Shown here: piece by piece, positions 1-64,000 of the stretch | Position numbering within the stretch: the first letter of the stretch is position 1 | How the letters are laid out: each line of letters opens with the position of its first letter | Assembly (NCBI RefSeq): GCF_030684315.1 | Contig: NC_081370.1 | Location: 36,784,728-36,848,727, forward strand | Length of the DNA: 64,000 nt | Source: Stegostoma tigrinum | Taxonomy: Eukaryota | Direction of reading: 5' to 3' | Notes under the pieces: generated by a model | What the model was told of the DNA's origin: nothing | Seen by the model: the letters and a program-made list of their open reading frames with translations, nothing else | Databases searched by the model: none | Program-made: the position numbers and the translations under genes

Positions 1-1000
1 CAACTATCTTCATCCAGAAATACTGAGTAGAGGATCCATCTTGGCCTCCTCTTAAAATTCCCAGCAATACAGATACCAGTCTTCAGCTAATTTGACTCAG
101 ACAGTTAGTATCAAAAAAATCACCATATTTCCTGGCAACTTGCTGGCTGCATTACTGGGCTCTAGAATTGACCATGCTGCTCCAGTAAAGCTACAATACG
201 GGCATCAAATGGACTAAAACAAAAACCATGGAAAATTACCCAGAAATGCCCAAGCCACAAAAACCAGAATAAATCCATTCTGGCCAACCACTGCCCCATC
301 AATCATCAACAAACTGATGGGAAGTGATATCCTCAATGCTGTCAAGTGGCACATACCCAGGAACAATCTGCGCAAAGATTTGGGTTTTCCAATGGCCACT
401 TGCTCCAGACCTTGTTAGAGTCTTGAACCAAGCATGGACAAAGGAGCTGATTCCACAGTTGACTTTAGAGTGACTGTCCTTGATATCAAAGGGGCATATG
501 ACTGAGTGTGGCATCAATGAGTCAAAGTGAAACTGAAGTCAATGAGAACCAGAGTGAAAACCTTCCACAGCTTGGAGTCATTCGTAACACAATGTGATTA
601 TTGAAGGGCAATCATCTCAGCCCTAGGATATCACTGCAAGTCTTCCTCAGTAGTGCCCTGGGCCAAACTACCTTCAGCTTCATCCAAGACATTCCTTCCA
701 TCGTAGGGTCAGAATTAGGGATGTTCTCTGACAATTCCACAATATTCTTGGTTCCTTAGATAATGAATAAATCGATGCCTGCGTGCAGCAAAGCCTGGAC
801 AACATTCAGGCTTGGCTGATAAATGACATTCATACCACATGAGTGCCAGGCAATGATCATTTCCAGCAAGACAGAATTCTATCCATCTCCCCTTAATTTT
901 CTACTGCATTTCCATTGCTGAATTCCCACCATCAATACTGTGGGGTTATCGCTGTCTCGAAACTCGATTTGACCATATAAATACTGAGGCATTGGACGCT
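1..1000 (+). mobile_element. Degraded non-LTR retrotransposon (CR1/L2 group) RT fragment
   Basis: Decayed RT motifs (ALDIKGAYD.VWH-like at ~475-515; ...PQ.S.LG.T.FS-like at ~645-680). Same family recurs at 9140-9370, 47600-48200 and 56050-58500. Boundaries approximate. Confidence 0.65.
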
Positions 1001-1799
1001 CGCCAACATAAAGCTGTGACCTGACTTACAGTGTGTGATTCAAGCTCCCAGGCAAACTTGTTTAATGAATTTAAACTCCACCAGCTGCAATGCCCAGGCC
1101 TCAGAGCATTAGGCTGTGCCTTTGGACTAATAGTCCAGTGACATTATCCAATAACTCAGCAATGCCCAAACCCGATTTTGCTATCATCTCACCAAACCGA
1201 TAACATATCACTAACTCACGGTGAGTCAATGAGCTCTCCAATGCTGGGTAACAGGTTTGTTGTTGTCCTGTTCAACACAGAAACACAATACGCTTATTAC
1301 CACAACACAAACAGTTAGCAAAGATCTGATCTGATACACCATAAAGGTATTTTAATTTGTCGTACCAAGACTTACAGGAAGGTGATTGACTAGTTGTGGT
1401 CAACGTTCTACTGTTAAGAATGATACTACTTGTTAACACCTATAAGTTTGTGTTTACACATTCTGAGGATTATTCAGTATTCTCTACTTCGGTTGAGATC
1501 ACAACAAACAGATCAACCCTGATCTCACTGAATGGTACAGCAAGTTCAAAGGCTTACATTGTCTACTCCTGCTCAAGAGACCTATGTACCTAAGGGCAAA
1601 TATCTCCAATCTCCATGAATTGACCATGCTCCAAAATATTTAATTCTGGTGCCAGTATCCTAAAGCCTTTTTAAAACATGCAACTCATAATGTATCGAAT
1701 TATTTAATACATATGTTATAAGGCAGACTGAAGTAGAGAATACTAAACAATCCCCATAATGTGTAACCACAAACTTACAGGTGTTAACAAGTAGTCACA

Positions 1800-2640
1800 A
1801 TGGGATTTTGATCAGATGGACCAATGGACCAAGGAGTGGCAGGTGGAGTTTAGATAAACGTGAGCTGCTGCATTTTGGAAAGACAAATCAGCAAGGACTT
1901 ATACACATAATGGTAATGTCCTGGGGAGCATTGATGAACAAAGAGACCTAGGAGTGCAGGTTCATTGTTCCTTGAAAGTGGAGTCACAGGTAGATAGGAG
2001 AGTGAAGAAGGCTTTTGGTATGCTTGCCTTTTTCAGTCATTGCATTGAGTATAGGAGTTAGGAGGTCATATTGCAGCCATACAGGACATTGATGAGGCCA
2101 CTTTTGGAATAATGTGTTCAGTTCTGGTCTCCTTGTTATAGGGAAGATGTTCTAAAGCTGTAAAGATTTACAAGCATTTTGCCAGGGTTGGAGGGTTTGG
2201 GCTACAGGGAGAGGCTGAATAGACTGGGGCTATTTTCTCTGGAGCATTGGAGGCTGAGGAGTGACCTTATAAAGGTTTATAAAATCATGGATGGCTTGGC
2301 TAGGGTAAATAGACACGGTGTTTTTCTCAGGGTGGGGGAGAGTAAAACTAGACAGCATAGGTCTAAGGTGAGAAAGAAAAGATTTAAAAGGGGTCTAAGG
2401 GGCAACTTTTTCATACAGAGGGTGGTGCATATATGAAATGAATTGCCAGAGGAAGTGTTGGAGGCTGGTACAATTACAACATTTGAAAGTCATCCGGATG
2501 GGCATATGAATAGGAAGGTTTTAGAGGGATATGGGCCAATTGCTGGCAAATGGGATTAGATTTATTTAGGATATTTGGTGGACATGGACAAGTTGGACCA
2601 AAATGTCTGTTTCCATGTTGTATATCTATACGACTCTATG
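1800..2640 (+). mobile_element. CR1 LINE 3' fragment
   Basis: ORF 2179-2436 (PGLEGLGYRERLNRLGLFSLE...RGNFFIQRVV) is a typical CR1 ORF2 C-terminus; ends in ctctatacgactctatg tail. Confidence 0.85.
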
Positions 2641-2649
2641 TCTCTCTGA

Positions 2650-3230
2650 CCCTAATAGGAAGCAGAGAGATTATACTAAACCTACATAGGGCACTGATTA
2701 GAATTCAGTGGAGTAGACTTGAGAGCAGCTCTGGGTGCTTTATTTTTGGAAGGACGTGAATGCATTGGAGAGAATTTGGAAGATGTTTATGAGAATGGCT
2801 TCAAAAATGAAACATTATGTTTATGAGGATAGATTGAAGAAGTTAGGAATGTTTTCCTTGAATGTTTTCCGAAACTAAGAGAGATTATTGAAGTTTTCAA
2901 AATCAAGAAGATTTTGGACTAGATAGGGAGAAACAGTTCAGAATTGTAAAAGGATGATGAACTGGCGGGCCACGTTTTGAAAGTAGTTTGCAAATGAAGC
3001 AGGTATAAGATGATTAAAAGCTCTGACACAGTGAGTGGTTTGATCTGGAATACACTGCCTGAGAGTATGGCGAAAGCAGGCTCAATTGAGGCATTTAAGC
3101 GGGTCCTGCATGATAATTTAAATAGGATCAATGTGTGGGGTTATTCAGAAGAGCCAAGAGATTAGCACAATGTTAGGATGCTCTGACAACTGGCCCTCTT
3201 TTGCACTGTAACAATTTTGTGATTCTGTGA
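2650..3230 (+). mobile_element. Older CR1 LINE 3' fragment
   Basis: Degenerate YEDRLKKLG.FSL and WN.LP motifs; gtgattctgtga tail. Confidence 0.6.
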
Positions 3231-6200
3231 TCAAGGCAATAATTGGGTAGTCCCACAGTTAGTTCACAATGAGGTGGTGCATTGGGCCCAATAGTTAATA
3301 CAACATATACAATTACCTCATCTAGATTAGAAGATTAATGTAATTATTAGTGACTGCCTGGCTTGTGTTCGGAAAGTCTGCAGGTCCTTGGTTAAAATGT
3401 CCTGTAGCCATGTTATAATATCTATTGTCATAGAAACATTGGCAATCTCACCAGATACTGTATGATAACCAGTACAGTTTATAATTGACAGGACCATTAT
3501 TCTATTGAGAGGATCCACTGCTATACAAACTGTAATGGCTTTAATTTACTGGAGCTGATAAAACAGAACTAAGGTCAATCAATGGATGCATTTTCCTGAT
3601 CAGGTCACAAAGAGATACTGAACACAAGATCCCTAATGTCACATCTATTTATTCCCGGGATAAGACTGCTAATACAACTAGGAACTCTGACAGTTACAGG
3701 GGGCATTCCTTCAATAACATGACCCCTGGGAATGAGTCAGTACACGCAAGGTGATTCCCAGGAATGTGTTTGTAGTTCCTCTTAAGACAAGGTTTGAAGT
3801 TCCTGTGCTGCAGTTTTAGTTGGTATTGATATATTATAGACTTGAGATCATTCACCTGCTTGGATGAGGTGAGATGAAGTAAGGGTAGGAGGAAGCTTGT
3901 GTGGAGCATAAGCAACTGTACAGAGCAGTTGGGCCGAATGGCCTATTTCAGTGGAGTAAATTTCTTTGCAATCCTACTATTTTAAGTTGGGTGCCAATGC
4001 ATGGTCAGAGCTCAGAAGCCCCAGGACCGGGACTGGTTCGATATGTAGCACTTACTCCCTGACTGAGACATACTTAATGGGAAACAGGTCATGTCAAACA
4101 AAAGGGCTGTTTAGAAGCAGGGGAGCTGCAACACCAGTACCTCATAAATCAACTGCTGGCTGAAGCAAGAGCTAAAATAACTTGAGCTCATGTTTAAGAA
4201 TTTTTTCTCAATTTGATTGATTTTGTTTCATACATGACCAACCATGCCCTCAAACTTTTACAGTGACATCTGTTCCTTTATGAGTTCTTGCTGCTGAAAG
4301 CATTATCAAACTATTTATGCCCTGAATAGGTTTGACAAACTTGCAAGAGTAATAGCTTAACCTTAAGGACTTTGCAGCAAGTAAAATACTAGAAAACAAT
4401 TCTAGGAATTTTGAAATAATTGTCTGGACACTTATTTTTTGGTGTTCAATGCTTCTAATGGTCAGTAAGAAACACACTGATGATTGGGAAGCGATAGCTG
4501 TTTGACCAGGAGATATAGGATAGAGTAATGGAATATGATACACTAAGCTAGATCTCAAGAATCATCTCATCAGGAGATCCCCAGCTTGCATCTGGCTTCA
4601 TGGACACTTGAGCAAGTCCTGAAAAAAGAAAAACTTTTCACCCTATATCTTCAGAGAATTGGTTCTGGTGTCCGAGAAACAGAATTTTTATATGTATTGA
4701 TTGATGTACAAAATTCGAAAGGCAGAAAAATAGCTTTGAGGAGTACACAAACAGTATAAAATTCTTTTTTCATTATATTAACAGTTTAAAGTATGTTGAT
4801 CAAAAGTTTGCTTCCTTGGTTTGCAATGGGATGAAACACTGGAGTCAAACAGTGACTCATTGGGGTAGCTTGTCTTAGTTCAAGTGCCACTTCCACAACT
4901 TCAGTGGTTTTGGTCTCAACGTTTCTCTCTAAATCAGTACCTAATACATTTTATTTGATCATTTATTTCATTACAGTACCTTGGACCTTACTGGGTGATG
5001 TGTCTGTTGCATTTCCCTTCATTACAATGACTAACCTCAAAAATATTCAATTGGCTGTAAAACACTCTGGAACACCTAGAGGTTATGAGCAAAGAGGTAC
5101 AAATGGAAGTCCCTCTTTTCTTCAATTATAATTTAAATATGCTGCAAACAAGAAGGAAAGGTTTGATCAATAATGCTCTGTAACTGCTGTGTCCTTTAGT
5201 TTTCAGCTTATCCCTGGTTGAGATGGTGATTCCAGTCCAAGAGAGACACTCACTGTTGTTGCATCTGAAAAAGTATTTTAATTAGTTTGTTGTATGAGCA
5301 CACAAGCTCATTACACTTAATATGCTGCGGGTCATGATGAAAGTTGCTGCCATTATCCTCTTTAAATGTAAGAAACTGTGGGGCCTGCTTTGTCTTATGG
5401 GGGGCAGGTAATTAACAAATATAATTTATTGCAATGTTAGCAACTAGATACATGTTACATTGATAGGTAAGGCATTGTTGCAGAGACTTTGAGGAGGATC
5501 AGATGTGAAGTAAGCTGCTCTTCCCATAAATCCACACAGCATCATCATGGTGGGCAGTGCTAATGACACAACTGAATATTAATCCTTTCCGACTCATTCA
5601 CAACAATAATTGGATGTTTTGATTTTCAGACCCTCAAGATAAAAACCATTAAAAAAAAGTACAAGAATAATGTCAAGAGGCTAATCCAAACATGTGGCCA
5701 TCTAGTGTTCAGATGACAATATGCAATGACTGTTAACGTTAATTCATCATTTGCAATATTTGGAGATTTAAAATGGAATAGCTGATTATACTTGAAGAAG
5801 AAAAGGGATTACATTGAAAGTGCTCAGTCTGGAGACAAGGCTTAACCACACACTGACAGCAGAATCACCAGCTGGTGTTTAGCTACCATTTTGGAACTGT
5901 TGGGAGCGGCTTCTCAGGGGCTGGCAACAGCAGTAGCTAGAACTGTGGTACTACAGCTGGCTCTGTTGTACAGTAGCGAGGGCTAAAGTGCAGCCAAGCG
6001 GTGGTAGTCAGGGACTCTATATGTGTTTCTGTGGCTGCAAGTGAGACTCCAGGATGGTGTGTTGCCTCCATGGTGCTAGGGTTAAGGGTGTCACTAAGTG
6101 GGCACAGAATATTTGATCAGCCAGATGTTGTGGTCCAGGTTGGTATCATTGACATAAGCAGAAAAAAAATGAAGTCCTAAAAAAGGAATTTAGGGAGTTA

Positions 6201-6785
6201 GGCAGCAAGCTAAAAAGCAGGACCTCTAAGTTTGCAATCTTGGGATTACTCCCTATGCCACTGAGGCCAGAAATAGGAAGATAGCAGCTGAATATGTGGC
6301 TAAAGAGCAGATGTAGGAGGGAGGGATTCAGATATCTGGATTATTGGGATCTCTTCCAGGGCAGGTGGGACCTATATTAAAAGAATGGGCAGCACCTAAA
6401 CTGGAGGAGCCCCAATATCCTAGTCGGAATGTTTGTTAGGGAAGAATTAAACAATATGGCAGGAGGCTGGGAACCAGAGCAGCAGGTCAGCATGTGAGGG
6501 GATGGAAGAGGTTAATAGGATGAACAAATTGGACCAGCTTAATGAACAAGGTGGGACTAAAAAAAATGTATTGAGTAAGCCAGGAGGGAGAAATAATTTT
6601 AAAAATGCTGAAGGACAGCATAGCATGTACAGCCAAAATGAAATTTATTTACATAAAGGCACAGAATTTAAGGAGCAAATTGAATGAACCGCAGACACAG
6701 GTTCAAATTGGAAACTACGATATAGTAGCCATTACAGAGACATGGTCGCAGGATAGTCAGGGCAATGAACTAAACATACAGGTTA

Positions 6786-7401
6786 GAGATAATGGGAACT
6801 GCAGATGCTGGAGAATTCCAAGATAATAAAATGTGAGGCTGGATGAACACAGCAGGCCAAGCAGCATCTCAGGAGCACAAAAGCTGACGTTTCGGGCCTA
6901 GACCCTTCATCAGAGAGGGGGATGGGGTGAGGGCTCTGGAATAAATAGGGAGAGAGGGGGAGGCAGACCGAAGATGGAGAGAACCAGCCCAGTTCGTCCC
7001 CTCCCCCCACCGCACCACACAACCAGCCCAGCTCTTCCCCCCCACCCACTGCATCCCAAAACCAGTCCAACCTGTCTCTGCCTCCCTAACCGGTTCTTCC
7101 TCTCACCCATCCCTTCCTCCCACCCCAAGCCGCACCCCCATCTACATACTAACCTCATCCCACCTCCTTGACCTGTCCGTCTTCCCTGGACTGACCTATC
7201 CCCTCCCTACCTCCCCACCCATACTCTCTCCACCTATCTTCTTTACTCTCCATCTTCGGTCCGCCTCCCCCTCTCTCCCTATTTATTCCAGAGCCCTCAC
7301 CCCATCCCCCTCTCTGATGAAGGGTCTAGGCCCGAAACGTCAGCTTTTGTGCTCCTGAGATGCTGCTTGGCCTGCTGTGTTCATCCAGCCTCACATTTTA
7401 T
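6786..7401. mobile_element. Penelope-like element (family A), inverted/fold-back insertion
   Basis: Left arm is the reverse complement of the right arm; near-identical to the 3' end of the ORF-bearing copy at 60541-62075; 15-bp TSD taaacatacaggtta at 6771-6785 and 7402-7416. Confidence 0.9.
7314..7341 (+). ncRNA. Minimal hammerhead ribozyme-like motif (PLE family A)
   Basis: CTGATGA-a-GGGTC-ta-GGCCC-GAAA-CGTC: both catalytic-core boxes, a 5-bp stem II and a GUC triplet. Identical copies at 6886-6913(-), 12422-12449, 32730-32757(-) and 61984-62011. Stem I is weak (about 2 bp). Confidence 0.7.
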
Positions 7402-7779
7402 TAAACATACAGGTTAAAAGGTTTACAAGAAGGACATAGAAAACAGCAGAGGGGTAGAGGAGCATTACTAATTATGGCAAGGGAGGATGTAATGAGGGCA
7501 AAGCAGCCAGTGGAGACCTTGTGAGGAACTGAGGAACCTTAAAGGAACTAAAACCATAATAGGTTTATCATACAGACCACGTGGCAGCAGCTCAGAAACG
7601 CTAGATCGTATAAATGATGAAATTAGGCAACTATGTAGCAAAGGCAAAGAAGTATTAGTGGGGGATTTTAATCTTAATATAAACTGGGAAAGACAGAAAA
7701 GCATCTACCAGAAAGGTTGTGAACTCCTAGAGTGTGTTGATGTAGTTTACTACGGCAGTATGCCTCGGATGCTACATGG

Positions 7780-8490
7780 CACCAGGTTATAGCTCAACAG
7801 GCTTATTTGAAATCACACAAGCTTTCAGAGCACAGCCCAATTGACAGGTGCAGTGAGAGAGAAGAGCACACAGACACAGGGTTTATAGGCTGCGAGATGA
7901 AGGGCAGAGAGATCAAAAGATCATATAAATGGTATGAGTGGAGTGTCAGATAATAAGTCTCTGCAGGCGACCAAGAGTGTTAGACGGCGAGTAAAGTGTC
8001 AACAGCTGAATAACCAGCGAAGGTCATGACCTATAATTCTATTAAATGAGGCAGAGAGATGATTACAAAAAATTTAAAATAAGGTGGTGCTGGAGACAAG
8101 CCAAATGACTGGAATAACACGACGGGTATAACAGTCGCATGCTGAGGGTCTATCCAAAGTCACAAGTAATTCAAAAGTGTCCAAACTAGTTAAGGTAGAG
8201 AAATCACAACAATTTATCAAGGCGATGGTGTCAAAACAGGACAGTGAGGAAGATTTTATAGATATAGAACAGTGTGGTGGGGTCACATGTAGCACGACAT
8301 GACCCCAAGATCACGGTTGAGGCCATCTTCATGGATACGAAACTTGACTATCAGTCCCTGCTCAGAGATTCTGTGTTGTGTATCGTGAAGGCCGCCTTGG
8401 AGGACACTTATCTGAAGATCGGAGGTTGAATGTCCTTGACCGCTGAAGTGTTCCCTGACAGGGAGGGACCATTCCTGTCTGGTGATTGTC
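7780..8490 (-). mobile_element. Penelope-like element (family C) 3' fragment
   Basis: Minus strand 8290-8490 reads LPVREHFSGQGHS..DLQISVLQG...EQGLIVKFRIHEDGLNRD, a PLE GIY-YIG C-terminus. An inverted copy of its 3' UTR lies at ~8580-8690. Confidence 0.7.
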
Positions 8491-8848
8491 GCCTTAACTG
8501 GGAGAGACAGAAAAGCATCTACCAGAAAAGAATTCCTAGAGCGTATTAACTTATTACCTTAAATTACCTTAATTATGTTTGTAAAGTTTTGAATTACTTA
8601 TTACTTTGGTTAAACCCTGGGCATATGACTCTTATACTTATCATGTTATTCCAGTCATTTGGTTTGTCTCCAGCACCCCCTTATTTTTAACTTTATTTCA
8701 TTCTATTGTAAATAACATTTCAGAAACAAAAATGGCCTGGATTTTTCACTGGCCAGACCATCATTTTTCCAGTATAGATAACAGTTGCATGTGGAAACCC
8801 TGCAGAACTCCCATCCCAGAACACCCCAAAGGAATTGCCCAGGATATC

Positions 8849-8978
8849 CTCTCGGATTAAGGGTCTAGGCCCGAAACATCAGCTTTTGTGCTCCTGAGAT
8901 GCTGCTTGGCCTGCTTGTTCATCCAGCTCCACACTTTGTTACCTTGGATTCTCCAGCATCTGCAGTTCCCATTATCAC
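8849..8978 (+). mobile_element. Short PLE family A terminal fragment
   Basis: Matches the family A 3' end; 13-bp TSD tgcccaggatatc at 8836-8848 and 8979-8991. Confidence 0.85.
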
Positions 8979-9977
8979 TGCCCAGGATATCGAATGTTCC
9001 ACTAGGTGATTTCTCCATGCCTGGAGCCCTCTGAAAGTATCCATTTAAATCAGAGTCTTTAGAGGGTGCCAACTAAAGTAAGTAAAATAGTTACTCAGCA
9101 AAAGTTAGACTGTTAAATACATGGTGTATTGCCTGAGTGACTAATATCTATTAACACTACCCTGAGGGACTCCTGCAGAGATGTCATGGAGCTGAAATGA
9201 ATGATCCATAACAAACATAACGATTGTCTTTTGTGCTAAGTATGACTCAGACCAGAAGAAAGCTTTTCCTCTGATTCCCATTGATGATAGTTTTGCTAGG
9301 GTTTCTTCATGGCAGAATGTGTCAGATGTGACCTTCATATCAAGAGCAGTCACTCGCAATTCCCCTCTGGGGATCACAGGACATTATTTACAGCATTAAT
9401 GTACCAAGACCACATCGAATGTCCACCACATGCTTAAGTACAATGTCAGAGGTCTTTAATTCCAGATTGAAACTGGTAATTAAATGTATTTATGAATAAA
9501 GTGGCACAGAAGCAGAGAAATATTGTACTTTATCAATAGCACAATTTCTTGGAAAACTATAAAAGATGAAATTAATCCACAAGAGATCATACAATCTTTT
9601 ACATTCTAATGGACTGCATTTGGAAGAAGTAGTTTTTCAAAATTTTTACTTAATTTCTTCAGTGAAGAAACTTCACAAGAGTCCATGTATCAATTCCAAA
9701 AACTATAACAAGAGCTAAAACTCCAAAAATGAAAAATTGAACCATAACATATGTTCATCATCCACTTTTTAAAAAATTAGTTACTCTGACAATCTAAAGA
9801 GAATACAAATGTCCTCTTCTTTGCCACAAGATTTATTTTAGTTCTCAAGCCAGCATAAAATAATGCCTTATCGAATGTACTTGCAGAGGCAGAAAAATGC
9901 TTTTATTCTCTTTAAAACAATTCAAGTGCAAGGGCTAATTTAAGTACACATGAACACAAAAGTGTGAGCATGTGCGT

Positions 9978-9978
<1 letters not shown>

Positions 9979-10011
<33 letters not shown>
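9979..10011. repeat. (CA)n microsatellite
   Basis: About 16 perfect CA units. Confidence 0.98.
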
Positions 10012-10013
<2 letters not shown>

Positions 10014-11901
10014 ATTTTCATAGATACTTGCATGTTCTGTGTCTACACAACTGCTTTCACACACATGTAGAATGCATGTTCTAGGGTAGAAACTATATCA
10101 TAGGTTACTCTGAATGATGTAATTGCTGCTGCACAGCAAACCATATTCTGGGTATTTGGGTGCACAGAATTCAGGAGTCTGAAACCTTCAAGTCTGCAAT
10201 TCAAGCAGGATACCTGCAGGCAATGTTGGTACAGGGTTGATTCCATGCTGCATTCCAAATACTTAAACTGTTCCTGCATTATTCTTGCAGATGGTCTGGT
10301 TGCATTTAAAGGTCGCATAAGGACTGTCTGGTCACATACCTTGGGGATATATTGTACAAATGGAACACAGCGATAACATTCCACCTCTAGCACACAAAAA
10401 TATTAAGAAACTTGACAAAGGATGCTAACATGTAACACTAGACTTTTTAGGAGTTGCTGTTATTGTGTTTAGCAATTGTAAATGAAATAACTAGGAATGA
10501 TAAGTTTTTAGTGTTAGAGAGAAATCAGTAAAGGTCATACAGCTCTCAGACTTGGACAACAAAGGCTGGCGATAGATGGCGCTTTGTAAAATATTTCTAC
10601 TGTTGGCATTTTGCCAACTGATTATAGTTAATGAAATATAATCACTATCATACATAAAATTAGAAAGTCAATGTGGAATGATTTAACTGCCCACGCTCCA
10701 ACACATTAACATGATTAAATCTTAAAATCTTAATCTGCAGAAGTCACAAAAAGGCTATCTAGAACTACAGCAGACGATGATGTGCATAATTGCTGGAAGA
10801 CTTCCTCTTGTGCACCAATGATTCTCACAAAGCATTATCATGCTGGAAATCTGACTAACAAACCTCGGCTGACAGATTTTGACCTCTTAAATCAGTGCGC
10901 CAGTGGAATTATACACCCAGTGCTTGGTTCCAGCATCCCCATGTCATTGTGTTTTCAACATCCATTTACCCAACACCGATGCCCCCCCCCCCCCGCCCCC
11001 CGCACCATTCCTCACCCAATTCCCTCCCCAGTGTCCAGGAATTGACAATACATCACTTTTTATTCAACACAATGGATAGTAATTAAACCCTTACACAAAC
11101 CCAGCAGGCAGGCACAGCTGAGTGTATTTCCCATTCAATTCATTATTTTCTTTAAGAGAGCAAAACTCAAGCTGGTGTCTACTTTCAGTTCTTTCCTATC
11201 TGCTTGTTCTAACCCATTTACTGTACAGAGCAGATGCAATTTCATTGCCCTATTGGAATGCAGTCAGTAATTGAAATTGTAATCTGTGCATCATGAGCAA
11301 ACAAATTAACATCTTAATACAATTTCTAGGCAGCAATGTAAGGTGTCTTAAATTCCATGTGCAGGTAAGTGTGATACAGCAAATGTAATCATGATTGAAA
11401 CTGTTCCTTGTGACATTCAAAAGCTAATCTATTATTCAGAGCAGCCCGTTGAGAGCTCTAAATTTTCTTCATTAGCTTACATTCTACACAATGTTTATCA
11501 GGAATGCTGAAATAATCCATCACAAATGAGTTTTATGTACCATCCAAAAGTTCTCAAAATACCAAAAAGCAAAGACTAAATCCTATGAATTAAAATTGTG
11601 GTATTGATAATAGCCACTGTGATTTGTACCTGGGCTCTGATAACTGGCTAAATATAACTTGCTTAACTCTTCTCTCCTTGTACTGATGGCTATGCCCTTG
11701 ATACAAAATATGTTGAGCTGTAGCTAATCAAGAATGTGATGAATGAATCCCATGGATTCTTTTTTGGGCTTTGAATAAAGGGCTGTGAAATAACTCCACA
11801 GAGGCCAGTCTCCCATCACCACATGGCCCTTTAATTTACACATGAAGAGGCCTTGACACTGATCCAGATCTCTCAGGGTGAGCAGAATATCTGACATGCT
11901 T

Positions 11902-12544
11902 ACCCTTTCCACTCCCCCTCCCATTCTCTTGATGACATGTCCATCATGGGCCTCCTGCACTGCCACAATGATGCCACCCGAAGGTTGCAGGAACAGCAAC
12001 TCATATTCCGCCTGGGAACCCTGCAGCCTAATGGTATCAATGTGGACTTCACCAGTTTCAAAATCTCCCCTTCCCCAACTGCATCCCTAAACCAGCCCAG
12101 TTCGTCCCCTCCCCCCACCGCACCACACAACCAGCCCAGCTCTTCCCCCCCACCCACAGCATCCCAAAACCCGTCCAACCTGTCTCTGCCTCCCTAACCG
12201 GTTCTTCCTCTCACCCATCCCTTCCTCCCACCCCAAGCCGCACCCCCATCTACCTACTAACCTCATCCCACCTCCTTGACCTGTCCGTCTTCCCTGGACT
12301 GACCTATCCCTTCCCTACCTCCCCACCTATACTCTCTCCACCTATCTTCTTTACTCTCCATCTTCGGTCCGCCTCCCCCTCTCTCCCTATTTATTCCAGT
12401 TCCCTCTCCCCATCCCCCTCTCTGATGAAGGGTCTAGGCCCGAAACGTCAGCTTTTGTGCTCCTGAGATGCTGCTTGGCCTGCTGTGTTCATCCAGCCTC
12501 ACATTTTGTTATCTTGGAATTCTCCAGCATCTGCAGTTCCCATT
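11902..12544 (+). mobile_element. PLE family A, 5'-truncated copy
   Basis: GIY-YIG C-terminus (EQQLIFRLGTLQPNGINVDF) plus 3' UTR; 15-bp TSD atatctgacatgctt at 11887-11901 and 12545-12559. Confidence 0.9.
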
Positions 12545-12931
12545 ATATCTGACATGCTTGTTTATATCTGTCAGACAGGGCTCCCTGATTGGGCCGGATC
12601 AACAGCCCCAGTCATATTCTATGAATTCCTCCTGGCTGACCTCATTATAATCACTATAAGCATGCGAAACTGCCAATTCCCTGAGGAATAGGTTCCTGCA
12701 TGGGCCAGTTTGGAGGTGAGAATAAAACTATCTGTGACAAATAAAGGTAATTCAAAGCTTTTTCTGTTTCGGGACCCTGCAGCTTTCTGGACTCAATAAT
12801 TGAGTTCAACAACTTTAGGGCTTGAGCTTTCCCATGTCCTAACCCCAACCCCAGTCTGCTATTATACACAACCCATTAATAGCTATTCAGCCTCCTAGCT
12901 GGGTCGTTATCCATTCCTTTATCTGTCCAAC

Positions 12932-13092
12932 AAAACAGAAGTTGCTGAAAAAGCTCAGCAGATCTGACAGCATCTGAGAAGAAAAATTAGAGTTAATGTT
13001 AACTCTGATTTTGTTTTCTTCACAGATGCTGCTAGAGCTTTTCTAGCAACTGCTGCTTTTGTTCCTGATTTACAGTATCCACAGTTTTCAGT
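12932..13092. mobile_element. Palindromic (fold-back) short element derived from a PLE family B terminus
   Basis: Imperfect inverted arms centred on gagttaatgttaactc; 15-bp TSD ctttatctgtccaac at 12917-12931 and 13093-13107. Confidence 0.75.
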
Positions 13093-13204
13093 CTTTATCT
13101 GTCCAACTGCTTTCTCTTTTGGGCTCTATCCCCACCTACTGTTTACTCCTTACCCACTTCCCCTACTCTTTCTTCTGGATATAAACCAACATTTTCCTAG
13201 CTAC

Positions 13205-13310
13205 TGTCAGTTCTGAGGAAAGGTCACTCGACACGAAATGTTAACTCTCATTTCTCTCCACAGATCTGCCAGTGCCAGACCTGCTGATCTTTTCCAGCAA
13301 TTTCTGGTTT
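13205..13310 (+). mobile_element. PLE family B terminus with hammerhead-like motif
   Basis: agtt-CTGAGGA-aaggtcactcgacac-GAAA-tgtt-aact (stem I agtt/aact). Related termini at ~23817-23915, 34260-34360(-) and 63776-63905. Confidence 0.65.
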
Positions 13311-13359
13311 AGGTGGAGAAGCTGCATGGTCAGACAGCACCATGCAGCAAAAATGCTGA

Positions 13360-14270
13360 CATATGACACAAAGGTTGGAGGTGTCGTTGATAGTATCGAG
13401 GGCTATTTCAGGCTTCAGCGTGACATTGACAGTATGCAGAGCTGGGCTGAGAAATGGCAGATGGAGTTAAACCTGGATAAATGAAAAGTGATGCATTTTG
13501 GAAGGTCGAATATAAATGCTGAATATAGGATTAAAGGCAGGATTCTCGGCAGTGTGGAGGAACAGCAGGATCTTGGTGTTGAAGTGCATAGCTCCCTCAA
13601 AGTTGCCACCCAAGTGGATAAGGTTGTTAAGAAAGCATATGGTGTTTTGGCTTTCATTAACAGGGGGATCGAGTTTAAAAGCCGTGAGGTTTTGCTGCAG
13701 CTCTACAAAACCCGGGTGAGACCACACTTGGAATATTGTGTCCAGTTCTGGTTGCCCTATTATAGGAAAGATGTGGAGGCTTTGGAGAGGGTGCAAAGGA
13801 GGTTTACCAGAATACTGCCTGGGCTGGAGGGCTTGTCTTATGAGGAGAGGTTGACTGAGCTCGGACTTTTCTCTCTGGAGAGAAGGAGGAAGAGAGGTGA
13901 CCTGATCGAGGTGTACAAGGTAAGGAGAGGCATGGATAGAGTCGATAGCCGGAGACTTTTCCCCAGGGCAGGATTGACTGCCAGGAGGGGTCATAGTTTT
14001 AAGGTCTTAGGAGGAAGGTATAGAGGAGATGTCAGAGGGACGCTCTTCACCCAGAGAATTGTGAGCACGTGGAATGCTTTGCCAGTGGTAGTCATGGAAG
14101 CAGAGTCATTAGTGACATTTAAGGCAACTGCTGGACATGCACATGGACAGCAGTGAATTGAGGGGAATGTAGGTCAGGTTATTTTATTTTTGGATGAGGA
14201 TTATTCCACGGCACAACATCGTGGGCCGAAGGGCCTATACTGTGCTGTGCTTTTCTATGTTCTATGTATG
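13360..14270 (+). mobile_element. CR1 LINE 3' fragment (relatively young)
   Basis: 222-aa ORF 13488-14156 with RPHLEYCVQFW and LFSLERRR..GDLIEVYK; ttctatgttctatg tail. Confidence 0.92.
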
Positions 14271-17200
14271 TTCTTTTTGTATATTATGTCCTTTCATAAC
14301 TCCCAAGGGTCACACAACCTTTTGGCAGTGCATGTAGCTGCCCTGACCCTTAGTCTCAATATTTATAGTCAGCCACGTAATACTTTAGAAAGCCAGGTGA
14401 AAAAGTGCCTAATCTTTAACATTTTAAATGACAAAGACACACATGCAAGCATGCGCTTCCAAACCCAGCAACTACAGTTTCAGATGTAATGTACCATATA
14501 TGCTGGAATTCTGAAATAAATGTGAATGAAGGAAATTCATTAAATGGGATATGACAAATAAACAGGCAAATAAATATCATTAGAGCTATTTGCTCATGAA
14601 GATAGCAAAAGGTCAACATAGCCTAATTGGACTGATTTCTCTGTTGTAGCTTCCATACATAGCTATTAAAAAAATGAGTTTTCATGATAAAATAACTGAG
14701 CACTGTTCAAGAAGCAGGGAAAGAAACTTTCCCAGGGCCCTTAGTCAACAAAGACAACCAGATTTTCTTTGACTTAAGAATAATTCATTGTAGATATGCA
14801 TGGAGAAGTTTGTGAGAAAGATAATGAAAATCATGAGAAATTCTGAGTCTGTGACTCAAGGGTAGCAGTCTCACCAGATGGTAAGATTATCATGTTTGAA
14901 GTCCCAATTTAGAGCTGAAGCATAAAATTTCAGCTGTCATTCCAGCATAATACTGAGGGAGTGTTGCACTATCAGAAGTACCATCTTCCAGATGAAACGT
15001 GGAGCTTGTAAACGTTGGTATTCGGTAGGACTTGGATGTACTCAAATAACAAGCAGACAACATTACTGTCCATCTAAACCAAGCAATTAGGAACTCAAAT
15101 CTTGTTGTTCTAAGCTGGAATGGGATTAGAATACAAGAAAAATGCATTGCTACAGTTGTACAGGGCTTGTTGAGTCCACATGTGCGATAGTGTGCAGAGT
15201 TTTGCTCTCTATATTGAAGGAATAATGTCTTTGTACATGGTCAGTACAGTGAAGGTTCACTAGATTGCTCTCTGGATAGAGCTTTCCGAAGATGAGAGGC
15301 TGAGGAAATTGTATTTGTGCTCTGTTGATACAGATGAATGAGATGTTATCTTATTGAAATATATAAAATTCTGAAAGGACTTGTTAGAGTAGACACCAAG
15401 GTGTTGTTTTCTCTAGCTGAGTGATTTAGAGCATGGAAGTTGATCATTTAGGACTGACATAAGCAGAAATGTCTTCAGCTACTTACTATTGCAGAACTTA
15501 TGGCCGAAAAGAGAGGCATCTTTCTGAAGATTTTCTTCTTGATGACACAGGGATAAACACGAGAATACCAAATCTTAAGCAACAACAACAATGGAAACAT
15601 TGGTTCCCCAAGCTCCCTAGCAGGTTGTGCATCCTAAATCAAACAGCATGATCTTTTGATTATTTGTAATAGATAGAGTAAAGAGTTTACCTCATTAGTC
15701 AGTGTTTGCCAATCCAAAACATAGGACCTACTGTTAGATACAGTTCTCTAACCAGTCAGCAGTAGCTAAATATTCTTGAGTGTGCTGGTGACACACTAAC
15801 AAGCAGTTTAAAATTATCGGTCATGCTTGTAATGTGGCTCATTTACACTTGCAAGAAGTTACATATATTCATATGGAGGGACCCATTCTCCACAAAAGAA
15901 AAGGAATATACTGAAGCCTTCCATCTTTTCTGAATAGCTTGTGTGTCTATAGTTCCCATTGCCTTTTCATAACAATGCCACAATCAATGATAACTCGCCA
16001 ATTAATCAGCAACCATTTTCTCCTGGAGTGTAAATTGCTGTACTCATTTGAAGTGTGACATTCTTGAATTTGTTCTGATCATTGCAGGATGAAAATCTTT
16101 CGCAACATAAATCCCTATCAGCAATATTCAAAATGAATAACACTTTGTAAAAAGGGCGCAGACATAGTGGAAAGGAAGGTTGGACTCTCTTAATTTATCA
16201 TTATTTCTTATCTCATTTTAGGTTAATGTGAATGGCACCGTGTACATATGGTAAATGTACACGCTTTTCACAGTATTTTTACATTGAATACATGTGACAA
16301 TAAATGATTCAAGTAGACTGAATTACCAAGTCATGGTTTCAGAATAGGACAAAGACTATAAAGGTAAGCTTGCCACAGTTTTGCTCTCTCATTAACAGAA
16401 GAGAGACAATTGGTGCCAGTTTAACCTGAGGGTCACTATGTCCTCAGGTGAAGATGAAAAGCAAAGTCCTTCATGGTAACCCCAGCTAGTGTAGGAATTG
16501 AACTTGAACTGTTGATGTTACTGTGTCACAATCCGGACATCTAGCCAAATGATCTAACCAATTTCCGAACGGACATATATGAGGAGAATTTCAATCACAC
16601 CAAAAGTTGCATGCAGTTGTGTTTTATTACTTCAAAGAACTATGGATGGTGAGTCATTGAATGTCTTCAAGATAGAGATCAATACATATTTGGACAGTAA
16701 AGGAATTGAGAAGCATGAGGCTAGGGCAGGAAATTATAGCTGAAATCAAAGATTGGCCATGATATTGAATAGCAGATCCAATTTACTGGACTACATTGTC
16801 TGCTCCAACTCCTAATTCTTAAACATAGAGTTTGCTCTGGCAATGATAAAAATTGATTAAACTCTATCACCAAATGTTTCACACCAAGAGTGAATTATAA
16901 TATTGAAACCTTTGGAACTTCTTGGTTTGGGATGAATAATTTACAGAGTCTGTTGATCTGTTTAAAGAGCAACAGTAATGCTTCTCCATCACGTGAAAGG
17001 ACTATTTTTTCCTGTTCTAATACAGTAGTCTCCCTCCATCAAAGCAAACTTGTGATCAGTTTACTCTTAGAGACAGTACAGATACCATTTACAAAGAAAA
17101 CTGGGCAGTGCATTCAGTCAGATATGGTTTGCAACTTTGCTTTTGAAAGTCTTGGGTTTTGTGCATGTTTCAATTATTGGATTACATTCAATTTGGACTG

Positions 17201-18060
17201 CCTCAATTGAAACCTGCTGTGGGCTAGAACCACAATTTTTGACCTGGGCAATATCTCACGGTCACTCATTCACTGTCAATTTCCACAGTCTGTGTTGGAT
17301 TTTATCAGTTCTATCCAGTGTTCTTCACCACAGATACCACTTTGATCACAGGTGGGGCTGGCACCTCAAAAGCCCACAAACCACAGGAGAGAGGGGAGCA
17401 AAGGAGTCAATAAACTGTTTGCATTTAATGCTTCCCCATTGTACAGCTAGGAAAAATGACCAAGTTTGGGAGGACAAACAAACTTTTGGAATCCATATAT
17501 CAATTGTCAGGACAAAGAAAGACTGGAACCAGGAAGTATTGGAAGAAAAGGCTAATGTGGCACTAAAGGGACAGACTGATGGGGCATTACGAGGACAATC
17601 TGATGGAGCTCCAGACCGATGGGGCATTGGGGGAACAGACAGATATGGCATTAGGGAAATTGACTAGGGCATGAAGAAGTCAGGGAGCGCTTTCGGGAGA
17701 GAGAAAGATGGGGCTTATAGGGGACAGAATCTGGGCATTGGGGCAAACAGATAGTGCTTTAGGGAGACAGACAAATGGTGCTTTACAGGGATGGACGGAT
17801 GGGGAATTGGAGAGACGTGCTGATGGACATTAGAGCCAGACTGATGCAGAATGAACTGGTCCCAGAATTAAAAACACAACCTGGGTTATTACGAAATGGT
17901 CATGGGCCAAGGGTTTTTCATTAACATGAGACTTTCAGAATTGAATCAAGCTGGTCCAGGCATCTAGGTTATAGAAAGGGGTGGGATAAGAGAGTGAGAA
18001 TGCGGAGAAAGGGAAGTTGCAGGTCACCGACTCTGCAGAGTGGATGGAGTTAAATCTTAC

Positions 18061-18298
18061 CTTGTAGGTGTTGATTTACAACGCTCTCCAGTCGATCTAA
18101 CCTTTCCCTCAGCCTTTGGTTCTCCCTCTTGTCCTCTCCCAGTTTAAGTTCAGGTAAGGGCGGCTGCACTTTGATGTATCCGCTGCCCTGGTAGTTGGTC
18201 ATCCAGCCGACATAGATGAGGCACAGCAGATTGCTGACTCCGCTCAGGATCACACAAGTGGAGACCAAAGTTTTAGTTTTCCTGCCACAGTAACCCAT
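18061..18298 (-). CDS. GALNT18: Polypeptide N-acetylgalactosaminyltransferase 18-like, first coding exon (cytoplasmic tail, TM anchor, stem)
   Basis: MGYCGRKTKTLVSTCVILSGVSNLLCLIYVGWMTNY...ERLDRLESVVNQHLQ closely resembles the vertebrate GALNT18 N-terminus (MVCTRKTKTLVSTCVILSGMTNIICLLYVGWVTNY...ERLDHLENVIKQHIQ, recalled). 238 nt, ending at a phase-1 donor CAAG|GTAAGA. No further exon was recognised in 1-18000. Could be a paralogue. Confidence 0.9.
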
Positions 18299-18379
18299 GT
18301 TTGCAGCAGTACGGAGATGGAGCGACCTCTTTCTCTCTCCAGTCTCCTGGAATTTCACAGGTCAATTTCCGCAGCCAGG

Positions 18380-18960
18380 AAATTCCCAATCAGCTGGAAA
18401 CTGACGCGGGGACATCCTTCCAGACCAAGATTGTTTACATTCTGCTGTAAATGTGGATCAACCCAACTCCTGCAGCGGCTTTTATTGTCAGGCTGCGAGT
18501 TCGGGGGTTCGGTTTCAGAGAGACTCAGTCTCTCTCTCCTTGTCTATCTCCCGCCTCCTTCCCCAATGCCTCTCGGAGATTAATCCGGAGGAGAGCAAGG
18601 TAGACCGGCTTGCAGGCTCGTGATTGCCGGGGAGCAGGCTCCCTCTGTTTCACACCCAGGTTTGAGGGTGGGTTTGGGATCCCGGGGATTTGGGGGTGGA
18701 GGTCCTGGGTGCGGGGGGGGGGGGGGGGGGTGAGCTTCCCCAGGCGGTAGTTCTCGGTAGGCAAAAGGCAGAGAGTTTAATGTGGGGAGAGAGGCTGACG
18801 ACCCGACTCTAACACTGTCTCCCGCCGCCTCTAATCTCTCCGGCTGTTTAACTGGCTCCATCTGCGGGTTGAATGGACCATTTACTCGGGGTAGCAGAGC
18901 CCACTCCACACACACATCCATTTGAACACAGTGCTGTGAATGACGGTCTGGGTGATGGGT
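18380..18960 (-). promoter_or_regulatory. CpG/GC-rich 5' UTR and promoter region of the GALNT18-like gene
   Basis: Local CpG enrichment directly upstream of the ATG, G-tracts and a poly-G run at 18713-18730. Confidence 0.55.
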
Positions 18961-20675
18961 GTGGGGATGAGATTGCTCGGGAGCTGTAAACAGGGCATGA
19001 ATCGCTTGAGCATTGAGCAACACTGAGGAAGGTCTCCTCTCTGAACATCTTTAAATTTGTGCCTATTATGTGGCCGGTTTTAATACTTTCCGTTACGACT
19101 CTATAAGTTAAAATCCACTCCGTGTTGGTGTTAACCATGTCATGTCATTGCAGAAGCCCAGTGTATCCAGAGCTCATCCTTCGAGCCTACAGTTTATTCT
19201 TCACACCATATTTGACTCTGTTAAAAAGTCAGTTTAATACATTTAGGATCAGTTCGCCCTCCTAGTGAAGTGACAACAATGCTCATCAGCATTTTACATA
19301 TTCCAACAACCATGTTGTCCTTCCTTTGAATTCACTGCAGCAAAATATCCTTTACATTAGTCCGGATATTCAGTATAATCTGAAATAAACAAATGCAGAT
19401 GGTGGTCTAAAACCTTCATCAGAAGAATCACTGGACTTGAAATGTTTGCTCTGCTTTCTTCCCACAGTTGATGCCAAGTGAGCTGAGTTTCACCAGCAAT
19501 TTCTGTTTTTGTTCCAGATCTTCAGTGCTGCGTTTATAAAGATTCCAGCCTCTACCGCTACTGTGCACTGCAGTCTCCATCTAAACCAACAAGTGAAGAT
19601 TTAATAAGTATGAACTATTGGACAGAGAACTGGAGAAGGGACAAGAATATGGCAAAAATATAATCAGATTATCAACACATATTTATATATCACTTTGATG
19701 AAACATCCCAAGATGCTTCACAGGAACATTAAATAAAATCCTGATTTTGAGACCTCTTGGTCAGCTGACTAATAGCTTGGTCAAAAAGGAAGGCTTTTAA
19801 GAAATGTTTAAAGGAGACAAAACCGAAACGTCAGCTTTCCTGCTCCTCTGATGCTGCTTGGCCTGCTGTGTTCATCCAGCTCCACATTTTGTTATGTCTA
19901 GAGAATGGAGAGGGTCAAGGGGTTAAGTTCCATAATTTAAGATCAAAGCAATTGAAGATATGGCAACCAAGGGCAGAACAATTGTGATTGGGAATGCACA
20001 AGAGGAACACCAAGGTCTCAGAAAATTGTGGGTTGGACAGGATCATAGGGATAGGCAGGGATGAAGCCATGGAGGGATTTGTAAACAAGGTTGAGGGGTG
20101 GACTTGTTGAGAGTCAGGACATGGGCAGCAAAGTTGTGATTGACCTCAAGTTTTAAAGAGAGTCAAAAAGACCAAAAACTACTATAGGTCAGGGTAACTG
20201 ACAATACAACTGCTGCAAAACAAATTGCTGTGATTCACTAAACACACATCAGGCAAATACTTCATGATCCTACATAATAAATGGAGGATTATAAATCCAT
20301 TAGCTTCCTTTAACAGTGGATTCTCTCGAGAGATGGTGTATTAAGAAAATACGTACGGACTTGCATTTCTATAGTAAAAGCAAAATACACTGGATGTTGG
20401 TAATTTGAAATAAAAACTGAAAGTGCTGAAGAAACTTATTATGTCTGGCAGCATCTGTGGAAAGAGAAAAAAACAAAATATTTCAAGTCCAAAATAACTT
20501 CTTCAGAACTAATATCTAATATCGAAAGAATTCTAAAGAAGTATTAAATCAAGCTTGAAACAGTAACTTGTTCCTCTTCAAAGTTGCTGCCAGATGTTTT
20601 AATTTCTTCCACTAATTTTTGTTTCTATTGAATTTTTGTGGTACCTATCACAACTTCAAGCCCCCAAATGATTTA

Positions 20676-21715
20676 TAGGAAGTCCCTGATTTACAAGCAT
20701 ACAACTTACGAATGCTTGTACTTGGAATTATATTTTAATTTAAGTACAGATGACATGAATACAGTGAAAATTGTTCAATATTGACATTCCCTTTACCATC
20801 TTAGGTACAAAGCTACCTAGATACAAAATATTCGGTACAAAGCAGAAAAACAAAGAAGCAAAGTTAAAGGTTAAACATTACAGTCCTTTTTAGTATTAAG
20901 TGGAAATGCAAAGAAATAAAGTTAAAAGTTCAATAGTCTTTCTAAAGTGCTTAGCCATGCTTGAACTTACAAGGGTTCAATCTCCTCCGATTTGGTCCCC
21001 TCTCCAAGAGACCTCAGACTGCCTGCCTGCCGCCACCACTGCCACAAATGTCGGGGGAACGTCCCTTGCTGCCACCACAGATGCCAGGAGAACCTCCCTC
21101 ACTTCCACCACAGATGCGAGGAGGATCTCCCTTGCTGCCTCCACAGATGCCAGGAGGACCTCCCTTGCTGCCATCACAGATGCCAGGAGGACCTTCCTCA
21201 CTACCACCACAGATACCAGGAGGACCTCCTTCACTGCCACTGCAGATGCCAGGAGGACCTTTCTCACTGCCATTTTGGGCTCGCTCTTCCGACATTGGGC
21301 TTGATCTCCAATGTCAAAGTCCTGATCCAGGCCCCCAGCTGCTGCCACGCTCTGGACCCAACAAAGCCTCGATGCTGTTGCCACTTCTGCCTGCACAACC
21401 GAGCTCTCATTTAATTACATCTTGGCAAAGAAGCTGTGGCAGTCACATCCAGTCGTCAGCAAATTAGTCCGAGGCTCTACGATTGGGGATCCTGATGAAT
21501 ACAGAAAGTAAGCCCCATACAAACTACCACCATCTTGGTGCTATCATGAAAGAGTGAACTCAATTCCATACAGCAGTGTTTTAACATTAATTTTGAAGAT
21601 CTGACATGCAAACATTTCTTCAGACTTATGAACAGTTATTATGGTCTGACTTACACACAAATTGACTTGCAAGTATAGTCAGGAAGGGACCTGTTTGCTA
21701 CCTGGGGACTGCCTG
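20676..21715. mobile_element. Putative Tigger/pogo-like non-autonomous DNA transposon with internal insertion
   Basis: TA|taggaagtccctgatttac at the left and ggggactgcctg|TA at the right resemble imperfect TIRs with a TA target duplication. Confidence 0.45.
21035..21270. repeat. 33-bp minisatellite, about 7 copies
   Basis: Unit approximately accacagatgccaggaggacctcccttgctgcc; gives 11-aa periodicity in five overlapping ORFs. Confidence 0.92.
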
Positions 21716-21779
21716 TACAGTCAATAATGTATTTGGACGTGTTGTCACTGTGATAGTGTAGGAACTGTGGCAGCAAATT

Positions 21780-22980
21780 CACTCACAGCCTTGAATACTT
21801 AAAGACCTAGCATTGGCAGCCCTCTGTGATAAAGAATTCCATGGATTCACAACCATCTGAGGGAAGAAATTCCTCCTCATCTCTGCCTTAAATGGGTGAC
21901 TCCTTTCTCTGAGATCATGCTTTTTGGTCCCTATCCCAGAAAGGGATAAAAACCTTTCCCTATATTCCCTGTTTAGCTCCCTAAGAATCTTACATGTTTC
22001 AATAAAATCACCTCTCATTCTTCTAAACTCCAATAACGACAGGCTCAACCTACTCAACTTCTCCTCATAAGACAGTCTCTTCATATCTGGTACCAGCCTG
22101 GTGAACCTTCTCTGCCAATATATTCTTCCTTAGATACGTGGACCATAACTGCTCACAGTATTCCAGCTATAATTGACTAGTGCCTTGTACAACTTCCTAA
22201 ATTCTATATGCTAGTCCTTTTCAAATAAAGGCTAACAATCCATTTGTCTTCCCTATTTTCAGCTGAACTTGCATGCTATCTTTTTGTAATTTATGCACAC
22301 GGACTCTTAAATCCCTCTGTCCTGGAGCTTTCTGTTGTCTTTCTCCAATTAAATAATATTCAGCACCTCTCTTCTTCTTGCCAAAGTGCACAACCTCACA
22401 TTTTTCAGCATTATATTGCATCTGCTAAATTTTTGCCCAGTCACTAAACCTGCAATATCTCCCTATCAACACTTTGTGTCATCCTCACCTCTTGCCTTCC
22501 CATCTATTTTCATGTCATTCACAATCTTGGCTACAGTACATTTACTTTTCTCATCCAAATCATTTTTATATATTGTGAATAATTGTGGACCCAGCACTAG
22601 TCATTATGGCACTTCACTAGTTGCAGGTTGCCATCCTAAAAGTGTCCCCTTATCTCAACTCTCTGGTTTCTAATAGTTACCCGATCCTCTATTCATACAG
22701 ATATACACCATGGGTTCTTATTAAATAGCCTAATGTATGGTACCACATCAAACACCTTGTAGAAATCCAGATACATTACATCCACTGATTCCCCTTTATC
22801 CAGTTTATTACTTCCTCAAAGAATTCTAGTAAATTTGTCATGCATAATTTCCCATTCATGAAGCTATGTTGGATCTGCTTGATTACAGTATGTATTTCGA
22901 AATGTACTGATAGCACATCCTTTATAATAAATTCTAACATTTTCTCAATAACATTTGTTAATCTAACTGGCCTACATGTA
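21780..22980 (-). mobile_element. CR1 LINE fragment (RT to 3' region), decayed
   Basis: ORFs 21779-22084 and 22221-22421 (KCEVVHFG, RDL.V.VH, RRNFF.Q.VVN.WNSL). Confidence 0.85.
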
Positions 22981-23046
22981 GCTATTAACCTTGAATTTGT
23001 TGGGTTAGCTGAAATAAAATGACATATGAAATGAAAACAGATGAAA

Positions 23047-23668
23047 GAGATAATGGGAACTGCAGATGCTGGAGAATACGAGATAACAAAGTGTGGAGCT
23101 GGATGAACTCAGCAGGCCAAGCAGCATCTTAGGAGCACAAAAGCTAACATTTCAGGCCTAGACCCTTCATCAGAAAAGGGGGATGGAGAGAGGGGGAGGC
23201 GGACCGAAGATGGATAGAGGAGAAGATAGGTGGAGAGGAGAGTATGGGTGGGGAGGTAGGGAGGGGATAGGTCAGTCCGCGGAGGATGGACAGGTCAAAA
23301 GGGCGGGATGAGGTTAGAAGGTAGGAAATGGAGGCGCAACTTGAGGTGGGAGGAGGGGAAAGGTGAGAGGAAGAACAGGTTAGGCAGGCGGGGACGAGCT
23401 GGGCTGGTTTTGGGATGCAGTGGGGGAAGGGGATATTTTGAAGCTGGTGAAATCCACATTGATACCATTGGGCTGCAGGGTTCCCAAGCAGAATATGAGT
23501 TGCTGTTCCTGCAACCTACGGGTGGCAACATTATGGCACTGCAGGAGGCCCAGGATGGACATGTCATCTAAGGAATGGGAGGGGGAGTTGAAATGGTTTG
23601 CGACTGGGAGGTGCAGTTGTTTATTGCGAACCAAGCGGAGGTGTTCTGCAAAGCGGTCCCCAAGCCTT
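23047..23668 (-). mobile_element. PLE family A (older subfamily), 5'-truncated
   Basis: HLPVANHFNSPSHS...QQLIFCLGTLQPNGIN; hammerhead-like motif at 23146-23173(-). Confidence 0.88.
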
Positions 23669-24124
23669 CTTGATTGGAATGCTAATCAATTTGATGGTGT
23701 TCTAATGATTAGAAAAGTCACTGGTTGTAATGTTTCTGAAACAATGCGTGTGTTTAATTAGTGTTTAAACTCAGCTGTAATGGACTAAACTGTCACAGTA
23801 ACTCTGAAACAAAAACTGAGGAAGGGTCACCAGACACAATACATTAACTCTCTTTTTTTCCTTCACGTATGCTGCCAGACCTGCTGGGCTTTTCCAGCAA
23901 ATTTGGTTTTGTTCCAGTAACTCTGAAAGTCTGGAGTCCTGTTTTAAAATAGAAATAGTGAATCAGATGTGATAGTGCGACTATTATCAACCAAAAAGCG
24001 AGGGCTTGATCAGAAGAGATAGTAGGAACTGCCGATGCTGGAGAATCTGAGATAACAAGGTGTAGAATTGATGAACACAGCAGGCCAGGCAGCATCAGAG
24101 GAGTAAGAAGGCTGACATTTGATC

Positions 24125-24712
24125 ATAAGATAGGAGTACTGCAACAAGTAACTCACCTCCTGATTCCACAAAGCTTGTTCACCATCTACAAAGCACAAGT
24201 CAGGAGTGTGGTGGAATACTTGCCACCTGCCTGGATGAGTGCAGCCCCAAACAACACTCAAGAAGCTTGACACCATCCAGGACAAAGCAGCCCACTTGAT
24301 TGATACATCCACAAGTATCCACTCCCTCCACCACTGATACTCAGCAGCAGCAGTGTGTACTACCTACAAGATGCTCTGCAGAAATTCACCAAAGATCCTC
24401 AGACAGCACCTCCCAAATCCACGACCACTTGCGTCAAGAAAGACAAGGGCAGCAGATATATGGGAACGCCACCACCTCCAGTTCCACGCCAAGTCACTCA
24501 GCATCCTGACTTGGAGACATACCACCATTCCTTCACTGTTGCTGCTTCAAAATCCTGAAATTCCCTCCCTAATGGCATTGTGGGTCAACCCACAGCAGGA
24601 GGACTGCAGCGATTCAAGAAGACAGCTCACCACCGCCTTCTCAAGGGCAACGAGGGCTGGGGAAGAAACGCTGGCCCAGCTAGCAATGTCCACATCCCAC
24701 AAATGAATAGAA
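24125..24712 (+). mobile_element. L2/CR1-group LINE 3' end with TGAA-type tail
   Basis: IYKAQVRS.VEY and KLDTIQDKAA motifs; ends cacatcccacaaatgaata. Confidence 0.7.
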
Positions 24713-25946
24713 AAACAATTGTGCTGTGTAAATATTAAACAGCAGATTAAATGGCATAAAGATGGCAACACCAGAGCAAGCTAAGGCTGAGTCTGAAGCT
24801 AGTTAAAATTAAGAGGTGAGCCTCTTCCAGAGAAAAAACAAATAAGTCCTAATTAATAATGGATCAAACTGATAGTAGAAAACATGGCACATTTGGACAC
24901 ATTTGTGATTTTTGCCAGTGGTCACACTGATCAAATTGCTGCAGACTGGACAGTGCCAAAGTTTGATCACATAGTCTTGCTTATATGGAAGAAAGTTCAA
25001 CCAAAGCCTGCCAGATAGCAATGGTTAGCTAGTTCGGGACAGAGTCACCTGAGTAACGACTGGAGGTTCAGACAGAGCAGATCCTCAGGCAAGTCCACAG
25101 AAACCGGTTCACTGGTGCTTGTAAGCATTGTGCAGGTAAGTTTGTGATGAATGACTATTTTTCCAGTGTTTTGTAGTGTGCTTTGCTTTAATAAAGAACA
25201 TTGGGAATATTCCGTTGTTAGGACTGCAGGGTTATTGATTTACAGGATAAACCCAACTGACCTTGGAAAATGGGGACAGAAGCCTGCCTGCATATATAGT
25301 TACACTTCTTTAGTCTCTTTCCGTTTTGAATAAATGTATTACATTGGAAGTTTACCAATCCTCTGGAACTTTTCCATAACCTAAGAATTCCTGGAAGATT
25401 ACTACCAAGACATCCACTACCTCTGTAGCTACTACTTTTGATATCCTAGGATGTATTCCGTCAGGTGCAGGGGATTATTGGGGATTTAGCCTTATTAGTT
25501 TTCCTTGCACATTTTCTCTAGTAACAGTTATTGCATTTATTTTGCCTTCCTTTTTTGCCCCTTGAATGTATAGTATTTTTGGAATGACAGTCATGTCTTC
25601 TACAATAAAACCTGAATCTGTTCTTGTAGTTTTTCTAAGCTGTTAAACAGGGATCCAGGATTGTATTGGCCTTGCAACAATGTAAAACATCTTCTGTTGG
25701 GGTGAGAGTGGTTCAATGGGAGGAGAAGAAGGCTCCACAGTAAGCTGTAGGCATTCTGTTCCTTTTCTTTACAAACCAGTCTCTTTAGAAAGTAAAATCA
25801 AAAACAGGTTGTGACTGAAATCTCAAAATTCTTGAATTTGAATTTTAAAGACTGCAGGCCGACTGGTTACAGATGTTTGGCTTTGGCTCTGTCCTGCAGT
25901 GCCATCTGCTGTCGCTCCTGGCTTGTCCAGTTTTCATTAGATAGAG

Positions 25947-26293
25947 NNNNNNNNNNNNNNNNNNNNNNNNNNNNNNNNNNNNNNNNNNNNNNNNNNNNNN
26001 NNNNNNNNNNNNNNNNNNNNNNNNNNNNNNNNNNNNNNNNNNNNNNNNNNNNNNNNNNNNNNNNNNNNNNNNNNNNNNNNNNNNNNNNNNNNNNNNNNNN
26101 NNNNNNNNNNNNNNNNNNNNNNNNNNNNNNNNNNNNNNNNNNNNNNNNNNNNNNNNNNNNNNNNNNNNNNNNNNNNNNNNNNNNNNNNNNNNNNNNNNNN
26201 NNNNNNNNNNNNNNNNNNNNNNNNNNNNNNNNNNNNNNNNNNNNNNNNNNNNNNNNNNNNNNNNNNNNNNNNNNNNNNNNNNNNNNNNNNNNN
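25947..26293. other. Assembly gap (347 N)
   Basis: Run of N bases. Confidence 1.
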
Positions 26294-27449
26294 GACTGGA
26301 TATTTTTCCATTTTCCCTCCTTTACTCAAAATTCACCAATCACCAGTCTCCACCAGCTCCAAAGATTTTCACTTTTGGATGTATTTTGTTTATGTCAACA
26401 ACAAGTACACTGGAAAAATACTTCTTTGGCTGTAAAGTGCTTTGGGATGATCTGAGAGAATGCAGGCAATTGTAGAAATTAAAGTTTGGTTTTTTTAAAT
26501 TTTAGAATCCTGCTGTTCATTTACAAATCCTTAGTTTCTCCGAATATGAAAATTTTACAGTAAAGAAGGAGACCATTCACCCTATTATGCCTGTTCCAGA
26601 TCTTTGGAAGAGCTATCCAATTAATCCCAGTCCTCTGTTTCTCCTCTGCAAATTTCACTTCCTTCAAGTAATTGTCCAATTTTCTTTTGAATAATATGAC
26701 TGAATTTATTTCTAACTCTTAACTTCTAACTGTTTCTGATTTACAGCATCCGCAGTTCTTTCAGTTTTCAAACAATTCATCAGTCTGTCTCACACCATGC
26801 TGACAAGCAACTGATAATTATTGGAGACTTTCTATTGTGCATTTCTTATGTCTCTCTTCCCCTTCCCGTCCAAACATCTCCATCCCCTGCCCCACCTCTC
26901 AATTATATAATCACCCAGAACAGGCAAAAAAGCAAAAAGACCCAGACCCAAGCATGAAAAGCAAACAATTTCTCACAAATTCTCTCAAGAAATCAAAACA
27001 AAATCCTGGAGATCACATTGTCTAAGCATTACCTATCAATTCAACTAAGTTTGCCAGAGTAGATCTCTCCGCTAGTCAGGAATTGGATGAAGTCCTTCTT
27101 GAAGCTGTAGAGAGAGTCAGCATCAGCTTCCATCCTATTCCAAACATTCATTATTCCTTGAGAAATGTTGAACTGCTCAACATCCAATGTATTTGTGCTT
27201 TTGCACCCTCACCCTACCCCTATTGCAGCTGTTTGCACATTTGTAGGCCTGCCTATCTGAATATAGCAATAGGCATAAGTGTATCAAAATAACAATCTCG
27301 ACAGTCTAGAAAAAGAAGATAGCAGCATACACATATAGGAATGCCATTACCTGCAAGTCCGTCTCCAAGCTGCACACAATCCTGATTTGGTGCCATTCCT
27401 TCACTGCCACCAAGCAAACATCCTGGGGCTTGCTCATATGCAGCAAATA

Positions 27450-29090
27450 TCTGACTCATTGTTTTATTCCCCAAAATACCCTAGATTTGGAGAAGACTCC
27501 ATTAGACTGGAAAATAGCAATTGTAAACTAAGATAATAAAGTGTGAAGCTGGATGAACACAGCAGGCCAAGCAGCATCTCAGGAGTACTAAAGCTGACGT
27601 TTCAGGCCTAGAAATGTCAGCTTTTGTGCTCCTGAGATGCTGCTTGGCCTGCTGTGTTCATCCAGCTTCACACTTTATTATCTTGGATTCTCCAGCATCT
27701 GCAGTTCCCATTATCTCTGAAGCAATTGTAAACTCTTTTATTTAAAAGGAGAGGGAGACATAAAGCAGGAAACAACAGGCCAGTTAGTTTTAATCCGTAA
27801 TTCGGGCAATGTTAGAAGCTATTTTTAAAGATATTATAACAGGGTACTGAGAAAAATTCAAGGTGAGCAGGCAGAGTCAACATGGTTTCGTGAAAGGATT
27901 TAACCAATTTATTGTAGTTCTTTGAGGAAATAACTTGCGTTGTGGATAGAGGGGAACCAATAGATTTACCATCTTTGGGTTTCCAGAAACCATTTGATTA
28001 GGTGCTACTTAAGAGGGTCTTGCAGAAAATAAAAATTAATTGCATATAAGGTAACATATTGGCATGGATAGAAGATTGACCTGCTAACAGGAAACAGAGA
28101 GTTTCCAGTTGATAAGATGTAATAAGTAGTGTGCCACAGGGATTTACAATTTATATAAATGACTTTGTAGAGAATAACTAAAGAATGCTTAGTAAATTTG
28201 TTGATGACCCAAATATGAATAGGCAAGTAAGTCATGAGGAGTACATGGGAGGCTATAAGGGGATATAGCTAGATTGAGTGAGGTGGCAAAGGTCTGGCAC
28301 AAAGTATAATGTGGGATAAGATGGAATTGTCCATTTCTGCAAGAAGAATAAAAAGGAAGTATATTATTTAAGTAGAGAAGGATTGCACAGCTCTGAGATG
28401 TAGAGAGATCTGGGTATCCTATTGTATGAATTGCAAAAGGTTAGACAGGGTACAGCCAATAATTAGGAAGGTTAACAGATTTTTTATTTAATACAAGAGA
28501 AATTGAATAAGAGGGTGGTTATACTCAGTCATAAAGGGCATTGATGAGAGCTCGTCTGTGTAGTATTGGTCAACTTACATAAGCAAAGATTTAAATGAAT
28601 TTTGGAAACAGTTGAGAGAAGGTTTATTAGAATCATAACTTGAAATGGAATTGACTTATGAGAAAAGGTTGGAAAGTCTAGCTCTGTATCTGTTGGAGTT
28701 TAGAGCAGTAAGAGGCAACTTAACAGAAGCATTCAAGAGTCTGAGGATGCTTGACAGAGTATCATGGAAAGGACTTTCCCTCTTGGTTTGTCATAATTTA
28801 GAACTAAGGGTCATTGTTTAAAAATAAGTGGTTGCTTGTTCAAGACCAAGAAAAGGAGTTTTTTTAACAGTTTCATGAGTCTTTAGAAGACCTTACCTCA
28901 AACGCCAGTGGAAGGAGAGTCTTTGCATATTCTCAAGGTAGAGGTAGATGGATTTCTGATAAGCAAGTGATAAGGATTATCGTGGGTAGGTGGGATCATG
29001 GACTAATCTAATCTTATTCAATGATCTTATTCATTACAGGAACAGGTATGAGGGGCTGAGTTGTCTACGCTTGGTCCTATTTCATATGGT
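27450..29090 (+). mobile_element. Decayed CR1 LINE (RT region to 3' end)
   Basis: DWKIA.V, SQHGFVKG, FQKPFD.V and KFVDD motifs, with many stops. Confidence 0.75.
27530..27720. mobile_element. About 190-bp palindromic PLE family A derivative (MITE-like)
   Basis: Near-perfect inverted arms centred on gctgacgtttcaggcctagaaatgtcagc; 14-bp TSD agcaattgtaaact at 27516-27529 and 27721-27734. Confidence 0.88.
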
Positions 29091-32000
29091 CGCCTCCAAT
29101 AATTAACAGTTTCTGGACATCATAATGTGAGACAGACTGAATTACCTGTTTATTTTCTATGTTCCCAAAATAGGGATTAGATGGTATAGTGTATCACTTT
29201 CCTATGATCACAGTGATTGCATGAATGGAATACCCAGGGCACCATGAACAATTTGTAATATTGCCTTTCATACAGATATCTAGACAAACCTGTTAGATTA
29301 ATAACCTTAACTCACCATATGGTGGTGCCAGGACCTTAGAAATTAATGCAATAAAAGCCCATCGGAAGTACTACTCTGCACCAACTACAACAGTTGAAGT
29401 GGTGGCTCACAAATACCTTCTCAGGGTGATGTATGTTGATCTGGTCAGTAAGATCCACATGTTGTGAATAAATTACAAAATGATAATACGAGCATTTCTG
29501 GAGCACAAGGCACGCTGCCTTGTTTCTCTTGGTATAGAAGTGGCATGTTCAAAATACCCTGTCTCTTAGTAAGAGAAAAATGGGAGGCCGTAATTTGTCA
29601 GAATTACAACAAGACAGAAAGCGGAGAAGAAAATATCTGTGAGAAAGACGGCCTTTCCTCAGCTGGGGTCAGAGTGCATTCAACTGGGTAAGCCAGCCTG
29701 TTGATCCTGATTATAGTAAATGGGATTAATAGCTACATGCTAACAGCTAGATTGTCTCATCAGCGATGTCGGATCACATGGATTGGGACCAACCCTACCA
29801 TTCCTCAATGCAGAGTGTAAATAATTCATAAATATTCATCAATTATACTATTATAGTGTCCAGCCCTCAACTGTTCCAAGGCTCCCAGCGCCTGCTTGTG
29901 ATATTAATACATTGACTGGCCTACTGTCCTCCTACAGTCCAGTATTTCCTCAGCATTGCCCATCCAAAGTGCCTCACTTTCTCAGTACAGAGGAACAAAG
30001 GAACAGGAGAAGGCCATTCAGCCCCTTCGACCTGTTCCACCATTCAATAAGATCATGGCAGATTTGTGGCCTAACTCCATATACCTATATTTAGCCCATG
30101 ATCCATATACCTTTACTTAATAAAAAATTGTCAATCTCAGATTTAAAATGTACAACTGATAAAATGTGCAGCCCTTCTTCAGAATTGCATCTCACAGCTT
30201 AATCTTCTGCTATTACTGACAGATTTGAAAGCGCAGTACTCAGTTGGTATTACCTATCTGACAGAGCAGTGGTCACCCAGTACGGGCCTCAGACAGGTAC
30301 AGATCTCCCTCAGTATTGACTGAATGTCAGGTTTGATCATGTGCTCAAATCTCTACAGTAGGGATTTGAAAGGATCAGAATAGCCAGGCAAGTTCCCTCC
30401 CCCACACAACTCATCCAAATCCTCAACCTGTTTCAAACAATCTTTTGGCCAACATTTTTTCAACGCTTTCACTCACTCTGTCTGCAGCTGCTCTCTGTGA
30501 GTGCCAGGACCTGGGGCAGTGGGAGAGTTAACATGTCAGGACAAGCTGAAGGAGGCAGCTGGATTTAGTTTAAATCATTTAAAGACTCAATCCTCCAAAG
30601 CCACTGCACATGCAAGAAAATCTTACCATGAAGCAAAGCAACTACAAACTTAAATATTAGCCATGTTTTTTCACCTTTTGACAGCAATTATAAAACACGA
30701 GAACATAAGCACAAGAAGAGGTATTTTAATCCATTGAGACTATTCCACACCACAAAGAGATCCTGGCTGTTTTGTGACATAACAAAATATATTAATCTTT
30801 CCCAATAGTCTACCACTCTGACTTAAAATTAATAATGAATCCAACTTCAAATGCTATTTGCACAGGAATGCCAAATTTCAATGTAAACATGTCAAAGTGT
30901 TTCCTACTTTAATTCCTGAAAGTTCATTCCAAATCTTTAGACTCCGTTGCCTAATCTGACGCAGCAGAGACAGTTTCAATTTATTGATCAATGCCCATTA
31001 ATAACTTGAATATCTTGATCAAAATAATGCTTAAATGTATAAGCACAAGTCTAGTTTTGCATAATATATCTATATGCCATGAGCTTGCAAGACAATTGTC
31101 TGTTTGTCATATATCTTTACTGAACTGCTTATAAAATTGATGCCTGCCATAAGTATCTCATGGTAAAGGTCACATGACTAAGGTTAGTCAGGGGAATGTT
31201 AATACAGTATTGAATTTGTATCCCAGACATTCCCCTTTTCACACAAAGAAATTTGCATGCATTATTGTTTACATTGTGAGTTACCCAAGTTACCAACAAT
31301 GCACACAATTTTTCTCTCACTTTAGCAGATTGATACTCTCATTAATGTCTGCACATGCATGACACACATTACTTTTTAAATCATGCTGGTCTCTTAATGC
31401 TATGTGTGTATGTTGTCTTTGGCTGTTCATCTGAGTGATGTTTCTTCTCTGGGGATTGTTGTTCCAATGTCACTTGTTGTGGCAATACATATTGTTGCTG
31501 GGATATTGTGGAACTCTGGACTTGGCGGTTAATCGGTAGTAAGTGCAAATGGCCACTTGCAGTGATGGAACAGCCGCTCCAGTTGTGCATGTGCAACTGT
31601 GCTTTTGCGATGGCATATGTGGATGACTGGTAAACAGTGATGCGCCAGAATCTTCTGCTGATATCTCGCCAGCATGGGTCTGTAGCTGTTTGTTGTGCCT
31701 CCTTCTAGTCAAACACTTACGTATAAAATGATTTGTTTCCATGCAGTAAGAATACTGCTTCTCCAATGTTGGACTTGCCTCCTTTTCCTTTGATGAAGGC
31801 CTTTACAATATTTACGTCCTACCTTTTGTTCATGATATTACTGCCCTAGCAGCCTGGAATGATAATGCACATCTTGGGCTGTCCTGCCATGAATATGTTC
31901 CAGTTGCTGATTTACAGCCACGTCACTTCTGCACATCAATTGCTTTCTTGGGAGTTAGTTTCTCCTCTCTCAATAGACATGCCATTACTGTAGGATCTCC

Positions 32001-32665
32001 TACGCCTAACACTATGCTGTATCTAATTAGATTCTTTAGTCATGCAATCACAGGATTCTGTCAGTGCAGCTACATATTGATCAATGGATGGTTTTTTGAC
32101 TTGGAAACTAATATTCATCAGTTAGATTCACTTGGAATTCAGAGTGTGCTTTTCAAAACTTCCGGCGGTTCAGAACTTTTTTGTGTTCTTTGGAGCAATT
32201 TAGGATGGAATAGATTCAAAAACAGTCTGTTCTCAAAAGTGATAAAAGTATAGATGTCTGGCTTGTTAATTAAATCTGTTGCAATCTTGAAATTTAGCCA
32301 TTGTGCATGGAAAAACTGCCAACTCTGTTTCATATCACTTTTCATTTAGGCCACACCAGGAAAAGAAAGTTTGCAGCCTTTGGGTCTAACCTAGTGCTTT
32401 CAGCTACATCTTGCTTCTTGTTTTTCTTTCCCTGTAGCTTTCAGCAACTCTAAATATTCCTATGTTCTTCTTTTAGTAGCTGTGCTTCTACATAGTTCTT
32501 CAACAGTTAATCACAGTTCCATTCTGACCTCCTGTTACAAACTTATAGATCAATAGACCACCTTGGATAGTGAATGTAATTTACTGTCTTTAAGATAGAT
32601 ACTTGCAATGCATATCTCCTGGTAGAGGTTACATGGCTATGGAAAGCCAGGTAATACTATAGCAT

Positions 32666-33716
32666 AATAATAAAATGTGAGGCTGGATGAACACAGCAGG
32701 CCAAGCAGCATCTCAGGAGCACAAAAGCTGACGTTTCGGGCCTAGACCCTTCATCAGAGAGGGGGATGGGGGGAGGGAACTGGAATAAATAGGGAGAGAG
32801 GGGGAGGCGGACCGAAGATGGAGAGTAAAGAAGATAGGTGGAGAGAGTGTAGGTGGGGAGGTAGGGAGGGGATAGGTCAGTCCAGGGAAGACGGACAGGT
32901 CAAGGAGGTGGGATGAGGTTAGTAGGTAGCGGGGGGTGCGGCTTGGGGTGGGAGGAAGGGATGGGTGAAAGGAAGAACCGGTTAGGGAGGCAGAGACAGG
33001 TTGGACTGGTTTTGGGATGCAGTGGGTGGGGGGGAAGAGCTGGGCTGGTTGTGTGGTGCAGTGGGGGGAGGGGACGAACTGGGCTGGTTGAGGGATGCAG
33101 TAGGGGAAGGGGAGATTTTGAAACTGGTGAAGTCCACATTGATACCATATGGCTGCAGGGTTCCCAGGCGGAATATGAGTTGCTGTTCCTGCAACCTTCG
33201 GGTGGCATCATTGTGGCAGTGCAGGAGGCCCATGATGGACATGTCATCAAGAGAATGGGAGGGGGAGTGGAAATGGTTTCCCCTACTGCATCCCTCAACC
33301 AGCCCAGCTCTTCCCCCCCACCCACTGCATCCCAAAACCAGTCCAACCTGTCTCTGCCTCCCTAACCGGTTCTTCCTCTCACCCATCCCTTCCTCCCACC
33401 CCAAGCCGCACCCCCCGCTACCTACTAACCTCATCCCACCTCCTTGACCTGTCCGTCTTCCCTGGACTGACCTATCCCCTCCCTACCTCCCCACCTACAC
33501 TCTCTCCACCTATCTTCTTTACTCTCCATCTTCGGTCCGCCTCCCCCTCTCTCCCTATTTATTCCAGTTCCCTCCCCCCATCCCCCTCTCTGATGAAGAG
33601 TCTAGGCCCGAAACGTCAGCTTTTGTGCTCCTGAGATGCTGCTTGGCCTGCTGTGTTCATCCAGCCTCACATTTTATTATCTTGGAATCTCCAGCATCTG
33701 CAGTTCCCATTATCTC
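32666..33716. mobile_element. PLE family A, large fold-back insertion (about 1.05 kb)
   Basis: A minus-strand copy (32666-~33278) is joined to a plus-strand copy (~33279-33716); 14-bp TSD taatactatagcat at 32652-32665 and 33717-33730. Confidence 0.92.
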
Positions 33717-35159
33717 TAATACTATAGCATTATATTTCTATCCCAAATATTTTTCAAATAGGATTGTAGTTATTTTACCCAATATCTCCTTTTTTAAAAT
33801 TCTGGAATGTGAGCATTATAGTTAAAGTAATCATTTCTGCCCATCCCTGGTTTCCGCTGAACTGATTGATTTTCTAGGCCATTTCAGAGAATAGTTAAAC
33901 TTCAACCATATCCTTTTCATCTTTGTGGGTCTGAAGTCACATGTAGGCCAAACCAGGTAACAACAGAAGATTCCCTTCCCTAAAGGAGATGACTGAACCA
34001 GATTCGCTTTGAGAAGAATAGTTACCTGGTCAGCATTAGATTACTTTTTAATTTCAGATATCATTGAATTCAGATTTCATCATTTTCCACAATGGAATTC
34101 AAACCCATTTCCCAAGAAAAGCTTGGATCTATGAATCACTGGCTCGGTACCATCAGCACTATATCACCACCCACTTTGTGACTCATTAACATACTTTGTT
34201 TTATAATGCTGCTGTGAAGGGGCTTTGTATATTTTCATGTTCAACTCACTATATAAATGGAACAAAACAGAAGTTACTGGAAAAGCTCAGCAAGTCTGGC
34301 AGCATCTGTGAAGAAAAAAATCAGAGTTAACATTTCAGGTCTGGAGACCCTTGCTCAGAATATCAGTTTCAGGTCGGGACCCTTCAACAATCCTGATCCA
34401 AAACGTTGACTCTCCTGCACCTCTGATGCTGCCTGACCTGCTGTATTCCTCCAGCTCCACACTGTTTTTACTCTGACTTCAGCATCTGCTGTTCTGCTAT
34501 GTCCAAGTGACTTAAAACACACAGTGCTGTTAGGAAGAGAGTTTGACCCAGGATGATGAAGGAATGGTGTACATTTCTAAGTCAGGATGGCGAGTAGCTT
34601 GGGCGAGATCTTTCAGGTGGTGGTGGTCGAGTGCATCCTGTAGTTTGTACACACTGCTGCATCTGTGTTTTGGTGCTGAAGGGAGTGAATATTGAAAGTG
34701 GTGATTGAGGTGCCAATCAAGTAAGCTGCTTTGTCCAGGATGATGTTAAGATTGTGCGTTATTGGAACTGCATCCGTCTAGGCAGGTGAAGAGTATTTCA
34801 TCTTACTTGTTATAACCCATTTAATTCACTAGTTCCCTTTAGAAGAGGTAATTCTGCTGTCTTAATGTAGTCTGACCTACATGTGATTCCAGATGTGGTC
34901 GACTCTTAACTGCACTCTTGAATGGCTGAGCAAGCCATTCAGTTCATAGAATCATAGAATCCCTAAAGTGTGGGAACAGGCCACTTGACCATCAAGTTCA
35001 CACTGACTCTCCGAAGAACATCCCACCCTGACCCACCTATCTACTCTATCCCTGTAAGCCTGCATACCCCAAGGCTAATTCACTGAATCTGCACATTCCT
35101 GGACACTATGGGCAATTTAGCATGGCCAACTCACCTAACCTGTGCAACTTTGGACTGTG

Positions 35160-36499
35160 AGATAGTAGGAACTGCCGATGCTGGAGTCTGAGATAACAAG
35201 GTGCAGAGCTGGATGAACACAGCAGGCCAGGCAGCATCAGGCAGCAGGAAAGCTGATGTTTCGGGTCTGGACCGTTCTTCAGAAATAGGGGAGGGGAAGG
35301 GGGCTCTGAAATAGAGAGGGGGGAAGGCAATGATGGAAGGTGGATAGAGGAGGGATAGGTGGAGAGAAGACAAACAGGTCAAAGAGATGGCGGTGAAGCC
35401 AGTAAAAGTGAGTGTAGGTAGGGAGTTGGGATGGGGGTTGGTCAGTGAGGAGGGAGGAGCGGATAGGTGGGAGGGAAGATGGACAGGTCAAGGAGGCAGG
35501 GATGAGGCTAATAGTTAAGAAGTGGGATGGGGGTTGGTCAGTGAGGAGGGAGGAGCGGATAGGTGGGAGGGAAGATGGACAGGTCAAGGAGGCAGGGATG
35601 AGGCTAATAGTTAAGAAGTGGGATGGGGGTTGGTCAGTGAGGAGGGAGGAGCGGATAGGTGGGAGGGAAGATGGACAGGTCAAGGAGGCAGGGATGAGGC
35701 TAATAGTTAAGAAGTGGGATGGGGGTTGGTCAGTGAGGTGGGAGGAGCGAATACGGTGGGAGAAAAGATGGACAGGTCAAAAGAGATGGAGACAAGATGG
35801 GCTGGTCTTGGGATGAGGTCGGGGGTGGGGAGATTTTGAAGTTTGTGGAGTCCACATTGACACCATTGGGCTGCAGCATTCCCAAGTGGAATATGAGGTA
35901 CTGTTTCTGCAGCCTTGCGGTGGCATCGTTGTGGCACTGGAGGAGGCCAGGATGGACATGTTGTCCAAGGAGTGGGAGGGGAGTTGAAGTGGTTCGCGAC
36001 TGGGAGGTGTTGTCATTTGTCATGCACCGAGTGTAGATGCTCCACAAAGCAGTCTCCAAGCCTCCACTTGGTTTCCCTGATATAGAGGAGGCCACATCGG
36101 GAACAGTGGATACAATATACCACATTAGCAGATGTGCAGGTGAACATCTGATTAATGTGGAAGGTTTTCTTGGTGCCTAGGATGGATGTGAGGGGGAGAT
36201 GTAGGGGCAGGTGTAGCACTTCCTGCGGTTGCAGGGGAAAGTGCCAGAGGTGGTGGGGCTAGTGGGGAGTGTGGAGTGGATGAGGGAGTCAGGGACAGAG
36301 CGGAAGGCAGATAAAGGTGAGGAGGGAAATATATCGTTGATAGTGGGGTCAGATTGCAGGTGGCAGAAGTTGCGGAGAATGATGCGTTGAATCTGGAGTT
36401 GATGGGGTAATAGTGAGGACAAGGGGAATTCTGTCCTTGTTGCTATTGTGGGGAGGGGTGTGAGAGCTGAGGTGCTGGAAATTGCGGTCCTTGCAAAAG
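35160..36499 (-). mobile_element. Penelope-like element (family A-related), frameshifted GIY-YIG region
   Basis: GTFPCNRRKCYTCP and VVYCIHCSRCGLLYIRETK; TSD tttggactgtg at 35149-35159 and 36500-36510. Confidence 0.88.
35428..35740. repeat. 96-bp tandem repeat, about 3.2 copies, inside the PLE 3' UTR
   Basis: gtcagtgagg recurs at 35441, 35537, 35633 and 35729. Confidence 0.95.
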
Positions 36500-36936
36500 T
36501 TTGGACTGTGGTAGGAAGCGAGTACCCATAGGAAACCCGTATAGACACACAGAGCATGTACAAACTCCACACAGACAGTCGCCCAAGGATTGAATTGAAT
36601 CCAGGTCTTTGGCACTGTGAGACAACAGTGCTAACCACTGAGCCACCATGCCATCTTCTTCATATCTTCATATAGGTCACTATGCCACCCTGGTTCAAGG
36701 ACAATTAGGAATAGGTAACAATTGCTCACCTTACCAGTGACACCAATAGCCCATGAATTAATAAAACAGACTTATATTTATATAATTCCTTTCACAAGTA
36801 TGGGACATCCCAAAGTGCTGCTTCACAGCCAATTAATTATTTTTGGAATATAGCATCCACTTTAGCATAGGAAACACGACAATTTGTGCACAGCAAAATT
36901 TCACAAAAGCTAATGCGTCAATGATGCTGTAACTCT

Positions 36937-39312
36937 TATACGTCGGATGGATGAGTTTTCGTCCAAGGCATGCAGGAGCGTTTCCCGACACAGTATGTCG
37001 AAGGGCCGACAAGAGGGGAGGCCACACTAGATCTGGTACTTGACAATGAACCAGGCCAGGTGTTTGATTTAGTGGTAGATGAGCACTTTGGAGAGAGTGA
37101 CCATAATTCGGTTACGTTTAGTTTAGCAATGGAATGGGAGAGGAACATGCCACAGGGCAAGAGTTACAGATGGGGGAAGGCAATTATAATTGGGCAAGAC
37201 TTACGAGGCAAAAAATCGGGTAGCCAAATGCAGGGGATGGGGACAATTGAAATGTGGAGCTGGTTTAAGGAACAGATATTGTGTGTCCTTGATAGGTATG
37301 TCCCTGTCAGGCAGGGAGGAAGTGATAAGGTAGGGGAACCGTGGTTTACTAAAGAAATTGTATCTCTTGTTTGGTGGAAGAGGGAGGCTTATGTGATGTT
37401 AAGATGAGATGGGTCAGTTGATGCGATGGAGAGTTACAGGTGAGCAAGGAAGGATTTAAAGAGAGAGTTAAGAAGAGCAAGGAGGGGTCCTGAGCAGTCA
37501 TTCGCAGGTAGGATAAAGGAGAGCCGTAAAGTTTTCTAAAGGTATGTGAGGAATATAAGGATGACTGGGGTAGGAATAGGGCCAATCAAAGACAGAAGTG
37601 GGAAGTTGTGTGTGGACCAGGTAGAGATCGGAGAGGTGCTAAATGAATATTTCTCATCTGTTTTCACTGAGGAAGAGGAGAATATCATCGAGGAGACGAC
37701 TGAGATACGTGCTATTAGACTTGAAAGGATTCAGGTTAGTAAGGAGGAGATGTTATCAATTCTAGAAGGTGTGAAGATAGATAAATCCCCTGGGCCTGAC
37801 AGGATTTTTCCGAGAATTCTCTGGAAAGCTAGGGAGGAGGTGGCGGAGCCCTTGGCTTTGATCTTTGAGTCCTCATTGTCTACAGGTTTAAAACCAGAGG
37901 ACTGGAGGATTGCAAATGTTGTGCCCTTGTTCAAGAAGGGCAGTAGAGATGACCCACGCAATTACAGCCAGTGAGCCTTACGTCTGTTGCAGGAAAAGTT
38001 TTGGAAAGGGTTATAAGAGATAGGATTTATAATCATCTCGGAAGCAACAATTTGATTGGAGATAGTCAACATGGATTTGTCAAGGGCAGGTCGTGTCTCA
38101 CAAACCTCATGGAGATTTTGAGGAGGTGACCAAGCATGTGGATGAGAGAAGGGCAGTTGACATAGTGGACATGGACTTCAGTAAAGCCTTTGATAAAGTT
38201 CCACATGGTAGGCTATTGGAGAAAATACGGAGCCATGTGATTGAGGGAGATTTAGCAGTTTGGATTAGAAACTGGCTTTCGGTAAGAAGGCAACCAGTGG
38301 TGGTTGATGGAAAATATTCAGCCTGGAGTCCAGTTACTAGTGGTGTGTCTCAAGGATCTGTTTTTGGCCTACTGCTGTTTGTCATTTTTGTAAATGACTT
38401 GGACGCAGGCATAGGTGGATGGGTTATTAAGTTTGCAAATGACACTAAAGTCGGTGGAGTGGTGGACAATGTGGAAGAATGTCGCAGGTTGCAGGGAGAC
38501 TTGGATAAAGTGCAAAATTGGGCAGAAAGGTGGCAAATGGAGTTCAATGCGGATAAATGTGAGGTGATTCACTTTGGGAGGAATAATAGGAAGGTACAAT
38601 ACTGGGCCAATGGAAAGATTCTTGGTAGTGTGGATGTGCAGAGGGACCTTGGGGTCCATGTACATAGATCTCTGAAAGTTGTCACCCATGTTGATAGTGC
38701 TGTGAAGAAGGCATACGGTGTGTTAGATTTTATTGGTAGAGGGATTGAGTTCCAGAGCTGTGATGTCATGCTGCAACTGCACAAAACACTCGTGCGACCT
38801 GTTCTGGTCGCTCCATTGCAGGACGAATGTGGAAGCATTGGAAAAGGAGCAGAGGAGATTTACCAGGATGTTGCCTGGTCTGGAGCGAAGGTCTTATGAG
38901 AGAAGGCTGAGCGACTCGAGTCTGTCCTCATTGGAGAGAAGAAGGCTAAGAGGGCCTTTAATAGAAACATACAAGACGATCAGAGAAAGATGAGTCAAGG
39001 TGGATGGTGAGAGTCTTTTTCCTAGGATGATGATGTTGGCTTGTACGAAGGGGCACAGCTACAAATTGAGGGGTGATGGATTTAAGAAAGATGTCAGAGG
39101 CAGGTTCTTTACCCAGAGAGTGGTAAGGGTGTGGAATGCCCTGCCTGCCAATGTAGTTAACTCAGCCACATTCAGGGCATTTAAACAGTCCTTGGATAAG
39201 CATATGGATGATGATGGGATAGTGTGGGGGAATGGGCTTAGATTAGTTCACAGGTTGGCGCAACATCGAGGGCCGAAGGGCCTGTTCTGCACTGTATTTT
39301 TCTATGTTCTAT
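36937..39312 (+). mobile_element. CR1 (HER1-type) LINE, about 2.4 kb 5'-truncated ORF2 with frameshifts
   Basis: PTRGEATLDLVL and GESDHNSV (APE end); KSPGPD, DWRIANVVPLFKKG, MDFSKAFDKVPH, GVSQGSV, KFANDT (RT); ttctatgttctatg tail. Confidence 0.95.
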
Positions 39313-40169
39313 GACCTGATAACTTGTTCTTATGATGTTGAAGCAAGTGTCCTCCCTACTGAGCCACTGCTGACACACAGCTAATGAGGGTGGATGACTA
39401 AAGATTTGGTCAAAGAGATAGATTTCAAACAGTCTATAAAGATAAGGGAGTGGAAGGTAAGGAATTCCAGCCCTTAGGATTCAGGCATCTGAAGGCACCG
39501 CCACCAGTGGGGTAGTGATTTAAGTCAGAGATGCTCGAGAGGTCACACTTGGAGAAACTCTGAGATGTTGGCATACTTTAGGGCTGAAGGAAATTGCAAG
39601 AGATAGAGAAGAGTGAGAATCTAAAAACAAGGATGAGCATTCTAAGTTTGAGGTGTTGTCAGACTGTGGCTCGATGCAGTTCAGCAGGATCCAGGGTTAG
39701 AATTAACCGAAATTGATGTGAGTTAGAATATGAACTGTAGAATTTTAAATGCTGAGCTCAAGTTATATTGAGGGTGACAAGGTTGTGTTGGAATGATCAA
39801 ACCTAAATCAAGGTAAAAAGACACCATTCGTGCTTAAGCAACTGAAGAACAGAGGCAGGTGGCTGTGAGCTGAATATATGTAGTCTTGGTTTTGAAGCAT
39901 TTGGAGGGTAATCATGGGTTCAAATGGCATTGAGTTTAACCTCAGCAAGTGGTCACAGACAGCCTTAAAAATCAGAAAACAGGATTTGTGACATAGATTG
40001 AAGAGAGTGGTGTCTGTCCTTTCAAGGCGGTTTTAGAGGAAATGTCTGATAATCCAGTATTAGAGATGGTGAGAAATCTGATGCAGTTGACAGGAGGGAA
40101 AGCTGGGTATCTGCAGTGCAGATGTGTATGACACAGATTTTGCTGCAGTTTGGTACCTAATGGCACTTT

Positions 40170-40325
40170 TAATTGATTGGAGTCGCCTTTATTCGTTCAA
40201 TTTCTGGAACAGCATCTTCCTGAAAGTGAGTGAGCTCTACAATTTACAGCAGCATTTGCCCTTTTCAATGGGGGTGAAAGGTGGAGGGGGCGGGGCTAGT
40301 GCTTTAGCCCGGATGCGGAAGTGTT
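40170..40325 (+). promoter_or_regulatory. PYURF/PIGY promoter: inverted CCAAT, GC box, tandem ETS/GABP-type sites
   Basis: ATTGG at 40176-40180; GGGGCGGGGC at 40287-40296; CCGGATG and CGGAAGTG at ~40309-40323; within a CpG-rich patch just upstream of the ATG. Confidence 0.65.
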
Positions 40326-40353
40326 GGTGGTGAGTCTGGAGTTTCGGGTGGGA

Positions 40354-40526
40354 ATGATTCGGGTTGGGTACGGGTCTCGCATCCGGGGAGCGGCCCGGAG
40401 GCTTCTGCATCTCTCCCGGGCCAGGCTGTCAGGAGAATCGGTAACCGGGGAGGGAGACAGGAAGGCTGCTCTGGACCCGACCCTGCTCCCGTATCTGGTG
40501 TGTCCCCTGTCCAGAAAGCAGCTCAG
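40354..40526 (+). CDS. PYURF: PYURF / protein PreY, coding exon 1 (Arg-rich mitochondrial-presequence-like leader and start of Trm112-like domain)
   Basis: MIRVGYGSRIRGAARRLLHLSRARL...LDPTLLPYLVCPLSRKQLR; phase-2 donor AG|GTTCGT matches the exon 2 acceptor phase. Confidence 0.9.
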
Positions 40527-42645
40527 GTTCGTCCTTGGGGAAGGTCAGAGACTAGGACAGGGGAGATATCCTATGTCTAGCAACAGGAGAACGAGTCGCT
40601 GAAAATAACTAGATTGCTGTTAAGAAGTGCTAGCACATTCTTGATCGTCTGAATGGTCTCCTCTTCACAATTCGGGATGGCGGAGCGGAATGGAGGCAGA
40701 GAGTAGGAACAATGAATTTGATTTTTGAGTTGAAGGGAACTGGAGCGGGTTCAGGGAAGGGATTGAACTGGCCTCAAAGCAGGATTTTGCAAAGTGAAAG
40801 ACCGTTCCGAGGACCTTTAATGGAATCTGGGTTTCATTGTGGCCCTGGAGGAAGGTGGATAATCTCAGAGCACCTAATACTGCAAGGAGAGGACTCCCAT
40901 CAGCTCTGTGGATGTTTCTACTGTGCAATGCCAACACAAAATGTTCTCTAAAATAATGCAAACAACTAGTATTTATATAGTGCCTCTCATTACCACCAAA
41001 CGTCTGAAGATGTTTCTGAATTAGTGAAGTACCTTTCCACTGTTGTAATGTACAGATATGCAAACAAGGATGTGATATTGACCAGCAGTCTTTTTTCATG
41101 ATGGAGACAGATGAACATTCTTATAGAAGAATGAGGGGGATTTATAAAAAACTTTTACAATTATGAAATGAGTCAATAGAAGCAAGGAGCATGTTTCCAC
41201 TGGTGGGAGAAACTAGAACAAGAGGACATAGCCTCAAAATTACAGGAAGCAGATTTGGCACTGAATTGAGTTGTGAATTGGCAGAATTCTCTGCCCACTG
41301 AAGTAATTAAGGGTTAGAATGAGAGGGTGGATAAGTGGAGCTGAGGCCATGAAAATATCAGCGATAATCTTACTGAATGGCAGCTGGTCTACTCCTACAC
41401 CTAGTTCTTATGTTCTGTGAATACCAGACAACTGTCCAGCTTTTTCTTTTGAATAGTACAGCAGTCCTTCTGTATTGAATTCCTGTCCCCAGATAGTGCC
41501 ATGTTCCCTTAGTACTGTAGTGGCTGTATCCACCTAGGTTTGTAGACTCACATCTCTGGGGTGAGACTCAAACACCTGGTTTCCTGATTCTGATGTGAGT
41601 GTGCTTGCTAAGTGATGGGTTGTCAGCAGATTGACTGAACAAAAGCAGGATGTCTTGATGCCTTTAGACTGGAGGAATTTTTGTCTTGATTGTACACCAG
41701 AAACATTCAGAGTATTCAAATCAAAGGAAGTGGCTTGTGGGAAGTAAATAGATGCAATGGTTCTGCCTCCTTGATAGTATTGCCATTTATGTACTGTAGC
41801 CAGAGCAGGAATGGCTTTTTGGTTTGGGGCTGTTCGTTCTTCATTTTAGAAGCTCAGAACTGTTATACAATTGACTTCAATCCTGTTTAGTTAGAGGAGA
41901 GGGATGAAACGCCTACATGGATTCTTCATCCTGAAGATTTAGCAAGTATGTCTATGAGTGTCTTGACTGCAACACCATTCTCAATCAAATAGCTTACCAT
42001 TTGCTTTTAAGATACTTGTGTAAATAATAATTTCCTTGTTGAGTCTAAGCTACAAATGATTGAAGAACTCCATCCCATCAAAAAGTAAACATCTTCAGGG
42101 AAGTGTAGAGAGAAGAATGGAAATACATACAAGATTAACAGTATCTGAACCAGAAAAGTGGGTTTGTTTAGCAGATCAATTCTGATCTCTGTACCAAAGG
42201 AAGTTGAGTTTAATAAAATTATCAGTTTGTTGTTAAAGATAACAATTTCCCCACATTTATTTTTCATGTTTTGTTTTGTTTTGTTTCTGTCCTGGCTATG
42301 TTTCACCTTTTAAATCAGTCAGTTAGCAACATACCCTCCCAAAGCTACAATTTTGCACAACAGCTTGGCAGTTCTCCCCACTGACCCTCGACCACAACAC
42401 TTGTATTACATGCAATCAGCTGATGAAAATATCAGGTTTCTTGAGCTTGTGAAAGAAACTGTGTAAATGCAGAAGTGTTCGCTTGTCTTTCCAACTCTTT
42501 TGAAAATTGGAAATGTTTTGAGAATCATAGAAAGATATTGCCTTTTGAAACATAACATTTTCAACCAGATTAAAAGGGCAGACTCCAGTTCCAACTCATT
42601 TTGAATGAGCTGCAGTTTAATACTTTGCTTCTGTCACCTTTATAG

Positions 42646-42796
42646 ATATGATGAATCCTCCAATCAGCTGATCAATGATGAGTTGGGAATAGCCTATCCT
42701 GTTGTCGATGGAATTCCCAACATGATCCCTCAGGATGCAAAGTTAATTCGCAAGAGTGAAGACACACCCAAGGCGGAAGAACTTTCACAGCAGTAA
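42646..42796 (+). CDS. PYURF: PYURF / protein PreY, coding exon 2
   Basis: Acceptor ctttatag|A; YDESSNQLINDELGIAYPVVDGIPNMIPQDA is a Trm112-like PreY signature; the spliced CDS is 324 nt (107 aa). Confidence 0.95.
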
Positions 42797-42889
42797 ACGG
42801 ATCACACATTGCTTCTGGAAGTGGTGGGGAACTCTGGAAGTTTGAGATTATTTTAAAGGGAGGGAGCTTATCTTGCGTATTGCAAGATA

Positions 42890-43105
42890 ATGACAATCTA
42901 TCTGTCAACTCTCACAGTGCTGGTTCCCCTGTTCTCTTTAGCTGGGCTGTTGTACTCAGCTGCATTTGACAAGGATTTTCCACAGGGCTGCACTAGTATG
43001 GCCAGCTTGTGTTTCTACAGCCTACTACTCCCCATCACTATCCCAGTGTTTGTATTTTTTCACCTATGGAGCTGGATGGGGATTAAACTTTTCAGGCATA
43101 ACTAA
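42890..43105 (+). CDS. PIGY: Phosphatidylinositol N-acetylglucosaminyltransferase subunit Y (71 aa, two TM segments)
   Basis: TLTVLVPLFSLAGL...FPQGCTS.ASLCFYSLLLPITIPVFVFFHLWSWMGIKLFRHN is almost identical to recalled human PIG-Y; lies 93 nt after the PYURF stop. Confidence 0.97.
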   Translation: MTIYLSTLTVLVPLFSLAGLLYSAAFDKDFPQGCTSMASLCFYSLLLPITIPVFVFFHLWSWMGIKLFRHN

Positions 43106-43479
43106 TTTGAGTTCAAAAGCTATTGCGTATGATGATGTTTGTGGTGACCTGACGGCATCAACCTCTCAAATGAAATTTAGTTTCAGTAACAAGGTTTTTC
43201 CATTGGCTTGGAGGTATTTAGAATCTTGAGTGTATTATTGGTGGAAATTGGCACTGTTTTGGTTAACTTGTTCCTTACACACAAAATGCGAGGCATTCAC
43301 TTTTGCCTCATCATGGTACATTTTTCTGGTAATGTTCAGTTCCATTGGCTTCATTCCCAGTGACTGCAATGCAGGAGACATTAACAGGCAGTCCATTTGA
43401 ACCAGTTCGATACGGATTTCTGTCTTGAAGAAACAGTGTAACCAAAGTCACATCAAATTCCACCACAATGTCAGATGCA

Positions 43480-43485
43480 AATAAA
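43480..43485 (+). terminator. Candidate polyadenylation signal of PYURF-PIGY
   Basis: First AATAAA noticed after the PIGY stop, with a GT-rich tract downstream (~43510-43530). Confidence 0.55.
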
Positions 43486-44486
43486 CCATGGAAATTCATT
43501 ATAACAAAGGTTTAGTTTTGGTGCTTTTGACCTTGCTTTCGAAGACACTTGCTGTTTGCCTGGGTATTTAGCCACACTTGTGGTCTGTATTTGAGTTTCC
43601 TTGCCTGTATTCTGTTACTTTCACACGTTGCTTGGTAGGTAGTACAATGATTTCTTGATTCAGAAGGTTGTAGTTTAAGTTCCATGTTTGCTGATACTCC
43701 AGTGTAGTACTGAGAAAATATCACATTGTCAAAAATGCTCTCTTTTAAATGTTAACCAAAGCCCTGTCTGCTCCCTTGTGTAGAAGTAAAAACTTCCATG
43801 GTGCTATTTAAAAGAAAAGCAGGGGAGTGTTCATTGGCTATCTGACTAATGTCTGTCCTTCAAGCAACAACATTTGAAAAAATAAACATGTTATCTGGCA
43901 AATATCATATCGATGTTTGTGGGAACTTCCTGGGCATATGTTGGCTGTCACATTTTCAATGGTTCAACCATGACTTCACTTCAAAAGTACTTCAGGATGG
44001 CCCAAAGTGTATTATAATTAATGAAATGCCTTATCAGGGGGAAGTAACAAAGTGCTGGAGGAAGCCTGGCAGCAGCTGTGGAGGGGGAAACAGAGCTAAC
44101 ATTTCAAGTGTAGAATGACTCTTCCTGCACTTGCAGTATTTTGCTTTTATTAGGACTGGGAGCCCTTCCTTTACTGAATTTTCTTCAGAAGAAGCTGGGC
44201 ATAGAATAGGCTAGAATCAGTCTAGGTCAGAAGTTGCTGAAAACTTAATACAACCATGGAATGACCTGTCATTGTAAACTAAGTTACTGGTAATGAGCAG
44301 TTCGAGTCATCTACATGTTGAAAGCAGATGATTATTTCCATACCATGCAGTTTGAGTTATCTTTAAATAAAGCAATTTGAAGCAAATGTTTCATCTCCAT
44401 CACTAGACTGTCTGGCTGTAGACTGGATATTTTTTACCTCAGTTAAGATGGGGTGAAGTTGACCAGAGATTGCAAATTCTGCTTCA

Positions 44487-45027
44487 ATGGGATGCAGTGG
44501 GAGGAGGGGAGATATTGAAGCTGGTGAAATCCACATTGATACCATTAGGCTGCAGGGTTCCCAAACGGAATATGAGTTGCTGTTCCTGCAACCTATGGGT
44601 GACATCATTATGGCACTGCTGGAGGCCCAGGATAGACATGTGCATCCCAAAACCAGTCCAGCTTGTCCCTGTCTGCCTAACCTGTTCTTCCTCTCACCTA
44701 TCCCCTCCTCCCACCTCCATTTCCTACCTACTAACCTCATCCTGCCCCCTTGACCTGTCTGTCCTCCCCGGACTGACCTATCCCCTTCCTACCTCGCCAC
44801 CCGTACTCTCCTCTCCAACTATCTTCTCCTCTATCCATCTTCAGTCTGCCTACCACCCCCTCCCTATTTATTTCAGAATCCTCTCCCCATCCCCCTTTTC
44901 TGATGAAGGGTCTAGGCCCGAAACGCCAGCTTTTGTGCTCTCAAAATGCTGCTTGGCCTGCTGTGTTCATCCAGCCCCACACTTTGTTATTTTGGATTCT
45001 CCAGCATCTGCAGTTCCCTTTATCTCT
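44487..45027. mobile_element. PLE family A composite (inverted 5' piece plus forward 3' end)
   Basis: 44487-44640 is minus and 44641-45027 is plus; hammerhead-like motif at 44900-44927 with GTC changed to GCC. Confidence 0.85.
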
Positions 45028-45569
45028 GTTTATAAAAAGGAAATTGCTTGACAAATTCAAGGTTTGTTTTGATGTAACCAATGGTATAGACAAAGAGGAG
45101 CCACCTTGTTCTAGAAATCACCAGAGGAAACAATTTTTGTCTATCTCTTTATCATCTTAAACATTTCAATTCAACCACCCCTCAAATTGTTTTAATCAAC
45201 CTATTCTGACGTTATCACCTTTGGAGCAGACGGGACTGGAATCCAAGCCTCCTGGCTATCGGCACAACCACTGTGCCAAAGGAGCACCTTTCTTAATTTT
45301 CTATAACTTGGCCAATAGTGATGTGGGAAACCTCATTTCATAATTTAACCTTCTATGTACTGGTTATCATTCTGAGGAATCTCTATTGAGTTACTCCAAG
45401 GCCAATATAGTAGAGGAGACAAGTGGTGTAATGGTACTGTCACTCGACAGATGGGTCAGAGGGTCAGGTTACTGTTTTGGGCACAAATGTTAAAATTTTA
45501 CTACAGTGGCTAACATAAAACTAGCCTCCATAATGCTTTGTCAATTGTCATAAAGTCCCATTTGAACAA

Positions 45570-47210
45570 AGAATAAAACCACAGGAATGGAGCCCTTCGG
45601 CCCTCTAAACTTGTGGCCACTACATTTTGCTCTTCCATACTAAAACTGTCTTCACTTACAGGATCCATATACTTCTATTCCTTCCTATTCATGTATTCGT
45701 CCAGGTGCTTCTCGAATGCTGCTATTGTGCCGGATTCTACAACCTCCTCTGGCAGCACATTCCAGCCACTCACCACCCTTTGTGTGAAAAACGTGCCTCG
45801 CAAGTCTCTTAGAAAGTCCATCTCCTTACAAACCATCCCCCCCCCCCACCGACCACCACCACACCATGAACATGTGAACCCTTGTAACCGAGCCCCCACT
45901 CTGGGAGAAAGCTTTGCACTTTTCACACTATCTATGCCATTTACAATCTTAAAATCATATTGGGTCACTCTTCGACCTCCTTCATTCCAGTGAAAAATAA
46001 ACCCAGCCTAGCCATATTTTCTTCACAGCTAGAATCCCCCATACCAGGCAACATCCTGGTAAACCTTTTCTCTATCCTCTCCAAAGCATCAACATCCTTC
46101 TGATAGTGTAGTGATCAGAACGATAAATAATAGGTCAAAGTGTGGCTTTACTAAAGTTCTGTAAAACTGCAGCGTAACTTGTCTATCCTTATACTCAATC
46201 TCCCTACTAATGAAGGCAAACATGCCATAATTTCTGAAGAAGGGTCCCGACCTGAAACGTCAGTTTTCCTGTTCCTCTGATGCTGCTCGGCCAGCTGTGT
46301 TCTGCCAGCTCCACACTGTTATCTCTGATTCCAGCATTGGCAGGTTTTACTATCTCTGATGCTATAAGCTCCTTTTTTTTTCAAAATTACCTTATCTACC
46401 TGTGCTGCCACCTTCAGTGATCTCTGGAACTGCACACCCAGATCCTTCTGCCTATCAATACTGCTAAGGGTTCTGCCATTCACTGTATAATTTCCACCTG
46501 TTTTTGACCTTACAAAATGCATCTCACATTTGTCCAGATTAAAACCCACCTGCCATTTTTCTGCCTCTGCCTCCATATCCTGCTGTATCCTCTGACAATC
46601 CTCATTATCTGCAACTCCACCAAACTTTGTATCGTCTGCAAACTTACTAATTAGACCAGCCACATTTTCTTCTAAATCATTTATGTAGATCACATCAGCA
46701 GAGGTCCCAGCACTGATCCCTGTGGAACACCCTGTCACAGCCCTCAATTCAGAAAAACATTCTTCCACCACTACTCTTTGTCTCCTCTGACTAAGCCAGT
46801 ACTGGACCCATCTCGCCAGCTCACCCGATACCACGTGACTTTGCCTTTTGTACCAGTCTGCCATGAGGGACCCTGTCAAAGACATTACTGAAGTCCATGT
46901 AGACAACATCAACAACTTTTCCTTCTGCAATCATCACCTCCTTAAAAAACTCAATCAAGTTAGTGAGGCTTGACTTCACCGGCACAAAAACATGCTGACT
47001 ATTGCTAATAAGTCCATTTGCTTCTAAGTTCATATACATCTTGTTCCTGAGAATCTTTCCCAATAATTTCCCTTTAATGATGTGAGACTTGGGCCTGTAA
47101 TTTCTAGGATTATCTCTGCTATCCTGTTTAAATAATGGAACAACTTTGGCTATTCTCCAGTCCTTTGGGACCCTTGTGGCCAAAGAGGATACAAAAATGT
47201 CTGTCAAAGC
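45570..47210 (-). mobile_element. CR1 LINE RT to 3' end, decayed, with a small PLE terminus inserted at ~46230-46357
   Basis: DWRIAKVVPLFK, YMDFSNVFDRVPH, SKFADDTK and FFTQRVVSGWN.LP motifs. Confidence 0.88.
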
Positions 47211-48229
47211 TCCTGGTTCACTAATATCCTTTAGGGATGGAAATCCATCAATCTACACATGACTCTTGGTTCTCATGAATATGGCTTTCTCTTAACTATC
47301 CTCTGAAGTAATCTAACAAGTCATCGAGTTCAAAGGCAATTGACAAAAAATGCAGCTCTTGTCTTACATGGCCACATCCCACAGAAAGAATGAAAATCTG
47401 TTCTGAGAAGCAGTGCCCAGGGAGAACACTAACTTCAGAGATGAGAATGATGTCAAACTCTACTGAGCAATATTGTAATTTTAAATTTATTTTCAATATG
47501 TGGGTTCATTTTCTCGGACTGGATGCGGTCCTAGCGAAATTATTCCAAAGAATCATCTTGTTTCTTGTGCTCTGGAGGAATGACAGTGTTATATGGATGA
47601 ACAATCTGAACTCCGAAGCCAGGTGAAGGTGACTGTTCCTGACACCCAGACAATGTGTGGCATCAAGAAGCCCGAACAAAATGGGAATCAGGGGCAAACT
47701 ATCCACTGGTTGCCGTCATACCCAGCACAAAGGTTGTGTTCTTTTTGATAGTCAATTATCTTAATCCAAGAACATGACTGCAAGACTTCTTCAAGGTATT
47801 CTCCTAGTCATACTGATCTTTTGATTCTTCAGCGATCAGAAGTGGGGATCGTCATTAACGATTGCAAAATGTTCAGATAATGTGCAAAAATTCCTCAGAT
47901 GTTGAAGCAACTTTTGTCTACTTGTAGCAAGACCTGGACAACAACCAGACTTGGGCTGATAAGTGGCAAGAAACACTCATGCCACACATATCAGGCAATG
48001 ACCATACCCCACAAATAAGAATCCAACCATCTTCTCTCAACCATATCTGAATTCCACTGCTCTCAATACGCTGGGGGCTACCATTGACCAGAAATTGAAC
48101 TGGACCAGCCATATGACTACTGTGGCTACAAGAACATGTCGGAGTCTGGGAATTCTGTGGGAAATATTTCACCTTTTGACTCTCAGAAATGCTTCCCAAT
48201 CATTTAAAAACAACAAGCCAGGACGGTTA

Positions 48230-48625
48230 ATCATGGGATGAGGCCGGGTGTGGGGAGATGTTGAAACTGGTAGAGGCCATGTTTAGGCCAATAGGCTGTA
48301 GGCTCCTGAGGCGGAATGTGAGGTGCTGCTCCTCCAGATTGCAGGTGGCATCATTGTGACACTGGAGGAGGCCCAGGATGTTGTTGTTGTTTGTCGCATA
48401 CAGAGCACAGATGCTCTACAAAACAGCCTCCCACCTCACTGACCAATCCTGACCATTGCACTCACCTATTACTACCCCACCCACCTTCCCTAGCCCCCTC
48501 CCCATTTCTGAAAGGTCCTGACCCAAAACTTTCCTGCTCCTCTGATGCTGCCTGGCCTGCTGTGTTCCTCCAGCTCCATACTTTGTTATCTCTGTCTCCA
48601 GCATCTGCAGTTCCTGCTATCTCAT
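48230..48625. mobile_element. Degraded PLE inverted composite
   Basis: Minus-strand GIY-YIG C-terminal piece followed by a plus-strand terminus (gatgctgcctggcctgctgtg...cagcatctgcagttcc). Confidence 0.65.
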
Positions 48626-50104
48626 AAAATTAATATATTTTTAAAATCTTGACTAGGCCTTGTAGTTATTGAAGAAGGTCATTCCTTCATTACAGTTCAT
48701 GGGACCATACTCTAGGCAAACAGACTGCTCCATTTTCTAAATTACAAGAGTGATCACACTTAATATGTACTTCCTTGGCTATAAACCACTTTGCCATGTC
48801 TTGAGGCCGTGAAAGATGTTCTGAAAATACAAGTTTATTTAGAAGTACAGAAATTAATTTCTATTCCATGCTGCAGAAAACAAAACTAGCATTTTGTTGT
48901 CTTGGGGCATTCTTTGTAGAGCGAGGTGATCGCCAAAGGATCAAAGGTGACATGAGGAATTTTTTTTAACATTTTGAGTGGTTAGGATCTAAAACACATA
49001 GTCTGGAAGTATGGTGGACAGAGATTTATTTAGAGCTTTGAAAAAGAGATCAAATGAGCACCTGAACAGAAGAAATGTGCAGGGTTACACAAAAAGGTCA
49101 AAGGAGTAGGAGTTGCTAAATTGCTCCTGCAGAGAGCTGCCACAAACATGATGTGCCAGAGGCAGGTGTTCAAATCCCACCAGAGCTGCCAGAATTAGAA
49201 TTCAGTTAAAGAAATAAAGCTGGAATAGAAAGCTCGTCTCAGCACTGGCGACTCTGAAACTACTAGACTGACATAAAACATTACCGACTAATATCCTTTA
49301 GGGATGAAAATTTGCCGTCTTTTCACCAGCCTGGGTCTGGAGACACATATATGCCGGACTGGGGAAGGATGGCAGATTTCCATTCCAAAAGGACAATGGT
49401 GAGAACCAGTTGTGTTTTATGATAATTCGGTAGTTTCAATGTTGTCACTTTCTAATTACAGCTAAGCTTGCTGTGCCATTTCAGAGGGCAATTATGAATT
49501 AATTGGGTCGAGCAAGCTCAGTTGTATTTAAGAAAGTGATGAGCTATGCCTTTCTCAAGGGTAGAGAGATAGAGACATGTAATAAATTCTGTCCTTACCG
49601 ACGATGTTTATATCCTTTGAATGAATAAGACAAAGTTTGTATCAAGAATCTGGGGTACTTTGCTATTAAATTATTTTATTAAACTTGTGTTGTGACAGTA
49701 TTTTTAGCTTTGGACACCACTAAAGTAATACCTTGACAAGTAGGAATTTAATTAACTTTTGCATTAATTATCTAGCTCTTCTTTGACATTGCTTTAATTA
49801 AATATTTTAAATCCAGAACACTTGCATTGCTTCTCTCTTGAAACCAAATCTAACAAGAGGGTGATAATTATCCTCAGTGGATCACAATCAGATCCAATTA
49901 CTTTCAGAAGGAGGGAATAATCAAGGATAACAAGTAGCTGTCTTGAGGTTTTGCTCACAGATAATCTGGAGTCTGGTCGTAATATTCAGTAACAAAGGTG
50001 AAGCACTCCCCTCAGACTAAACCCAGATAATTACATCTGGCTGTAAACATCTGGAATGAATTGTAGCTATCTGCAAACCTACTGCCCATCCCCAAAACCC
50101 CTCT

Positions 50105-50210
50105 TGTGGCTCAGTGGTAGTGTCCCTATCGCTCAACCAGGAGGCCTGGGTTCAAGTCCCACCCGCTCCAGAGGTGTGTAATAACATCTCAGAACAGGTT
50201 GATTAGAAAA
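50105..50210 (+). mobile_element. Short tRNA-derived SINE
   Basis: A box TGGCTCAGTGG at 50107-50117 and B box GGTTCAAGTCC at 50149-50159; a related minus-strand copy lies at ~45210-45277. Confidence 0.7.
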
Positions 50211-50499
50211 ATAGGTTAATCAAATAAAAACCTATTGTACCCTCTTCAATGGCTACATTCATGCCTGGAAGCCCTTAGAGAGGGAGCATGACGATACACC
50301 AATTCTCTTGATTATTTTAGAGAAAGTTGGGCACTGCAAAATGCTTCATTTCCTCTTCCAATTCCATTTTGATTTAGCCCCTCCAACTCCTTTGTATTTT
50401 ATGGTCTGCATTGCCCTCAATGGGCTTTGTACATAAACTCACCAACTGAAAAATATGGGTGATTTACAGATGGTGGTTAATAGCTGAAAAAGTACCACA

Positions 50500-50700
50500 G
50501 GTGAGGTTGTTGACTTGTTGCCAAGCTGGCTTGTTCTCGTTCAGACATTTTGTCTCCATGCTAGGTGACATCATCAGTACAGCCTCCAATAAAGCGGTGT
50601 TATTCTACTCTGTTTGGAATTTATACTGTTTGGTCTATTATGGTGAGTAGTGTCATTTCCGGTTTTGATCTGCATGAGTTTTTATATGGAGTCCAATTCC
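50500..50700 (-). mobile_element. Probable PLE family D terminus with hammerhead-like motif
   Basis: Minus strand 50544-50577: CTGATGA-t-GTCACC-tagcat-GGAGAC-(A)AAA-TGTC. Confidence 0.55.
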
Positions 50701-50739
50701 ATTCCTGAGAAAGAAATCATAGTTTCACAAATTTATTCC

Positions 50740-51700
50740 TTGAAGGAGTTGTGGATGAAAGAGAGCCTGGAGACATACTGCATTTGGATTTCCAGAATGG
50801 GTTTCATAAGGTCCCAAAAGGATATTGTAGAAAATAAAAGTTTATGGTGTAAACTCAGAATGGTGAGCTGACAGTAATCAGGATGGATAAACTGGTATTT
50901 TTCTGATTGGCAGGATGAGTCACAGGAGCCTGTGCTAGGCCCGCAACCTTTTACAATTTACATCAAAGACTTAGATGAGGGGTCTAAACGCATGGTGGCT
51001 CAATTTGCAGATGCATAAAAATAGGTAGGAAAGTATGTTGTGATGGATGTAGATAAGTTGAATGAATAGGCACAAATCTGTCAGTTGGAGTATAATTTGA
51101 AGTTGTGGCAGGAAAAATGGAAAAGCATAATATTCCTTAAATGAAAGGCAATCATGGAATTCCATGGGGCAGAGGGATCCAGGTGTTCTAATACATAAGT
51201 CACAAACTATTATGAGGTATAGCACGTAATCACAAAGTGTAACAGAATGCTATGCTTTACTGAAAGAGGCATTGAACATAAAAGTAACATGTTACACTTC
51301 ATTTAAACAGGACGTTGGTGAGACTATGTCTCAGATACTATTTGCAATTTTGGTCTGTTTATTTAAGGAAGGATCTATATAATGTTGGAGGCAGTTCCAA
51401 AGCTTCCTAGACTGATACCTGGAATGAATGGGTTGACTTTAGCAGATGATTTGGTCAGGTTGGGCTTGTTTTCACTGGAGTTTAGAAGACTGATATGCAA
51501 TTTCATTAAAGTGTACAAGATCCTGAATGGTATTGTCAAGGTGGATATGGAAAGGATTTTTCCTTTTATGGATGAGTCCCGAGTCCCAAGTCCAGGGTAT
51601 GTTGTTTTATCAGGGGTGGATGAGAATATGTAATTTTAATTTTCTTTCCTTACTTAGCAGATTGTGAATCTTTGGAATCCTGCAATCTAGAGAGGTGGTG
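50740..51700 (+). mobile_element. Decayed CR1 LINE fragment
   Basis: FTIYIKDLDEG, QFAD and RLIPGMNGL...LGLFSLEFRRL motifs. Confidence 0.7.
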
Positions 51701-53157
51701 CAGGTTTAAGGTCCACTCCTGATCCTAGTCACTCCTATTGCTACTTTGGTCTCCTTCAAATTTAATCAAGTTGGATTTTTTGCAGGTGTATTTATATGAA
51801 TACAATGTTCTGTCTCATGAAGTTGTGTTAAAAGATGTGACATCAGTTTGGGAACAAGTTTTAATTAATACAAGATAAGCTGGAGGGTGAATGTAACTTT
51901 AAATAATTTCATTGCTATTGCTTTAAATTTTGATTTGAACTTGCACTGTGGCATTTGGAGTACAGCTCTCACACAGAAATCAGATAGTTGAGAGTTCAAG
52001 CCACACTACAGAGGAATCCTTGACAGAGTTGCTTTGATTTTTGCAACTAAAATCAAGCATTCAAGCAGAGTTAAGTGTATTAAGAAGTGCTGTGGAAGTA
52101 ACTCAAATTACAAACAGCAGCCTCCAACTGTTGTGCATCTATTTGACTTCAGCTGTCAGTATGCCCTCAGCAGTACCTCAGGAGTGTCAGTATGAATTTT
52201 TACTTAAGTCTCTGTAGTAGAGCTTGAACCCTTGCCCTTCTGACTCAGTGCTGAGGTACTACTCACTGAATACTGCCTCTAATCCATGCCTCTCCTCTGA
52301 AAACAAAACACAGCCATCACAGTTCACTTTCACTAAATTTTAACAAGAACATCTGCCAGCCATTGAACAATCGGAACACCACATGAACACTTATATAACT
52401 TCCCAACAATATTTAGATCTGACTGCCTATGTCACAATCACTGTTTCACCATGGCCATCAATCAGTACAATATCCAGAATGCTTTTAGCAAACACCAAAT
52501 AAGGCACTGGAACATTCGAGTAAATATGCAACATTCAACTGTGTAAATTCTATATTCTTGGCAAAAAAAAAGTGTCAGAAAGTGAATTAAAGGCTGTTAT
52601 TTAACTTAAGTTGATGATTATAAAATGATAGAATCTCACTGCTTCAGTTTATTTCATGCAAATCTCATTGCAGCCTTCTGACACTCTTTGCCAATATAAA
52701 TTGGTGCATGACTGAGTTTCATGTCTGCCATATTATTTTTTTTTATAAATGATCATGAGCTGTCACCATTGAAAGACACTTTGTATCAGCTCAGGGCTTC
52801 TTGCAGTGGAGGAAGAATTGTCCAAGGGACTGGCCAGCTCTAAAGGTGACACTGATACCTGCACCAAATCCCCCACTAGTTTCAAGAGATGCATAGCGTC
52901 ATTCTGACTGTATGGATTCAATGGCAGAAAATAAACTTTAACAAAACCAAAACACTGTGGCTGCTGGAAATTTGTAATAAAAACCAAAAGATGATTGGAA
53001 AACACAGCAGATCAGGCATCATTTGTGGAGAGAAACAGAGCTAATGTTGGAGGTTGATGATATTTCATCACAATCGAAACTTTAATCTTCTTTGTGATAA
53101 AGCAGATTAAATATTCATGACATTGTAAACTCCTGCAATGACCAATTACATCGCTTT

Positions 53158-54729
53158 TCACTTCCTTTGTTTTTTTCCATTTTTTTTAAGCAATGGCATT
53201 CGGGGGTTTCTGGGTTTCCCCTGCCCTTTGACCTTAAAGAAGTAAGACTGGTTCAGAAAAGTCTGCACAAATTTCCCATCATAGTATCTTCTGTTATGTT
53301 TCTGACCATCTGAATATGGTAAGAATCTCAGTAGTTGACAATTATGTTGGCCCTCAGGTGGGGACAGAGGCAATGTAATATGTCGGCAGGAAGGGTTGAT
53401 GCTATTTTCTTGGACATGTGAAATGTCAAGTATGGTTTTTAAATCAGTGCTATGCTTGGCTCTTAGTCTGGAAGGAAGACTAAGGTCAAGTGGCTCTTCA
53501 CAGCACTGCTCCTCTTTCAGCCTTTGGCAGAACTGAGCAGTAGTAGCAAATGCTGGTGAACTGAAGAAGTCATCTGTTTGTGTTCCTTTCTCAGCTGATC
53601 TGCTTTTGGGTGACTTCGATCCACAGCAGTATAAATCAGTCATCCTTGTGTGTGGAGGTGAGCAGAATCGCGACCGCCTTCCATCCAGAGACCTCAGCTG
53701 CTCGCCGTGTTCTTCATCCACCATCTCCTCCACTGAGTAACTGCTGTTGCTGTTAGATTGCACAAAGGGCAGGAATTTCTTTTGTGTAATAAAGAGGTCT
53801 TGGCTATTGCCAAAATCCTCGATCAATTCAGGACTTGTTTTCATCTCCTGGTCATCTTTGCTGGTCTTCAGACAAATAGGTTCTCTACTTTGATGGACTG
53901 CAGTTAGATTGCAATGAGATGACTTTAAGCACCCAAGATGCCTGAGCAATGACTTATCCAGAGGTGCTGTTGGTGTGGAAGTGTTGGCACAGGATAGACA
54001 AGAAGGATTATGAATTCCATAATGAAGACTGCCAGGTGATCCTCCCTTCCTCGAAGCATCCTGCTCTATCATCTTGGTACATGAAGCTTCTTCCCAGTGC
54101 CTAAGAGTCTTTCCATCCTGTTGCATTTCTTTATCTTCTACTGGACTGCAAAGACTTTCCTGAGAATTTGGGAGGCACGAGTATTTATAGACCATTCTAC
54201 CTTTAACTTGAAGATTGTTAACTGCTTCAGTGGCTTTGTCTTCCTCCTTGTGTTCCTTGTGCTTTGTTCCCATATAATGTGCATCACTAACTCTGACTGA
54301 GGTACAATACTTCAGATGGCATTTTTTCATTTTCACTTCAGCTGAGTCAGTGGATTGAGGGAGAGACTGGGGAGTCCATTGCTGCCAAAGCTTTCCTAGT
54401 TTTTGCAGTTCTTTCCTTTGGCTGCATTTCTCTTTCCTTTTAGATTTTTCCTTATTCTTTTTGCTTTTCTTGTGCTTCTTCTTTGATGAACTTTCTCCAT
54501 TGCCTTCAGTGACGCCTTCAGTTAGAAGAATCACAGCCCTCCCAGGTTGTTCATTCTTCTCATTGGGAGGTAAAATACGAACTCTCTTTGAGTTTTTGCT
54601 TCTTTTGCGATGATTAGATTTTGTTTTCCTCATTTCGCTTTGGTCCAAGTCAACCTCCTCGGTGTCCAACAGTTTTACATACTCTGACACCTTATTTGGC
54701 ATTCGTTCTGATGATTCAAAATGTGGCTC
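53158..54729 (-). CDS. Terminal coding exon (523 aa) of a lysine-rich, probably disordered nuclear protein; resembles teleost phoenix (pho)
   Basis: 1.57-kb uninterrupted non-repeat ORF with phase-0 acceptor ctctttcacag|GAG. Motif order SQDLFITQK, KGTQTDDFF, PLDLSLP, VQTFLNQSYFFKVKG matches my recollection of fish phoenix proteins. Coding status is well supported; the identity is only moderately so. Confidence 0.8.
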   Translation of the reverse strand, partial: EPHFESSERMPNKVSEYVKLLDTEEVDLDQSEMRKTKSNHRKRSKNSKRVRILPPNEKNEQPGRAVILLTEGVTEGNGESSSKKKHKKSKKNKEKSKRKEKCSQRKELQKLGKLWQQWTPQSLPQSTDSAEVKMKKCHLKYCTSVRVSDAHYMGTKHKEHKEEDKATEAVNNLQVKGRMVYKYSCLPNSQESLCSPVEDKEMQQDGKTLRHWEEASCTKMIEQDASRKGGSPGSLHYGIHNPSCLSCANTSTPTAPLDKSLLRHLGCLKSSHCNLTAVHQSREPICLKTSKDDQEMKTSPELIEDFGNSQDLFITQKKFLPFVQSNSNSSYSVEEMVDEEHGEQLRSLDGRRSRFCSPPHTRMTDLYCCGSKSPKSRSAEKGTQTDDFFSSPAFATTAQFCQRLKEEQCCEEPLDLSLPSRLRAKHSTDLKTILDISHVQENSINPSCRHITLPLSPPEGQHNCQLLRFLPYSDGQKHNRRYYDGKFVQTFLNQSYFFKVKGQGKPRNPRMPLLKKNGKKQRK

Positions 54730-55485
54730 CTGTGAAAGAGATTAAAGATCATTGCTTCAGGTATTGCACTGTTGGCTAGGGAGGAGTTAGTAACACATAG
54801 GCAATAACTTCATATATCTTCAATTCTGTATCACATGCATATAAACATGTAATTCCACAATGCCTCAACCTTCCTCACCAGACTTTTATCCTTTGTTACA
54901 GCTATATCCCAGGTGATATAGATTATTGATGATATTCAGGGACTTTCATTTATTCTGTGACTTTTCATGATTTTCATCCATGAAGACTTTAACAGTACAC
55001 CAGTGTTTCCCAAACATTTACCCAACTGTGACCCAATTTCAGGCTTGAAAATTGTCACAGTCCCTTCGTGAAAACTGAGAGTGGTATGGGGACTCCCAGG
55101 TTGGAGACTGCTACCTTGTAACTCACATTCTTCAATTTGGGGTCCTGACTCTTACTTTGGAAAACTCTGCAGTACATCCTGTGAAGAAACTGAGAAATTA
55201 TTTACAGTAACATTTGGATTTCTGTGTTTAATCGAGTATGTAAGGAGTCTAGAAATCACTGTCAGTTTCTCAGAGTAATGATGCTAAAAACTGACAATTT
55301 CTTGGTCATTGCAACTGCAAAGTCTTGGCTACTGTACTTTTAAAATTCCTCAATATTTATCATTAAGGATTGCCATCTGCTGAAAGCTGCAGGTTCCCTT
55401 TTTCAGAATTAACCTGCTGGAGCTCAATAATTCTCAATCATTCATATATATTTCTACACATTCAAGGCAATGAAAGATAGCTCAC

Positions 55486-55585
55486 CAAATCTTCCTGAGC
55501 TTCCTCCTTAATCCATGATAAAGGTGCCACAAGAGAAGTGCAACTAGCTTTTCGCTTTTTCTTCAAATGTTTTGGATTCATATTG
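55486..55585 (-). CDS. Penultimate exon (100 nt) of the phoenix-like gene
   Basis: Acceptor ttttccag|C and donor TTG|GTGAGC; reads NMNPKHLKKKRKASCTSLVAPLSWIKEEAQEDL and joins the terminal exon in frame (phase 0). Confidence 0.7.
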
Positions 55586-56049
55586 CTGGAAAATTAACAG
55601 ATTTTTCTATTGCATTCTTTATGACCTCAAAGTCCCAAAGCACATTAAAGACAACAAAGTACTTAGGAAGCATCAGTACTGTTCTACTGAATGAAATGCA
55701 ACAGTCTGTTCATACACATCAATTCACCAGATAATCTATTTTAGAAGTGCGGAATAAATATTGGCCCTGGACACTACGGAGAATTCCCCTGCTTTGCTAA
55801 CAGTGCTGTATTCCCTCAGTACTGCAGTAGACTATTTCTGAACTTTTTGAAGAGGGACTTGAATTCCACAACTTTTTGACTCAGACAAAACAGGGCTACT
55901 CACTTGGCCATGTTTGACTTTTTGATGATAATCAAATAACACTAGAATCAGAAAAATAAGTTGGTTCTGTTACTCAACAAATGACACAAAGATAGAAGTT
56001 CAATTTCCATGAGTTGTAATTTAACTTCAGTTACTTAGTTAAATATTTT

Positions 56050-58500
56050 TTATTCACTCATGGGACATGGGTGTCGCTGGCTGGCCAGCATTTATTGCCC
56101 ATCTCTGGTTGCCCTAGAGATGGTAGTGGTGAACTGCCTTCTTGAACTGCTGCAATCTGATCCACAATGCTTTTAGAGAGGGAATTTCAGGATTTTGACC
56201 TGTCGACAGTGAAGGAGTGGTGATATATTTCCAAATCCGGACAGTGAGTGGCTTAAAGAGGAGCTTGCAGTGGTGTTGTTCCCATGTATTTGCTGTGCTT
56301 ATTCTTCTAGACGGAAGTGGTTCTGGGTTTGGAAGGAACTGTCTAAGGATCTTTGGTGAATTTCTCGAGAGTATCTTGTAGACAGTACACAGTGCTGCGA
56401 CTAAGCATCGTTGTGGAAGGAGTGGATGCTTCTTGATGTTGTGCCAATCAAATGGGTTGCTTTGTCCCAGATGGTGTAAAGCTTCTTGAGCGCTGTTGGA
56501 GCCACATTCATCCAGGCAAGTTCTGGCAGCCACTGTGTTTATGTGGCAGGTCGAGTGAGTTTCTGGTCAATAGTAACCACACGGATGTTCAGAGTGGGGG
56601 GAAATCAATGATGCTAACACCATTGAATGTCAAGGTACAGTGGGTAGATCATTTCTTATTTGTGATTGTCATAACCTGACATTTGGTTGGCACAAATTTT
56701 ACTTGCCACTTCTCAGCCAAGCCCTGGATATTGTCTAGATTTTGTTGTATTTGCACATGGACTGTGAGGAGTTACGAATAGTGCTGAACATTGTGCAATC
56801 ATCAGTGAATATCTTCTGATATTAGAGGGAAGATCATTGTTAAAACAATTCAAGATGACTGTACATGGGACACAATCCAGAGGAAGTCCTGCAGAGATAT
56901 CCTGGAGCTGAGATGATTGGCCTCCAACAACCACAACTTTCTTATTCACCAGATATGACTCCAACCAATTTGCCCTTAAAGGTCAATTAGTCCCAGCTTT
57001 GCTAGGGCTCCTTGATGCCACAAATCGGTTTAAATTGGCCTTGATGTAAAGAGCTGTCACTCTCACCTCACCACTGGAATTCAGCTCTTTGTCCATGCTT
57101 GAACCAAGGCTATAATGAGGTCAGGAGCTGAGTGGCCCTGGTGGAACCCAAACTGGGCATCACTGATAGATGCTGCTTGACAGCACTGCTGATTAGACCT
57201 TACAGCACTTTACAGATGACCAAGAGTACATCTCTGGGGCAGTAATTAGCTTGGTTGGACTTCTCCTGCTTTTTGTGTACAGGACATACTTGGGCAATTT
57301 TCCAATTTGTTGGATAGATGCCAGTGTTGTAATTGTACTGGAACAGCTTGGCTAGGGGACTGGCAAGCTCTGGAGCACAGTCTTCAGTACAATTGCTGGA
57401 ATGTTGTTGGGGCCCATAGTCTTTGCAGTATGCAGTGCCTCCAAATACTTCTTGATATCATGAAGAGTGGATTGAATTTGCTGAAAACTGATATCTGCAA
57501 TGCTTGGGACCACTGGTGGAGGCCAAGATGGATCATCCCCTTTGTGCTTCTGACTGAAGACTGCTGTGAATGCTTCAGCCTTATCTTTGCACTGACGTGT
57601 TGAGCCCTTCTATCGTTGAGGGTGGGGATATTTGTGGAGCCTCCTCCACCAATGAGGTCTTTAAATTGTCCACCACCATTCACAACTGGATGTGGCAGGA
57701 CTGCAGAGCTTAGATCTGATTTGTTGGTTGCAGGATCACTTAGTTTCGTCTGTCAGCTTTTGCTGTATGGTACACAAGTAATCCCGTTTGGTTGCATCAC
57801 CAGGTTGACAATAGTGCTGCTCCTGGCATGCTCTCCTGCACTCTCTATTGAACCCAGAATTGATGCCTATAATAATTGAGTGGAGAATATAACAGGTCAT
57901 GATTTTTTTCTATCATTTTTTTGGAATGTGAGCATCTCTGGCTGGCCAGCATGTATTGCCCGTTCCTAGTTGCCTTTGAGTCCAGCTCCCTTCTTGAGCT
58001 GCCTTCTTGAACCATGCAGCCCATGTGATGTAGTTTGACTGACAATGCCATTACAGAAGAAATTCAAGGACTGTGACCCAACAACAGTGAAGGACCAGCG
58101 ACATAGTTCCATGTCAGGATGGTGAGTAGTTTGGATGGAACTTGATGGTACTGGTGTTCCCAAGTAACTGCTGTCCTTGTCCTCTTAGATCAAAGTAATT
58201 GTGGGTTTGAGGTTGCAGATTGTGCTGAAGTACAGTTCTGCTGCTGCTGATGGCCCACTTCACTTCAGGGATGCCCAGACTTGACTTGCTAGATCTGTGC
58301 AAGGTCTGTCCCATTGAGCACAGTGACAGTGCCACACAACACGATGACAAGTATTCTTGATGTAACAGCAGGACTTTGTCTCCACAAGGACTGTGCAGTG
58401 GTCACTCTTTCCAAGATTATCATGCACAGATGCATCTGCTGCTGGCAGATTGGTAAAGACGAGGTCGAGTATGTTTTTCCCTCTTGTTACTTCCTCCTGA
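56050..58500 (-). mobile_element. L2/CR1-group LINE, decayed, with nested pieces
   Basis: TRGKNILDLVFTN and GKSDHCTV (APE end); RT remnants; 3' end catgtcccatgagtgaataaaaaa. Confidence 0.75.
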
Positions 58501-60540
58501 CCAGTAGGTCCCCAATAAGAAGTTTTTCTCTGTAATGGCAATCATCTAGCTACCAGACTGGTGTTAAAAACGCAACAGGTTTAATAACAGCCTTTAGAGA
58601 AGAAAATCTACAACCCTTAAGAGGTCCATTCTTTAAGTGACTCCAGACCTACAACAATATGGTTTATCTCTCTGAAATGCATCTCATAAGACACTGCTAT
58701 ATTCAAGTATGTGGCTCATCACCACCTGCTTAAGAGATGAGCAATAAATAGTGGCCTTACCAGCAATGCCCACATCCGGTGATTAAATCTTCTTTTAAAT
58801 AAATTCAAAATCTGGGGAAAGTTGGATTTTCATTGGCTGACACAGAGTGATGAAGATTGGACGTGGTGTGACATCTGATCAGTCTGTCTTTGGCAAACTC
58901 CAAGCATTTTCAAACTGACAACTTTGTCACTAACTCTTCTGCTGAAAGAAGGAATGAAATCTGTAACAATGTGAATTTATTTGGATTGAGTTTAGATAAT
59001 GAGTTATGATTAGGAATACATTGAATGGATAGAGGAAGCAGATTGAATTAAACTTTCCAAGGGTCTTGGATAAATACTTGAAAGGGAAATTTGCAGGGCT
59101 AAAGGAAAAGGGCAAGGTGGAATGGGTCTAATTGGATTGCTTTTTGAAAGAAGTCAACACAGACATGATGAGCTGAATGACCTCCTACGGTGTATGATCT
59201 AGTAAAACATTTACAATCATTACAGATACATAGGAAAATTAACTCTGAGCCAAAGGAAGCATGATCAGCTGGGATGCCCTAAAAGCTCAATCAAAAAGAG
59301 GTGAGATTTTTGGAAAATCTTAAGTTAAAGAGAGAGACAGAAATGGGAGGGTTTAAAGAGGAAATTCCATGATGGGGGAAGTGGGAAGAGAAAGAGAGGA
59401 GGAATGCAATGAGTCCCTTTGTGGATAAAGGTCCGGGAAGGTTATGGAGTGTTGAGATCATGAAGGGATTTGGAACCAATAAGAAGTTTAAAAATGAGGC
59501 ATTGGAAGGTTTGGAGCCAACACGTAAGTAATATCTGAAGTGATGGGTGACTGGGGCTTTGTATGGAAAGGAAACGAGCAGGGTAAACTGAAGCTTCCAG
59601 GGATATAGATTGAAAGGCCTGTCTGGAACGCGGAACAGTAATCAATTCTTTTTATTCATTTGGCTGTAAACAAATGACTGACGAGCAGTAACAGGTGATG
59701 ATACCTAGGTGGAGATAAATGTCTTTGTGCAGAGGAAAATGCAGGTTCAGAGAGTTAGCTCAGAATCAAGCTGGTCACTGAGATTATGAGCTGTCTGATT
59801 CAGCCTAAGAGTGCCCTGAGGAAGCAAGCTGGAGCCATCTGCAACAATTGGTGGAAGGAAATCAAGGTACATCAAAGACTTTATGCCAAATAAATAGGGT
59901 TGAATATTTTCAGCCCTGAGCAAAGTAAGAAGTGGCTGGGAAAACATTGCAAGATCTGAAAGATGAGATCCTTGATATTGAGAATATTAAGCTCGATTTT
60001 TCACCCAAGAATTGGACAGCAAGATGAGATTCTCATGCACGAGGATGGAGAGGCCAGTTTACCTTCTCCAACCTTCATGTGATCCTATTTCCTCTTACAC
60101 ACTGCTGGCGGCAGTGCCTTTATATTGTTAGTACCTAATCTTGATTCTTGTATATACAATTTTCTATTCTCCCATGTACTAGAGAGAAACTACACAATGA
60201 CAATTACCACCCTGAAAGTCAGAGAGGACGCCTGATGGCTCCAGGTAGCTGCGTACACCTCTGAGTCTAAAAGTTGGACAGGAGTGAACAATGCACACTG
60301 CTCCCTCCACCGCCAACCTCCACCCCATCCACATAATTGGCATCAGACATGCATCAACTTCACCACTTCACGGCACATCTCAGACCCACTTACAATATAG
60401 TTCTTCACTTCAATGCTGCATTTAAAGATACAACATATTATTTAATCAGACAAAGAAAGGAAATGTATGTCTTGTGACAGGGAAGAATGTTTTATTGATT
60501 CTGGAGCCATCCGACAGAACAAAGGAGCAAAAATGAACAG

Positions 60541-62075
60541 GCCCCAACCCCACCTCTTCCTCCGGTACATTGATGACTGTATCGGCGCCGCCTCTTGCTC
60601 CCCAGAGGAGCTCGAACAGTTCATCCACTTCACCAACACCTTCCACCCCAACCTTCAGTTCACCTGGGCCATCTCCAGCACATCCCACACCTTCCTGGAC
60701 CTCTCAGTCTCCATCTCAGGCAACCAGCTTGTAACTGATGTCCATTTCAAGCCCACCGACTCCCACAGCTACCTAGAATACACCTCCTCCCACCCACCCT
60801 CCTGCAAAAATTCCATCCCCTATTCCCAATTCCTCCGCCTCCGCCGCATCTGCTCCCACGATAAGACATTCCACTCCCGCACATCCCTGATGTCCAAGTT
60901 CTTTAAGGACCGCAACTTTCCCCCCACGGTGATTGAGAACGCCCTTGACCGCGTCTCCCGCATTTCCTGCGACACATCCCTCACACCCCGCCCCCGCCAC
61001 AACCGCCCAAAGAGGATCCCCCTCGTTCTCACACACCACCCTACCAACCTCCGGATACAACGCATTATCCTCCGACACTTCCGCCATTTACAATCCGACC
61101 CCACCACCCAAGACATTTTTCCATCCCCTCCCCTGTCTGCTTTCCGGAGAGACCACTCTCTCCGTGACTCCCTTGTTCGCTCCACACTGCCCTCCAACCC
61201 CACCACACCCGGCACCTTCCCCTGCAACCGCAGGAAATGCTACACTTGTCCCCACACCTCCTCCCTCACCCCCATCCCAGGCCCCAAGATGACATTCCAC
61301 ATTAAGCAGAGGTTCACCTGCACATCTGCCAATGTGGTATACTGCATCCACTGTACCCGGTGCGGCTTCCTCTACATTGGGGAAACCAAGCGGAGGCTTG
61401 GGGACCGCTTTGCAGAACACCTCCGCTCAGTTTGCAACAAACAACTGCACCTCCCAGTCGCAAACCATTTCCACTCCCCCTCCCATTCTCTTGATGACAT
61501 GTCCATCATGGGCCTCCTGCACTGCCACAATGATGCCACCCGAAGGTTGCAGGAACAGCAACTCATATTCCGCCTGGGAACCCTGCAGCCATATGGTATC
61601 AATGTGGACTTCACCAGTTTCAAAATCTCCCCTTCCCCTACTGCATCCCTAAACCAGCCCAGTTCATCCCCTCCCCCCACTGCACCACACAACCAGCCCA
61701 GCTCTTCCCCCCCACCCACTGCATCCCAAAACCAGTCCAACCTGTCTCTGCCTCCCTAACCGGTTCTTCCTCTCACCCATCCCTTCCTCCCACCCCAAGC
61801 CGCACCCCCAGCTACCTACTAACCTCATCCCACCTCCTTGACCTGTCCGTCTTCCCTGGACTGACCTATCCCCTCCCTACCTCCCCACCTACACCCTCTC
61901 CACCTATCTTCTTTACTCTCCATCTTCGGTCCGCCTCCCCCTCTCTCCCTATTTATTCCAGTTCCCTCCCCCCATCCCCCTCTCTGATGAAGGGTCTAGG
62001 CCCGAAACGTCAGCTTTTGTGCTCCTGAGATGCTGCTTGGCCTGCTGTGTTCATCCAGCCTCACATTTTATTATC
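60541..62075 (+). mobile_element. Penelope-like retroelement family A, young 5'-truncated copy with uninterrupted RT C-terminus and GIY-YIG endonuclease
   Basis: LRYIDD RT motif, FLDL, SIPYSQFLRLRRICS, C..C zinc-type motif (CNRRKCYTC) and VVYCIHCTRCGFLYIGET (GIY-YIG); about 405 codons without a stop to 61759; hammerhead-like motif at 61984-62011. Confidence 0.95.
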
Positions 62076-63765
62076 AATGATATAGCCCTACTGTTTGGGA
62101 TGGTGGTGTGATTATTCTTGATGTTTCCATCTATGGTGATACTCCTTGTTCTTCTCTTGAACTCTTGATGTTCTTCAAGAGATGATAGTTCATTCACCTG
62201 AATGCTTTTTTTCAATGCTGTATCATTCACCTGTCTGAAATCTTTTGGCCAATAGCCACGGGCACCTACTTGTGATACCAGATCAACCACTGTCTCCTTG
62301 TCCACCTTCACCTGAGTGATAGTTCTCTAATCTGAGGTCAACACTTTCTATTTTCCCAAACACTGCATTGGCAGTAGGATATACATGCTGCTGGATAAAT
62401 TGTGGGCATCATTTCATTGGAGCAACATGACCACAGAGATCCTGATGCTTCTTGTGACTTTTCCTTTTATATGAAGATTTGAAGATCTAGTTACGGCTGC
62501 AATAGCAGCTAAATGGAATCTTATGTTACACAATAAATGCAAGGAAAATGTAGCTTTAAAAGGGACTCAATTTTCCAACAGAATATTTGAACCTGTTCCT
62601 TGGCCACTTTGGTCACAGGGATAGATACCCATCTCATGCATCAAAGCAGAGTGTACCTTAGGACTTTTTACTGGATACCCGTTACTTGGATGCTCGCATC
62701 ACCTCTGTCTTGCCTTGCTGTTTAGCTAAGATACAAAGACAGGCAGCTGGTCATGGTTATCAGCAACAGCGAATCAAGTGAACATGTTAGCATATGGCAT
62801 CATGCTACGTCAAACTATGCCAGCAATAAATGTGTCAAACATGCTTCATGTAGGTCAACCAAGTAGCTAAGCCACAAAGTGTAAGGAAGCAATCCTTGGT
62901 CAAGTCATTGGGCACTGCCATCAGTCAGGGGTTCCATCATAGTTAGTGAAAGGCAGCATCTAATCTACATTCAGGGGCCTGGACACTGTCAGTTAGCTGT
63001 TTGAGCAGTCAGAATCAGGGATTCCATATCAGTATTAACTAAGGAGTGGGCCAAAGTCAGTCCTGCAGATCCACTCCATTACAACCAGCCGCAGAAATCC
63101 ATGGAACATAAGTTGGGGAGTTGTACAGAGATTGGTCAAGGATCTGACCACTCATTACTTGGAGCTTTCTAACCAACTTGCTTTGGGGATGGGCCTTGGT
63201 TATTCCTGGTATCCTGCTCACTGAAGTCAAGGTGGGGTATTGGGGCCATTGTTGTCATAGGGAACCTGTGAAGTCAATTATGGGATGATGAAGGGCTGGG
63301 ACAGTGATAATAGTCATCCCAGGAGGAAGGTGAGGATATTGAGCAGGAGAATCATTACCTTCAGCTTATTAGAATGCTACAGTACCAGGTGCAACAAGAC
63401 AAGCGGCACTTCACTGACATCCTGTTTCAAAAGATGTTGAGATGGTGCAGTAAATTTGTTGCTCAAAAGTCAATTGGTCCCTGTTTGTTCCCAGAAGCAA
63501 TTGATTTTTTTTTAAAAACACTAACAACAACAAAAGTGGACATTTTCAATTATCTTGAGGCTTCTCCGCGTGTAATGCTCCCACATGAATAAGATACCGT
63601 ATTACGCTAAATTGGGTAAGGGCAAGTGTTTCTCTAGGCTGGCTTCGAACACAGTCCGGTGCTAACCATGTAGTCTGTGTAGTTTGATTCTCACAGTGGC
63701 AGTTATAATGGCTGTTGATCAGACAGGTGGTGATATGAAAATAACAAGACATTTAAAAACAAACA

Positions 63766-63905
63766 TTCCTCAGAACTGAGGTAGGGTCACCGTACCTGAA
63801 ACGTTAACTGTGTTTTTTCCCTCACAGAAACTGCCAGACCTGTTGAGCTTTTCCAGCCACTTTGTTTTTGTTCCTGATTCACAGCATCCGCACTTCTTTT
63901 GGTTT
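63766..63905 (+). mobile_element. PLE family B terminus
   Basis: ctgaggtagggtcaccgtacctgaaacgttaact...ccagacctgttgagcttttccagc, the same family as 13205-13310. Confidence 0.65.
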
Positions 63906-64000
63906 TTATTTAAGACATTTACAGATGTGAGCTTGTGTTTGCAATGAGGTTTTACCCACGCCAACTGTTTTCAGAAACATTCCTTTTCCATTTTCCTCCC

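Follow-up and report, generated by a model that had tools for sequence, protein, structure and literature searches.

The 64-kb window of shark DNA analysed here, to whose full length all positions refer, contains the first coding exon of GALNT18; because this exon (18298–18062, minus) is the only one of the gene within the window, positions 1–18061 are taken as the presumptive GALNT18 intron 1. Distributed along the window are repeats of four types, A to D (Table 1). These copies are almost certainly 5′-truncated 3′ ends, or pseudo-LTRs (pLTRs), of Penelope-like elements (PLEs) that carry a minimal type I hammerhead motif. The shark families are young and very abundant.

Table 1. Features of the window; signed numbers are offsets from C3 of the hammerhead motif (TSD, target-site duplication).
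Feature	Position	Strand	Description
Family A compound insertion	6783..7403	both	Minus-strand intact core 6913-6886 in inverted arm 6783-6981; intact core 7314-7341 in direct arm 6982-7403; 15-nt TSD; inside LINE remnant, GALNT18 intron 1 (presumptive)
Family C decayed PLE 3′ end	7775..8486	-	GIY-YIG remnant 8486-8307; TATAAA -40; motif 7847-7819: box 1 broken, 4-5 pairs in stem I, palindrome AGCU
Short solo family A copy	8848..8978	+	Starts -5/-4, directly after 13-nt TSD; core decayed
Family A copy with GIY-YIG end	11902..12552	+	Intact core 12422-12449; full tail; 13-nt TSD
Family B head-to-head pair	12928..13086	both	Joined at stem III palindrome; no box 1; 15-nt TSD
Only long family B copy	13087..13310	+	TATAAA -33; TCAGTT resembling Inr, its A at -4; AGUU/AACU in stem I; stem II and palindrome decayed
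GALNT18 first coding exon	18062..18298	-	Residues 1-79, 96% identical to whale shark protein
Old B-type copy	19422..19520	+	5′ end ambiguous
Short A-type copy	19823..19898	+	Starts +18, within hammerhead
Old B-type head-to-head pair	20399..20624	both	Cores 20506- and 20533+; minus arm starts about -4
Older family A copy with GIY-YIG end	23046..23667	-	Core 23173-23146, CpG-decayed
Short family B copy	23816..23914	+	Starts at C3, 6 nt past 14-nt TSD; GAAA box decayed
Short A-type copy	24015..24120	-	Starts +21
Family A head-to-head pair	27527..27720	both	Joined within stem II / loop II; 14-nt TSD
Family A head-to-head compound	32667..33719	both	Minus-strand core 32757-32730 intact; plus-strand core 33590 lesioned in stem II; 18-nt TSD, 1 mismatch
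B copy abutting A-type head-to-head pair	34254..34503	both	B core 34358-, starts -2; A arms start +1, +11
Old A-type copy, decayed ORF	35157..36600	-	Core 35282-35255, decayed
Old B-type copy	44042..44126	-	5′ end ambiguous
Older family A copy, inverted 5′ part	44488..45028	both	Core 44900; cleavage triplet now GCC
Short old A-type copy	46230..46357	+	Starts -4/-3; core 46234-46261 intact
Old A-type copy	48231..48626	both	Core deletions; inverted GIY-YIG piece
Family D candidate, single decayed motif	50500..50625	-	Motif 50577-50544, G12 lost; AC-rich tail; TATAAA -48
Very old B-type copy	52954..53074	-	Possible 9-nt TSD
Longest family A copy, 5′-truncated	60548..62075	+	RT motif (YIDD, thumb), then CX4CXXC linker and GIY-YIG; stop 61757-61759; 3′ UTR rich in pyrimidines; TATA-like box -34; hammerhead 61984-62011 intact; tail short
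Family B copy	63756..63910	+	10-nt TSD; core 63776 with A9 lost; full tail; 20-nt inverted piece folds back at motif's 5′ edge

PLE identity is demonstrated, at the level of sequence, for families A and C. The family A protein has 226 longer relatives at E ≤ 0.001, the majority with RT and the top one 55% identical, and its reading frame at 60548–61759 has the order of an EN+ PLE, RT and then C-terminal GIY-YIG in a single ORF, of which the window holds the C-terminal half only. Pfam GIY-YIG matches this ORF at E 0.005, a match that falls short of Pfam's curated cut-off; the RT thumb, CX4CXXC and GIY-YIG motifs are kept across an alignment of 17 sequences, and the RT–EN linker cysteines C226, C231 and C234 are invariant (17/17). 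A CX2-5CxxC linker between RT and EN defines Neptune/Nematis (PMC8557442), and by its cysteine spacing the family A linker is of this type, an assignment joint for both clades. As in those C-terminal EN+ elements, RT, linker and GIY-YIG follow in order, and the EN+ PLE hallmarks seen in the window comprise 5′ truncation, inverted pLTR arms and an optional tail of 30–40 nt (~38; family A 3′ ends map to 12513/12514 and about 12551), together with target-site duplications; unlike them, the window holds no full-length or tandem copy, and no full-length ORF lies between direct pLTRs (a partial tandem) within its 64 kb. Family C, described preliminarily as a degenerate motif, is a decayed PLE end as judged from the GIY-YIG remnant that precedes its motif (iE 6.5e-5; hhalign E 6e-6), and its box 1 is altered to CUGUCAA. 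Family D does have its motif and an intact box 1, and yet, as a lone decayed copy that has lost G12 and gave no ORF match, is a candidate family at most.

A strict hammerhead descriptor matched the window 8 times against a mean of 0.01 per shuffled window (100 block-wise dinucleotide shuffles), and a relaxed descriptor that includes D matched 9 times against 0.05; the loose C-like pattern alone occurs 4.4 times per shuffled window and is thus frequent by chance. Across 16 aligned sequences, the whole structure is 88% paired versus 19–39% in slid controls. Pairs 1 and 2 of stem I form in 16/16 with 13 two-sided changes, pairing in stem II reaches 94%, three of its pairs having changed on both strands, and an extra base after A9 adjoins the G10.1-C11.1 pair (GC in 12/16, GU in 2/16, unpaired in 2/16). 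These strict matches, the covariation of both stems and the PLE protein context bear out the preliminary description, which had read the motifs as minimal type I hammerheads of PLE pLTRs and had placed the CUGANGA and GAAA boxes correctly, its minus-strand positions 6886, 23146 and 32730 being those of N17. Stem III is, as described there, reduced to a palindrome, ACGU for families A and B and AGCU for C, which CpG decay has altered in many copies. A comparison of core with flanks, by which the preliminary description could have been refuted, found the core more conserved: in contig sets X1 and X7, from two other organisms, near-fixed differences lie on both flanks of the motif, and among the 40 differences listed none falls in the 28-nt core except at four CpG positions. 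No Rfam hammerhead family matched the window at E ≤ 1.

Profile searches placed 28 element ends in families A and B, to which D and C are added for a total of 30. Box 1 could be located in 20 of these 30, the other 10 lacking it or being too decayed, and the core was scored as intact when both boxes, the palindrome, a stem II of at least 4 bp and a stem I of at least 2 bp were present. Six of the 20 audited cores are intact (6913-, 7314, 12422, 32757-, 46234 and 61984), all in family A; CUGANGA, GAAA and the UH core are complete in no single B, C or D copy. The claim of a very dense population of potentially self-cleaving RNAs was accordingly overstated: among the copies named as motifs, A copies 23146-, 33590 and 44900 are damaged in the core or a stem, and no B, C or D copy is free of broken elements. 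Nor is high density a novelty, since coelacanth and Xenopus genomes have been reported to hold thousands of minimal hammerheads each (PMC4209133). A different stem II in each family, also proposed, holds only for C and D; GGGUC...GRCCY is common to A and B, which cross-match in nhmmer, and the family A stem, given as 5 bp, has 4 bp and a CUAG loop.

Helix I measures 4 bp in B, 4–5 bp in C and, as the preliminary description had cautioned, very little (2 bp) in A. Pair 3 is unpaired in all four aligned A sequences, and catalysis is therefore not assured. The family A motif might be catalytically dead, kept as an initiator or protein-binding site after losing this third pair, a reading we consider rather unlikely. 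The 2-bp stem is found in every A subfamily seen, pair 2 is U·G in organisms A and B (95–99% at 12420), and in the predicted monomer fold box 1 pairs with the cleavage site (probability 0.69–0.99 across six bases); however, pairs 1 and 2 remain paired (C-G or U·G), all core bases are retained across subfamilies and organisms, and helix I of Drosophila virilis Penelope is also 2 bp (PMC4209133).

That copies lie within host introns was correct insofar as 1–18061 is presumptive GALNT18 intron 1, where a single intact motif, 6913-, is in sense. Self-cleavage of host pre-mRNA by such copies, implied in the preliminary description, is nevertheless very improbable: 6913- has no intact tandem partner on the same strand in the windowed part of the intron, its copy is young (95–99% identical to others) and sits inside a LINE remnant, and a lone minimal hammerhead gave no cleavage in vitro (PMC4209133). 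Intact motifs 6913- and 7314+ stand head-to-head, and therefore no single transcript carries both in tandem.

The 5′ ends of many short copies cluster at the motif's 5′ edge, from -5 to +1 relative to C3, and not at the cut site (+28). Of the 13 well-mapped events located from -70 to +30, seven lie within -6 to +3 (scan-statistic p 0.004; p 0.026 under a -30 to +30 null), a count in which family B has one long reference, such that upstream subfamily differences could mimic truncation; for family A alone the count is 3 of 9 (p 0.05), which is weak. Two metagenome relatives (L067, L038) start at the identical model position, -4. In contig sets X9, X12 and X7, that is, three of four sets, 12421 (-1) is the main long 5′ loose end and the only one both long and heterogeneous among the rows listed (902, 583 and 18 contigs, respectively), subject to a local alignment that clips older copies at the 12420 mismatch and so pools ends on 12421; in X9 and X12, which may derive from the assembly's own source, the loose end is rich in A and has CTTT at its end, and its X7 consensus is partly UTR-like. 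X1 has no 12421 row among its six loose-end rows listed. Joints running from the tail back to 12418–12427 were also found in contigs.

A TATWWA box lies at -33 to -35 from C3 in shark A and B and at -37 to -43 in the L011 group of relatives; TATA-like boxes are present 33–40 nt upstream of C3 in young A copies, 44900, B, C and one group of relatives. No TATWWA was found within 45 nt in 35282 or 23173, nor in the L010, L012/L015, L020, L026, L059, L031 and L035 groups, and the box of D stands further off, at -48. Matches to Inr and TCT were to short motifs, which a pyrimidine tract yields easily by chance. A promoter within the pLTR has precedents in D. virilis Penelope (PMC2377424) and in Adineta vaga Pen2a, for which a putative TATA plus Inr is noted (PMC3846280). 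Unlike the shark copies, Penelope, the one mapped PLE promoter, is TATA-less, with its start 46 nt before an intron (PMC2377424) and well upstream of its hammerhead (PMC2377424, PMC4209133), and in the parts of PMC2377424 and PMC3846280 drawn on here neither links the start site to the hammerhead edge.

We consider it fairly probable, as an account of the whole, that these are PLE 3′ ends with a minimal hammerhead whose motif-edge stubs are run-off cDNAs of uncleaved RNA with a putative capped 5′ end at that edge; for the step that equates the stub edge with run-off from a transcription start, sequence evidence leaves the balance even. The pLTR promoter would initiate transcription about 4 nt ahead of CUGANGA, and the element RT, priming internally at either of two sites in the tail some 90 and 130 nt downstream, would copy across the uncut site as far as the RNA 5′ terminus and run off; if the jump to the RNA 3′ end then failed, a stub of 95–135 nt or an inverted arm would remain. 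As a monomer the ribozyme would be largely inactive, cleavage requiring a dimer or the element's protein, and dispersed genomic copies would be passengers. Internal RT priming has been shown in vitro for PAc, a Poseidon element of Anolis carolinensis, in which 5′-shortened templates give shorter products and the template is unprocessed (PMC11167929).

Run-off leaves unexplained five events that start within the motif, at +11 to +24. These, and head-to-head junctions that fall on the stem III and loop II palindromes, suit a structural stop, in which the same elements and motif would give RNA starting further upstream and RT would stall or switch template on leaving the hairpin-rich motif or at a C-rich tract, or local palindromes (stem III, loop II and, in B, TCAG/CTGA) would let the cDNA fold back; palindromic head-to-head junctions of rotifer PLEs have been interpreted as self-priming (PMC3846280). 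We hold this explanation to be unlikely: the stop site is identical in B and the L011 group, neither of which has A's C-rich tract, it sits on the hairpin's far side, and the TATA spacing suits a start site.

The model proposed in PMC4209133, whereby pLTR hammerheads cleave as a dimer and the unit-length RNA is ligated to a circle and reverse-transcribed, would make the stubs random truncations. It explains tandem formation and integrated copies that span the cut site intact, and accords with a motif under selection and with a self-complementary family A stem II (predicted cofold -38.0 versus -11.4 kcal/mol per monomer). We find it improbable here, as nothing would mark out -4 on a circle although ends gather there, and hammerhead mutants were without effect on PAc insertion (PMC11167929).

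A variant of the run-off account, tentative and with the chances against it, has transcription start on the first strand of stem I, such that the ~32-nt ribozyme, from cap to cut site, would be an RNA terminal repeat. RT would prime at the 5′ pLTR tail to give a strong-stop-like cDNA, cleavage at the 3′ pLTR would supply a matching RNA 3′ end and so permit strand transfer in the manner of LTR elements, and the abundant stubs would be failed transfers. If true, this would account for the short stem I, for retention of the ribozyme despite uncut templates and for the need of partial tandems, the last because the RNA would begin downstream of the TATA box.

Like the minimal hammerheads of metazoan PLEs (Cervera and de la Peña, 2014, PMC4209133), reported in fish Xena, Poseidon and Neptune, the shark motifs have type I topology in a pLTR, helix III as only a palindrome, the extra base between A9 and G10.1 with the G10.1-C11.1 pair, and several families per genome in mostly dispersed single copies; they differ in the 2-bp helix I of family A, versus 4–5 bp in Schistosoma families, 2 bp being given there only for D. 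virilis. Shark examples are unnamed in the text or searchable supplement of that study, which in the parts drawn on here does not map the 5′ ends of copies. PAc resembles the shark elements in its two 3′ ends about 38 nt apart, its copies across the uncut site and its AT-rich flanks, and differs in belonging to the Poseidon clade and in an ORF that begins inside the hammerhead (the ATG in family A box 1 opens a frame of 13 codons only); 5′-edge clustering is not described for PAc in the parts of PMC11167929 drawn on here. Animal non-LTR retrozymes, present in the sole chondrichthyan sampled (PMC7229834; bioRxiv 10.64898/2026.07.22.740005), are likewise short non-coding PLE-related units with type I hammerheads, but form tandem arrays, typically with canonical hammerheads, whereas the shark stubs carry minimal motifs; head-to-tail tandem units each with a hammerhead are absent from the window, whose copies are solo or head-to-head. 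A few tail-to-motif back-joints are present in contigs.

The motif as first claimed adds sharks to the already known association of PLEs with hammerheads (PMC4209133) and in itself carries little weight; the part of interest is the positional 5′ boundary. How PLE pseudo-LTRs are regenerated and what the hammerhead does are described as open questions (PMC2377424, PMC8557442, PMC11167929), and a 5′ boundary that falls sharply at the ribozyme's front edge discriminates a capped linear template from the circular-RNA model.

The CUGANGA and GAAA boxes of the hammerhead motifs lie where the preliminary description had placed them. A strict descriptor (CUGANGA, a stem of at least four pairs, GAAA and then a CpG-tolerant CGUH) matches the window eight times, where 100 shuffles averaged 0.01 matches; a relaxed version adds family D as a ninth match, where shuffles averaged 0.05. 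An Rfam scan of the window returned no hammerhead, just five unrelated weak matches under their gathering scores. Profile searches located 28 element ends of the A or B type, or 30 with families C and D, and the core is intact in 6 of the 20 ends with a locatable first box, all six belonging to family A (see table). The families had also been described as each having a different stem II; this fails for A and B, which are homologous, have stem II in common and differ chiefly in the length of the loop and in stem I, which has 2 bp in A and 4 bp in B. In viral contigs, neither the A/B nor the C DNA pattern had a match; in genome contigs the family C pattern had one (locus L081).

A chance match was considered for family C, whose first box is missing and whose loose pattern is common by chance, and was dropped because a GIY-YIG remnant was found ~460 nt upstream of the motif. 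Family C is a genuine third family, though decayed, and its box 1 is broken. Family D is a single decayed copy at a 5% chance level per window, for which the A1 profile gave no ORF evidence; its upstream frame and tail may permit a Poseidon-like reading.

The longest family A copy (60548–62075) encodes the C-terminal half of a Penelope-like element (PLE) protein, with a YIDD motif, thumb, CX4CXXC linker and GIY-YIG domain, and has 226 protein relatives at E ≤ 0.001 among proteins of 707–2015 residues, the best at 55% identity. The cysteine linker is a marker of the Neptune and Nematis clades (PMC8557442, available portion). Pfam matched only a LINE endonuclease remnant among 50 window ORFs, and a search of viral contigs with the PLE alignment gave no relative. 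The insertions have PLE anatomy: 5′ truncation, inverted arms, target-site duplications of 10–18 nt and two 3′ ends ~38 nt apart. Several local arrangements accompany this anatomy. The 3′ UTR of an old A-type copy carries internal tandem duplications of ~96 nt (35347–35780); a family B stub (a short, 5′-truncated copy) directly adjoins a family A hammerhead fragment at 34254–34503, as if inserted in another PLE end; and a relative (L020:910–4176) has two direct pseudo-LTR (pLTR) hammerheads, 3066 nt apart, flanking the ORF. Head-to-head junctions at 12928–13086, 27527–27720, 34366–34503 and 63756–63790 lie on or beside palindromes inside the hammerhead, namely stem III, loop II and the TCAG/CTGA edge of B. 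In the anole element PAc the real ORF begins inside the hammerhead, whereas the ATG in family A box 1 opens a frame of just 13 codons (12424–12465).

Scanning metagenomes with the protein alignment yielded 440 related stretches, from which 80 loci were kept, with 26 motif matches bearing a cleavage triplet. Seven window copies and nine relatives, picked to represent different sequences, were aligned (n = 16). All 16 form the first two pairs of stem I, with eight and five two-sided changes, respectively; pairing over the whole structure reaches 88%, compared with 66% after column shuffling and 19–39% in slid controls, stem II pairing being partly built in by the filter through which relatives were chosen and stem I being unfiltered. 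Contig sets from two other organisms carry near-fixed differences from the window copy on both flanks of the core, and within the core, among the 40 rows listed, differ at four CpG positions only. The possibility that the core is no more conserved than its flanks, raised in the preliminary description, was thus checked and does not hold, because stem I covaries and, in the rows listed, the near-fixed differences flank the core, the four CpG positions apart. Family A is atypical, with stem I pair 3 unpaired in all four A sequences; the L011 group of related loci shares the AGCUUU 3′ strand of A and forms pair 3 as G-C.

In the family A monomer, CUGAUG is predicted to pair with CGUCAG, which would bury box 1 and the cut site. 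PLE minimal hammerheads show no cleavage as monomers and low cleavage as dimers (PMC4209133, available text), and cleavage of the anole PLE hammerhead is protein-assisted (accessible part of PMC11167929); such motifs are thus known to cleave weakly or with assistance. Stem II and its CUAG loop are self-complementary over 12 nt (12430–12441 and other A copies), and two family A copies are predicted to pair through both stem II and stem III. Folded as single sequences, the tail regions are not unusually stable in family A (z 0.8 to −0.2), and 13213 gives a modest signal (z −2.2).

If cleavage set the 5′ end of the RNA, stubs would be expected to begin at +28 from core base C3, the cut site. They do not. 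The interval from −70 to +30 holds 13 well-mapped events: seven fall in −6 to +3, at the 5′ edge of the motif, five start within it (+11 to +24) and one is at −68 (scan p 0.004; 0.026 under a narrower null). This is the stricter event count, excluding four low-confidence old copies (19422/19425, 20533, 44126 and 53074); a hand-curated count gives 13/21 when old arms of low confidence and each arm of a pair are admitted, and ten long copies beginning upstream of −70 are outside both counts. Taken by itself, family A gives a marginal result in the window (3/9, p 0.05), and the head-to-head pair at 12928–13086 is the sole case that can be parsed with an arm beginning at the cut. On 12240–12570, the sole long, heterogeneous 5′ loose end among the contig rows listed is at 12421 (−1), with 902 contigs in public set X9, 583 in X12 and 18 in X7 among the rows listed, counts affected by alignment trimming at 12420, which pools neighbouring ends; the assembly itself may stem from the same source as X9 and X12. 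The 12421 end is absent among the six rows listed for set X1, and an end at 12450 is absent among the rows listed. In the L011 group, −4 is the first position of both inverted arms, L067 and L038; of the other copies, two short ones start near −26 and −55 and the remainder are long.

A splice acceptor was rejected as the cause of this boundary: family A has no AG nearer than −24, though B has CAG at −5 to −3, and spliced copies would run on into exon, not flank. Several families carry a TATA-like hexamer upstream of C3: its position is −33 to −35 in B, young A copies and the copy at 44900, −40 in C and −37 to −43 among the L011 loci. Two older A copies and seven further groups of relatives have none in the 45 nt before C3. 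At −4/−5 we take the sequence to be Inr-like in B and TCT-initiator-like in A, each motif being weak on its own. A putative TATA and Inr were noted in a rotifer pLTR (PMC3846280, portion available), and the mapped D. virilis promoter, as given in the available part of PMC2377424, differs from that proposed here.

In vitro, a PLE reverse transcriptase (RT) initiates at an internal site close to the 5′ pLTR-ORF junction, and its products are shorter when the template is 5′-shortened (PMC11167929, accessible sections). The simplest account joins the 5′-end positions to this internal priming, and we infer every step past the boundary itself. Transcription would start ~4 nt before CUGANGA; RT would prime at the tail, copy through the uncut site and run off the cap; and run-off of this kind would yield the stubs and the short inverted arms. 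Structural stalling or fold-back behind the 5′ boundary is a serious rival to run-off, and is the probable cause of the five junctions inside the motif. On the circle model (PMC4209133, available text), no boundary at −4 would be expected.

The preliminary description had drawn attention to copies inside host introns, for which no sign of a host role was seen. Two host genes, GALNT18 and an uncharacterised gene, identify the window as shark DNA. Positions 1–18061 are taken as the first intron of GALNT18, because the window holds no further GALNT18 exon; a GC-rich stretch (~18480–19000) lies beside the first coding exon. The sole intact motif in the sense of the GALNT18 pre-mRNA is 6913-, and its partner, 7314, is on the opposite strand, so that the visible part of the intron holds no tandem dimer. 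The second host gene, uncharacterised and with two exons, encodes ~550 aa with no Pfam domain, has relatives in sharks, rays, coelacanth, bony fish and amphibians, and has no motif inside its coding intron.

Coordinates of motifs, host exons, other repeats and the assembly gap (window positions)
Feature	Position	Strand	Evidence or remark
Intact family A cores	6913-, 7314, 12422, 32757-, 46234, 61984		
GALNT18 first coding exon	18298-18062	-	96% identity to whale shark protein over residues 1-79
Uncharacterised two-exon gene	55581-55486 and ~54729-53158	-	78% identity to bamboo shark protein
LINE remnants	7496-7789, 13360-14156, 36955-38976, 45963-47252		endonuclease match 7496-7789, RT match 38066-38896, mutual DNA similarity
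Dispersed repeat family	172-648, 24212-24715, 56046-58209		several decayed copies
Assembly gap	25947-26293		347 N

The minimal hammerheads of PLEs, their family diversity and their high copy number are already published. Retrozymes are reported in one chondrichthyan (bioRxiv 10.64898/2026.07.22.740005, available part). The literature search found no shark-specific report, and some supplements outside it may show shark motifs or 2-bp stems; it likewise found no statement on 5′-edge clustering or strong-stop. The position of stubs at the 5′ edge of the hammerhead is one testable positional lead.
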